Shown: positions 1 to 37,199 of the stretch, piece after piece
Numbering within the stretch: position 1 is the first letter of the stretch
Layout: every line of letters begins with the position of its first letter
Assembly (NCBI GenBank): GCA_043771335.1
Contig: JAYVHM010000015.1
Coordinates: forward strand, 1-37,199
Source of the DNA: a bacterium
GTDB taxonomy: Bacteria; Patescibacteriota; Minisyncoccia; Phycocordibacterales; UBA5272
DNA length: 37,199 bases
Direction of reading: 5' to 3'
Made by a program: the position numbers and the translations under genes
The notes under the pieces: generated by a model
Database searches by the model: none
What the model was told of the DNA's origin: nothing
The model's input: only the letters and a program-made list of their open reading frames with translations

Positions 1-68
1 CGCCGTAGGCGCCACTTTTTCTATGTTTTTGTTTTCATATCATTTTAGTGTATAATATAAATAATTAT

Positions 69-1079
69 ATGTTTAAAACAGTAAAGCTCGGTATTGATCT
101 CGGAACAGCAAATATACTAGTATATGTGCCTGGTCGCGGCGTTGTTTTAAATGAGCCATCAGTGGTAGCAATAAGGGAGGGTGATAAAAAAATCTTAGCC
201 ATAGGAATAGACGCAAAAGAAATGGTGGGTAAAACCCCAGACGATATAGTTGCTTACAGACCTATGCGTAATGGAGTGATAGCAGATTATAGAGTGACTG
301 AAGCCATGCTGCGTCACTACATTAATAAGGCGTTATCAAAATGGAATATATGGAAGCCAGACGTGATGGTGAGTGTTCCGGCGGGAGTTACGAGCACCGA
401 GAGACGTGCGGTGATAGAAGCCGCCATGCGTGCCGGAGCTCGTAATGCATACGTAGTCAAGGAGCCAATACTCGCAGCCATAGGAGCTGGTATACCAATA
501 CACGAAGCTAAGGGCAGAATGATAGTAGATATAGGAGGAGGGACAACAGACGTGGCAGTTATATCTCTCGGTGGTATAGTATGTAGCACTAGTGTCAAAT
601 GCGCTGGAAATAAAATAGACCAAGCCATAGTAGACAGTATCAAAAAAAATCATAACCTAGCAATAGGAGAACAAATGGCTGAACTCATAAAAATAACTAT
701 TGGCTCAGCATTGCCAGTTGAGGATGAATTAAAGATGAATATAAAAGGTCGCGATTATGTAAGCGGCTTACCAAAAACCATAGAAATAGGAACTAACGAA
801 ATAGTAAAAGCTATAGACAAGGAATTACGCATAATAATAAAAGCAATCAAAGACGTATTACAAGACACTCCGCCTGAGCTCGCCAGTGACATCATAGATA
901 ATGGTATAATTATGAGCGGAGGATCGTCACAGCTGCGTCATCTACCAGATCTAGTAGAGAGAAAGTGTAATGTAAAAGCGGTATTGGCAGATGACGCACT
1001 TTTCTGCGTGGCTAAGGGGACGGGTGAAGCCTTAAAACATTTGGATGTATATAAAAAGTCAGTGATTACAAAAAGATAA
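69..1079 (+). CDS. mreB: Rod shape-determining actin-like ATPase MreB/Mbl
   Basis: GIDLGTAN, EPSVVA, VDIGGGTTDVAVISLGG and TPPEL motifs. ATG 69 preferred over GTG 48 because TATAAT at 51-56 lies inside the longer ORF. Confidence 0.95.
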   Translation: MFKTVKLGIDLGTANILVYVPGRGVVLNEPSVVAIREGDKKILAIGIDAKEMVGKTPDDIVAYRPMRNGVIADYRVTEAMLRHYINKALSKWNIWKPDVMVSVPAGVTSTERRAVIEAAMRAGARNAYVVKEPILAAIGAGIPIHEAKGRMIVDIGGGTTDVAVISLGGIVCSTSVKCAGNKIDQAIVDSIKKNHNLAIGEQMAELIKITIGSALPVEDELKMNIKGRDYVSGLPKTIEIGTNEIVKAIDKELRIIIKAIKDVLQDTPPELASDIIDNGIIMSGGSSQLRHLPDLVERKCNVKAVLADDALFCVAKGTGEALKHLDVYKKSVITKR

Positions 1080-1094
1080 TTTTTAAAATCAAGT

Positions 1095-1649
1095 ATGTTA
1101 CTTTCAAAAATAAAATCACATGCGACAATAATAGTTGGTAACGAGAATATTTACAATGCTTTAAAGCAAGAGATTATAAATAACAATTTCTTATGTTTAA
1201 ATTTTGATTATGATGCTGAAGACAAAGATGCTAAAACTTTAAAGTTACTTGATTTAGAAAAAATAAAAAACTTTTTATCAAATAAAAGTAGTGAGGTCAG
1301 ATACATAATCACTAATAGAAATATGCGCTTAACTGTTTTGCAGAATGCTATGCTTAAGATGTTAGAAGAGGCAACAGAAAGTACAAAGATTATTTTTGTA
1401 GTAGATAGTATTGGTTATTTTTTACCTACAATATTGTCTAGAATGCAAGTAATAGAAAGTAGTAATTTTGAATTAGAAATTAAGGATAAAAAGTTAACAA
1501 GCAATCAGAATAGTTTCTCATCATATAAAAAGAAATTAATATTAGCAAAAGATTTTTATAACTTAGAAAAATTATTACAAATAGAAAATCTAAATAGCAA
1601 GGACCTCATTTCAGAAAAACAACTCACTGATTATCTGGCTTTGATTTAG
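1095..1649 (+). CDS. Short DNA polymerase III delta-prime-like (HolB-like) protein
   Basis: LQNAMLKMLEE and FLPTILSR resemble the clamp-loader QNALLKxLEE / LLPTIxSR motifs; only 184 aa. Confidence 0.65.
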   Translation: MLLSKIKSHATIIVGNENIYNALKQEIINNNFLCLNFDYDAEDKDAKTLKLLDLEKIKNFLSNKSSEVRYIITNRNMRLTVLQNAMLKMLEEATESTKIIFVVDSIGYFLPTILSRMQVIESSNFELEIKDKKLTSNQNSFSSYKKKLILAKDFYNLEKLLQIENLNSKDLISEKQLTDYLALI

Positions 1650-1652
1650 CTA

Positions 1653-1712
1653 TTGACAAAATATTCTATACATGCTATTCTTTAGAAGTTAGTTCTTTAC
1701 AATAAATTGGAG
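1653..1712 (+). promoter_or_regulatory. Sigma70 promoter, boxA-like leader motif and SD of accessory gene
   Basis: TTGACA 1653-1658, 17 bp spacer, TGcTATTCT (-10 at 1676-1681), AAGTTAGTTCTTT 1686-1698, GGAG 1709-1712. Confidence 0.7.
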
Positions 1713-1718
1713 TTATAT

Positions 1719-2324
1719 ATGTACATATCCTTACTAGATAATTGGTTAGATCTTCTTTTGATTGTTTGTGTTGCCATATCTGCAGCACTATTAATCTCGA
1801 AGGGAATGAAATCAAAAACTTACTTTACTGTGTTTTCTGTAACCCTAATTTCCTATCTGATTGTGTTTTGTTTTTCAAACACGATCAGCTCTTCTGGAAA
1901 AGAGTTCGCTGTTTATCTTTCAGATGAGCATTTGGATGAAGTTGTATTACAAGAAAAACCTGGTAGATATTGGGGTCTCTACAATGCAACTTACTTTTCA
2001 AAAGAAGAGTTTAAGTTCTGTAAGAAGAGTACTCGTTACCCTGATCCTAGACGTGCTGAGGAAACTTTTAAACCATATAAGCTTAAGAGTTGTCACTCAT
2101 TTTATTTTGATACAAAATTTATTGATAGCAAAAACATTCTTGGCAGTCTGGGTGTACTTAAAAGTGGTTATTTCTCTCCAGAACCATTAACTTCTTCAAA
2201 TTTATTTGCATATGAAAATAGCAAAGAAAAACTTTATTCGAATTACCATCACAATGGTTATGGTAGTACATATATTAAATTTAAGGAGACTGAATACGTA
2301 AAAGAGCTAATAGAAAAACCTTAA
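1719..2324 (+). CDS. Hypothetical membrane protein (two N-terminal hydrophobic segments)
   Basis: Open ORF; ATG 1719 is 6 nt after GGAG; no recognisable family motif. Confidence 0.7.
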   Translation: MYISLLDNWLDLLLIVCVAISAALLISKGMKSKTYFTVFSVTLISYLIVFCFSNTISSSGKEFAVYLSDEHLDEVVLQEKPGRYWGLYNATYFSKEEFKFCKKSTRYPDPRRAEETFKPYKLKSCHSFYFDTKFIDSKNILGSLGVLKSGYFSPEPLTSSNLFAYENSKEKLYSNYHHNGYGSTYIKFKETEYVKELIEKP

Positions 2325-2340
2325 GTAAAAACTAAAAGCT

Positions 2341-2376
2341 AACAGCTCGCAAATTTTGTGGGCTGTTTTTATTTTT
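2341..2376 (+). terminator. Intrinsic terminator
   Basis: AACAGCTCGCAA-att-TTGTGGGCTGTT stem (G-U pairs) followed by T-tract. Confidence 0.8.
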
Positions 2377-2494
2377 CTAGATCTCATTATATTTTTAATT
2401 ACTTCTTTATTGTTAAAATTTGTAGTATAATACTAATTAGAAATAATAATTTTAAAATAAATTTATTTATAAATAAAAGCAAAAAATAAAATAT

Positions 2495-3049
2495 ATGTAT
2501 ACATTTAATAACTTTGACGAAGAGATAAAAGGTGCGATGGAGAGACTGGCAACAGAAATGAAAAGCATACAAACAGGACGTGCTACACCGATGGTGCTCG
2601 ACAATGTATACATTGATGCATATGGATCTAAAATGCAAATCAGTCATGTGGCTAGCATAGGATTAGAAGATTCTAAAACATTACTCGTAACTCCATATGA
2701 TAAGAGTGTGATGAAGGATTTAGAGCAGGGTATTAACGATGCCAATCTCGGATTATCTGTAGCTGCAGGCAGTGAAGGTCTTCGCGTTATATTCCCTATG
2801 TTAACTACTGAGCGCCGCAGTCAATATGTAAAAATAGTTAAGGATCAATTAGAAGACGCCAGAATAAAAATCAGAGGCATACGTGAAGACGCAAAAAAAG
2901 AAATAGAAAATAAAGCAAAAGATGGACAATACGGAGAAGATGATAAAAAAAGATTTTTAGATACATTACAAGCAAAAGTAGATAAAGCAAATGGCGATGC
3001 TGAGCAAGCTTTTAAAAGCAAAGAGTCAGAAATAATGGGAGATAATTAA
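2495..3049 (+). CDS. frr: Ribosome recycling factor
   Basis: IQTGRATP, AYGS and PMLTTERR motifs; typical 184-aa length. Confidence 0.95.
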   Translation: MYTFNNFDEEIKGAMERLATEMKSIQTGRATPMVLDNVYIDAYGSKMQISHVASIGLEDSKTLLVTPYDKSVMKDLEQGINDANLGLSVAAGSEGLRVIFPMLTTERRSQYVKIVKDQLEDARIKIRGIREDAKKEIENKAKDGQYGEDDKKRFLDTLQAKVDKANGDAEQAFKSKESEIMGDN

Positions 3050-3076
3050 TTAATTTTTAACTATTTATATAATCTC

Positions 3077-4177
3077 ATGCTCACCACTACATTTTTATTC
3101 CTAGCAGTTCTGGTTACTCTCGTTATGATACATGAGTTCGGTCACTATGTTGCTGCAAAAATTACAGGAATGCGCGTAGAAGAATTTGCTTTTGGTTTCC
3201 CTCCGAGATTATTTTCTAAGAAAATAGGAGAGACAGAATACAGTATAAACATGTTGCCTATAGGTGGTTATGTAAAGATAACTGGTGAGAGTTTTGATGA
3301 AGCAGAAAGAGAAAAAAATAAAAATGATAAAAAAGCTTTTCAGAATAAAAATAGATTAGCTCAATTTTTTGTATTATCAGCTGGAATTATTATGAACTTA
3401 GTTTTAGCTTTTGCTATCTTTACTTTTACCAATGTCGGAGAGAAATATATAAGAGCAGATGATATAAATTATTCCTCATATGTTAAAAATCCTAAAATTA
3501 TAGTTACTAGCGTATCACCTAATTCACCCAGTAAGACAGCAGGTATAACCTCGGGCGATGAGGTTTTAGAATTTAGAGCCGGTAATGATGTGGCTGACCT
3601 AAAAAGTGTAGCGAGTGTGATTGATCTGGTAAGGAGAAACAATGAAGCTGACATAAAAATCATTTTCAAAAAAGAAAATGGAGAAGTTGTTACCAGCACA
3701 GTGAGGGCAGTATTTGGAGTAACTCCTGATAGAAAAAGCATAGGAATGGGCGTAATGTATGCAGAAAAAGTAAATCTATCTTTTTTAGATAGTGTTAAAA
3801 AAGCTTTTTCTGATACAGGATATTATACAGTTGAAACTGTTAAGAGTTATTATAATTTATTTTCAAAATTATTTACCGGGAACAACGTATTGTCTTCACT
3901 TAGTGGTCCAGTAGGAATAGCAAAAGCAGTCGGTAATGCTAGCCAAAGTGGCTTAGATGATTTTCTCTCATTTGTGGCACTGCTGTCTATTAACTTAGCA
4001 GTATTTAATGCATTGCCATTACCTGCTCTTGATGGTGGTAGAATATTATTTGTTATTTATGAATCGTTAACAAGGAAGAAGATTAGTATGAATTTTCAAT
4101 ATTATGCTAACCTTATCGGTTTTCTATTTTTGATCGGACTCATGATTACTGTTACTTTTTTTGATATATTCAAATAA
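3077..4177 (+). CDS. rseP: Site-2 intramembrane metalloprotease (M50B) with PDZ domain
   Basis: HEFGH zinc motif, FGFPP, PIGGYVKI, NALPLPALDGG. Confidence 0.93.
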   Translation: MLTTTFLFLAVLVTLVMIHEFGHYVAAKITGMRVEEFAFGFPPRLFSKKIGETEYSINMLPIGGYVKITGESFDEAEREKNKNDKKAFQNKNRLAQFFVLSAGIIMNLVLAFAIFTFTNVGEKYIRADDINYSSYVKNPKIIVTSVSPNSPSKTAGITSGDEVLEFRAGNDVADLKSVASVIDLVRRNNEADIKIIFKKENGEVVTSTVRAVFGVTPDRKSIGMGVMYAEKVNLSFLDSVKKAFSDTGYYTVETVKSYYNLFSKLFTGNNVLSSLSGPVGIAKAVGNASQSGLDDFLSFVALLSINLAVFNALPLPALDGGRILFVIYESLTRKKISMNFQYYANLIGFLFLIGLMITVTFFDIFK

Positions 4178-4205
4178 TTTTTCTGTGTATAAGTGGTGTT
4201 TCTAT

Positions 4206-4311
4206 TTGCTTAAATTCAGTATTTTTGATATAATCTATGCACATTAGATTAAAAGATTTATTTTTTATTCTGGTGTGATATCGCTCTTTTAATAGTTATA
4301 ATTTTAAGGAG
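4206..4311 (+). promoter_or_regulatory. Sigma70 promoter, boxA-like motif and SD
   Basis: TTGCTT 4206-4211, 17 bp, TGaTATAAT 4229-4234; CGCTCTTTTAA 4282-4292; AAGGAG 4306-4311. Confidence 0.6.
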
Positions 4312-4318
4312 AAGTCTA

Positions 4319-4591
4319 ATGAAAAAAAGTTTGGTCTTTGCCAGCATGATGCTGGCAGCACTTGCGGTATCTGCAGCAGCAGTAACACCCGGCCCAGAGC
4401 CAAATAAGCAAGTTACATTTGCTTTTGCAAAAGCCGACAATAGCCCAGCTGCGGTGTTGGTTGCAGTCGCCCCAAATGAAATTGCAGGGAATATGCAGTC
4501 ATCTGGATTCATGATCACCTCCAGTCAAGAAAGTGTGGCACCAAAAATGCTTGGCGATCATCACGCCACTTACTCAAAAGCGTCTGGATGA
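4319..4591 (+). CDS. Small hypothetical secreted protein
   Basis: Sec signal peptide MKKSLVFASMMLAALAVSAAA; strong SD; visibly more GC-rich than flanks. Confidence 0.7.
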   Translation: MKKSLVFASMMLAALAVSAAAVTPGPEPNKQVTFAFAKADNSPAAVLVAVAPNEIAGNMQSSGFMITSSQESVAPKMLGDHHATYSKASG

Positions 4592-4674
4592 GTCTAAGAT
4601 TGCAGACTCAAGAAATGCGCGTGAGCTACATCCGGAAGGTATTACAAAATTGTAAACCTGCTTGCCAACCCTAA
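4588..4674 (+). CDS. Putative 28-aa peptide MSLRLQTQEMRVSYIRKVLQNCKPACQP, or frameshifted C-terminus of the upstream gene
   Basis: ATGA overlap with upstream stop; ORF fills the gap exactly up to the terminator. Confidence 0.35.
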   Translation: MSLRLQTQEMRVSYIRKVLQNCKPACQP

Positions 4675-4723
4675 CCCCTTTGATAGAAATATTAATTTAT
4701 TTTTGTTAAGGGGGTTTTCTTTT
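4673..4723 (+). terminator. Intrinsic terminator with long imperfect stem
   Basis: AACCCCTTTGATAGAAAT ... ATTTTTGTTAAGGGGGTT followed by TTCTTTT. Confidence 0.7.
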
Positions 4724-4809
4724 ACTTAACTATTTTTAAAAATTATGCTATATTATATTTACAATAATTAATATCTACCTATAGTGCACAAGTAGTAAAG
4801 ATAAAAAAT

Positions 4810-5730
4810 ATGCAAAAAGAGGTTTCAAATAATAGATTCAGGGTTTTACTTTTTTATAAATACGTTACTATTAGTAATGCAAAAGAAATGATGGAGTTAC
4901 ACCGTGCAGTGTGTGAAGTGTTGGACTTGAAGGGTAGAATAATAATCGCCGAAGAGGGTATAAATGGCACTGTAGAGGGGACATTAGAAAATACAGAAAA
5001 GTATATCGCTTTTATAAGAAAAGACAAAAGATTTAAAAACATGGACATAAAAGAAAGTACTGGTAATGGTAATGCTTTTCCAAAACTATCAGTGCGCGTT
5101 AGAAATGAAATAGTAGGCACCAAATTCCCGTCACATATAGACCCAAGAAAGGGCACAGCACGTCACATACTCGCAGATGATTTGAATAAAATGTATAAGA
5201 ATAATGAAGACTTTGTAGTGGTGGACATGCGTAATGATTATGAGTTAGCTAGTGGGCAATTCAAAAATACTTTAGATATTGGCCTCAAAAACAGTCGTGA
5301 CCTAGTAAGTGATGAAGTCATGAATAAGCTGAGAATACACAAAGATAAAAAAATAGTTACAGTCTGCACTGGAGGAGTAAGATGTGAAAAGATGGCTGCC
5401 TACTTGGTAGATCAGGGCTTTACAAATGTAAATCAATTATATAATGGCATACACTCATACATGGAAAAGTTTCCAGGGGATGATTGGCTCGGCACTCTTT
5501 ATACTTTTGATCAACGTGTAACTATGCATTTTGGTGGTGAAAGAGAAATCATCGGTGAGTGTCTAGACTGCAAAAATAAAACAGAAGATTATTATGATAT
5601 ATATGAAGACTATAAAGATAAAAATGGTAATGATAGAAAAAAAGACACACATGTATTGCTTTGTGAGTCCTGTGCCTGTGTCCGCGGCGCCATAAAGCAT
5701 GCAAGTAGAAAAGAGGTTATTCTAGTTTAG
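4810..5730 (+). CDS. trhO: Rhodanese-domain tRNA U34 hydroxylase (UPF0176/TrhO family)
   Basis: LLFYKY, LKGRIIIAEEGINGT, DMRNDYE, CTGGVRCEK, FDQR. Confidence 0.88.
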   Translation: MQKEVSNNRFRVLLFYKYVTISNAKEMMELHRAVCEVLDLKGRIIIAEEGINGTVEGTLENTEKYIAFIRKDKRFKNMDIKESTGNGNAFPKLSVRVRNEIVGTKFPSHIDPRKGTARHILADDLNKMYKNNEDFVVVDMRNDYELASGQFKNTLDIGLKNSRDLVSDEVMNKLRIHKDKKIVTVCTGGVRCEKMAAYLVDQGFTNVNQLYNGIHSYMEKFPGDDWLGTLYTFDQRVTMHFGGEREIIGECLDCKNKTEDYYDIYEDYKDKNGNDRKKDTHVLLCESCACVRGAIKHASRKEVILV

Positions 5731-5820
5731 GGTTATATATTTTTCTATATAAAAATCATGTGTTCGAAAGTCTTGCTTTTTATCTTTATAAAATAGTATA
5801 ATGTATTTATAAATAAAATC

Positions 5821-6111
5821 ATGTCAACAAATAATATAAAAACTACTATACAAAAAAATCTAAAAGAGATATTGGTTCACGATGTCGAGGCTGCAGCTTT
5901 TCTTATAGTCGCTGTGTCATTAATTGCTAGTCTTACATCCTTTGCTATGGATAAGAATAAGGCTACTCAAAACTCTTCTGCAGATGTTCAGATGAGACAG
6001 ATATACAATCCTCAGACAGTAGAGATAATAGACCTTGATAATGATGGTTATAATGACATGATCATAACTCATCAAGATGGACATATAGAGCATTCTTATA
6101 GTAGGAATTAG
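5821..6111 (+). CDS. Small membrane-anchored protein with DxDxDG Ca-binding-like loop
   Basis: Single hydrophobic segment; C-terminal IIDLDNDGYNDMII. Confidence 0.65.
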   Translation: MSTNNIKTTIQKNLKEILVHDVEAAAFLIVAVSLIASLTSFAMDKNKATQNSSADVQMRQIYNPQTVEIIDLDNDGYNDMIITHQDGHIEHSYSRN

Positions 6112-6134
6112 TTTGAATCAAAAAATATTATTTT

Positions 6135-6170
6135 AAAATAAAAAATCCCCGAGCATAAGCGAAGGGATTT
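6135..6170 (-). terminator. Intrinsic terminator between convergent genes (T-tract on minus strand)
   Basis: AAATCCC...GGGATTT stem preceded on + by an A-tract. Confidence 0.65.
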
Positions 6171-6193
6171 GATTTAAATATTTTATATGGATT

Positions 6194-6844
6194 TTATCTT
6201 CCTGATGATACTAATCGCACAGCTTCTCTGCTTGCTTGTTCACAAGCTGGGAATAAATGGGAGAAGAATGGATATGCTTTTTCTTGCCCTAAAAATAGAC
6301 ATGCTTCACTATAAGCTTCTTCTTGACTGTCGCTAATATGGCATACATTTTCAATTGCTCTTGGGCCAGAGTCTCCTGTCCAAGCTTTTTCAAATGAGTC
6401 TCCTGAAAAAAGTCTGCGAATACTGCCAACAGAGGCTTTGCTGGGATCAACATCACCTAAAAGATTTCTAGCTAAGGCAAAGCAGTCTTTGTTAGATAGA
6501 TAAGTAAAAATCATAGCAGACATAATTCCACTAGTCATATAGCTGGATAAGGCAGGCATAATTGTGTCGCCATAAAGCAGTGCATCCCAAGAGGTAACAT
6601 CTTCTATTTTTACTTTTAGGCGGGCAGCACATATTTTTTCTCCATACTTTGCTAACCACTCATCATTTTTTGGATAATGTTTTAAAACATCTTCTGGTGT
6701 CATGTATACATCGTCTTGCAAATTGCAAGTTCTCATACCATCCATTTCATCAATCATAAGAGATTTGATAAAGTTTTTATGTGGATATCCATCAGGCTTA
6801 ACTAATACAAAAAGAGTTTGGACTTTTGACTTTTGATCTGTCAT
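6194..6844 (-). CDS. ndk: Nucleoside-diphosphate kinase family protein (enlarged)
   Basis: VLVKPDG, YMTSG, GSIRRLF, ENVCHISDS with catalytic His. Confidence 0.8.
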   Translation of the reverse strand: MTDQKSKVQTLFVLVKPDGYPHKNFIKSLMIDEMDGMRTCNLQDDVYMTPEDVLKHYPKNDEWLAKYGEKICAARLKVKIEDVTSWDALLYGDTIMPALSSYMTSGIMSAMIFTYLSNKDCFALARNLLGDVDPSKASVGSIRRLFSGDSFEKAWTGDSGPRAIENVCHISDSQEEAYSEACLFLGQEKAYPFFSHLFPACEQASREAVRLVSSGR

Positions 6845-6851
6845 TATGTTT

Positions 6852-6925
6852 CTCCAGTATAATTTACGGCAAAATTGCCAAAGAACTAACTTTTACATAC
6901 TATCATGTACCTATTTTTAATGCAA
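6852..6925 (-). promoter_or_regulatory. Sigma70 promoter, boxA-like motif, leader hairpin and SD of ndk
   Basis: TTGCAT 6925-6920, 17 bp, TGaTAGTAT 6902-6897, AAGTTAGTTCTTT 6892-6880, GGCAAttTTGCC, GGAG 6855-6852. Confidence 0.7.
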
Positions 6926-7008
6926 ACATATATTTTATATAATAAAAATCTATGTTATAATGTGTGTAAGAAAAAAATATTTCAATAAATAAATAAAAAA
7001 ACAATCAT

Positions 7009-8271
7009 ATGTTAGACATAAAATTCATAAGGGAGAACAAAGAGTTGGTCTCCTTGGCTGCAAAAAAGAAGAGAATTAATTTTAATGTTGAGGATCTTTT
7101 AAAAGTTGATGCACAGAGGATAGAGTTAATGCAAAAAGTAGAAGATGTAAAAGCAAAACAAAACAAAGCAAGTGAAGAAATAAGTAAAGCTAGTCCAGAG
7201 ATAAGAAGCATGTTAATAAAAGCCATGTCTGACCTTAAGTCTGACATAAAAAAAGATGAGGATAAATTAGACAAGGTTATGATATCTTGGCGTGACCTCA
7301 TGCTCAGTGTTCCAAATATTCCTGACATGAGTGTGCCTGACGGAGAGAGTGATGCAGATAATGTAGAAGTAAAAAGATGGGGAGACCCGACTGAGTTCAA
7401 CTTTGAACCAAAAGATCATGTAGAGATAATGACAAAGTTAAAAATGGTAGACTTTGAGCGTGGTGTGAAGGTTCATGGCTTTCGTGGTTACTTTTTAACT
7501 GGAGACGGTGTGCGCTTATCACTGGCGATATGGCAATACGCTATGGATTTTTGGAGCAAAAAAGGGTTCACTCCGGTTATACCGCCAGTTGTAGTGCGTA
7601 GAAATATTTTTATGGGCACAGGATATCTACCCCAAGGTGAAGATGATTTGTATAAGACTCAAGACGGTGAATACTTAGCCGGCACTGCAGAGGTTCCAAT
7701 CATGGGTATGCATGCAGATGAGTTATTAGAAAATCTTGAGACTAATCCTATAAAATACTTAGGATTCTCACCATGTTTTCGTCGTGAAGCTGGCAGTCAC
7801 AGTAAAGATGTGAAGGGTCTAATACGTGTTCAGGAGTTCTATAAATGGGAACAAGTAGTTCTGTGTGAAGCTAGTCATGCAAAGTCAGTAGAATTACATG
7901 AAGAGATAAATAGAAACACTGAGGAGTTTATAGAAAGTCTCGGCATACCATATCACACAGTAGTTAACTGTGGAGGTGATCTTGGTATGGGACAAGTTAA
8001 AAAGTATGACATAGAATTATGGGTACCAAAAGAAGAAAAATACAGAGAGATTTCTTCTGCTTCATATTTTCATGATTTTCAGACAAGGCGTTCTAATATA
8101 AAATATAAAAGTGCTGATGGGAAAAATAAATTTGCCCACTCACTTAACTGTACAGCGATACCAACACCACGTATATTAGTATCACTCATAGAAAATTATC
8201 AAAATGCTGACGGTAGTGTCACCATCCCAGAAGTATTACAAAAATATATGGGAAAGGAGATTATAAAATAA
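7009..8271 (+). CDS. serS: Seryl-tRNA synthetase
   Basis: MLDIKFIREN start, GTAEVP, CFRREAG, GLIRV, REISSAS, ENYQ. Confidence 0.97.
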   Translation: MLDIKFIRENKELVSLAAKKKRINFNVEDLLKVDAQRIELMQKVEDVKAKQNKASEEISKASPEIRSMLIKAMSDLKSDIKKDEDKLDKVMISWRDLMLSVPNIPDMSVPDGESDADNVEVKRWGDPTEFNFEPKDHVEIMTKLKMVDFERGVKVHGFRGYFLTGDGVRLSLAIWQYAMDFWSKKGFTPVIPPVVVRRNIFMGTGYLPQGEDDLYKTQDGEYLAGTAEVPIMGMHADELLENLETNPIKYLGFSPCFRREAGSHSKDVKGLIRVQEFYKWEQVVLCEASHAKSVELHEEINRNTEEFIESLGIPYHTVVNCGGDLGMGQVKKYDIELWVPKEEKYREISSASYFHDFQTRRSNIKYKSADGKNKFAHSLNCTAIPTPRILVSLIENYQNADGSVTIPEVLQKYMGKEIIK

Positions 8272-8278
8272 AATCAAG

Positions 8279-9206
8279 ATGAAATTATACATATTTTCTC
8301 CAATTAAGGATGCATTTTTTACGGATATCGCAGAGAGAGTTAAAAAATAACTTTGAAGTAATATTCTATACAGAACCAAAACCACTTAAAGATCACTTAG
8401 ATTTTCTTAGTGATTTAGATGAAAAAATAATAGCACTAGATCCAGATTATTTTGATTGGAAGTTTGCAAAAGAAGATATTTATTTATGTGAGAATGTTAA
8501 AGCCATTTGTCTGCAGACAACTTCTTTTAATTGGATAGATACAGAACATGCAAAAGAAAAAAATATCCCCATTTTAAATCTTAAAGGATTTTCAAGTGAA
8601 GCTGTCTCTGAGTTTGCTTTTATGCTTGCTCTTGGTGTTGCTCGTAAATTACCATTAATAATACAATCAAATTATAAACAAGATTTTTTAGCACATCAAG
8701 GAATGGAATTAAGATGTAAAAAAGCTGGAATAGTTGGTCTAGGTAGAATAGGTAACGGTATCGCCGAAAAAACAAAAGCCTTTGGTATGGATACTTTTTA
8801 CTGGTCTAAGAATAGCAGAAATGAAAACTTTAAATATTTAGAGTTAGAAGACTTGTTTTTATCTTGCGATATAATCTTTATCTCGCTCGCATATAATGAA
8901 GATACAAAAAATATTTTATCAGAAAAACTTATAAAGTCCATTAATAAAACTTCTATTTTAATAAGTTTTAACGTTACTAAGAAATTAATAAATGAAGAGT
9001 CTGTAATTAAAATGGTGCAAGATGGGGATTTGTATGGTTATGGCACAGAAGAAGACAATACTGGTCCAGATAAAATAAAAGGAAATATTTTAATTCTCCC
9101 TGCTGTAGCATGGGACACGACAGAAAGCTTATTAAAAAGTGGAGAGATGTGGACTGATTCTATTTTGAAAGCAAAGGAGGGCATATTCTTAAATAGAGTT
9201 AATTAA
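8279..9206 (+). pseudogene. D-2-hydroxyacid dehydrogenase-like NAD(P)-binding protein, apparently frameshifted near the 5' end (main ORF 8310-9206)
   Basis: GIVGLGRIG Rossmann motif, SEAVSEF. A plausible N-terminus MKLYIFSPIKDAFF starts at ATG 8279 in another frame and rejoins if (AG)4 at 8332-8339 is (AG)5. Confidence 0.6.
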
Positions 9207-9260
9207 ATATTTCTCTTTTCCTTACCATGCTTTGTATGTTATAATTAAAAGTATAAAAAC

Positions 9261-9854
9261 ATGCAAAATAACTTATATACACAAAAAGATTTTACACATT
9301 TACTTGGTCTTGCTGGCTTTTCAGACACTATGATTACTAATCATCTTACTCTGTATGCTGGTTATGTCACGAACGCTAACAAAGTAATAGGACTACTCGA
9401 TACAGTAGAAAAAGGTGGCTACGAATACGGAGAATTGAAGAGAAGGCTCGGCTGGGAAGTAAATGGTATTAAGTTACATGAAATGTATTTTGAGAATATG
9501 TGTAATCAGAACTCTGGTCAAAAAGAAAGTTCTAGTTTTGAAAATAATGAAAAGATAAAATCTGAAATATTAGAAGCTTATGGGAGTTTTGATGAATACA
9601 AATCTAGTCTCAAGAGAAATGGCATGACACGCGGTATCGGCTGGGTGCTTTTGATAAAAGATAATGATACCAATAAAGTATTTCATACTTGGGTGGGTGA
9701 GCATAATGTGGGTAATATTATAAACGCCAAAATATTAATGGTGATGGATTGCTGGGAACATGCCTACATTACTGATTATGGCATCAAGCGCGCAGATTAT
9801 ATAGAGTCTTTTACAAATGCTATAGATTGGAAAATCGTAGAGAGTAGATTATAA
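9261..9854 (+). CDS. Fe/Mn superoxide dismutase
   Basis: NHLTLYAGYV, LHEMYF and DCWEHAY carry the four metal ligands; metal specificity not assigned. Confidence 0.9.
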   Translation: MQNNLYTQKDFTHLLGLAGFSDTMITNHLTLYAGYVTNANKVIGLLDTVEKGGYEYGELKRRLGWEVNGIKLHEMYFENMCNQNSGQKESSSFENNEKIKSEILEAYGSFDEYKSSLKRNGMTRGIGWVLLIKDNDTNKVFHTWVGEHNVGNIINAKILMVMDCWEHAYITDYGIKRADYIESFTNAIDWKIVESRL

Positions 9855-9949
9855 TACATAAAATACCAAAGCAAATATTGGTTAAATATTTGACAAAAAG
9901 CTATATTTTGCTATATTTAAAATAAGAGAAATAAAAACAAGAACAAACT

Positions 9950-12655
9950 ATGCAACAATTTAACAATTTTACAACAAAGTCAAAAGATGCTATCAGACGT
10001 GCACACGAGATATCAGCCGAGCGTGGCCAGCAAAATGTAACGCCATTACACATGATGGCGTCACTACTCGCTTATGAGGATAGTATAGTCTATTCTATTT
10101 TAGATAAAATGGAGATAGATACTATACTTTTTAATGACACTATATTAGACGCAATAGAAGTTCCAAATGGTGGTGCGACTATGGCTCCATCTTATCAGAT
10201 GTTTTTAACTATAGAGCTGGCTCAAGCATTTGAACGTGCTGTAAATGTAGCCCAGATGACTCATGATGAATTCGTAGCGCCTGAGCATATATTCATATCT
10301 CTCTTGGATTGTTCTGGGGCATTAAAAGAAATAATCACAAGATTTAGAATAGACCGTGATGCAGTGATGTCGGTATTACAAAATGCTCGCACTCAAAATA
10401 TTTCTCAAAATGGCGGACTAAAGAAAAATAAAACAGTTACAAAGTATACTAGAAGTTTTACTGACTTGGCACGTGAGGACAAATTAGACCCAGTTATTGG
10501 TCGTGATGTTGAAATCATGAGATTGATGCAAATACTTTCAAGACGCACAAAAAATAATCCCATATTAATAGGTGAGGCCGGTACTGGTAAGACAGCAGTT
10601 GTAGAAGGTCTTGCGATTAGGATTGCAAAAGGTGATGTGCCTGAAACTTTAAAAGATAAAGAATTGGTAGCTCTTGACCTTGGTATGTTAATAGCTGGGA
10701 CAAAGTATAGAGGAGAATTTGAAGATAGATTAAAAAACATAATGAAAGAGATAGAGCAGAGTAAAGGAAAAATTATTCTATTCATAGACGAACTCCACAC
10801 TATAGTAGGTGCTGGTGCAGCTGAGGGGGCAGCTGATGCGGCGAACCTGTTAAAGCCAGCACTTAGTCGTGGTGAGATTAGGGCCATAGGAGCGACTACT
10901 CTTAATGAATATCAAAAACATATAGAAAAGGATCCGGCCCTCGCCAGAAGATTCCAACCGATAGTAATAGAAGAACCAAACACTGATGATGCTATAGCTA
11001 TACTTCGTGGCTTAAAAGAAAAATATGAAATATTTCACGGTGTTCGCATCAGTGATGAGGCCATAGTTGCTAGTGTCAACTTATCTACAAGGTATATTAC
11101 TAATAGATTTTTACCAGACAAGGCCATAGACCTCATAGACGAGGCTGCTAGCACCATGCGTATAGCTCTTGAGAATAAGCCAGCTGAACTTGACAGTGCT
11201 CACAGGAAAATACAAAGACTAGAAATAGAGCGTGCAGCATTACAAAAAGAGCTATTGGCACATCTCGGTGAAAAAAGTATTTCAGATAAAAAAATATTAG
11301 ATCTAAAAATAGAAAATAGATTATCAGAAATAGATATAGAAATAGCTGACATACAAGATAAAGTAAAAGATTTAGAAGTTAGATACAATACTGAAAAAGA
11401 ATTAGTGGTTAGTATGCGTACCCTAAAAAAAGAGATAGAAGAGCTGCGTATACAGTCTGATAATTTACAATTACGTGCTGACTTAGCGGCGGTAGCTGAG
11501 ATAAGATATGTGAAAATACCAAAGTTGGAAATAAATTTAATGGAAGTAAATACTAGATTATCTAAACTTCAAAAATCAAGACGTGTATTAAAAGAAGAGA
11601 TAACCAGTGAAGACATCGCAGGAGTAGTAGCTCGCACTACAGGTATACCATTGCAGAGAATGTTACAAGAAGAGCAAGAAAAACTTTTGAATATGGAAAA
11701 TTATTTGAAAGCAAATGTAATAGGCCAAGACGAGGCCATATTAAAAGTTTGTGACGCTGTCAGACGCTCACGTGTAGGCATATCAGATCCTAATAGACCG
11801 ATAGGCTCATTCCTGTTCCTGGGTCCAACTGGAGTAGGTAAGACAGAGCTGACAAAGTCCCTGGCTAACTTTATGTTCAATGATGAAAAAGCTTTGATAA
11901 AAATAGACATGAGTGAGTATATGGAAAAGCATAGCATATCAAAACTAATAGGTAGTCCAGCAGGATATGTTGGCTATGACGAGTCTGGGTTTTTGACTGA
12001 GGCAGTAAAGCATAGACCTTACGCTGTTATACTTTTTGATGAAGTTGAAAAAGCTCATCCAGATGTCTTTAATTTACTTTTGCAAGTATTAGACGAAGGA
12101 AAATTAACAGATAATAAAGGACGTGTCGCTAACTTTAAAAACACTATTATAATCATGACTAGTAATATAGGCAGTCAATACATACAGAAAATGCAAGGTT
12201 TTGGATTCTCTAATAATCATGCAGGTAATGAGTATAATAATGTAAAAGAAAAAGTTTCTGACTCACTAAAAGACTTCTTTAAGCCAGAGTTCTTAAATAG
12301 ATTAGATGATATTATTATTTTTGATATTTTAACAAAAGAAAATATAGAAAAAATAGTTAAGATGCAAATCATAGAAATAGAAAAAAGATTAGCTGAAAAA
12401 GACATTACTATAAATGTAACAGAAGAAGCTGTAAGCTTAATCGCTGAGAAATCATATGATCCAAAATTTGGAGCGAGACCAATAAGAAGATATATGCAGA
12501 CAAATATATTAAATAAAATAGCTAGCCAAATCATAAATGGTATCTACCTTAAAGGTGGTAACGTAGAAGTTTCAGTAAAAAATAATGAATTGATGGTCTT
12601 AAACAAAAAGAGAAGCAAGACCATACAATTAGAAAAACTCCATGAACATAAATAG
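9950..12655 (+). CDS. clpB: ATP-dependent chaperone ClpB
   Basis: Two AAA+ modules ([16 protein letters not shown]), LDPVIGRD, long coiled-coil middle domain, FGARP. Confidence 0.93.
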
Positions 12656-14198
12656 AGTTAAGGTTCTAAACAATGTTAATGCAGAATATACAGAAAACAA
12701 AATAGAACAAAAAGTTACTAGCAGTGGAAATGTGTTATACAAAATGTCTCGTGAACATCGAGTAGAGAATAACTGGTCACTAATATACGCGCAAAAGTTA
12801 GCTATTGAAAATGAGGCTAAGCTTTTTGTAATCTATACTCATTATGATAAAAAATGGGAATGCATAACACGTACTGTAGATTTCATTCTTGATAATTTAA
12901 AATTAGTGCAAAAAGGTTTATTTGATAAAAATATTTCTTTTGAGTATGTAAATATAAGTCACAGAGTTGGTGCGAATAAAGAAAATAACACTAGTAAGTT
13001 TTTAACTGATTATTGTAAAGAAAATAATATAAACTCTGTCGTTACAGATATGACTCCGCAAAGAGAGCAAAATATTTGGCAAGAGAGTTTTTTAGGAAAT
13101 GAAGAAAATAAAGATATATCATTACATATTGTTGATGCTCATAATGTTATACCAGTTTGGATTACTAGTGACAAGCAGGAATTTGCAGCCAGAACAATAA
13201 GAACAAAGATATATAAGAAAATAGAAAGCTTTATAATTGGAGATGAAAACAAATACATAAAAATAAATAAACATACAGATAATGATGAAAAGTATGTGAA
13301 AAATATTTTTAAAAATACTGATTGGGTTAAAATTAAAAAAGATTTTAAATGCATAGAAAGTGTAGAAGTTTTTAAAGAAACTAATTTTCTAACAGGTGAG
13401 TCAGAAGCTAAAAAAAGATTAGAAATATTTTTAAAAGACAGGCTAGAAAATTATGATATAGATAGGAATGTAGCTACATTACGCGGCCAGTCTGATCTAT
13501 CACCATATATAACTCTTGGCATGCTAAGTAAGCAAGAAGTTTTTAATACCATTTTGGAAAAGTATAAATTAAAAGTTAATGATGTGTTGGACCCAGAGAA
13601 AAATGGATCAGGTGATGCAGTGATGGAGAACAGAACCGGGCTAGACGATAGATTATTAAAAAGCATAAGAGCATTCGTAGAGGAGTTAGTAATAAGGGGA
13701 GATCTTACAGATAATTATGTCTATTATAATTCTGATTATGATAATTTTTATGGTCTCGCTGACTGGGCAAAACTCTCTCTTCAAAAAGGAAGAAGTGATA
13801 AGAGAGAGTATATTTATGATTTAGAAGATTTTGAAAAAGCAAATACCCATGACACGCTTTGGAATGCTGCGCAGAATGAGATGATAAGAAGTGGGAAAAT
13901 GCATGGTTACATGCGCATGTATTGGGCAAAGAAAATATTAGAGTGGACAAAAAATCCAGAAGAGGCAATAAAGATTGCTGTGTATGTAAATGATAAATAT
14001 AATCTTGATGGTTGGTGTCCTAATGGTTTTGCGGGCATACTTTGGAGTATTGGAGGACTGCATGATAGGGCGTGGTTCCCGAGACCAGTCTATAACACCA
14101 TACGTTATATGGCTGTTTCTGGATGTCAGAAGAAGTTTAACATAGAAGAATATAAAAATAAATGGAATACAAATCAAGATAAGAATAAGCTCTTCTAA
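12642..14198 (+). CDS. phrB: Class II CPD DNA photolyase
   Basis: [46 protein letters not shown]; overlaps clpB by 14 nt. Confidence 0.92.
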
Positions 14199-14251
14199 GT
14201 TATTTAAATGTTTTCTAATTTTTATGATATAATATATTATATAAAAATCAT

Positions 14252-14935
14252 ATGCAAAATCATAATCATAAAGAAAATATATTTTCTAAAATCTTTTCTT
14301 TTACAAATATAATTATATTATTAGTTCTGACTTTAGTAACTTTTTTTGTTTGGAACAAAACAGAAGCAGTTAAAAAAGAGTCTATGCCAGTAGTTGTAAA
14401 TATAAATGAGAGAGACCACCGTATCGGTAATCCAAATGCAAAAGTCACTATCATCGAGTATGCTGATTTACAGTGTCCTGCATGTCGTGCTTTTGAAGGA
14501 GTTACTGGTCCCATTATCGCAGAGTATTCTGATAAGATAAACTTTGTATTCAAACATTTTCCACTAACACAAATACATCAAAATGCAATGTTCGCTGCTA
14601 TATCAACCGAAGCTGCTAGCAAGCAAGGTAAATTCTGGGAGATGAAAAAACTAGTTTATGAAAAACAAGAAGAGTGGTCAAGCTCATTAGATGTAAAGAC
14701 AAAGTTCATATCATATGCTGCTAGTATAGGATTAGACGTTCAAAAGTTCGAAGCTGATTTATCTGACAAGACACTAGAAGAGAATGTGTTAACCAGCCTA
14801 AAAGAAGCTAATGCATTATCATTGTCCGGTACACCAACATTCATAATTAACGGTAAGAGAGTAGAAACAAGTGAGATAGGTTCAGTAGAAAAATTAAAAG
14901 CCTATATAGACAAAGAGTTAGAATTAACAAAATAA
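14252..14935 (+). CDS. Membrane-anchored DsbA-family thiol-disulfide oxidoreductase
   Basis: EYADLQCPAC, FKHFPL, GTPTF; N-terminal TM helix. Confidence 0.9.
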   Translation: MQNHNHKENIFSKIFSFTNIIILLVLTLVTFFVWNKTEAVKKESMPVVVNINERDHRIGNPNAKVTIIEYADLQCPACRAFEGVTGPIIAEYSDKINFVFKHFPLTQIHQNAMFAAISTEAASKQGKFWEMKKLVYEKQEEWSSSLDVKTKFISYAASIGLDVQKFEADLSDKTLEENVLTSLKEANALSLSGTPTFIINGKRVETSEIGSVEKLKAYIDKELELTK

Positions 14936-14961
14936 TAAATTAAAATATAATATAAAAATAT

Positions 14962-15252
14962 ATGAGTATAATCAAAGATTTCTTTTTAAAGAATGCAGCC
15001 AAATTCGGAACACGTAATCTGCCAAAAGATCAACAAGAGATGATAATGAATATAGTAGAAAAGAATCCTTCTCTATTTGAAAAAATAGCTACAGAAACAA
15101 AAGCATTAACCGATGCAGGTAAACCAGAAATGTATGCCACTTTTGAAGTTATGCAAAAATATCAAAAAGAATTACAAGGGGTAATGGCAGGTGAGGACCA
15201 GAACAAGCTAAAAGAAATGGCTGACACAGTAATGAAAGACGCAGAAAAATAA
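14962..15252 (+). CDS. Hypothetical helical protein
   Basis: 96-aa ORF with core-like composition, followed by a terminator. Confidence 0.75.
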   Translation: MSIIKDFFLKNAAKFGTRNLPKDQQEMIMNIVEKNPSLFEKIATETKALTDAGKPEMYATFEVMQKYQKELQGVMAGEDQNKLKEMADTVMKDAEK

Positions 15253-15261
15253 TAAGTATAT

Positions 15262-15298
15262 TAAAAATAAAATGCACATCTTGTGCATTTTATTTTTA
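15262..15298 (+). terminator. Intrinsic terminator
   Basis: TAAAAATAAAATGCACA-tct-TGTGCATTTTATTTTTA perfect inverted repeat. Confidence 0.8.
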
Positions 15299-15348
15299 TG
15301 TGTTTTTATGCTATAATACTCTTAAGAAAATAAATATAAAATAAAGAT

Positions 15349-16476
15349 ATGAAATTAAGTATAGGAATAGTAGGACTACCAAACGTGGGAAAATCAACAA
15401 TGTTTAATGCATTAACTAAAAATAGTGTGCCAGCTGAGAATTACCCATTTTGTACCATTGACCCATCTGTAGGAATTGTCGAGGTTCCTGATCAGAGACT
15501 CTGGGACCTGTCAATATTATCACAAACAAAAAAGACAGTTCCGGCCGTAGTTGAGTTCGTTGACATTGCAGGACTTGTAAAGGGAGCAAGCACTGGTGAA
15601 GGGCTAGGTAATAAGTTTTTATCTCATATACGCGAGACTGACGCAATTGCTGAGGTGGTGCGTATTTTTGAAGATGAAAAAGTAATGCATGTTAATGATA
15701 AAGTTGACCCTCTTTTTGATATAGAAGTTATTAATTATGAGCTCATGGCAGCTGACATAGAGACTTGTAAAAATAGAAAAGCAAATATACAAAAAGATGT
15801 AAAAAAGGGTGATAAGAAATTTATTATGTTAGACACATTAATAGATAAACTTTTATCTAATCTTGAATCTGATAGACTTGTATCACAAATGTATCAGTAT
15901 AAAGCAAATGGTGACATAGAAAACTTTTCAGAAGAAGAAATCAAAGAAATAAAAATGCTGAACCTAATAACGGCTAAAAAGTTTTTATATGTATTAAATA
16001 AAAAAGCAGGAGGAAAGAATCTGGACGAAATCAATGATCCGAGATTCATAGCGCTAATAGATTTTCTAAATAAAAATAATTTTGAATATGTAACAATAGA
16101 CGCAAAGATAGAAGATGAGTTAAAAGATTTTGAAGGAGAAGAAAAAGAGATGATGCGTGGAGAGCTGGGAGGTAAAAGCGATGGCATAAAAGATCTTATA
16201 GTTGGTGGTTATAAGATGCTTGGCCTTGAGACTTACTTTACAACAGGAGTGGAGGAGACTCGTGGCTGGACTGTAAAAAAGGGTAGCACAGCGCCTGTAG
16301 CAGGGCAGGCGATACATAATGACTTTAAGGATAAGTTCATACGCGCCCAAGTCGTTGATTGTAAGACTCTTCTAGAGTTAGGATCTTTTGCAAAGTGTAA
16401 AGAAACTGGAAAACTTAGAATGGAAGGAAAAGAATATATAGTAAAAGATGGTGACGTGATAGAGTTTTTTGTGTAG
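15349..16476 (+). CDS. ychF: Ribosome-binding ATPase YchF
   Basis: GLPNVGKST, NYPFCTIDP, VDIAGLVKGAS, EGKEYIVKDGD. Confidence 0.96.
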   Translation: MKLSIGIVGLPNVGKSTMFNALTKNSVPAENYPFCTIDPSVGIVEVPDQRLWDLSILSQTKKTVPAVVEFVDIAGLVKGASTGEGLGNKFLSHIRETDAIAEVVRIFEDEKVMHVNDKVDPLFDIEVINYELMAADIETCKNRKANIQKDVKKGDKKFIMLDTLIDKLLSNLESDRLVSQMYQYKANGDIENFSEEEIKEIKMLNLITAKKFLYVLNKKAGGKNLDEINDPRFIALIDFLNKNNFEYVTIDAKIEDELKDFEGEEKEMMRGELGGKSDGIKDLIVGGYKMLGLETYFTTGVEETRGWTVKKGSTAPVAGQAIHNDFKDKFIRAQVVDCKTLLELGSFAKCKETGKLRMEGKEYIVKDGDVIEFFV

Positions 16477-16510
16477 TAAAAAAGTACAATAAATAATTAT
16501 AAAAAACAAC

Positions 16511-16562
16511 AAAATAAAATAGCTACAAAATATATTTTATATTTTGTAGCTATTATTTTTTA
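16511..16562. terminator. Bidirectional terminator, paralogous to 17003-17047
   Basis: AATAGCTACAAAATAT...ATATTTTGTAGCTATT flanked by A/T tracts. Confidence 0.8.
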
Positions 16563-16998
16563 AGAACAATTTCTCCCTGCTTCAGAAAGTCTTCTATTCA
16601 ATTCTTTATCCATCAACTTTTTGTCATATTTAGAAGGATCATAAAGTTCTAAGCTGTGAAAACTTCCTACACTATTAGCTCTAAAGAGATCTACGAATTC
16701 TGGGTCAGTATTTACTAATACTTTCAAAGCTTCATATTCTCTAATCTTTAAAAGTCTTCCATAATTAGTTCCAGAATATCCAGAATTATTAGGAGACATA
16801 TGATGCATATTTGGTAATAAGTCATCGAAAACTTTATATTTTAACGATGAAGGACCATCTCGCCCCACCTCTTCAACAACAGTTTTTATAAAACCAATTT
16901 GCCTACCACCATTACTGTCATGCGAATAGCCCAAGACCTCAACATACACTTCCTCATCTTTTGCAAAGTGATTAGCGGGGCGGAGATTCGGGAAAATA
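16560..16998 (-). pseudogene. 5'-truncated paralog of 17057-17731
   Basis: FPNLRPANHF..EEVYV..GFIKTV..FDDL..LFRANSVG.F..LELYD aligns with residues ~87-end of the neighbour. The only start near the homology boundary (GTG 17018) lies inside a terminator stem; no promoter or SD. Confidence 0.7.
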
Positions 16999-17002
16999 AT
17001 AT

Positions 17003-17047
17003 AAAATAAAATAGCCACAAAATATATTTTGTGGCTATTGTTTTTTT
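17003..17047 (-). terminator. Intrinsic terminator of 17057-17731
   Basis: AATAGCCACAAAAT-at-ATTTTGTGGCTATT with T-tracts. Confidence 0.8.
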
Positions 17048-17056
17048 AATTAATCT

Positions 17057-17731
17057 CTACATCTCATTATGAGAGTAAGTATTGTCTACTTTTTTAACTT
17101 TTGTATGTTTACTAACATCATATAATTCCAAGTTTTGAAATTGTCCTACAGAATTTGCTCGAAATAAATCTAAAAACTCCAAAGAAGTTTTATTTCTATC
17201 TTGCAATGCTTCAAGTTCGTTAATTTTCAAAATTCTCCCAGCATTATTGGATGTGTGCCCACTAGAATTACCGACAGACAAGTGGTGTCCATCAGGTAAA
17301 TCATCAAAAGTTTTTAACTTTAAAAATGGAGAGTCTATTTTCTTATGTTCGATAACCGTTTTTATAAAGCCTAATTCTTTGTAATCTCCCTGCTTTCCAG
17401 AAGAGAAATCAGCGACCATAACATACACTTCCTCACCCACCGCGAAGTGATTTTGCGGACGGAAATTTGGAAAATATACAGAATGACCAGAGTCACTTGG
17501 TAAAAACTCCATAATGGTATCAGTTAAAAATTTTGCAATCTGTCTATCGTGTTCATTTTTGTACTGGGCATCTTTTATGAGGCTGTATAAAAAAGACAGA
17601 TTCAGATAACCGACATTGGCTATGTGGTGATTTCTTAGGTGCAGGTCCAAATCATGTCTTTTTGCTACTCCTTCTAAGAGTAGATTGACGAATGGTTTTT
17701 GATTTTCATTTGTATGCATTTCTGTAAGCAT
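17057..17731 (-). CDS. Hypothetical protein (full-length member of a tandem paralog pair)
   Basis: 224-aa ORF with AAGGAAG SD-like motif, own promoter and terminator; the adjacent paralog supports coding. Confidence 0.8.
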   Translation of the reverse strand: MLTEMHTNENQKPFVNLLLEGVAKRHDLDLHLRNHHIANVGYLNLSFLYSLIKDAQYKNEHDRQIAKFLTDTIMEFLPSDSGHSVYFPNFRPQNHFAVGEEVYVMVADFSSGKQGDYKELGFIKTVIEHKKIDSPFLKLKTFDDLPDGHHLSVGNSSGHTSNNAGRILKINELEALQDRNKTSLEFLDLFRANSVGQFQNLELYDVSKHTKVKKVDNTYSHNEM

Positions 17732-17736
17732 TTTTA

Positions 17737-17813
17737 CTTCCTTTAAAAGATCAAAACTAGGAGACGCCTAGTACGTATAAGCATATACTACATAATTTTA
17801 AGGAATAAGTCAA
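17737..17813 (-). promoter_or_regulatory. Sigma70 promoter, leader hairpin, boxA-like motif and SD
   Basis: TTGACT 17813-17808, 17 bp, TAGTAT 17790-17785; CTAGG-cgtct-CCTAG; TGATCTTTTAAA 17753-17742; AAGGAAG. Confidence 0.65.
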
Positions 17814-17863
17814 ACAAAACAATTTTAGTCACAAAAGATAATTTAACATGTTATAATCTATAT

Positions 17864-19345
17864 ATGAACAAAATCTCTAATACTATAAATCTCATAAAAA
17901 GTTATTTTAAAAATAATTTTAAAAAGATAGCTTTGCTTTTATTATTTAGTTTTAGTCTTTTTAACTTTTCCTATGCTGCGTATGACAAAGATTTAAGGCT
18001 CAACTCTTCTGGTTTATCTGTAATAGAATTACAAGAATTTCTAATTAAAAATAATTATTTAAAAGCAAAAGCAAATGGTAATTATGGACCTGCTACACAA
18101 AAAGCTGTAAAGGATTTTCAAAAGAAGAACAAAATATCACAAACTGGTACTTTTGGACCAGCAACAAGAGCTGCTGTAAAAAAGATTTCAAAAAGCATTG
18201 TGAGTGGATTACCTTCTAGTCTTACAGATAATTCTGTAATCACAAAATCAAATGTTAATTTTTCAAAAGAAATAAAAGATATTTTAAATAAAAATTTTAC
18301 GACTGGCGTATGGGTTCCGTATTGGAGAGAGGCTAGCGGTAGTGCTGAAGTACTAAATAATTTAAATAAAATAGATATCATATCTCCATTTTCTTTTGAG
18401 ATGAGGGGTGATGGGACATTTACTGACCCGATGAAGTTAGACACCGGCGCATATGCTGACATGATAAAAATAGCCAAAGAAAACAAAAAAATAATAGTGC
18501 CAAGTATATTATGGTGGGCAACTGGCACAGGGCGTGATGAGCTCCACAGTGTTTTAAGTGAAAAAGAATCAAGATTGTCACTGATTAATGATATAAAAAT
18601 TTCTGTTAAAAAATATAATTTAGATGGTATAGATATAGACTTTGAAAATAAATTAGCAGAAAGTAGAGTGCCTTTTAATACTTTTTTGACAGAGTTAAGT
18701 AAAGAAATGCATGACATGAATAAAGTTTTAATTTGCACCATAGAGGCGAGAACTCCACTGGATTCAAAATATGCCAACCTCTCATCTGAAGAATATAAAG
18801 CTAAATTAAAAGAAGTTGATTACAGTAATGATTTTAAAACTATAGGAAAAGTATGTGACCAGGTGCGTATCATGGCTTATGATCAGCAAGACGATGATAA
18901 ACAGCTTAATAGTATAAGACAAGCTGATAATACAGCGTATAAGCCAGTAGCTGATATAGACTGGGTAGAAAAAGTCCTAACTCTTGCTATGCGTGATATA
19001 GAGTGGAAGAAAATAATAGTTGGCGTGCCGACATATGGTAACAAGTATGAGATAACTCGTGATGTTAGTGGTAAGATAAATAATTATAAAAAAATAGGAA
19101 GTATGAATTATTTTTACGCTGACGCAGAAGTAAAAGAAAAGAATTTGAAGCAAATTAGAGATAGTAGTGGCGAGCTAAGCTATACATATGTAGATATAGA
19201 CAAGTTAAAAGAATACTATGTGGTGTATAGTGATGCAGAAGCCATAGCTCAAAAAATAAATATAGCCAGATTATACAAAATAGGAGGTATAGCAATATTT
19301 AAAGTGGATGGCAATAATGATAAAAACATTTGGAATAAAATATAA
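17864..19345 (+). CDS. Secreted GH18 glycoside hydrolase with N-terminal peptidoglycan-binding domain
   Basis: Signal peptide; LQEFL..GNYGPATQKAVKDFQ..GTFGPATR (PG_binding_1-like); catalytic DGIDIDFE; IMAYD; GVPTYG. Confidence 0.88.
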   Translation: MNKISNTINLIKSYFKNNFKKIALLLLFSFSLFNFSYAAYDKDLRLNSSGLSVIELQEFLIKNNYLKAKANGNYGPATQKAVKDFQKKNKISQTGTFGPATRAAVKKISKSIVSGLPSSLTDNSVITKSNVNFSKEIKDILNKNFTTGVWVPYWREASGSAEVLNNLNKIDIISPFSFEMRGDGTFTDPMKLDTGAYADMIKIAKENKKIIVPSILWWATGTGRDELHSVLSEKESRLSLINDIKISVKKYNLDGIDIDFENKLAESRVPFNTFLTELSKEMHDMNKVLICTIEARTPLDSKYANLSSEEYKAKLKEVDYSNDFKTIGKVCDQVRIMAYDQQDDDKQLNSIRQADNTAYKPVADIDWVEKVLTLAMRDIEWKKIIVGVPTYGNKYEITRDVSGKINNYKKIGSMNYFYADAEVKEKNLKQIRDSSGELSYTYVDIDKLKEYYVVYSDAEAIAQKINIARLYKIGGIAIFKVDGNNDKNIWNKI

Positions 19346-19350
19346 AAGAG

Positions 19351-19379
19351 TTGACAAGAAATACTTTTAAGTTTATACT
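19351..19379 (+). promoter_or_regulatory. Near-consensus sigma70 promoter
   Basis: TTGACA 19351-19356, 17 bp, TATACT 19374-19379. Confidence 0.75.
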
Positions 19380-19460
19380 ATATTTGTATTCATATCATGT
19401 TAAAAAGTTGGTCTAATCATCTTGATTAGAAAACTTTATTTTCAAAAAGGAAAAATCATC

Positions 19461-19793
19461 ATGAAGTTGAAAATTTCAAATGTTCTCTTGATTATCGCGA
19501 TTAGCTTCACACTGTCATCGCCAGCTGAAGCAAAACGCTTTGGAGGTTTTAAATCAAGAGCAAAAGTCATGCGTTCATCTCCAGCACCACAACCTCCAAA
19601 AGATGTCGTAGTAAAAGATGGAACCAGTATCGGTCGCAGCTTAGCAACTGGTGCTGCGCTCGGCGTTGGTGTTGGTGTGGGAAGTGCTGCTGTTGCAGCA
19701 GTTCTAAGTCCAAGTGATCAAAAAAAGTGTACACAAAATGTAGCTTTCTTTGAGGAACACAAAGAAGCTTGCCAAGCAATTTTAGGGAAATAA
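19461..19793 (+). CDS. Small secreted protein with glycine-zipper-like segment and C-terminal Cys pair
   Basis: ATG 19461 after AAGGA; signal peptide ending AEA; GAALGVGVGVGSAAVAA; two Cys near the C-terminus. Confidence 0.75.
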   Translation: MKLKISNVLLIIAISFTLSSPAEAKRFGGFKSRAKVMRSSPAPQPPKDVVVKDGTSIGRSLATGAALGVGVGVGSAAVAAVLSPSDQKKCTQNVAFFEEHKEACQAILGK

Positions 19794-19813
19794 GAAATTA
19801 TTTCCTGCAAAAC

Positions 19814-19854
19814 AAAGCCTGATTTACTTACGAGTAAGTCAGGCTTTTTATTTT
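19814..19854 (+). terminator. Intrinsic terminator
   Basis: AAAGCCTGATTTACT-tacg-AGTAAGTCAGGCTTT followed by T-tract. Confidence 0.88.
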
Positions 19855-19922
19855 GAATATTTAAAAGTTTTTATACTTTATTTTTTTATAGATTTATGGT
19901 ATAAATAATATAAGAAACAAAT

Positions 19923-21014
19923 ATGTCAAAAGATTACTATACATTATTAGGTGTAGACAAAAAAGCTAACAAAGACGAGCTAAAAAAAGCTTTTTATAAA
20001 TTAGCTGCAAAACATCATCCAGATAAAGGGGGTGATGAAGCAAAGTTTAAAGAAGTTAACGAAGCTTATCAGGTCCTTTCTGATGACAAAAAAAGAAAAG
20101 AATATGACATGTACGGTCAGACTTTTAATGGTGCAGGATCAAATGCTGGTGGCCAACAGCAAGGGCAAGGATTCGGAGGATTCAATCCTAATGATTTTCA
20201 GAATATGCAATTTGACATGGATGATATCGGTGATATTTTTGGAGATATGTTCGGAGGCTTTGGAGGATTTGGTGGTGGTCCAAAAGAGAGAAGAGGTCGT
20301 GACATGTCTGTAGATATTGAAATTAATTTTAAAGAGTCGATATTTGGCACAGAGAGAAAGGTTATGATAAACAGAACTTCAAAATGTATAACTTGTAAGT
20401 CTACTGGTGGCGACCTTAACTCTGGAAAAGTAACTTGTACTAAATGTAATGGAAAGGGTAAGATACACGAGATGAAAAGGACCATGTTTGGTAATATGCA
20501 AAGCCAGAGACTGTGCGCAGAGTGTGACGGAGTAGGTCAAGTATACAAAGACAAATGTAAAGATTGTAAAGGGGAAGGAGTTAAGAATGGTAAGTTTGAT
20601 CTTAATATTGCTGTTCCTGCTGGAATAAATAATGGTGAAATGTTAAAGATGACAGAGATGGGTGAGGCTGTGCGTGCTGGTATATCAGGAGATATGTTTA
20701 TAAAAGTTCGCGTGCAAAATGATAAAGTATGGCACAGAGAGAATAATGACTTAGTTATGGATCATAGTATAAAATTAACTGACGCATTACTAGGTATCAA
20801 GCATACCGTAGATGGACTAGATGGAAAAATAGAAGTCATCGTTGAAGGTGGTATTAGTATTGGTGAAGCTATTAGAATACCAGGACGCGGCGTACCATAC
20901 GGACAAAGAAAGCAACGTGGCGACGCTATTATTAATTTAGAAATAGAATTACCAAAAAAACTTTCTAAAAAAGCAAAAGACTTAGTGAAGGAATTGCAAG
21001 AGGAAGGTCTCTAG
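19923..21014 (+). CDS. dnaJ: Chaperone DnaJ
   Basis: J-domain with HPD, G/F-rich linker, four CxxCxxxG repeats. Confidence 0.96.
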   Translation: MSKDYYTLLGVDKKANKDELKKAFYKLAAKHHPDKGGDEAKFKEVNEAYQVLSDDKKRKEYDMYGQTFNGAGSNAGGQQQGQGFGGFNPNDFQNMQFDMDDIGDIFGDMFGGFGGFGGGPKERRGRDMSVDIEINFKESIFGTERKVMINRTSKCITCKSTGGDLNSGKVTCTKCNGKGKIHEMKRTMFGNMQSQRLCAECDGVGQVYKDKCKDCKGEGVKNGKFDLNIAVPAGINNGEMLKMTEMGEAVRAGISGDMFIKVRVQNDKVWHRENNDLVMDHSIKLTDALLGIKHTVDGLDGKIEVIVEGGISIGEAIRIPGRGVPYGQRKQRGDAIINLEIELPKKLSKKAKDLVKELQEEGL

Positions 21015-21035
21015 TTTTTAAAATACTTTATATTA

Positions 21036-21072
21036 TAAATAAAAACACCCCGTAACTTTCGTTATAGGGGTG
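21036..21072 (-). terminator. Intrinsic terminator with minus-strand polarity
   Basis: Minus strand CACCCCTATAAC-GAAA-GTTACGGGGTG-TTTTTATTT. Confidence 0.85.
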
Positions 21073-21248
21073 GCATGCTTTTAAGTCCATGCGTTATGAC
21101 TTTAACCCAGGTTGCGCGCTATGTTAGTCGAGTGAACTGCAAGTTCTTTCGGGCTTGTCTTATGTTGCTGTCCTAGCATTCGCTTTTAGGGTCGTGCCCT
21201 TTTTTTGCTTTCGACAACGGAAGGAATCATCTTCCAAAGCTACTCACT
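21041..21248 (-). ncRNA. Candidate structured non-coding RNA (~205 nt), family unknown
   Basis: GC-elevated interval without a credible ORF, bounded by a strong promoter and a same-strand terminator; several helices can be drawn by hand. Confidence 0.65.
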
Positions 21249-21253
21249 TTTAT

Positions 21254-21281
21254 AGTATAGCAGATACAAATTATTTGTCAA
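21254..21281 (-). promoter_or_regulatory. Sigma70 promoter of candidate ncRNA, divergent from gyrA
   Basis: TTGACA 21281-21276, 16 bp, TGcTATACT (-10 at 21259-21254). Confidence 0.75.
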
Positions 21282-21347
21282 GTGTATTTTATACTTGAAA
21301 AATGTTATAATATTTGTATCAAAAATAAGCTTAATTTATATAGTTAT

Positions 21348-23822
21348 ATGGCAAAATCTAAAAAAGAAGAAGAAAATATTACCCCTCAAGTTGCGGTAGA
21401 AAATGACAGAATAATCAATGCACCAATTGTAGAGGAGATGCGTAAAAGTTATCTAGATTATGCCATGAGTGTTATAACATCTCGCGCACTCCCTGATGCT
21501 CGTGACGGATTAAAGCCGGTACATAGAAGAATATTATACGCCATGAATCAGATAGGTCTCTATCCTACTGCAAAGTTCAGAAAATCTGCAGCAGTGGTTG
21601 GAGAGGTGTTAGGTAAATACCATCCACACGGTGACGCCAGTGTGTATGATGCGATGGTAAAATTAACTCAGGAGTTTTCAACACGTTATCCATTAGTATT
21701 TGGTCAGGGTAACTTTGGCTCAGTTGACGGTGATAATGCTGCGGCTATGCGTTATACTGAGGCAAAGATGAGTAAAGTCGCAATGGAGATGATGCGTGAC
21801 ATTAATAGCGATACTGTAGACATGCGTCCTAATTACGACGGTAGTTATAAAGAGCCAGTAATATTACCAACCATGGTACCAAATCTTCTACTTAACGGAA
21901 CACTTGGTATTGCTGTAGGTATGGCCACAAACATACCTCCACATAACATGAATGAAATATTAGATGCAACTATGCACCTGATTGATAATAAAAATGCGAC
22001 AGCTGAAGATTTGTGTGAATTTGTAAAGGGTCCAGATTTTCCAACCGGAGGACTCGCTTTTAATGAGGCAGATATTCGTCACGCCTCAGCAACTGGTCGT
22101 GGAGGAGTCCTTTGTCGTGGTGAAGCAGAAATAGTAGAAAGCAAAAATGGTCAATTCCAAATCATAATTACAAGTCTGCCTTATCGTGTGAACAAAGCAG
22201 AAATGCAAGAAAAGATAGCAGCGCTTATCAATGACAAAAAAATAGAAGGAATAAAGGGGATACGAGACGAGTCTACTGCTGATGTGCGTGTTGTGATTGA
22301 TTTAAAATCAGGTGCTCAGCCAGAAAAAGTTTTAAATCTTTTGTATAAGTATACAGACCTTGAAACTACTTTTCATTATAACTTAGTAGCTATCGTTGAT
22401 GGTGCACCACAAACTATATCACTCAAGGTTGCTCTAGCAGAGTTCATAAAGCATAGACAAGAAATAGTTAGGAGAAGATGTGAATTTGATTTGAGAAAAG
22501 CGCTAGAACGTGAACATATATTACTTGGTCTTAAAAAAGCTCTTGACCACATTGATGAGATAATAAAGCTAATAAGAGCCAGTAAAGATACTCCAGAAGC
22601 CCACGCGAACTTAATGTCAAAGTTCAAGTTTTCAACATTACAAGCGACAGCAATACTTGAAATGAAATTACAGCGCTTAGCAGGTCTCGAGAGGAAGAAA
22701 ATAGAAGATGAATTAAATGCAGTACAGAAATTAATCGCTGAGCTAAAAGAAATATTAGCCAGCGAAAAGAAAATGCTGAAAATCATCAAAGATGAATTAA
22801 AAGAAATCAAAGAGAAATTTGGAGATGCAAGACGCACAAAAATAGTTAAGCATGGATTAAAAGATTTTAACCCAGAAGATTTGATATCAGAGGAGGACGC
22901 AGTTTTAGTATACACAAAAGGTGGGTATATAAAGAGAACTAATCCGGAAGAATTTAAAACACAAAAGCGTGGAGGTGTTGGTGTTGTTGATCTGGATACA
23001 AAAGAAGAAGATTTTATAACCATGACACTGACTGCTAGCACTCATGCTGATTTACTATTCTTCACAGATAAGGGTAAAGCTTATAAGATAAAGATGTATG
23101 ACATAGCAGAAGGTAAGCGTGCAACCAGAGGTAAAAATGTAATGAATTATTTACAACTTACTGAGAATGAGAAAGTAACTAGCATATTAGAAATACCTAA
23201 AAATGCAAATCATTCAGAGTTGGGTATTATGATGGTGACAAAAATGGGAACAGCTAAAAAGTGTAGCGCTGAAAGTTTTAAAGATGTACGCCGTAGTGGT
23301 ATTATCTCTATTAGACTAGACGAGGGGGATGAGTTGGTTAATACATTATTAGTTAATGCTGGAGATAGTGTTATCTTAACCACTAACAATGGACAAAGCA
23401 TACGCTTTGATCAGGATGATGTGCGTGAGATGGGTCGCACAGCGGGTGGTGTGCGTGGTATGGCCATAGATAAGAGTGACAGCATAGTAGCAGCTGAGAG
23501 CATATTAAAAGGTGATAAAAAATCAAAACTTCTAATCATAACAGAAAATGGTTACGGCAAGATGACACCACTAACCGAATACAAGATACAAAATAGAGGT
23601 GGAAGCGGAATTAAAACTGTAAAAGTCACAGAGAAAACAGGTAAGTTAATAACTGCAAAAGTAATAGAAAATGAAGAGGGTGAAATACTTGCAGTTTCTC
23701 GTCAGTCACAAGTAATTAAGACAGAGGTTAAGACTATCGCTACTAGCGGTCGTGATACCCAAGGCGTTAGGGTTATGAAGTTACGTGACGGAGACAGTAT
23801 TGCAAGTTTATCTTTGTTATAA
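21348..23822 (+). CDS. gyrA: DNA gyrase subunit A
   Basis: [22 protein letters not shown], GyrA-box QKRGGVG. ATG 21348 preferred because TGtTATAAT near 21303-21311 lies within the longer GTG ORF. Confidence 0.97.
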
Positions 23823-23841
23823 TTATATTAAAATCCATTAC

Positions 23842-23888
23842 ATAAAATAACTTATAGTGCAAAACGCATTATAAGTTATTTTATTTTA
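23842..23888 (+). terminator. Intrinsic terminator
   Basis: ATAAAATAACTTATAGTGC-aaaac-GCATTATAAGTTATTTTAT. Confidence 0.7.
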
Positions 23889-23914
23889 TGTTATAATTTA
23901 TATAAATAAAACGT

Positions 23915-24442
23915 ATGGCATTCCTATCTCCAAGACAAATGATTGATGAGTTAAATATAAAACCAGGGTCAAATATTACTGATCTCGGATCAGGATCAGG
24001 CGCATACATATACGAAGCGTGTAAGGTTAACAAGATTAATAATCATAATGGTAAAATCTTAGCCATAGACATAGATAAAGTAAAGCTAGACCTGGTTCGT
24101 GATACTGCTAAAGTTGGTGGTTTTATAGTTGAGACAATGATTGCTGACCTCGATAAGAAGTTAATACTTTCTGATTACAGCACAGATTATATTATACTAG
24201 CCAACACTTTATACATGTTAGATAACAGAGAGCAGTTAATAGGAGAGTGTTCACGCATATTGTCTCCATCAGGGTATTTACTTTTTGTGGAGTGGCATGA
24301 GAAGGATAGTTTGCTTGGTCCAACAAAAGACATGAGAGTTAACAAAGAGAACGCTTTGAAGATGTTTAAAGATAATGGTTTTGAGCTTAAAAAAGAGTTA
24401 TCCGCAGGAGATTATCATTATGCATTTATATTTTCAAAATAG
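23915..24442 (+). CDS. Class I SAM-dependent methyltransferase
   Basis: DLGSGSG motif I, AIDID, RILSPSG. Confidence 0.85.
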   Translation: MAFLSPRQMIDELNIKPGSNITDLGSGSGAYIYEACKVNKINNHNGKILAIDIDKVKLDLVRDTAKVGGFIVETMIADLDKKLILSDYSTDYIILANTLYMLDNREQLIGECSRILSPSGYLLFVEWHEKDSLLGPTKDMRVNKENALKMFKDNGFELKKELSAGDYHYAFIFSK

Positions 24443-24459
24443 TCTGCTATAATTATATT

Positions 24460-25836
24460 ATGTTAGATAATATTTTAAAAGACAAATCTCAGCTATTTAA
24501 GACTATTACCATAGTAATCTCTGTTATCATCGGCTTAGTAGCTATACTTATATTTTCTGGTAAATTCCCAGGAGTTGAAAACACAGCTAAGAAAAATACC
24601 AATCAAGTTGTTTTAGAAGTCTGGGGCTCTCTTCCTGATAAAACTTTTCGTGATGCATTAACAGCATATCAGACAGAGGGTAATGATCCAGTCTCTATTA
24701 CTTATCTTAGTTATTCAAAAGATACTCTAACTAAAAAGCTAATAGAAGCTTCTTCTCAAGGAGTTGCTCCTGACCTTGTCTTGGCTCCGTATTCAGAATT
24801 ACTATCTGTTTCTGGTTTGTTGCAGATTATTCCTTACAATTACATGACAGAGCTAGAATATAAAAATATTTTTGTAGATGGAACACATATATTAGCTACG
24901 CCATTTGGGGCTAGTTTTTATCCAGTGCTAATAGATCCTAATATTATGATTTTTAATAAAAAGATTTTATCTGAAAATGGTTTTTCTAATGCGCCAGCTT
25001 TTTGGACAGATTTTCCAAAGTATCAAGACAAGTTAACGACTTATGATAGTAATAATAAACCAGAACAATCAGCTTTTGCTATTGCTGCTAATAATGTTCT
25101 TAACAAAGATTTGATACTATACACACAATTATTACAATTAGATTCAAATCCTGCTAGACCGATATGGGGCAGAGGAGAGAATAACACTATTTCTCTTGAT
25201 TATAATTTGAATATTGGTTTGTCTGGTGCTAATTACAGTGATGTAACTTCTAATTTGTATAAAATTTTAAAATTCCAAACAGCTTTTTCTGACCCACAAA
25301 AAACCAGCTTCACTTGGAGTGAGACTGATAAGCTAGATATAGAAAAGTTTATTTCTGGAAAGCTTGCTATTTATTTTGGTAAAGCCAGTGACATAGATTA
25401 TATAAAATCAAGCAATCCTAATCTAGATCTCGGTCTTTATTTTATGCCACAAATGCAAGATGCAAAATTTCAAAGCGTTTCAGGTGAGATGTTAGGTGTC
25501 GCTGTTACAAAGTCTGCAAAGGATGTTCCTTATGCAGTTAATATGGCACAAATTATTGCCGGTAAGACATTTTCTAGACAATTATCATTATTTACAGGTA
25601 TGGCAGGAGCAAGAAAAGACGTTTTGTATGGTGCAGATGGATCTGAAAGATCTGAAGTTGTGGGTAGAAGTTCATTAGCTATGAAGTTAATATATAATAA
25701 TAATCCAACCGCTATCAAAAATTCTATTTATAAATTATACGACAATGTATTATCGGGCAGGAGAACATTACAGGAGGCTACTGAGATTTTCGGAAAAGAA
25801 TGGGACCATATATATGGTAAGAATAAAGAAATATAA
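24460..25836 (+). CDS. Membrane-anchored extracellular solute-binding protein (family 1-like)
   Basis: N-terminal TM helix, LEVWG, GVAPDLV, FNKKIL..P..W, FISGKLAIYFG. Confidence 0.75.
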   Translation: MLDNILKDKSQLFKTITIVISVIIGLVAILIFSGKFPGVENTAKKNTNQVVLEVWGSLPDKTFRDALTAYQTEGNDPVSITYLSYSKDTLTKKLIEASSQGVAPDLVLAPYSELLSVSGLLQIIPYNYMTELEYKNIFVDGTHILATPFGASFYPVLIDPNIMIFNKKILSENGFSNAPAFWTDFPKYQDKLTTYDSNNKPEQSAFAIAANNVLNKDLILYTQLLQLDSNPARPIWGRGENNTISLDYNLNIGLSGANYSDVTSNLYKILKFQTAFSDPQKTSFTWSETDKLDIEKFISGKLAIYFGKASDIDYIKSSNPNLDLGLYFMPQMQDAKFQSVSGEMLGVAVTKSAKDVPYAVNMAQIIAGKTFSRQLSLFTGMAGARKDVLYGADGSERSEVVGRSSLAMKLIYNNNPTAIKNSIYKLYDNVLSGRRTLQEATEIFGKEWDHIYGKNKEI

Positions 25837-25854
25837 TAAAATTAACAAAAAAAT

Positions 25855-26532
25855 ATGAAAGAAAATACATATAAATTATTAGCTCAGAATACAGAAGGGG
25901 TAAATGGTGAGTTGGTCAGTCTAGTTAGCTGCGGTAATGCTGGTCAGGACCCATGTACGATAGACGACCTTGTGGGTCTTGCTGATAATCTTGGTAATTA
26001 CGTTATATCAGTTATTTTCCCAGCAGTATTTTTTATAGGATTACTTTTTACTATATATCCAATATTAAAAGACCCAACTAATCCTCAAAATCTAAAAGAT
26101 TCAAAAGGTAGGGGTATAAAACTGTTAATAGGTTCTGCTTTTATGCTTGGAGCATATCTATTAGTAAAAGCTGTTCTATCTTCTATCGGTGTTAAAAATC
26201 CTAATATAATAAAAGGAACAGTAGGTATGCAGGATTTTTTAGTGACTCATGCTCATGCAGCTGGTAGCACTTTTAGTAACCCATTAGATGATGTCAGTAT
26301 ACAGAATATAATACTCGGCATTGTGAATATTTTAACCTTTGCAGCATTTATTGGTATAGTTTTGGGATTAGTACGCGGAGTCATGCTTCTCATGCTTGGA
26401 CAGCAGAATCCTGAGTATATAAAGAAGGGTAAACAATGGATAATATACACCCTGTTAGTAGCTGCTATAGTCTTTGGAGCTGAGATGATATATAATATTA
26501 TTAATACTACAGTGACAGGCGTATTAAAATAA
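25855..26532 (+). CDS. TrbC/VirB2-like pilin, two tandem pilin units
   Basis: Two hydrophobic hairpins, each with a charged loop (PQNLKDSK; PEYIKKGK); N-terminal CG..PC pair; internal AHAA..NPL. Confidence 0.7.
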   Translation: MKENTYKLLAQNTEGVNGELVSLVSCGNAGQDPCTIDDLVGLADNLGNYVISVIFPAVFFIGLLFTIYPILKDPTNPQNLKDSKGRGIKLLIGSAFMLGAYLLVKAVLSSIGVKNPNIIKGTVGMQDFLVTHAHAAGSTFSNPLDDVSIQNIILGIVNILTFAAFIGIVLGLVRGVMLLMLGQQNPEYIKKGKQWIIYTLLVAAIVFGAEMIYNIINTTVTGVLK

Positions 26533-26556
26533 TTATTATTAAGAAATAAAATAGCC

Positions 26557-26856
26557 ATGTTAACAAATTTTACAGCCTTTATAAATAGCCTAATCACATT
26601 ACTTAGTGGAGGAGTTGCTACTCTTTTAATGACAGTCGCATTCATTGCTTTCCTGTGGTCTGTAATTAATTATATTTGGAAAAGGAGGAACGGTGATACT
26701 AATGGCTTAGAGCAAGCAAAAACTATACTTTTTAGTTCTGTTTTTGGTTTGTTTGTAATGGTTAGTGTGTGGGGATTAGTTAACTTTCTAGCAACTGGAT
26801 TACTCGGTGCTGATGCCACAAAAAAAACAGTAACAAAGCCACAGACAAAGTTTTAA
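26557..26856 (+). CDS. TrbC/VirB2-like pilin
   Basis: TM - GDTNGLEQAK - TM ending GLFVMVSVWGLVNF. Confidence 0.75.
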   Translation: MLTNFTAFINSLITLLSGGVATLLMTVAFIAFLWSVINYIWKRRNGDTNGLEQAKTILFSSVFGLFVMVSVWGLVNFLATGLLGADATKKTVTKPQTKF

Positions 26857-26878
26857 TAATTAAAAATAATATAAAAAT

Positions 26879-27307
26879 ATGTTAAATAATCTATCGTCAT
26901 TAATAGGGGGAGGAAAAAATATAGCAGTAGGTATAGCTGGTCTTTTATTCACTGTCGCATTTATTGCTTTTGTTTTGTCTGTAATTAATTTTATAGTTAA
27001 GAGAGCAAAAGGTGAAGCTAATGGCTTAGAGCAAGCTAGAAACATGTTATTTGGGGCGGTATTCGGATTATTCATAATGGTAGCAGTGTGGGGTATCACT
27101 AACTTTATAGCTGGGAATCTTGGTATAACTCTTGGGGGTTGTGCTTCAAAACCTAGTCCAATACCAGGTGTTGCAGTGCAAGACGGCTGTAATACTACTG
27201 GAGGTAATTCAAATACCAACACTACCAATAATACTAATGGTCCGATAGATCAAAATGAGATAGATAGGACAGGAGAGGACACTTCTATTATTAATGGTTT
27301 GTTCTAA
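26879..27307 (+). CDS. TrbC/VirB2-like pilin with Cys pair and N/T-rich tail
   Basis: GEANGLEQAR, GLFIMVAVWGITNF; close paralog of 26557-26856. Confidence 0.75.
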   Translation: MLNNLSSLIGGGKNIAVGIAGLLFTVAFIAFVLSVINFIVKRAKGEANGLEQARNMLFGAVFGLFIMVAVWGITNFIAGNLGITLGGCASKPSPIPGVAVQDGCNTTGGNSNTNTTNNTNGPIDQNEIDRTGEDTSIINGLF

Positions 27308-27330
27308 TAATAAAACTAATATAAAATAAT

Positions 27331-27630
27331 ATGCAATCACTTAAAACATTTGTAGATGGATGGACAGACTTTATAGGAACATCGATAGCTGGTCTCTTAT
27401 TAACAGCAGCAACAGCAGTATTTTTTTATGCAGTGGTAAGATTTATCTTAAAGAGATCAAGCGGTGATGCGAAGGGTCTAGAAGATGCAAAGAGTATGCT
27501 TGGCTGGTCCGTTATTGGCCTTACTGTAATGTTTTCTATTTGGGGTATAGTTTCTTTTTTGCAGACTGGTATACTTGGAACCAATAACAAAACTCAGATT
27601 GCAGCACCTAGCGTAAAATCAACTCCTTAA
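27331..27630 (+). CDS. TrbC/VirB2-like pilin
   Basis: GDAKGLEDAK, WSVIGLTVMFSIWGIVSF. Confidence 0.75.
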   Translation: MQSLKTFVDGWTDFIGTSIAGLLLTAATAVFFYAVVRFILKRSSGDAKGLEDAKSMLGWSVIGLTVMFSIWGIVSFLQTGILGTNNKTQIAAPSVKSTP

Positions 27631-27646
27631 TCCTTCATTAAGGAGT
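27622..27646. repeat. Perfect 10-bp inverted repeat over a pilin stop codon (possible terminator)
   Basis: ACTCCTTAAT-ccttc-ATTAAGGAGT; no T-tract. Confidence 0.55.
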
Positions 27647-27669
27647 CGAATATATTGTGCATAAACACA

Positions 27670-27698
27670 TTGCAAGCACACGCTTTAAATCATATAAT
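27670..27698 (+). promoter_or_regulatory. Sigma70 promoter of pilin 27788
   Basis: TTGCAA 27670-27675, 17 bp, TATAAT 27693-27698. Confidence 0.65.
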
Positions 27699-27787
27699 TA
27701 AAGTATATAAGATTTAAAACTTGTATTCATATTTAAAAAAGTATGAAAAGTTAATAGTAATTAAAATTTAAAAATAATAATAAAAAT

Positions 27788-28219
27788 ATGATAAAAAATT
27801 TAAACAGTTTTTTTAAAAAAGGAATCATAGCGGCATCAATGCTTGCTATTGCTGGTTCTGCTTATGCTCAAAACCTTAATGCTCCTATAATACCACCAAC
27901 CTCAGGAGGAAGTAATAGTAGTATTGGAGCCAGTCTACAAAATGTAGTAGCTGGATTTAAAAATATTTCAACAGGAGTATATAGTTCACTAATGGTTGTA
28001 GCTCTTATAGCTTTTTCTTTTGGGGTTATTAAAACTCTAATTTCAAGTAAGCCACAAGATAAGGCTGATGGTCTAAAATCTATAGGATTTGGTATTATTG
28101 CACTGTTTGCACTTGTGGGTGTGTGGGGATTAGTATCATTCCTTTCTGCTAACTTAGGTATTGGAGTTGGAGGTGATATACCAACACCAGGAGTGCCGAC
28201 AGGAGTTAGAACTTACTAA
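27788..28219 (+). CDS. TrbC/VirB2-like pilin with cleavable signal peptide
   Basis: Signal ending AYA-Q; FGIIALFALVGVWGLVSF; IPTPGVP tail. Confidence 0.78.
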   Translation: MIKNLNSFFKKGIIAASMLAIAGSAYAQNLNAPIIPPTSGGSNSSIGASLQNVVAGFKNISTGVYSSLMVVALIAFSFGVIKTLISSKPQDKADGLKSIGFGIIALFALVGVWGLVSFLSANLGIGVGGDIPTPGVPTGVRTY

Positions 28220-28256
28220 TTTTTATTAGTATAAGGATTTAAATAGTTTTTTAAAA

Positions 28257-28289
28257 ATACAAATAAATATTTTAAATATTTATTTGTAT
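28257..28289. repeat. Perfect 16-bp AT-rich inverted repeat with 1-nt spacer
   Basis: ATACAAATAAATATTT-t-AAATATTTATTTGTAT. Confidence 0.75.
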
Positions 28290-28302
28290 GAATTAAAAAA
28301 AT

Positions 28303-28605
28303 ATGAATAAAAATAACGTAACAGGCGTAGTGCAGAATGAAGCAGTGGCAAAAATACAAGATAAGATTTTAACAGAAATAGTTAGTCCGTTACTAGGTCT
28401 TGCTACTGCTGTTGCTTTTGTATTATTTTTATTTGGTATGGTTAGATTTTTAATAGCTAAGTCTAATGGAGAGAGTGAAAAGTTTGAGCAAGGGAAAAAG
28501 CATTTACTTTGGGGCATTGCCGGACTTTTTATTATGTTATCTATTTGGGGTATATTAATTATGATTGCTGGATTTACTGATTCTAACATTTGGTTCGCAA
28601 AGTAG
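28303..28605 (+). CDS. TrbC/VirB2-like pilin
   Basis: AFVLFLFGMVRF, EQGKKHLLWGIAGLFIMLSIWGI. Confidence 0.75.
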   Translation: MNKNNVTGVVQNEAVAKIQDKILTEIVSPLLGLATAVAFVLFLFGMVRFLIAKSNGESEKFEQGKKHLLWGIAGLFIMLSIWGILIMIAGFTDSNIWFAK

Positions 28606-28626
28606 TTTTGTGTTATAATATCTGCT

Positions 28627-30039
28627 ATGAATAAAGACAACAATCAAATGGATAAAATAGTCAGTCTGTGTAAACGTCGTGGATTTATATTTCAAGGTTC
28701 TGAGATATATGGGGGACTAGCTGGAACTTTTGACTATGGTCCTTATGGTGTAACCCTGAAGAGGAATATTGAGAATCTCTGGTGGAAAACTTTTGTAAAT
28801 GACAGAGATGATATGTTGGGATTAGACGCGGCACAAATAAGTTCACAAAAAATATGGGAAGCGAGTGGACACTTAGCTGGATTTAAAGATCCATCTGTGA
28901 CAGATATTAAGACGAGAAAAAGTTACAGAGCAGATCATATAATAGAAGATGCTGGCTTCGTCGCTATTGGCTTAACTGCAGAAGAGATGAGTATTTTAAT
29001 TAAAGAAAAAAAAATTAAAAGTCCAGACGGTAATGATTTTGAAGATGTGGAGTTTTTTAATCAAATGTTTCCTCTTAATATGGGAGCATCAAAAGACTCG
29101 GCTGACGTCGCCTATCTGCGCGGAGAATTAGCACAGGGTATGTTCACTAATTTTAAAAACATAATGGACAGCATACACCCAAAACTACCTTTTGGTATAG
29201 CTCAGTCAGGTAAAGCATTTAGAAATGAAATAGTTGCTAAGAATTATATTTTTAGAACCAGAGAATTTGATTTAATGGAATTTGAATACTTTTTTGATTC
29301 TGAAAAACAAGACTGGAAAAATGTTTTTGAATATTGGAGAGAAGAGATGTATAGATGGATTGAATTAGTGGGTATTGATAAAAAACTTTGCCATGAGATA
29401 GAAAAGCTTGGGCCAGACCTCGCTCATTATTCAAAGAGGACAATAGACATAGAGTTTGATTTTCCTTTCGGACAAAAAGAATTATATGGATTGGCATATA
29501 GGACTGATTATGATTTAAATAAACATCAAGAAGCGAGTGGACTTTCACATGAGCACTTAGACGAAGAGACTAAAAGAAAGTTTTTACCTCACGTTATGGA
29601 GCCAACATTTGGTATTAACAGAACATTATTAGCTGTATTATCTACTGCTTATGCAGAAGAAGATGTAAGTGAAGGAAAAGATGGTTCAGATATTCGTACT
29701 GTCTTAAAATTGAAAAATAACATAGCCCCAGTAAAAGTATGCGTATCGCCACTACTTAAAAATAAAGAAATATTAGTAATAAAAGCTGAAGAAGTATATA
29801 AAAATCTAAAAAAAGAATTTACAAAATTAAATCTCGGAGCTGTAGTTTATGATGATGGAGGTAACATAGGTAAGAGATATAGAAAACAAGATGAAATAGG
29901 AACACCATACTGTGTAGTCATTGATTTTGAGACTACTGAAAGCGATGGCTGCGTTAGTGTGCGTGACCGTGATACTATGCAGCAAGTTAGAATAAAATTA
30001 GAAGACGTGAATGAGTATTTTGTTAATAAGTTTAACTAG
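28627..30039 (+). CDS. glyQS: Glycyl-tRNA synthetase, alpha2 (homodimeric) type
   Basis: LCKRRGF, DYGPYG, GKAFRNEI, FRTREF, IGKRYRKQDEIGTP. Confidence 0.95.
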   Translation: MNKDNNQMDKIVSLCKRRGFIFQGSEIYGGLAGTFDYGPYGVTLKRNIENLWWKTFVNDRDDMLGLDAAQISSQKIWEASGHLAGFKDPSVTDIKTRKSYRADHIIEDAGFVAIGLTAEEMSILIKEKKIKSPDGNDFEDVEFFNQMFPLNMGASKDSADVAYLRGELAQGMFTNFKNIMDSIHPKLPFGIAQSGKAFRNEIVAKNYIFRTREFDLMEFEYFFDSEKQDWKNVFEYWREEMYRWIELVGIDKKLCHEIEKLGPDLAHYSKRTIDIEFDFPFGQKELYGLAYRTDYDLNKHQEASGLSHEHLDEETKRKFLPHVMEPTFGINRTLLAVLSTAYAEEDVSEGKDGSDIRTVLKLKNNIAPVKVCVSPLLKNKEILVIKAEEVYKNLKKEFTKLNLGAVVYDDGGNIGKRYRKQDEIGTPYCVVIDFETTESDGCVSVRDRDTMQQVRIKLEDVNEYFVNKFN

Positions 30040-30048
30040 TTCTAATAC

Positions 30049-31074
30049 ATGAAAATCGAAAATAATAATATAGGCTATAAGTCGGTGCTGTATGCGCTTG
30101 CTGGTAATTTTATAATTACTATTAGTAAGTTTATTGGTTTTGCTTTTACCGGCTCGGCAGCTCTTTTTGCCGAAGGTGTACACTCTTTTGCAGACACTGC
30201 TAATCAGTTCTTACTTTTCGTAGGTATAAAAAGATCAAAGAGAAAAGCGAGCGAAAGGTATAGATTTGGATTTGGACAAGAGAGATTCTTCTGGGCATTG
30301 ATTTCTGCTTGTGGTATATTTTTTGTGGGAGCTGGAGTAACTATTTATCATGGCATAAATGCTTTAATAAGTAAGGAAGTCTCTCACTTTTCTATATATG
30401 TAATATATTTACTTGTTATTGCGATATTAATAGAAGCATTTACTTTAAAGACAGCTTTGAGTGAATTGAATTTTTCTAAAAATAAAAATAAAAATAAAAA
30501 GAAGAGCTTAATAAAAATAATACAAGACGGTGATCCGACAACAGTCGCTGTGGTGTTAGAGGATAGTGTGGCTGTGCTTGGAAGCTCTGTCGCGCTCGTA
30601 GCTATATATCTTACACACATAACTCAAAATTATATATATGAGGCCTTAGCTTCGATTTTTATAGGAATGTTACTTGCTATTGTTTCTTTTGTTTTGATTT
30701 TTAAAAATTATGAATACTTGATAGGAAAGTCATTAAGCGAAGATATTTTAGAAAAAATAAAAGATAAACTAAACAAAGATCCAGCCGTAGAAAAAGTAAT
30801 AGACATTATGAGTAGTGCTGTGGATGTCGACAAGTATCACGTGGTCTGTGAAGTAGAGATTAATGGGGCAGCGCTAATAAGGAGAAGTATAGAAAATGGA
30901 GAATTACGTGATGATTTTGAAGATATAGAAAATAAATACAGTGATTTTGTAAAGTTCAGTCTAGACATGGCAGACAGAGTGCCGAGACTTATTGGGGCTC
31001 ATATAGATAAACTGGGAAAAGAAATACATGATGAATTCGAAGAGGTGGCTCAGGTAGACATAGAGATAAGGTAG
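30049..31074 (+). CDS. Cation diffusion facilitator (CDF) transporter
   Basis: GSAALFAEGVHSFADTANQ, FGFGQERFFW, VLEDS. Confidence 0.9.
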   Translation: MKIENNNIGYKSVLYALAGNFIITISKFIGFAFTGSAALFAEGVHSFADTANQFLLFVGIKRSKRKASERYRFGFGQERFFWALISACGIFFVGAGVTIYHGINALISKEVSHFSIYVIYLLVIAILIEAFTLKTALSELNFSKNKNKNKKKSLIKIIQDGDPTTVAVVLEDSVAVLGSSVALVAIYLTHITQNYIYEALASIFIGMLLAIVSFVLIFKNYEYLIGKSLSEDILEKIKDKLNKDPAVEKVIDIMSSAVDVDKYHVVCEVEINGAALIRRSIENGELRDDFEDIENKYSDFVKFSLDMADRVPRLIGAHIDKLGKEIHDEFEEVAQVDIEIR

Positions 31075-31126
31075 AGAGTTTGATTATTTTTAAAAAATAT
31101 AGTATAATACATGGAACAATAAATAT

Positions 31127-31282
31127 ATGTCACAAGATAGATTAATCAAAATAGTAAATAAAGCAACAGGTACAACTGTTTATACTACTAAAAATAAAAA
31201 ACAAGTAACTAGAAAAATAGAGCTTAAAAAATACGACAAAAAAACCAGAACAAGAGTTGTATTCAAAGAGTCTAAGAAATAA
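31127..31282 (+). CDS. rpmG: 50S ribosomal protein L33, Cys-free form (absent from ORF track)
   Basis: MSQDRLIKIVNKATGTTVYTTKNKKQVTRKIELKKYDKKTRTRVVFKESKK. Confidence 0.92.
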   Translation: MSQDRLIKIVNKATGTTVYTTKNKKQVTRKIELKKYDKKTRTRVVFKESKK

Positions 31283-31296
31283 TCAATTATTTCAAA

Positions 31297-31327
31297 TAAA
31301 AGCCGGTCGCTTCGCGACCGGCTTTTA
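31297..31327 (+). terminator. Intrinsic terminator
   Basis: TAAAAGCCGGTCGC-ttc-GCGACCGGCTTTTA. Confidence 0.88.
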
Positions 31328-31329
31328 AC

Positions 31330-31388
31330 TTGTATCTATTTACAAAAAATGCTAGTATAACCTTGGATTTAATTAACTATTTTAGGAG
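31330..31388 (+). promoter_or_regulatory. Sigma70 promoter and SD of accessory gene
   Basis: TTGTAT 31330-31335, 17 bp, TGcTAGTAT 31353-31358; AGGAG 31384-31388. Confidence 0.6.
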
Positions 31389-31394
31389 TTTTAA

Positions 31395-32111
31395 ATGAAA
31401 CAAGTTGCCACTAATCTTCTTTCCGAAGAATCTGCACATAAAAATATACAAGACCTAAACGAAGAAGCGAGGGTTATATTAACAGAAAATAAACGCATCC
31501 CTTATACTTTAAAGTTTAAATTTGCTTTATCAAAAGATAATCGTGACATAATTTTAGAGCCTATAGATGCTGTTATTATTAATTCAGTACATGATGAAGA
31601 TCTTCAAAAACTTTATACTTCACAACATATTTTTTTTGAGGGCAGGCCAGCAACAGCCAGAGCCAGAGAATGTTTTTCAAGTAAGATGAAGAAAAGTATT
31701 AGTTTTTCTCATATGTTTGATTTGTTGGGAGATTCTTATGATGCTAAGAAGTCGCTTAAGATGCAGATAGTGGATGAGCTTAATAAAAAATTTGCTAACA
31801 AATTATCTTTTCAGCTCAAAGCCGAAGTGGATAATTATGGCAGTCGTGACTTTATGGATTTATTTTTTGGAAGAGAACACTTTCCTCTGAAGGTTGTTTC
31901 TAAAAGTGAGTCAAAATTCATCACTGCTCCTCACTTAGTCAATGCCAGCTCAATATTCTTTTTCTATTCAGATGTGAATAGAAACAAGCTTAATCAAATA
32001 TACAAAAAGATTAAAGCTTTAAAAGAGTATTTAGTTTTAATTGAAGAAAAGACAAAAGTTGAAAACTTATTAAATGCAAAGGTAACAGAAGTAAGAGCCA
32101 TCAAAATATAA
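31395..32111 (+). CDS. Hypothetical protein
   Basis: 238-aa ORF with SD, promoter and terminator; no recognised motif; coiled-coil-like C-terminus. Confidence 0.75.
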   Translation: MKQVATNLLSEESAHKNIQDLNEEARVILTENKRIPYTLKFKFALSKDNRDIILEPIDAVIINSVHDEDLQKLYTSQHIFFEGRPATARARECFSSKMKKSISFSHMFDLLGDSYDAKKSLKMQIVDELNKKFANKLSFQLKAEVDNYGSRDFMDLFFGREHFPLKVVSKSESKFITAPHLVNASSIFFFYSDVNRNKLNQIYKKIKALKEYLVLIEEKTKVENLLNAKVTEVRAIKI

Positions 32112-32136
32112 CACTTAATATTATTAATAATTAAGT

Positions 32137-32168
32137 AAAGCCAGCAAATATCGCTGGCTTTTATTTTT
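32137..32168 (+). terminator. Intrinsic terminator
   Basis: AAAGCCAGC-aaatatc-GCTGGCTTT followed by T-tract. Confidence 0.85.
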
Positions 32169-32229
32169 GCATACATTTTTGTATTTCATTTAATTATTTA
32201 ATTATTTTGTGCTATAATAACTCTCATTA

Positions 32230-32300
32230 GGGCCTATAGTATAGTGGTAGTACAACAGTCTCCAAAACTGTTGGTCGAGGTTCGATTCCTCGTGGGCCCG
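32230..32300 (+). tRNA. tRNA-Trp (CCA); 3' CCA not encoded
   Basis: Acceptor GGGCCTA/TGGGCCC, anticodon arm ACAGT-CTCCAAA-ACTGT, T arm CGAGG-TTCGATT-CCTCG. Confidence 0.95.
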
Positions 32301-32316
32301 CTAAAAAACAAAACCA

Positions 32317-32367
32317 TTGGTCGAGGTTCGCCTACAGATATTTGTCGTGGGCCCGCTAAAAAACAAA
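32317..32367 (+). repeat. Degenerate direct repeat of the tRNA-Trp 3' half (copy of 32271-32312)
   Basis: TTGGTCGAGGTTCG and TCGTGGGCCCGCTAAAAAACAAA are identical; ATTCC is replaced by CCTACAGATATTTG. Confidence 0.9.
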
Positions 32368-32433
32368 TATAAAAAGAAAACTCAGCATATATTTGCATTT
32401 TATTTAAAAATATAGTATAATACTACGACTTGC

Positions 32434-32547
32434 ATGAAAGTAAGATCATCTATTAAAAAAATATGTTCAGATTGTCAGATGGTGCGTCGCCGTGGCGCGC
32501 TCCGTGTGATATGTAAGAACCCAAAGTGTAAGCAAGTTCAAGGCTAA
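32434..32547 (+). CDS. rpmJ: 50S ribosomal protein L36 (absent from ORF track)
   Basis: [37 protein letters not shown]. Confidence 0.95.
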
Positions 32548-32615
32548 CAAGCCAAAGAGCGTGTCCGTTTTTTAAAAACAACACAAAACTTTAACTATTA
32601 ATTATTAACAAAAAT

Positions 32616-32996
32616 ATGCGTATAGCAGGTATAACATTGCCAGAAAATAAGAGAATGGAGATAGCGCTCACTGCCGTTTACGGTATTGGACGTCCTACAG
32701 CAAAAACAATACTAACGAAAGCTGGTATTGATTTTGGAACAAAATCTCCAGATCTAACAGAAGAAAACGAAGCATCTATACGTTCTCAGATCGAACTCAT
32801 GAAAATTGAAGGAGATTTATCGCGTGATGTCGATCAAAACATAAAAAGATTGAAAGACATAAAATGCTACGTAGGTGTTAGACACATGAGACACTTACCA
32901 GTAAGAGGTCAAAGAACCAAAACAAATAGCCGTACAGTACGTGGAAACGTAAGACGCACTATGGGTAGCGGTAGACGTAAAACTGAAAAGACCTAG
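32616..32996 (+). CDS. rpsM: 30S ribosomal protein S13
   Basis: MRIAG, ALTAVYGIG, LPVRGQRTKTNSRT. Confidence 0.97.
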   Translation: MRIAGITLPENKRMEIALTAVYGIGRPTAKTILTKAGIDFGTKSPDLTEENEASIRSQIELMKIEGDLSRDVDQNIKRLKDIKCYVGVRHMRHLPVRGQRTKTNSRTVRGNVRRTMGSGRRKTEKT

Positions 32997-33039
32997 GATT
33001 TAAAAATAATCACAGTGATTCAAAAGACTAAATAAAATT

Positions 33040-33474
33040 ATGGGAAAAAGAAAAGTAACAAAAAGAAATACATCAGGAGTAGACTCGTCACTAAAGGCTA
33101 GATCTCTTTCAAAGGGACTTAGAAAGAAAGTAAGCGAGGGTATATTATACGTAGAATCTACATATAACAACTCAAGAGTAACATTAACTGATAAGTTAGG
33201 TAATGTTTTAACTTGGTCTACTTCAGGAGCTCTTGGATTTAAAGGTGCTAAAAAAGGAACACCTTTTGCAGCAGGAAAAATCGGAGAGTTAGTAGGAGAG
33301 AAGGCTGCACAAGCTGGAATCAAAGAAGTTTCGGTAATAGTTAAAGGACCAGGATCAGGAAGAGAATCTGCAATCAGAAGTTTCGCAGGTTTTAACATCG
33401 ATATTACGTCAATAGAAGATCAAACACCAGTGCCACACAACGGTCCAAAGGCTAAAAAACCTAGACACATTTAA
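33040..33474 (+). CDS. rpsK: 30S ribosomal protein S11
   Basis: GFKGAKKGTPFAA, KGPGSGRESAIR, TPVPHNG. Confidence 0.97.
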   Translation: MGKRKVTKRNTSGVDSSLKARSLSKGLRKKVSEGILYVESTYNNSRVTLTDKLGNVLTWSTSGALGFKGAKKGTPFAAGKIGELVGEKAAQAGIKEVSVIVKGPGSGRESAIRSFAGFNIDITSIEDQTPVPHNGPKAKKPRHI

Positions 33475-33497
33475 TTATTAATTTATAAAAATCATAT

Positions 33498-34112
33498 ATG
33501 AGTAGAGTAACTTGCAAAAAATGTAGAAGATTAGGAGAGTCAATATGCGGCAGAGAAAAATGCGCCTTTAAAAAGCGTCCATATGCTCCAGGTATTTTAG
33601 ATTCACAAAGAAAACACAGAACAAATCAGTCTGAGTATGGTATGCAGCTAAAAGAAAAACAGAAAATGAGACATGCTTATGGCGTATCAGAAAAACAATT
33701 TTCTAATTATGTAGCTAATCTAAAAAGTGTTTCAGAGAAATTAAAAATCTCTCCAAAAGAAGCGCTAGTAATGGCTCTCGAGTCACGTCTTGATAACGTA
33801 GTTTACAAGATGGGTCTATCTACATCACGTGCTGGTGCTAGACAAATAACTTCTCATGCCCACATTACAGTGAATGGTAAAAACTTAAATGTTGCCTCTG
33901 CTGTTATGTCTATTGGAGACGTTATTGCTGTTCGTGAGAATAGTAAATCTAGAAAAACTTTTACTAGTATCGCTGAAAACTTAAAAGCTTACAAAGCTCC
34001 AAAGTTCTTAGAATTAGATACAGAGAAAATGACAGCCAAAGTCGTATCTGCTCCTATTGAAACAGAATATTCATTTGATATTGATAAGGTTCTTGAGTAT
34101 TACTCAAGATAG
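33498..34112 (+). CDS. rpsD: 30S ribosomal protein S4
   Basis: CKKCRRLG, SEYGMQLKEKQK, LESRLDNVVY, ARQ. Confidence 0.96.
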   Translation: MSRVTCKKCRRLGESICGREKCAFKKRPYAPGILDSQRKHRTNQSEYGMQLKEKQKMRHAYGVSEKQFSNYVANLKSVSEKLKISPKEALVMALESRLDNVVYKMGLSTSRAGARQITSHAHITVNGKNLNVASAVMSIGDVIAVRENSKSRKTFTSIAENLKAYKAPKFLELDTEKMTAKVVSAPIETEYSFDIDKVLEYYSR

Positions 34113-34226
34113 TCCTAATTTGTTTTCATTTATCCACTATTTTTACATTTATTTCTACAATTACTATTGTAAAAATAAGAAAAATATAGTATTATTATAA
34201 AGCTTAATATAAAAAAATATATCCTT

Positions 34227-35192
34227 ATGTCATATAACATCGTATTACCATCAAAACCTAAAATTATAAAAGAAGAGCAAACTAGCGGAATCTTTGAAAT
34301 AGATGGATTATATCCAGGCTATGGTCACACACTTGGTAATTCACTAAGACGTGTTATATTATCTTCTATTCCTGGAGTTGCTGTAACTTCTATAGCTATA
34401 GACGGTGTAAAGCACGAGTTTTCAACTCTTGATGGTGTAAAAGAAGATGTTATATCTATAATTCTTAATCTTAAAAAAGTTAAGTTTTTAATGCATGACA
34501 ATGAGCCTCTTTCTCTTAGTATTAAGACAAAAGGTTCAAAAGTTGTAACTTCAGCTGATATTATCTGTCCTTCTCAAGCAGAAGTTGTTAACAAAGACCA
34601 ATACTTATTTGAAATCACTACTAACAAAGAAGTTAGTATCGAGTTCACTATCGAGCAGGGTCTAGGTTACATACCTCGTGAGATGATAGCTAAAAACAAA
34701 GCTGAGATAGGTAATATTATTTTAGATGCATCATTCACTCCTATCAGACGCGTATCATACGAAGTAGAGAATATGCGTGTAGGAGACAGAACTGACTATA
34801 ACAAATTACGCCTTAACATCGAGACTGATGGGTCAGTGTCAGCAAAAGATGCTTTTGAATCATCTATCAAAACGATGATTAATCAATTACAATCAATTGT
34901 CGGTTTTAGAGAGTTCTCAGTAGTAGAAGAAGCTGTAGAAGATATCAAAAACACAACAGGAGAAGTAGAAGAATTAGTTTTAGAAGACGTTACAGACATA
35001 ACAAAAATGAGCGTAGAAGAATTAGGTCTTTCTACAAGAACAGTCAATACTCTTATCTCTGGATCAGTTAAAACAGTTGGCGGACTAACAAGAAAATCAG
35101 CAGAAGCTTTAAATGAATTAGACGGTATGGGTGACAAAGGTATCACAGAGATAGTAGATGCACTTGCAAAATTAGGGCTAAGCTTAAAATAA
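34227..35192 (+). CDS. rpoA: RNA polymerase alpha subunit
   Basis: GYGHTLGNSLRRVILSS, HEFSTLDGVKEDV, ENMRVGDRTDY. Confidence 0.97.
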   Translation: MSYNIVLPSKPKIIKEEQTSGIFEIDGLYPGYGHTLGNSLRRVILSSIPGVAVTSIAIDGVKHEFSTLDGVKEDVISIILNLKKVKFLMHDNEPLSLSIKTKGSKVVTSADIICPSQAEVVNKDQYLFEITTNKEVSIEFTIEQGLGYIPREMIAKNKAEIGNIILDASFTPIRRVSYEVENMRVGDRTDYNKLRLNIETDGSVSAKDAFESSIKTMINQLQSIVGFREFSVVEEAVEDIKNTTGEVEELVLEDVTDITKMSVEELGLSTRTVNTLISGSVKTVGGLTRKSAEALNELDGMGDKGITEIVDALAKLGLSLK

Positions 35193-35201
35193 AAGCAGCT
35201 C

Positions 35202-35230
35202 TTGAAAATTTGTTAGTTTTGTGTTAAAAT
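35202..35230 (+). promoter_or_regulatory. Putative internal promoter for rplQ-rplM-rpsI
   Basis: TTGAAA 35202-35207, 17 bp, TGtTAAAAT (-10 at 35225-35230). Confidence 0.55.
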
Positions 35231-35288
35231 ATACAAAACACGAAAAACAATAAATTATTAACACACGATTAACAAAAAAAGAAAAAGT

Positions 35289-35642
35289 ATGAAGCATCAT
35301 AATTCAGTAAGAAAATTTGGGAGAAAAAAGAATGCAAGAAATGCATTTATTAAAGGACTAGTAAGTGCTTTATTACTTAATGGTAAAATAGAAACTACTC
35401 TCGCGAGAGCAAAAGAAATACGTCCATACGTAGAGAGATTAGTAACATATGCAAAAGATAATACTTTAGCATCAAGAAGATTAGCATTAGCAAAGCTTTA
35501 CAATCACGAAATAGAAGTAACAAAGCTTTTTAATGACTATGGACCAAAATACAAAGAGGTACAAGGTGGTTACACCAGAATCCTTAAAAAGGGACAAAGA
35601 TTATCAGATGCTTCAGAAATGGCAATCATAGAATTTGTATAA
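35289..35642 (+). CDS. rplQ: 50S ribosomal protein L17
   Basis: IETTLARAKE, GGYTRILK, MAIIEFV. Confidence 0.96.
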   Translation: MKHHNSVRKFGRKKNARNAFIKGLVSALLLNGKIETTLARAKEIRPYVERLVTYAKDNTLASRRLALAKLYNHEIEVTKLFNDYGPKYKEVQGGYTRILKKGQRLSDASEMAIIEFV

Positions 35643-35664
35643 TAAATAATTTTAAAATAAATAT

Positions 35665-36024
35665 ATGCAAAAAGAAACAAAAATAGTAACAATAGACGGA
35701 GCAGGAGTATCACTAGGCCGCATCGCCTCACAGATAGCAGTATTACTTAACGGTAAGACTACTATTGATTTTGTAAAAAATAGAGTAGCTGACGTAAAAG
35801 TAAAATTAATCAATGCTGGTCAAATAAAAGTAACAGGATCTAAAATGTCTGACAGTGTACACAAAAACTATTCTGGTTACCCAGGTGGATTAAAACAAAC
35901 TCCTTTAAAAAGAGTTGTAGAAAAGCATGGTTTTGCTGAGCTAGTAAGACACGCTGTTAGTGGTATGCTCCCAAAAAATAAATTACAAGACAAAAGATTA
36001 ATGAATTTAGAAATTACAGAATAG
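35665..36024 (+). CDS. rplM: 50S ribosomal protein L13 (short form)
   Basis: LGRIAS, SGYPGGLK, AVSGMLPKN. Confidence 0.94.
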   Translation: MQKETKIVTIDGAGVSLGRIASQIAVLLNGKTTIDFVKNRVADVKVKLINAGQIKVTGSKMSDSVHKNYSGYPGGLKQTPLKRVVEKHGFAELVRHAVSGMLPKNKLQDKRLMNLEITE

Positions 36025-36055
36025 TAAGCTAAATTAATTTATAATAATAAAAAAT

Positions 36056-36454
36056 ATGTCAACAGTAAAATATATAGAAGGAATAGGTAGAAGAAAAACA
36101 TCAACAGCTCGTGTACGTCTTACAGAGTCTGCAAAAGTATCTTTTACTATTAACGATAAAGATCTAGAAGGATACTTCCCAACACGTGAGATGCAGGTAA
36201 TAGTAAGAGAGGCTCTTCCAAAATCAGGACTAGCAGGAACATACTCAGTATCAGCACACGTTAACGGTGGAGGTATACACTCACAAGCAGAAGCAGTTCG
36301 TCACGGACTAGCTCGCGCTATAGTTAAGAAGGAGGAGGATCTTCGTTCTACTTTAAAGAAAATTGGATTCCTAAAAAGAGATCCAAGAGCTAAAGAAAGA
36401 AAGAAACCAGGTCTTAAAAAAGCTCGTAAAGCTCCAACTTGGTCAAAACGTTAA
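36056..36454 (+). CDS. rpsI: 30S ribosomal protein S9
   Basis: GRRKTSTARV, GGGIHSQAEA, ERKKPGLKKARKAPTWSKR. Confidence 0.97.
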   Translation: MSTVKYIEGIGRRKTSTARVRLTESAKVSFTINDKDLEGYFPTREMQVIVREALPKSGLAGTYSVSAHVNGGGIHSQAEAVRHGLARAIVKKEEDLRSTLKKIGFLKRDPRAKERKKPGLKKARKAPTWSKR

Positions 36455-36470
36455 TTCTTTTTACAGAAAT

Positions 36471-36511
36471 AATAAAACAAAAACTAGCATACAGCTAGTT
36501 TTTGTTTTATT
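36471..36511 (+). terminator. Intrinsic terminator
   Basis: AATAAAACAAAAACTAGC-ataca-GCTAGTTTTTGTTTTATT. Confidence 0.85.
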
Positions 36512-36536
36512 AAAAATATTATGTTATTATAAAAAT

Positions 36537-37079
36537 ATGAACACAAAAACTATAACCCCCAAAATAATAAGCGCCATTAACCTAGCTACACGCCTCCACC
36601 GTGACCATTTGCGCCGTGATGATGCGAAGACCCCTTATGTCTCGCATCTCTTTGCTGTGGCCATGTTTTTGGCCTCTGTGACTGACGATGAGGACATTAT
36701 CGTGGCGGGGCTGATGCATGACGCTCTCGAGGATGTTGCTGATTATGAGTATGAACATCTGGAGGCTGACTGTGGGAAAAGGGTGGCCGACATAGTCGCC
36801 GGAGTAACCGAGAATAAAATACTTCCTTATAAAGAGAGGAAGATACTTTACTTAGAAAATCTAAAAACAGGTAGCGATGAATCCCTTATAGTGAGCGTGG
36901 CTGATAAGCTACATAATGCCTTGTCGCTGACTGATGTGCATGAGTCACATGGTATGAATGTGGACACACAGAAGAGGATGTACAGTGAGGTGTTAAGTAT
37001 CGCGAGGGAGAGGTTTTTATCTACATCAAAAGAATTTTCTTTGGTCTTAGAATTAGAAAAAGCAATCAGTGCGTTGTAG
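36537..37079 (+). CDS. Stand-alone HD-domain (p)ppGpp hydrolase-like protein (small alarmone hydrolase/Mesh1-like)
   Basis: H...R...PYVSH, AGLMHDALED, VAGVTE, VADKLHNA match the SpoT hydrolase-domain pattern. Confidence 0.82.
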   Translation: MNTKTITPKIISAINLATRLHRDHLRRDDAKTPYVSHLFAVAMFLASVTDDEDIIVAGLMHDALEDVADYEYEHLEADCGKRVADIVAGVTENKILPYKERKILYLENLKTGSDESLIVSVADKLHNALSLTDVHESHGMNVDTQKRMYSEVLSIARERFLSTSKEFSLVLELEKAISAL

Positions 37080-37106
37080 TTTTTGTGGTATAATGGATAG
37101 AATAAA

Positions 37107-37199
37107 ATGTCAGAAAATAATAAAGATATACAAAATAGACTGTGGGCAGCCGCAGAACAACTCCGTGCCAATGGAAGTTTAAAGCTAAACGAAATAGGG
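37107..37199 (+). CDS. hsdM: Type I restriction-modification methyltransferase subunit, N-terminus only (runs off window)
   Basis: MSENNKDIQNRLWAAAEQLRANGSLKLNEIG matches the HsdM N-terminal LWxAAxxLRAN pattern; TGgTATAAT upstream. Confidence 0.7.
   Translation, partial: MSENNKDIQNRLWAAAEQLRANGSLKLNEIG

Follow-up and report, generated by a model that had tools for sequence, protein, structure and literature searches.

The window analyzed here is the whole of a 37,199-nt stretch of DNA (contig C15) from a CPR/Patescibacteria-type genome of 650 kb (G000; 95.5% complete). Six solitary genes lie where the initial annotation had placed them. All of them have promoter-like boxes, a purine motif that precedes the ATG by 6–8 nt, and a hairpin resembling a terminator. 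The features of these cassettes, and one example of a core gene start, are as follows.

1653–2367, + strand: cassette 1; TTGACA at 1653–1658, 17 nt, TG-TATTCT at 1676–1681; GGAG at 1709–1712, spacer 6; terminator at 2341–2367
1691–1702, + strand: boxA-like string of cassette 1, AGTTCTTTACAA
1719–2324, + strand: orphan CDS of cassette 1, 201 aa, N-terminal hydrophobic segment
4282–4716, + strand: cassette 2; AAGGAG at 4306–4311, spacer 7; long hairpin terminator at 4673–4716
4282–4292, + strand: half-motif of cassette 2, CGCTCTTTTAA
4319–4591, + strand: CDS of cassette 2, 90 aa, signal-peptide-like N-terminus
6147–6926, − strand: cassette 3; TTTGCA at 6926–6921, 18 nt, TG-n-TAGTAT at 6902–6897; GGAG at 6855–6852, spacer 7; terminator at 6164–6147
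6886–6875, − strand: boxA-like string of cassette 3, GTTCTTTGGCAA, matching the order's rrn boxA at 11/12 positions and overlapping a small hairpin, GGCAATTTTGCC
6844–6194, − strand: NDK-like CDS of cassette 3, 216 aa (PF00334, 48.7 bits)
17010–17813, − strand: cassette 4; TTGACT-17-TAGTAT at 17813–17785; AAGGAA at 17743–17738, spacer 6; bidirectional terminator at 17039–17010
17772–17756, − strand: leader hairpin and T-run of cassette 4, terminator-like
17752–17746, − strand: GATCTTT of cassette 4
17731–17057, − strand: orphan CDS of cassette 4, 224 aa
19351–19847, + strand: cassette 5; TTGACA-17-TATACT at 19351–19379; leader of roughly 75 nt; AAGGAA at 19447–19452, spacer 8; terminator at 19814–19847
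19461–19793, + strand: orphan CDS of cassette 5, 110 aa
31350–32161, + strand: cassette 6; extended −10 TGCTAGTAT at 31350–31358, poor −35; GGAG at 31385–31388, spacer 6; terminator at 32137–32161
31395–32111, + strand: orphan CDS of cassette 6, 238 aa
17842–17866, + strand: core start, read directly from the sequence; TG-n-TATAAT ending 6 nt before the ATG of a GH18/PG-binding gene (17864), predicted leaderless mRNA

The Shine-Dalgarno (SD) motif had been described as GGAG or AAGGA; a purine motif was present in all six cassettes, but in two of them (17731 and 19461) it is AAGGAA rather than GGAG. Promoters of the form −35/17 bp/−10 were likewise recognizable, except that the ndk spacer is 18 nt and the boxes of 4319 and 31395 are less canonical. 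The promoter of cassette 2 is ambiguous, as the one proposed by the tool (GTGATA-16-TATAAT, 4275–4302) would start transcription inside the SD. Cassette 6 is insulated upstream by a strong terminator (31297–31327). The four reported boxA-like strings were found in place (1691–1702, 4282–4292, 6887–6875, and 17753–17742).

Pfam searches with the CDSs of cassettes 1, 2, 4, 5, and 6 returned no match. No orthologs of the six genes were found in relatives G010, G013, and G028; 1719 had no homolog in these genomes, nor 31395 in three relatives. The NDK-like protein had six matches, itself included, among 5.8 billion proteins, and a paralog 41% identical to it lies at C1:103569–104336. The cassette 4 protein had four matches in 1.84 billion representatives, and that of cassette 6 only itself among 5.8 billion proteins, with atlas scores at noise level. 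The six genes are not syntenically conserved across the lineage, and the 1719 cassette, found in one of five genomes compared at the site, is a clean presence/absence polymorphism: it is inserted between holB-like and frr, which lie 28 nt apart at the empty site of the closest relative, G011, and G010 lacks the 1719 gene, its mreB, holB-like, frr, and rseP following one another consecutively. G011 has inherited cassettes 4319, ndk, and 19461, each at its corresponding locus. Cassette 2 is retained there and partly in G007, its GGAG kept in all three genomes while the mature protein diverges (dN/dS 0.33). The ndk leader is almost identical in G011 (gene dN/dS 0.13), and cassette 5 keeps its promoter and AAGGAAA with the start changed from ATG to GTG and a spacer 3 nt shorter. 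A tandem paralog (16560–17018) adjoins cassette 4; G011 has one copy only.

The flanking genes had been described as lacking an SD and, among the 42 window gene starts listed, GGAG, AGGA, or AAGGAA indeed occurred at the six cassette genes only. Start contexts of genes are A-rich with T at −1 and G absent. In G000, 64 genes have an extended −10 located exactly 6 nt upstream of the ATG, whereas any other distance between 5 and 20 nt accounts for 1–11 genes; in three relatives, 39, 19, and 20 genes have it at 6 nt. The solute-binding protein gene at 24460 has the same layout as 17864, with the extended −10 6 nt before its ATG. Judged by sequence, the core genes have predicted leaderless mRNAs or A-rich leaders and no SD. 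The 3′ tail of the host's own 16S rRNA is GGAUUAAUUCCAAA (consensus GGAUcACCUCCUUu) and lacks CCUCC, as do all tails examined (CCTCC in 0/14: its own and those of 13 relatives, 5 from the genus, 2 from the family, and 6 from other families). Loss of the CCUCC anti-SD is order-wide and hence old, and SD-less core initiation fits it. This bears out the proposal that the rest of the genome initiates without SD.

Genome-wide, canonical AAGGAG 6–8 nt before the start was found in 61/653 genes (~9%, about one in eleven), and the six cassettes are members of this one class, whose expression grammar is unlike that of core genes, as had been suggested. Gene calls came from a simple custom caller; about 5–6 GGAG matches among the 61 are expected by chance, and one call is 19 aa long. 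With one candidate per gene, namely the ORF's first ATG, a GGAG stood at a spacer of 5–9 nt in 57/653 genes against ~5 expected from positions 21–56 upstream, with a spacer of exactly 6 nt in 34 of the 57; AAGGAG occurred before 32 starts (0.7 expected). The predicted leaders are ~40–70 nt long (median −10 to ATG distance, 59.5 nt), the median upstream intergenic region is 137 nt vs 75.5 nt, and 40/61 class genes have their own terminator vs 127/592 others (p = 4e-12); positions 1–20000 of the window hold 16 terminator-like sites vs 8.8 ± 3.3 in shuffles. The promoter boxes did not prove distinctive of the class: the extended −10 occurs in both classes, and the −35 is only slightly better in the GGAG class (at least 4/6 matches in 42% vs 25%, p = 0.027). 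GC content is 34.3% vs 34.1% for the host and GC3 is also host-like, and one same-genus relative has 40% GC; the codon log-likelihood per aa is 0.154 vs 0.234 (p = 1e-14). About 10 of 62 class proteins scanned matched Pfam: two NDKs, Tmk, DHFR, HD, an AAA_33 kinase, PDT, Clp_N, a Tad4 domain, a weak HTH, and a STAND-like NTPase. The class probably consists of monocistronic, leadered accessory genes, most with an extended −10 promoter of their own, between the conserved operons of a reduced CPR genome.

Comparison with relatives showed that the class is lineage-specific and fast-evolving. Homologs in G010, G013, or G028 (any blastp match, E ≤ 1e-5) were found for 4/61 GGAG genes vs 432/592 others (p = 3e-25), with a single reciprocal best hit in total. 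The difference persisted among genes with gaps of at least 100 nt and lengths of 100–300 aa (2/30 vs 68/115, p = 8.5e-8), and within each relative the conserved fractions of GGAG-led and other genes were 5/25 vs 384/485, 8/24 vs 370/473, and 6/32 vs 314/503. The relative sequence compared was 520 kb for G010, 535 kb for G013, and 270 kb for G011, each of roughly 600 kb. In this 270 kb of G011, GGAG stands at the same spacing in 12 of 13 likely orthologs, three with otherwise unalignable leaders; four further weak or paralogous matches (28–41% identity) were left out. Median dN/dS was 0.22 for the class (12 pairs, range 0.13–0.33) vs 0.067 for 191 pairs. Four-fold-site divergence was modestly lower in the class (0.31 vs 0.42, p = 0.024), with no excess of very low values (2/12 vs 12/189, p = 0.2); the PDT gene at C6:3510 is 99% identical between G000 and G011 (dS 0.02). 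Retention of GGAG in 12/13 orthologs together with a dN/dS of 0.22 shows that selection acts on the genes as well as on the motif: class members genuinely encode proteins, on which purifying selection is present but relaxed, and GGAG itself is kept by selection.

Duplex energies to the host's 16S tail were −4.7 for GGAG leaders, compared with −1.7 in other genes and a range of −2.7 to −3.0 in shuffled sequence. Canonical AAGGAG remains the motif across the four genomes whatever the sequence of the 16S tail, and tail-complementary variants were not enriched (GGAAT in G000, 3 vs 1.6; TGAA and GAAT in G013, 14 vs 20.2 and 20 vs 16.1; GGAAG in G028, 2 vs 3.4). Selected UUCC pairing would favor GGAA(UU) over GGAG, yet G000 has 32 AAGGAG and 13 AAGGAA. 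In G013, whose tail carries UUCA, duplexes of the tail with GGAG-class leaders are no stronger than those with shuffles (−3.6 vs −3.25, p = 0.95), yet AAGGAG is still enriched (5 vs 0.5); residual pairing is therefore not the whole story. Within this genus, GGAG could plausibly pair weakly with UUCC.

The boxA-like strings had been taken to point to a possible Nus-controlled regulon. In such a regulon GNTCTTT would recruit NusB-NusE (S10), and the cassettes would be co-regulated through antitermination or occlusion of the nearby ribosome-binding site. A genuine, conserved rrn boxA exists in the order (consensus GTTCTTTGACAA; 8/8 full-length loci have a single match in the 330 nt preceding 16S), with an identical copy, GTTCGTTGACAA, at C7:72024, apparently before 23S, and both NusB, whose presence had been singled out for checking, and NusA are encoded. 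Of the 61 GGAG leaders, 11 contain GNTCTTT, a number that none of 300 dinucleotide shuffles attained (1.6 ± 1.3); with the window genes excluded, the count is 8/57 vs 1.5; the 7-nt half-motif G[CT]TC[AT]TT occurs in 17/61 vs 1.4, its variable fifth position being the variable position of rrn boxAs. Unconserved genes are preceded by SD and by GNTCTTT far more often than core genes or shuffles are, so that, as with synteny, the outcome is the opposite of what was to refute the initial proposal. In roughly one quarter of the class GNTCTTT is a genuine leader element, identical to the 5′ half of the rrn boxA in this lineage. However, a Nus regulon is improbable and is not a class property: only 2/61 leaders match the boxA 12-mer within 2 mismatches, 44/61 lack the half-motif, which elsewhere lies anywhere from 1 to 24 nt from GGAG, what follows the 7-mer is by eye mostly T/A-rich rather than GACAA, and sites 4282 and 17753 match the order's boxA at 8/12 positions only. 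Genome-wide, boxA matches numbered 87 against ~122 expected (Markov), or 9 vs 6.4 at ≤1 mismatch. Rho, which suhB-type Nus control needs in E. coli, was not found in the 95.5%-complete genome. In favor of such a regulon, the 17731 leader has its terminator-like hairpin just before GATCTTT. Nus control is a plausible reading in two cases only: for ndk, whose GTTCTTTGGCAA stands 10 nt after its −10 (9 nt for rrn boxA) and is conserved in G011 as GCTCTTTGGCGA, and for 1719, with GTTCTTT-ACAA (a gapped fit) likewise 10 nt after the −10. That the class stems from spurious ORF calls or start choices that happen to follow GGAG is most improbable; the caller was custom-made, PWM-based start refinement assigned ndk and 17731 to ATGs other than their true SD starts, and the 19-aa call and ~5 chance matches are included, but the first-ATG excess with its 34 spacers of exactly 6 nt, ortholog dN/dS below 0.34, terminators after 40/61, and leaders conserved in relatives all speak against it.

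Horizontal trade of these units, also proposed initially, is unproven: GC is host-like, no donors or relatives outside the clade, including viral contigs, and no insertion scars at the cassettes were found, and three cassettes are shared with G011 by inheritance. If the genes were recent imports from SD-using donors, their promoters, SDs, and terminators could be un-eroded signals useless in the host, in keeping with a canonical AAGGAG irrespective of the recipient's tail, lineage specificity, atypical codon usage, the 1719 polymorphism, and the near-identical PDT pair. This reading is already disfavored and improbable, given GGAG and spacing kept in 12/13 orthologs at four-fold-site divergence ~0.3, a GGAG kept in three species at 4319, dN/dS of 0.13–0.33, host-like GC and GC3 despite the 40% GC relative, such a class in all four genomes despite the old anti-SD loss, and no donor found. 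Unlikely too, but less so, and compatible with the preferred reading because it concerns origin, is that the class would be a reservoir of single-gene phage or mobile-element units domesticated singly between host operons. A promoter, one gene, and a terminator between conserved genes is the architecture of morons in the lambdoid-phage literature, and the cassettes resemble these; the few annotatable members have typical phage auxiliary functions (DHFR then thymidylate kinase at C3:19043–20313, two NDKs, an HD phosphohydrolase, a polynucleotide-kinase-like AAA_33, and a protein at C5:18267–19115 with a Tad4, or Thoeris inhibitor, domain at E = 1e-25), and tmk, DHFR, HD, and pnk matched PHROG families. 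Nucleotide-kinase PHROG matches are, however, not phage-specific, no integrase, att-like repeats, or prophage context was visible at the window cassettes, three of them had no close relative on 2.9 million viral contigs by a method that finds close relatives only, and phages of these hosts would meet the same anti-SD-less ribosomes.

The best explanation of the whole, to which we assign a probability of about 0.6, would be a GGAG-led accessory class in a genome whose core is SD-less and which has lost its anti-SD. GGAG would serve as the ribosome-binding signal of long-leader mRNAs, most likely acting in this genus by residual 4-bp pairing with UUCC in the degenerate 16S tail, at about −4.7 kcal/mol. 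Accessory genes would thereby start translation by a route of their own, distinct from that of the leaderless core. More tentatively, gene flow may keep supplying the class with moron-like single-gene units (from phage or other CPR), which are then inherited vertically within sub-clades. In this tiny uncultured bacterium, whose 16S tail lacks the anti-SD, about one gene in eleven nevertheless has a textbook ribosome-binding site, nearly always on a fast-evolving, lineage-specific stand-alone unit.

Gene calling in the genome under study (G000; 650,432 bases in 16 contigs, 95.5% complete, GC about 33%) was performed with a simple, home-made caller based on codon log-odds and greedy non-overlap, yielding 653 genes and a coding fraction of 87–89%. 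The start context was rich in A between −11 and −2, carried T at −1, and contained hardly any G. Among the 323 genes without GGAG and with at least 60 nt of upstream sequence, 43 had an extended −10 box (TGnTAnnWT) that ended exactly 6 nt ahead of the ATG, and every other distance to 44 nt accounted for 0–7 genes; with the final starts, the box stood at exactly 6 nt in 64 genes (other distances of 5–20 nt: 1–11 genes), and in 39, 19, and 20 genes of three relatives. This arrangement is predicted to be the signature of leaderless mRNAs.

GGAG was found 5–9 nt before the first ATG in 57 genes, compared with approximately 5 expected, with 34 cases at exactly 6 nt; this count uses the first ATG of each ORF and is therefore independent of the start model. 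Keeping the first ATG wherever GGAG preceded it gave a final class of 61 genes, which includes one 19-aa call and about 5–6 members expected by chance. The other 592 of the 653 genes have no GGAG at this spacing and share an A-rich consensus with T at −1; together with the altered 16S tail described below, this bears out the initial annotation, which had proposed that the genome otherwise initiates translation without a Shine-Dalgarno (SD) motif. Class genes showed a longer upstream intergenic region than the others (median 137 vs 75.5 nt), a median distance of 59.5 nt between the best −10 box and the ATG, and a hairpin resembling a terminator after the gene in 40/61 cases vs 127/592 (p=4e-12; 40/56 vs 127/356 for genes with at least 40 nt downstream). 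Structure in their leaders slightly exceeded that of controls (z −0.71 vs −0.24, p=0.022), and no significant strand bias was observed for the class (31/55 vs 245/566, p=0.066). A distinct promoter class was rejected, as the −35 of class genes is only slightly better than that of leaderless genes.

The 37.2-kb window, which is contig C15, has a housekeeping content (mreB, frr, rseP, serS, clpB, ychF, dnaJ, gyrA, a proS-like gene, and an rpsM-rpoA-rplQ block), among which six solitary genes had been described as self-contained cassettes, each with a −35 and a −10 box 17 bp apart, an SD-like motif, and its own terminator. The layout was recovered for 6/6 at the positions reported, with promoter-like boxes, a purine motif 6–8 nt ahead of the ATG, and a hairpin of terminator type, so that each single gene is enclosed by its own promoter and terminator; several details of motif and promoter required correction, as listed here.

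Single-gene cassettes of the window, named by start
1719: cassette between a holB-like gene and frr
4319: promoter ambiguous
6844 (−): ndk; promoter spacer of 18 nt
17731 (−): motif AAGGAA, not GGAG
19461: motif AAGGAA, not GGAG
31395: extended −10 box with a poor −35

Among 42 starts in the window, GGAG, AGGA, or AAGGAA occurs at these six alone, as had been claimed for the flanking genes; the remaining starts lie in A/T-rich sequence, and many of them have a TATAAT-like box no more than 25 nt from the ATG. The neighbors of the cassettes are mreB, frr, rseP, serS, clpB, ychF, dnaJ, and rpsM, with no prophage setting.

Elsewhere in the window, five of six consecutive small genes (25855-28605), following a solute-binding protein gene, matched T4SS_pilin (PF18895), with only two reaching the cut-off; this run is syntenic in G010 (same genus) and G013 (same family) and partly in G028 (another family). 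A 51-aa ORF (31127-31282) directly before a strong terminator (31297-31327) is kept in G010 (75%) and G013 (62%). A GC-rich hairpin followed by a T-run (GGCGCC-NNNN-GGCGCC or GCCGCGC-TTCG-GCGCGGC) is present at positions 1-20 of the window and at many contig termini (ends of C2, C4, C6, C9, C11, and C14); these hairpins look like a repeated family of strong terminators at which the assembly probably breaks.

To place the class among its relatives, G010, G013, and G028 were fetched almost whole (520, 535, and 594 kb, respectively). A blastp match (E≤1e-5) in any of the three was obtained for 4/61 class genes vs 432/592 others (p=3e-25), and the class yielded one reciprocal best hit in total. 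The difference persisted among genes with an upstream gap of at least 100 nt and a length of 100–300 aa (2/30 vs 68/115, p=8.5e-8). The four members with homologs, all distant matches, are two NDK-like proteins, Tmk, and an HD protein. The proposal that the six window genes belong to one genome-wide class of accessory nature is thus upheld. GGAG accompanied 4/436 conserved genes and 57/217 homolog-less genes; many accessory genes are written in the core grammar, including the photolyase, CDF transporter, and 2-hydroxyacid dehydrogenase genes of the window. These three (12642-14198, 30049-31074, and 8310-9206, respectively) have no GGAG, are tightly coupled to the gene upstream, with the photolyase start overlapping the clpB end by 14 nt, and have no reciprocal-best-hit ortholog; the dehydrogenase gave one weak 26% match in G028. 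Within each relative, too, GGAG-led genes had homologs less often than other genes (5/25 vs 384/485, 8/24 vs 370/473, and 6/32 vs 314/503). GC values were spread broadly across the order and also inside the genus (G000, 33.3%; the closest relative G011, partial, 32.7%; G010, 39.9%; G013, 40.9%; G028, 47.6%); when G000 was compared with G010, G013, and G028, the GGAG class was approximately three times larger in the AT-richest genome.

At the level of single loci, G010, G013, and G028 yielded no reciprocal best hit for any of the six cassettes, consistent with the lack of synteny anticipated for them, and ndk alone gave weak matches (29–30%). The closest relative found, G011, shows ~83% DNA identity and is collinear with the window. 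Where the window has 769 nt at the 1719 site, G011 has 28 nt; the cassette starts directly after the holB-like stop and stops before the frr promoter, and comparison with G011 revealed no target duplication and no terminal repeats. It is missing at the same site in G011, G010, G013, and G028, and in G010 mreB, the holB-like gene, frr, and rseP follow one another directly. G011 also lacks the 2-hydroxyacid dehydrogenase gene, as a clean indel, and the tandem paralogous orphans 16560-17018 and 17057-17731 (−) correspond to a single G011 gene that matches both copies. Near-identical AT-rich bidirectional terminators (AATAGC[CT]ACAAAATATA...TTTTGT[GA]GCTATT) follow both tandem genes (16518-16554 and 17010-17039). 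G011 does carry the 4319, ndk, and 19461 cassettes, and part of 4319 occurs in the further relative G007. In these three cassettes, conservation is higher in promoters and leaders than in the coding sequence, and GGAG or AAGGAA is kept, at the 4319 cassette GGAG in three species.

Analysis of the 270 kb fetched from G011 showed tblastn matches for 17/61 class genes and 236/592 others, with median protein identities of 70.7% and 87.1%, respectively. GGAG and its spacing were kept in 12 of 13 likely orthologs, three of which have leaders that are otherwise unalignable, and the sole exception reads GGAAG; orthology was assigned by judgement, with four weak or paralogous matches (28–41% identity) set aside. 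The dN/dS of the class was 0.13–0.33 (median 0.22, 12 pairs), compared with 0.067 for the others (191 pairs). The class therefore consists of real genes that evolve about three times faster than the rest and in which GGAG is constrained.

The 16S rRNA gene is split between the end of contig C2 and the start of C7, and its tail was read from an Rfam alignment of C7:1-216 that reached the last model position. The tail is GGAUUAAUUCCAAA, where the Rfam consensus has GGAUcACCUCCUUu, and the predicted mature 3′ end is ...AUUCCAAA; inspection of the anti-SD, which the initial annotation had advised, thus revealed a tail without CCUCC. Thirty relatives were searched, of which 17 gave a 16S match and 13 a readable 3′ tail. 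Tails of the same genus (n=5) read GGATTAATTCC, those of the same family (n=2) GGATTAATTCA, and those from six other families were of the GGAAT[CTA][ATC]TTC[AC] type. CCTCC was found in 0/14 tails (G000 and 13 relatives across the order), which makes anti-SD loss an old, order-wide trait; anti-SD loss as such is already known. The only pairing that the G000 tail allows with the motif is GGAG:UUCC (3 Watson-Crick pairs and 1 G-U).

Several further features of the ribosomal loci were observed. The 16S gene (C2:14418-15957 into C7:1-216) has reached only ~E. coli position 1400 after 1540 nt and probably carries an insertion; the 16S locus of the further relative G021 spans 2228 nt. The 16S and 23S genes appear to be transcribed separately and to lie far apart, at about 72 kb on C7. 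A GGAG-class ORF (C7:652-1137, 162 aa) occupies the usual 16S-23S spacer position ~430 nt downstream of the 16S 3′ end, and immediately before the 16S promoter come four further GGAG-class orphans (C2:12048-14162).

How GGAG could be read without CCUCC was evaluated in the four genomes together. The enriched motif was canonical AAGGAG in each (observed/expected: G000, 32/0.7; G010, 6/0.4; G013, 5/0.5; G028, 12/1.6), words complementary to the genome's own tail were unenriched in all four, and an unbiased k-mer scan in the relatives was dominated by −10-box words; a variant SD that co-evolved with the tail was accordingly rejected. The predicted duplex energy between class leaders and their own tail was −4.7 kcal/mol in G000, −4.4 in G010, −8.15 in G028, and −3.6 in G013, better than shuffles in the first three and equal to them in G013 (p=0.95); with a canonical tail, −8.7 to −11.5 kcal/mol would be expected (G000 median, −4.7 vs −8.7). 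Since the class duplexes of G000 and G010 beat shuffles, a weak residual GGAG:UUCC pairing in this genus is plausible, and in G000 it would set the class apart from the other genes (−4.7 vs −1.7). Such pairing accounts neither for G013 nor for the preference for G over A at the fourth position. Masking of the anti-SD by bS21 was discarded, as bS21 was not found and the anti-SD sequence itself is altered, and CsrA as a reader of GGA was discarded with no CsrA found in the genome. A four-domain S1 protein is encoded. The leader motif GNTCTTT, considered as a cis anti-SD that sequesters the SD, was likewise rejected as a class property: GGAG was predicted to be more paired than the remaining leader (0.34 vs 0.51 unpaired), its unpaired fraction was no lower than with a shuffled upstream leader (0.337 vs 0.346, p=0.88; extreme in 3/61 vs 3.9 expected), and 5/16 motif instances showed substantial pairing with AAGGAG.

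A bolder reading, which we consider unlikely, at somewhat under one chance in ten, holds that the order uses two initiation channels, with the core genes initiating independently of the tail (leaderless or A-rich) and AAGGAG read by something other than the tail, namely a protein or RNA adaptor or, more radically, ribosomes with CCUCC. A non-tail reader would explain why the motif is canonical whatever the tail sequence, why GGAG is kept by selection, and why AAGGAG persists in G013, whose tail is unable to pair. In the radical version, the CCUCC ribosomes would be those of the bacterial host cell to which the presumed episymbionts attach, and the cassettes, whose promoter, SD, and terminator are of the universal bacterial kind, would be host-directed genes, comparable to T-DNA genes, which carry plant signals; the phage-type anti-defence domain (Tad4) encoded in the class would fit such a role.

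Elements of the boxA/Nus-factor type are known from rrn operons, lambda nut sites, and E. coli suhB, and boxA-like motifs had been noted in four of the window leaders. The rrn boxA of G000 (GTTCGTTGACAA) is located upstream of the 16S gene, 9 nt after its extended −10 box, and one match (≤3 mismatches) was present upstream of 8/8 full-length 16S loci, with GTTCTTTGACAA as the order consensus.

Identical copies of the boxA GTTCGTTGACAA
C2:14269-14280: before the 16S gene
C7:72024-72035: near a 23S-like contig end, apparently before the 23S gene

The ndk leader contains GTTCTTTGGCAA, which matches the rrn boxA at 11/12 positions, lies 10 nt after a plausible −10 box, overlaps a small hairpin, and is kept in G011. 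The 1719 leader carries GTTCTTT-ACAA (11/12 with one gap), also 10 nt after a plausible −10 box, and the 4319 leader carries GCTCTTTTAA, possibly 11 nt after a plausible −10 box; −10 assignment elsewhere is ambiguous in AT-rich DNA. Genes for the Nus system were confirmed in part, with a NusB domain at C3:100607-101008 (E=1.5e-31) and NusA at C14:15135-15593; Rho was not found in the genome. Across the class, the full 12-mer within 2 mismatches occurred in 2/61 leaders, and genome-wide matches did not exceed expectation (87 vs ~122), so that a Nus regulon as a property of the class, one of the suggestions of the initial annotation, was not sustained. The 5′ half of the element was enriched: GNTCTTT occurred in 11/61 class leaders vs 1.6 ± 1.3 in shuffles (8/57 once the window genes are left out), and the pattern G[CT]TC[AT]TT, defined post hoc, in 17/61 vs 1.4 and in 13/46 vs 4/295 non-class upstream regions. 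The 7-nt half motif is located 1–24 nt before GGAG. The lineage thus resembles known boxA systems in the rrn boxA of the order, the near-copies in the ndk and 1719 leaders, and the enriched 5′ half, and differs in that 59/61 class leaders have no full element and no Rho was found. Nus factors may act on ndk and 1719; for the class such a role is unproven.

A Pfam scan of 62 proteins (56 class members outside the window and the six window cassettes) returned matches for approximately 10.

Domain matches among members of the class
Two genes: NDK (Pfam)
C3:19043-19660: DHFR (Pfam)
C3:19657-20313: thymidylate kinase, directly after DHFR (Pfam)
C6:3510-4400: prephenate dehydratase (Pfam)
C12:24014-24688: HD_4 protein (Pfam)
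Further members: AAA_33 kinase; Clp_N protein; weak HTH; STAND-like NTPase (Pfam)
C5:18267-19115 (−): 282-aa protein whose C-terminal domain is Tad4 (Type I Thoeris inhibitor; Pfam, E=1e-25)

The Tad4-domain protein is 93% identical in G011; such a phage-type anti-defence domain is unexpected in the 650-kb genome of a presumed episymbiont. PHROG families were matched by tmk, DHFR, HD, and pnk, and the class content resembles, by analogy, phage auxiliary or moron genes. Phage morons are single extra genes with their own promoter and intrinsic terminator, inserted among conserved genes inside prophages; they vary between close relatives, and their function is often unknown or auxiliary. The cassettes share with them the promoter and terminator around a single, variable gene, and differ in lying between housekeeping operons of a 650-kb chromosome.

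Database searches returned no relatives beyond the clade, and for the orphans almost none anywhere. Viral contigs held no close relatives of three window cassettes; the 31395 protein matched only itself (Atlas look-up scores ≤0.80, the noise level), the NDK-like protein gave 6 matches including itself, the 17731 protein gave 4, and the prephenate dehydratase had one near-identical MAG contig. The two NDK-like genes are the only paralog pair within the class. GC was host-like (34.3% for the class vs 34.1% for the host; GC3, 27.0 vs 26.1%), and no repeats or donor were detected; codon usage alone was atypical (codon log-likelihood per aa, 0.154 vs 0.234). Presence at conserved loci was patchy, with 1719 absent in the relatives and the tandem pair single in G011, yet 4319, ndk, and 19461 are shared with G011. 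The suggestion that these are horizontally traded single-gene cassettes therefore agrees with the presence/absence of 1719 and is otherwise unproven, given the lack of donor or scars and the host-like GC. Divergence at four-fold sites was modestly lower in the class (0.31 vs 0.42, p=0.024), with no significant excess of very low values (2/12 vs 12/189), so that recent exchange of class genes is only hinted at.

Dual gene-start architectures and anti-SD loss have both already been described. The published account in PMC10783764 reports tails without CCUCC and few SD genes (2–7% ‘SD’ genes) in four CPR lineages (Campbellbacteria, Wolfebacteria, Peregrinibacteria, and SR1), and variant tails are described there and in PMC6107228 as common to related species. 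G000 agrees with these surveys in its tail without CCUCC, in the absence of SD from most genes, and in a variant tail common to its relatives, here the whole order; in the surveys, as far as these accounts go, the few percent of SD-like genes are treated as residue, whereas in G000 they form a sharply defined class that is almost exclusively lineage-specific and under selection. Bacterial leaderless transcription combined with RBS-led genes, for which dual gene-start models are used, is the ‘group C’ of GeneMarkS-2 (PMC6028130). As group C is characterized in that paper, G000 shares its Pribnow box at a fixed short distance before first operon genes and a second, leadered SD-type population; the constant, short spacing between −10 box and start is present, and an SD-type RBS on the remaining genes is not (592/653 without GGAG). 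Operon-internal and leadered core genes of G000 are instead A-rich and SD-less, as described for group B, and SD is confined to orphan monocistrons while the anti-SD is gone. In Bacteroidetes, initiation is reported to be SD-independent with an intact anti-SD masked by ribosomal proteins including bS21 (PMC7797042), and the SD-led exception described is rpsU, a conserved ribosomal-protein gene under autoregulation (PMC10783764). By these descriptions, G000 is similar in the A-rich, Kozak-like start context of nearly all genes and in the very small strong-SD set; it differs in its altered anti-SD sequence, in that no bS21 was found, and in having orphans as its SD-led genes. Our literature search found no report of residual canonical SD sites that, in anti-SD-less organisms, are confined to self-contained, lineage-specific genes and maintained by selection. 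What is added here comprises the tails across the order, the absence of covariation between motif and tail, tests for selection, a boxA reference from the lineage itself, and the functional flavour of the class.

Taken as a whole, both the class and its accessory nature are confirmed. As an SD motif, GGAG shows enrichment at a constrained spacing and conservation in orthologs, with no complementarity of the CCUCC type to the genome's own 16S tail; an SD-type function of the motif is predicted. Anti-SD loss and SD-free initiation tend to be described per genome, as all-or-nothing traits. Here, an entire CPR order lacks CCUCC, yet each genome examined retains a small textbook-SD set, which coincides almost perfectly with fast-evolving, lineage-specific genes. 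This grammar is a cheap sequence marker for the CPR flexible genome, and gene finders with one start model will mis-set starts, as a single-model PWM refinement did here at ndk and 17731. If GGAG is truly used, the question is what recognizes a canonical SD without a canonical anti-SD, and accessory genes could be controlled apart from core genes at the level of translation, in minimal cells.

Follow-up and report, generated by a model that had tools for sequence, protein, structure and literature searches.

The window analysed here, a stretch of 37,199 nucleotides, belongs to a 650-kb Patescibacteria genome (G000), which is the source of the RNA studied. Between dnaJ (19923–21014, plus strand) and gyrA (plus strand, ATG at 21348), both identified by Pfam matches, lies a minus-strand RNA unit, convergent with dnaJ and divergent from gyrA, whose body of about 205 nt is elevated in GC and poor in ORFs. 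The gyrA start given in the list of open reading frames, GTG 21282, is not the conserved one, which is ATG 21348; the in-frame stretch upstream of the latter (21282–21347) is promoter region. No gene follows the RNA unit on its own strand, either here or at the corresponding locus of G011, the genome of another species of the genus, which agrees with the view of the sequence-only reading that a cis-acting leader is unlikely. A second copy of the RNA was not found elsewhere in G000. Three alleles from close kin were compared, those of G000, of G011 and of a strain variant from the metagenomic run X5 (hereafter the variant). The unit is composed of the following features:

21254–21281, minus strand: sigma-70-type promoter, with the −35 element TTGACA (21281–21276), a 16-nt spacer and an extended −10 element TGcTATACT ending at 21254
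21234–21248, minus strand: predicted transcript start (A21248/G21247, placed from the position of the −10 element) and 15-nt 5′ block AGUGAGUAGCUUUGG, invariant in all three alleles
21219–21235, minus strand: hairpin H2 (GGAAG, loop, CUUCC), lying in the hypervariable stretch 21233–21198; pair probability 0.70/0.76
21205–21213, minus strand: invariant box CGAAAGCAA, the same in all three alleles
21103–21197, minus strand: optional central domain of 95 nt, closed by GACCC (21193–21189) and GGGUU (21108–21104) and deleted in G011
21131–21140, minus strand: GCAGUUCACU, proposed partner of the 5′ end (9 of 10 pairs), unchanged and hence uninformative in the variant, deleted in G011
21073–21092, minus strand: hairpin H6 (GCAUG, 10-nt loop GACUUAAAAG, CAUGC), present in all three alleles and drawn in every fold
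21037–21072, minus strand: intrinsic terminator CACCCCUAUAAC-GAAA-GUUACGGGGUG followed by U5AU3; RNAfold draws the hairpin at 21072–21046

The promoter of the RNA scores 11 of 12 plus the TG element, ranks first among 11 promoter-like sites in the region 20500–21800 and stands back to back with an extended −10 promoter of gyrA. It is kept in G011 and in the variant. The pattern TTGAYA-N13-15-TGnTAYAMT occurs at ten sites in the G000 genome compared with about 0.7 expected from base composition, and all ten point at a gene or an RNA; the promoter of the RNA exceeds chance. The other sites precede tmRNA, a tRNA cluster, EF-Tu, a gene that we take to be L9-like from reading its N-terminus, and further ORFs.

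The transcript predicted from this promoter opens with AGUGAG and runs for about 205 nt through to the hairpin 21072–21046. The first eight or so nucleotides of its 5′ block are also common to other units with the same promoter. The stem of the terminator carries an internal 2×1 loop, and the minus-strand terminator is absent from the list returned by the terminator scan. In G011 the stem is rebuilt with other letters, in the variant the change at 21066 closes a mismatch within it, and a dedicated terminator is present in all three alleles. Most probably, it also ends dnaJ transcripts that arrive from the opposite side. The GC content of the RNA is 42% compared with 33% genome-wide, and its gap ranks ninth by maximum 150-nt GC among the 123 ORF-free gaps of at least 150 nt in G000. 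The promoter, the complementary segments, the terminator hairpin with its U-tract and the GC-elevated body that the sequence-only reading had described are all in place.

Searches with Rfam 15 gave no family match at the gathering score in the window and none at E up to 10 over 20950–21400, where the models for c-di-GMP-I, raiA, riboswitches and ribozymes also remained without a match. The best sub-threshold match was a eukaryotic U1A PIE element over the terminator (22.6 bits compared with a gathering score of 50), and the RNA locus of G011 returned no Rfam match either. This is in line with the sequence-only reading, which had seen no RNase P, tmRNA, SRP or tRNA signature. RNase P RNA and tmRNA are sited elsewhere in the genome, at C14:5152–5470 (120 bits) and at C5:15821–16212 (45.8 bits, slightly below the cut-off of 47). 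An identity with SRP RNA, which had been suspected first, was rejected because no Ffh or FtsY was found in G000.

A very divergent housekeeping RNA missed by the Rfam models would most readily be 6S RNA (RF00013), with which the RNA shares the size of about 200 nt in its long form and a promoter of the stable-RNA class, and no other 6S candidate exists in G000. However, 6S RNA was matched neither in the window, nor in 20950–21400 at E up to 10, nor in a separate search of the whole G000 genome; the control search was positive in 5 of 14 named genomes. The minimum free energy (MFE), centroid and two-sequence consensus folds are branched rather than a rod with a central bubble, and the 3′ third forms two separate hairpins. 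Furthermore, the short form of the RNA measures only 116 nt, and the RNA is missing from 11 of 13 genomes of the genus, unlike a housekeeping RNA. With RNase P RNA and tmRNA located elsewhere and SRP RNA excluded, we assign a housekeeping identity very little probability.

The RNA might also be the mRNA of a very small protein, encoded in a frame of 14 codons, one of 25 codons or a leaderless 5′ frame of 6 codons. These ORFs exist in G000, and the leaderless frame GUG-AGU-AGC-UUU-GGN, with a stop at codon 7, is found in all three alleles. On the other hand, none of the three frames is preceded by a Shine–Dalgarno sequence at a usable distance, and G011 lacks the ORFs of 14 and 25 codons. The longer of these two changes its length in the variant by loss of the stop, and only one of its five changed codons is synonymous. 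As to the leaderless frame, stops are frequent in AT-rich sequence and GUG is a poor leaderless start codon. A coding role was rejected, as the ORFs are not conserved and no usable Shine–Dalgarno sequence precedes them, and the small-protein explanation is scarcely credible. Conservation of the 25-codon ORF had been named in advance as the outcome that would speak against an RNA gene, and the outcome favours the earlier reading: the ORFs are not shared among the alleles, and what lies on the minus strand is a stand-alone unit from promoter to terminator. An own promoter, an own terminator and the lack of a conserved ORF are the generic marks of a stand-alone sRNA gene, and the unit shows all three.

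Comparison of the three alleles showed which parts of the RNA are variable. The variant is represented by an X5 contig (depth 55) that spans 20975–21347 and carries 31 substitutions and 2 indels relative to the window; its allele was rebuilt in a script from the table of differences and used for folding only. A contig from X6 has all nine X5 changes between 21066 and 21156 and is therefore not independent. The G011 RNA of 116 nt corresponds to the long form minus 21197–21103, a clean internal deletion of 95 nt. The deletion ends 4 nt and 1 nt from the closing helix of the central domain, and GUGA/UCAC can still close the rest. The X5 strain has the 5′ hairpin allele and the gyrA-leader insertion of G011 (the latter read from a loose contig end behind 21347), yet it retains the central 95 nt. 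This suggests that the long form is ancestral and that the G011 form arose by deletion. A second X5 contig of low depth (6.1) links the end of dnaJ to the terminator region (window 21004–21037) with 800 other letters between them; a co-occurring strain would thus have other cargo at the dnaJ–gyrA spot.

Between the variant and the window, the RNA differs by 26 changes, 17 of them inside the 36-nt stretch 21233–21198. The rest of the RNA has 9 changes over 173 positions compared with 9 in the last 105 nt of dnaJ, where 5 of 6 tabulated changes are at third codon positions. In this small sample, the comparison hints that most of the RNA is under purifying selection. Two blocks of the central domain, 21197–21157 (41 nt) and 21143–21114, are unchanged between G000 and the variant.

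Several of the changes preserve pairing. The H2 pair 21233–21221 is A-U in G000, G-C in the variant and G-U in G011, and the loop is swapped. In H6, one of five pairs is changed on both sides in G011 (U-A to A-U). The pair 21193/21104 of the central domain differs between G000 (G-U) and the variant (G-C); the GACCC/GGGUU closing helix has a probability of 0.06 in the former and 0.98 in the latter. The G-U pairs in H2 of G011 and at 21193/21104 of G000 fit the minus-strand reading only. Taken over the three close alleles, both-sided changes amount to one pair in H6 and one in H2, the others being one-sided; structure-preserving changes are seen in H2, H6 and the terminator. The CGAAAGCAA box could form a 3-bp hairpin with a CGAAA loop or serve as the 3′ strand of GCUUU/AAAGC.

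The sequence-only reading had proposed, by hand folding, a compact multibranch RNA in which AGUGAGUAGC (21248–21239) pairs with GCAGUUCACU (21140–21131) in a closing helix around a GNRA tetraloop and a receptor-like arm, and had seen in it a stand-alone ncRNA, possibly of a new class; such a class might be an aptamer or ribozyme acting in trans. Every complementary segment of this model exists: GGAAG/CUUCC, C-GAAA-G, GGGC/GCCC, CCUAAA..UAGG, GACUAAC/GUUAAAGUC and GCAUG/CAUGC were all found. When the G000 RNA is forced into the model, its energy lies only 3.3 kcal/mol above the MFE (−48.2 compared with −51.5 kcal/mol), and CCUAAA..UAGG lies within the 41-nt block that is invariant between G000 and the variant. 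The alleles argue against it. The G011 deletion takes the GCAGUUCACU strand of the closing helix, the whole GGGC/GCCC arm and the 5′ strand of the GACUAAC hairpin, and in the variant two of four GGGC/GCCC pairs and one of seven GACUAAC/GUUAAAGUC pairs are broken. There the model costs 9 kcal/mol over the MFE (−49.7 compared with −58.7 kcal/mol). The ensemble pair probability of the closing helix is 0.01 in G000 and 0.00 in the variant, and a 9-of-10 complement of the 5′ 10-mer arises in 140 of 2000 shuffles (7%).

Pairs of a GNRA tetraloop and an 11-nt receptor occur in group I introns and in GEMM-I, and the canonical receptor consensus is CCUAAG..UAUGG. The RNA resembles such pairs in its C-G-closed GAAA loops and in the CCUAAA..UAGG internal loop. 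It differs in that CCUAAA..CUAGG departs from the consensus, that the enclosing helix is broken in the variant and the arm gone in G011, and that c-di-GMP-I gave no match. Neither the multibranch fold nor the receptor resemblance withstood these comparisons, and 'possibly a new class' was an overstatement for a gene present in two species genomes and one further strain. We give the multibranch model little probability, and a new structured-RNA class is not supported.

An alternative architecture fits all three alleles, in which GUGA (21247–21244) would pair with UCAU (21099–21096) around the GACCC/GGGUU domain; it is a hypothesis from three close sequences. Its GUGA/UCAU helix has a G-U pair in the long forms and G-C in G011, and its energy is −48.9 kcal/mol in G000 and −58.7 kcal/mol in the variant, the latter equal to the MFE. 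H2 and H6 are better supported than these alternative closing helices. The MFE z-score of the whole transcript was −1.68; with the terminator removed it was −0.28 in G000, 0.00 in the variant and +0.13 in G011. The RNA body without its terminator folds no better than shuffled sequences, and the predicted global folds of G000 and the variant differ. The counts of pair-preserving changes, from an alignment with two distinct rows only, were matched by 236 of 500 shuffles and are statistically uninformative.

The distribution of the RNA among relatives is narrow. A covariance model (R1, E up to 5) found it in 2 of 13 genomes of the genus and 2 of 150 relatives, and the H6 pattern with at most 2 mismatches in 2 of 96 genomes of the family; the metagenomic strain variant comes in addition. 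In blastn searches of the unit against 61 relatives, the body was matched in G011 alone, all else being promoter only. Synteny upstream of gyrA was also followed, with 30 of 40 genomes with a gyrA match scanned for motifs and 13 loci of the genus read whole; G000 and G011 alone have the RNA gene in this position. The exact H6 pattern was found in no metagenome contig and no viral contig, and among genome contigs in G011 alone. A 30-nt central pattern with at most 3 mismatches was matched in 1 of 401 genomes of the order, G000 itself, and phage records gave no match to the RNA. The 15-mer of the 5′ block matched at least 117 metagenome stretches; inspection of the 117 listed ones revealed no homologue of the RNA.

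These data bear on the main rival to a trans-acting sRNA, namely that the conserved part of the locus is a strong divergent promoter beside gyrA and that the RNA is changeable, largely neutral cargo without a function of its own, young or decaying. In G012 the same promoter, likewise placed upstream of gyrA, drives a leader and a small-peptide gene. The RNA gene is lacking in G006, the closest relative, with a gyrA identity of 89% and a genome completeness of 77%; dnaJ and gyrA are adjacent there, and a decayed remnant of the promoter next to the stop codon of dnaJ is all that is left. Similar promoters upstream of gyrA precede an ORF in G003 and a short hairpin-ended stretch in G007, as judged by reading of the loci. 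The loss of 95 nt in G011, the z-scores near 0 of the body and the target search, in which no target was found, point in the same direction. On the other side, the RNA outside its hypervariable stretch has changed less than the dnaJ tail (9 of 173 compared with 9 of 105 positions), changes in H2 and H6 preserve pairs, the GC-rich body is unlike ordinary spacers and the terminator is kept in all three alleles. In addition, a divergent TTGACA near gyrA is missing in 5 of 13 genomes of the genus. We regard neutral cargo as rather unlikely, if a serious contender.

On balance, the sequence evidence somewhat favours a genuine small RNA gene, independently transcribed, lineage-restricted, dispensable and of recent origin, in a small branch of one Patescibacteria genus, whose product would act in trans as an accessory regulator. 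In support of this reading, the promoter is among the ten such sites in the genome, the gap has its high GC rank and no conserved ORF, structure-preserving changes are found in H2, H6 and the terminator, and G-U pairs that fit this strand only in H2 of G011 and in the central domain of G000. The low rate of change relative to the dnaJ tail and the match between the G011 deletion and the central domain are likewise consistent with it. Against it stand the narrow range and the loss in G006, the shuffle-like body with its disagreeing folds in G000 and the variant, and the pair counts reached by many shuffles. The three alleles are close kin, one of them rebuilt from a table of differences, and in target prediction with the conserved blocks against the 5′ regions of called ORFs the best energies lay within the shuffled background.

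Lineage-specific trans-acting sRNAs are alike in having a strong sigma-70 promoter of their own, a length of 100–200 nt and a 3′ hairpin beside a Rho-independent terminator. They also share conserved short single-stranded blocks between variable stems, a weak thermodynamic z-score, a narrow phylogenetic range and fast turnover. The RNA described here differs from them in its removable internal domain of 95 nt, in the lack of CsrA in the genomes searched and in having no target above background. A role as a CsrA decoy was rejected, as CsrA was found in 0 of 4 genomes. DnaA boxes were not found within 3 kb of the unit, and their count in the window equals chance.

As a trans-acting sRNA, the RNA would begin near 21248 under a promoter that is among the ten strongest in the genome and end at the terminator at about 21040. 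It would be modular, consisting of the 15-nt 5′ block, a fast-changing hairpin, the CGAAAGCAA box, a losable 95-nt domain, H6 with its 10-nt loop and the terminator. The putative contact sites, which may pair with another RNA or hold a protein partner, are three invariant single-stranded blocks: the first 15 nt, the CGAAAGCAA box and the loop of H6. The RNA would be an accessory regulator rather than a core component of the cell. The central domain 21197–21103, with its two blocks unchanged between strains and the G-U to G-C change in its closing helix, might be a functional module in its own right, for instance one that binds a protein or a ligand, carried by a highly expressed RNA, which we consider improbable. 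If this were so, a new class of modular RNA, specific to ultra-small bacteria in which SRP and 6S genes were not detected, would have come into view for the first time.

Patescibacteria have very small genomes and few known regulators. The promoter of the RNA equals those of tmRNA and EF-Tu in strength, which makes the RNA a candidate member of this small set of regulators, and a gene that was gained, internally deleted and lost inside a single genus would illustrate a rapid turnover of such genes. As the evidence stands, the RNA adds to the orphan sRNAs, and its general importance is modest.

The SRP is regarded as near-universal. SRP RNA was sought with RF00169, which was detected in 0 of 61 genomes and not in G000, and with RF01854, which gave 0 matches in G000. 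The Ffh/FtsY profiles PF02978, PF00448 and TIGR00959 also gave 0 matches in G000, and no open frame of this genome contains the motif D[TS][AS]GR, while SecY, the positive control, was recovered with 323 bits at G000:C3:8475–9494. Given that neither an Ffh M domain nor an SRP54-type GTPase, an ffh match or the D[TS][AS]GR motif was found, no SRP RNA is to be expected in G000. Among relatives, the best PF00448 matches were only short or low-scoring, with 35.8 bits in 41 genomes of the order, 22.1 bits in 61 of the class and 20.8 bits in 41 of the phylum; an SRP GTPase of full-length score was found in none of these samples, and the control was positive in 14 of 14 named genomes. The SRP pathway was not detected in G000 and the sampled relatives; if this holds, it could matter more than an orphan sRNA. 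Searches of the literature, including passages of PMC8321541, PMC11383801 and PMC10768705, gave nothing on this RNA or on a loss of SRP from such bacteria. Where PMC10768705 names SRP genes, their locus tags are grouped with the sec genes of the host.

The promoter of the RNA corresponds to a lineage-wide consensus, CTTGACAAATAnTTTGTATCTGCTATACT, that drives diverse small units in these genomes. A family of cassettes with this consensus promoter comprises G000:C11:4302 (L018), L003, L006, L016 and L034, for which Rfam gave no match. Each is laid out as a long 5′ hairpin (AGUGAUUAAGAAAUA.. / ..UAUUUCAAAUUCACA), a UUGUCCUUU box, a Shine–Dalgarno sequence and a gene for a peptide of about 33 amino acids (MKTFGQINAPP...). 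In one copy, GUGA/UCAC of the hairpin is replaced by GUAA/UUAC. Homology of the RNA body to the leaders of these cassettes was rejected, as local alignment gave z of at most 2.8, within the shuffle maxima. Upstream of the EF-Tu gene (tuf), at G000:C3:62353–62590, an extended −10 promoter is followed by a leader that measures about 210 nt and had no Rfam match. Further short units with the same type of promoter, none of them with an Rfam match, are L010, L014, L020 (G029, G019), L017 (G006:C35), X5 contig record 4 and L004 (G007:C42). As judged by reading, these units end in terminator-like hairpins, and several of them are convergent with an ORF.
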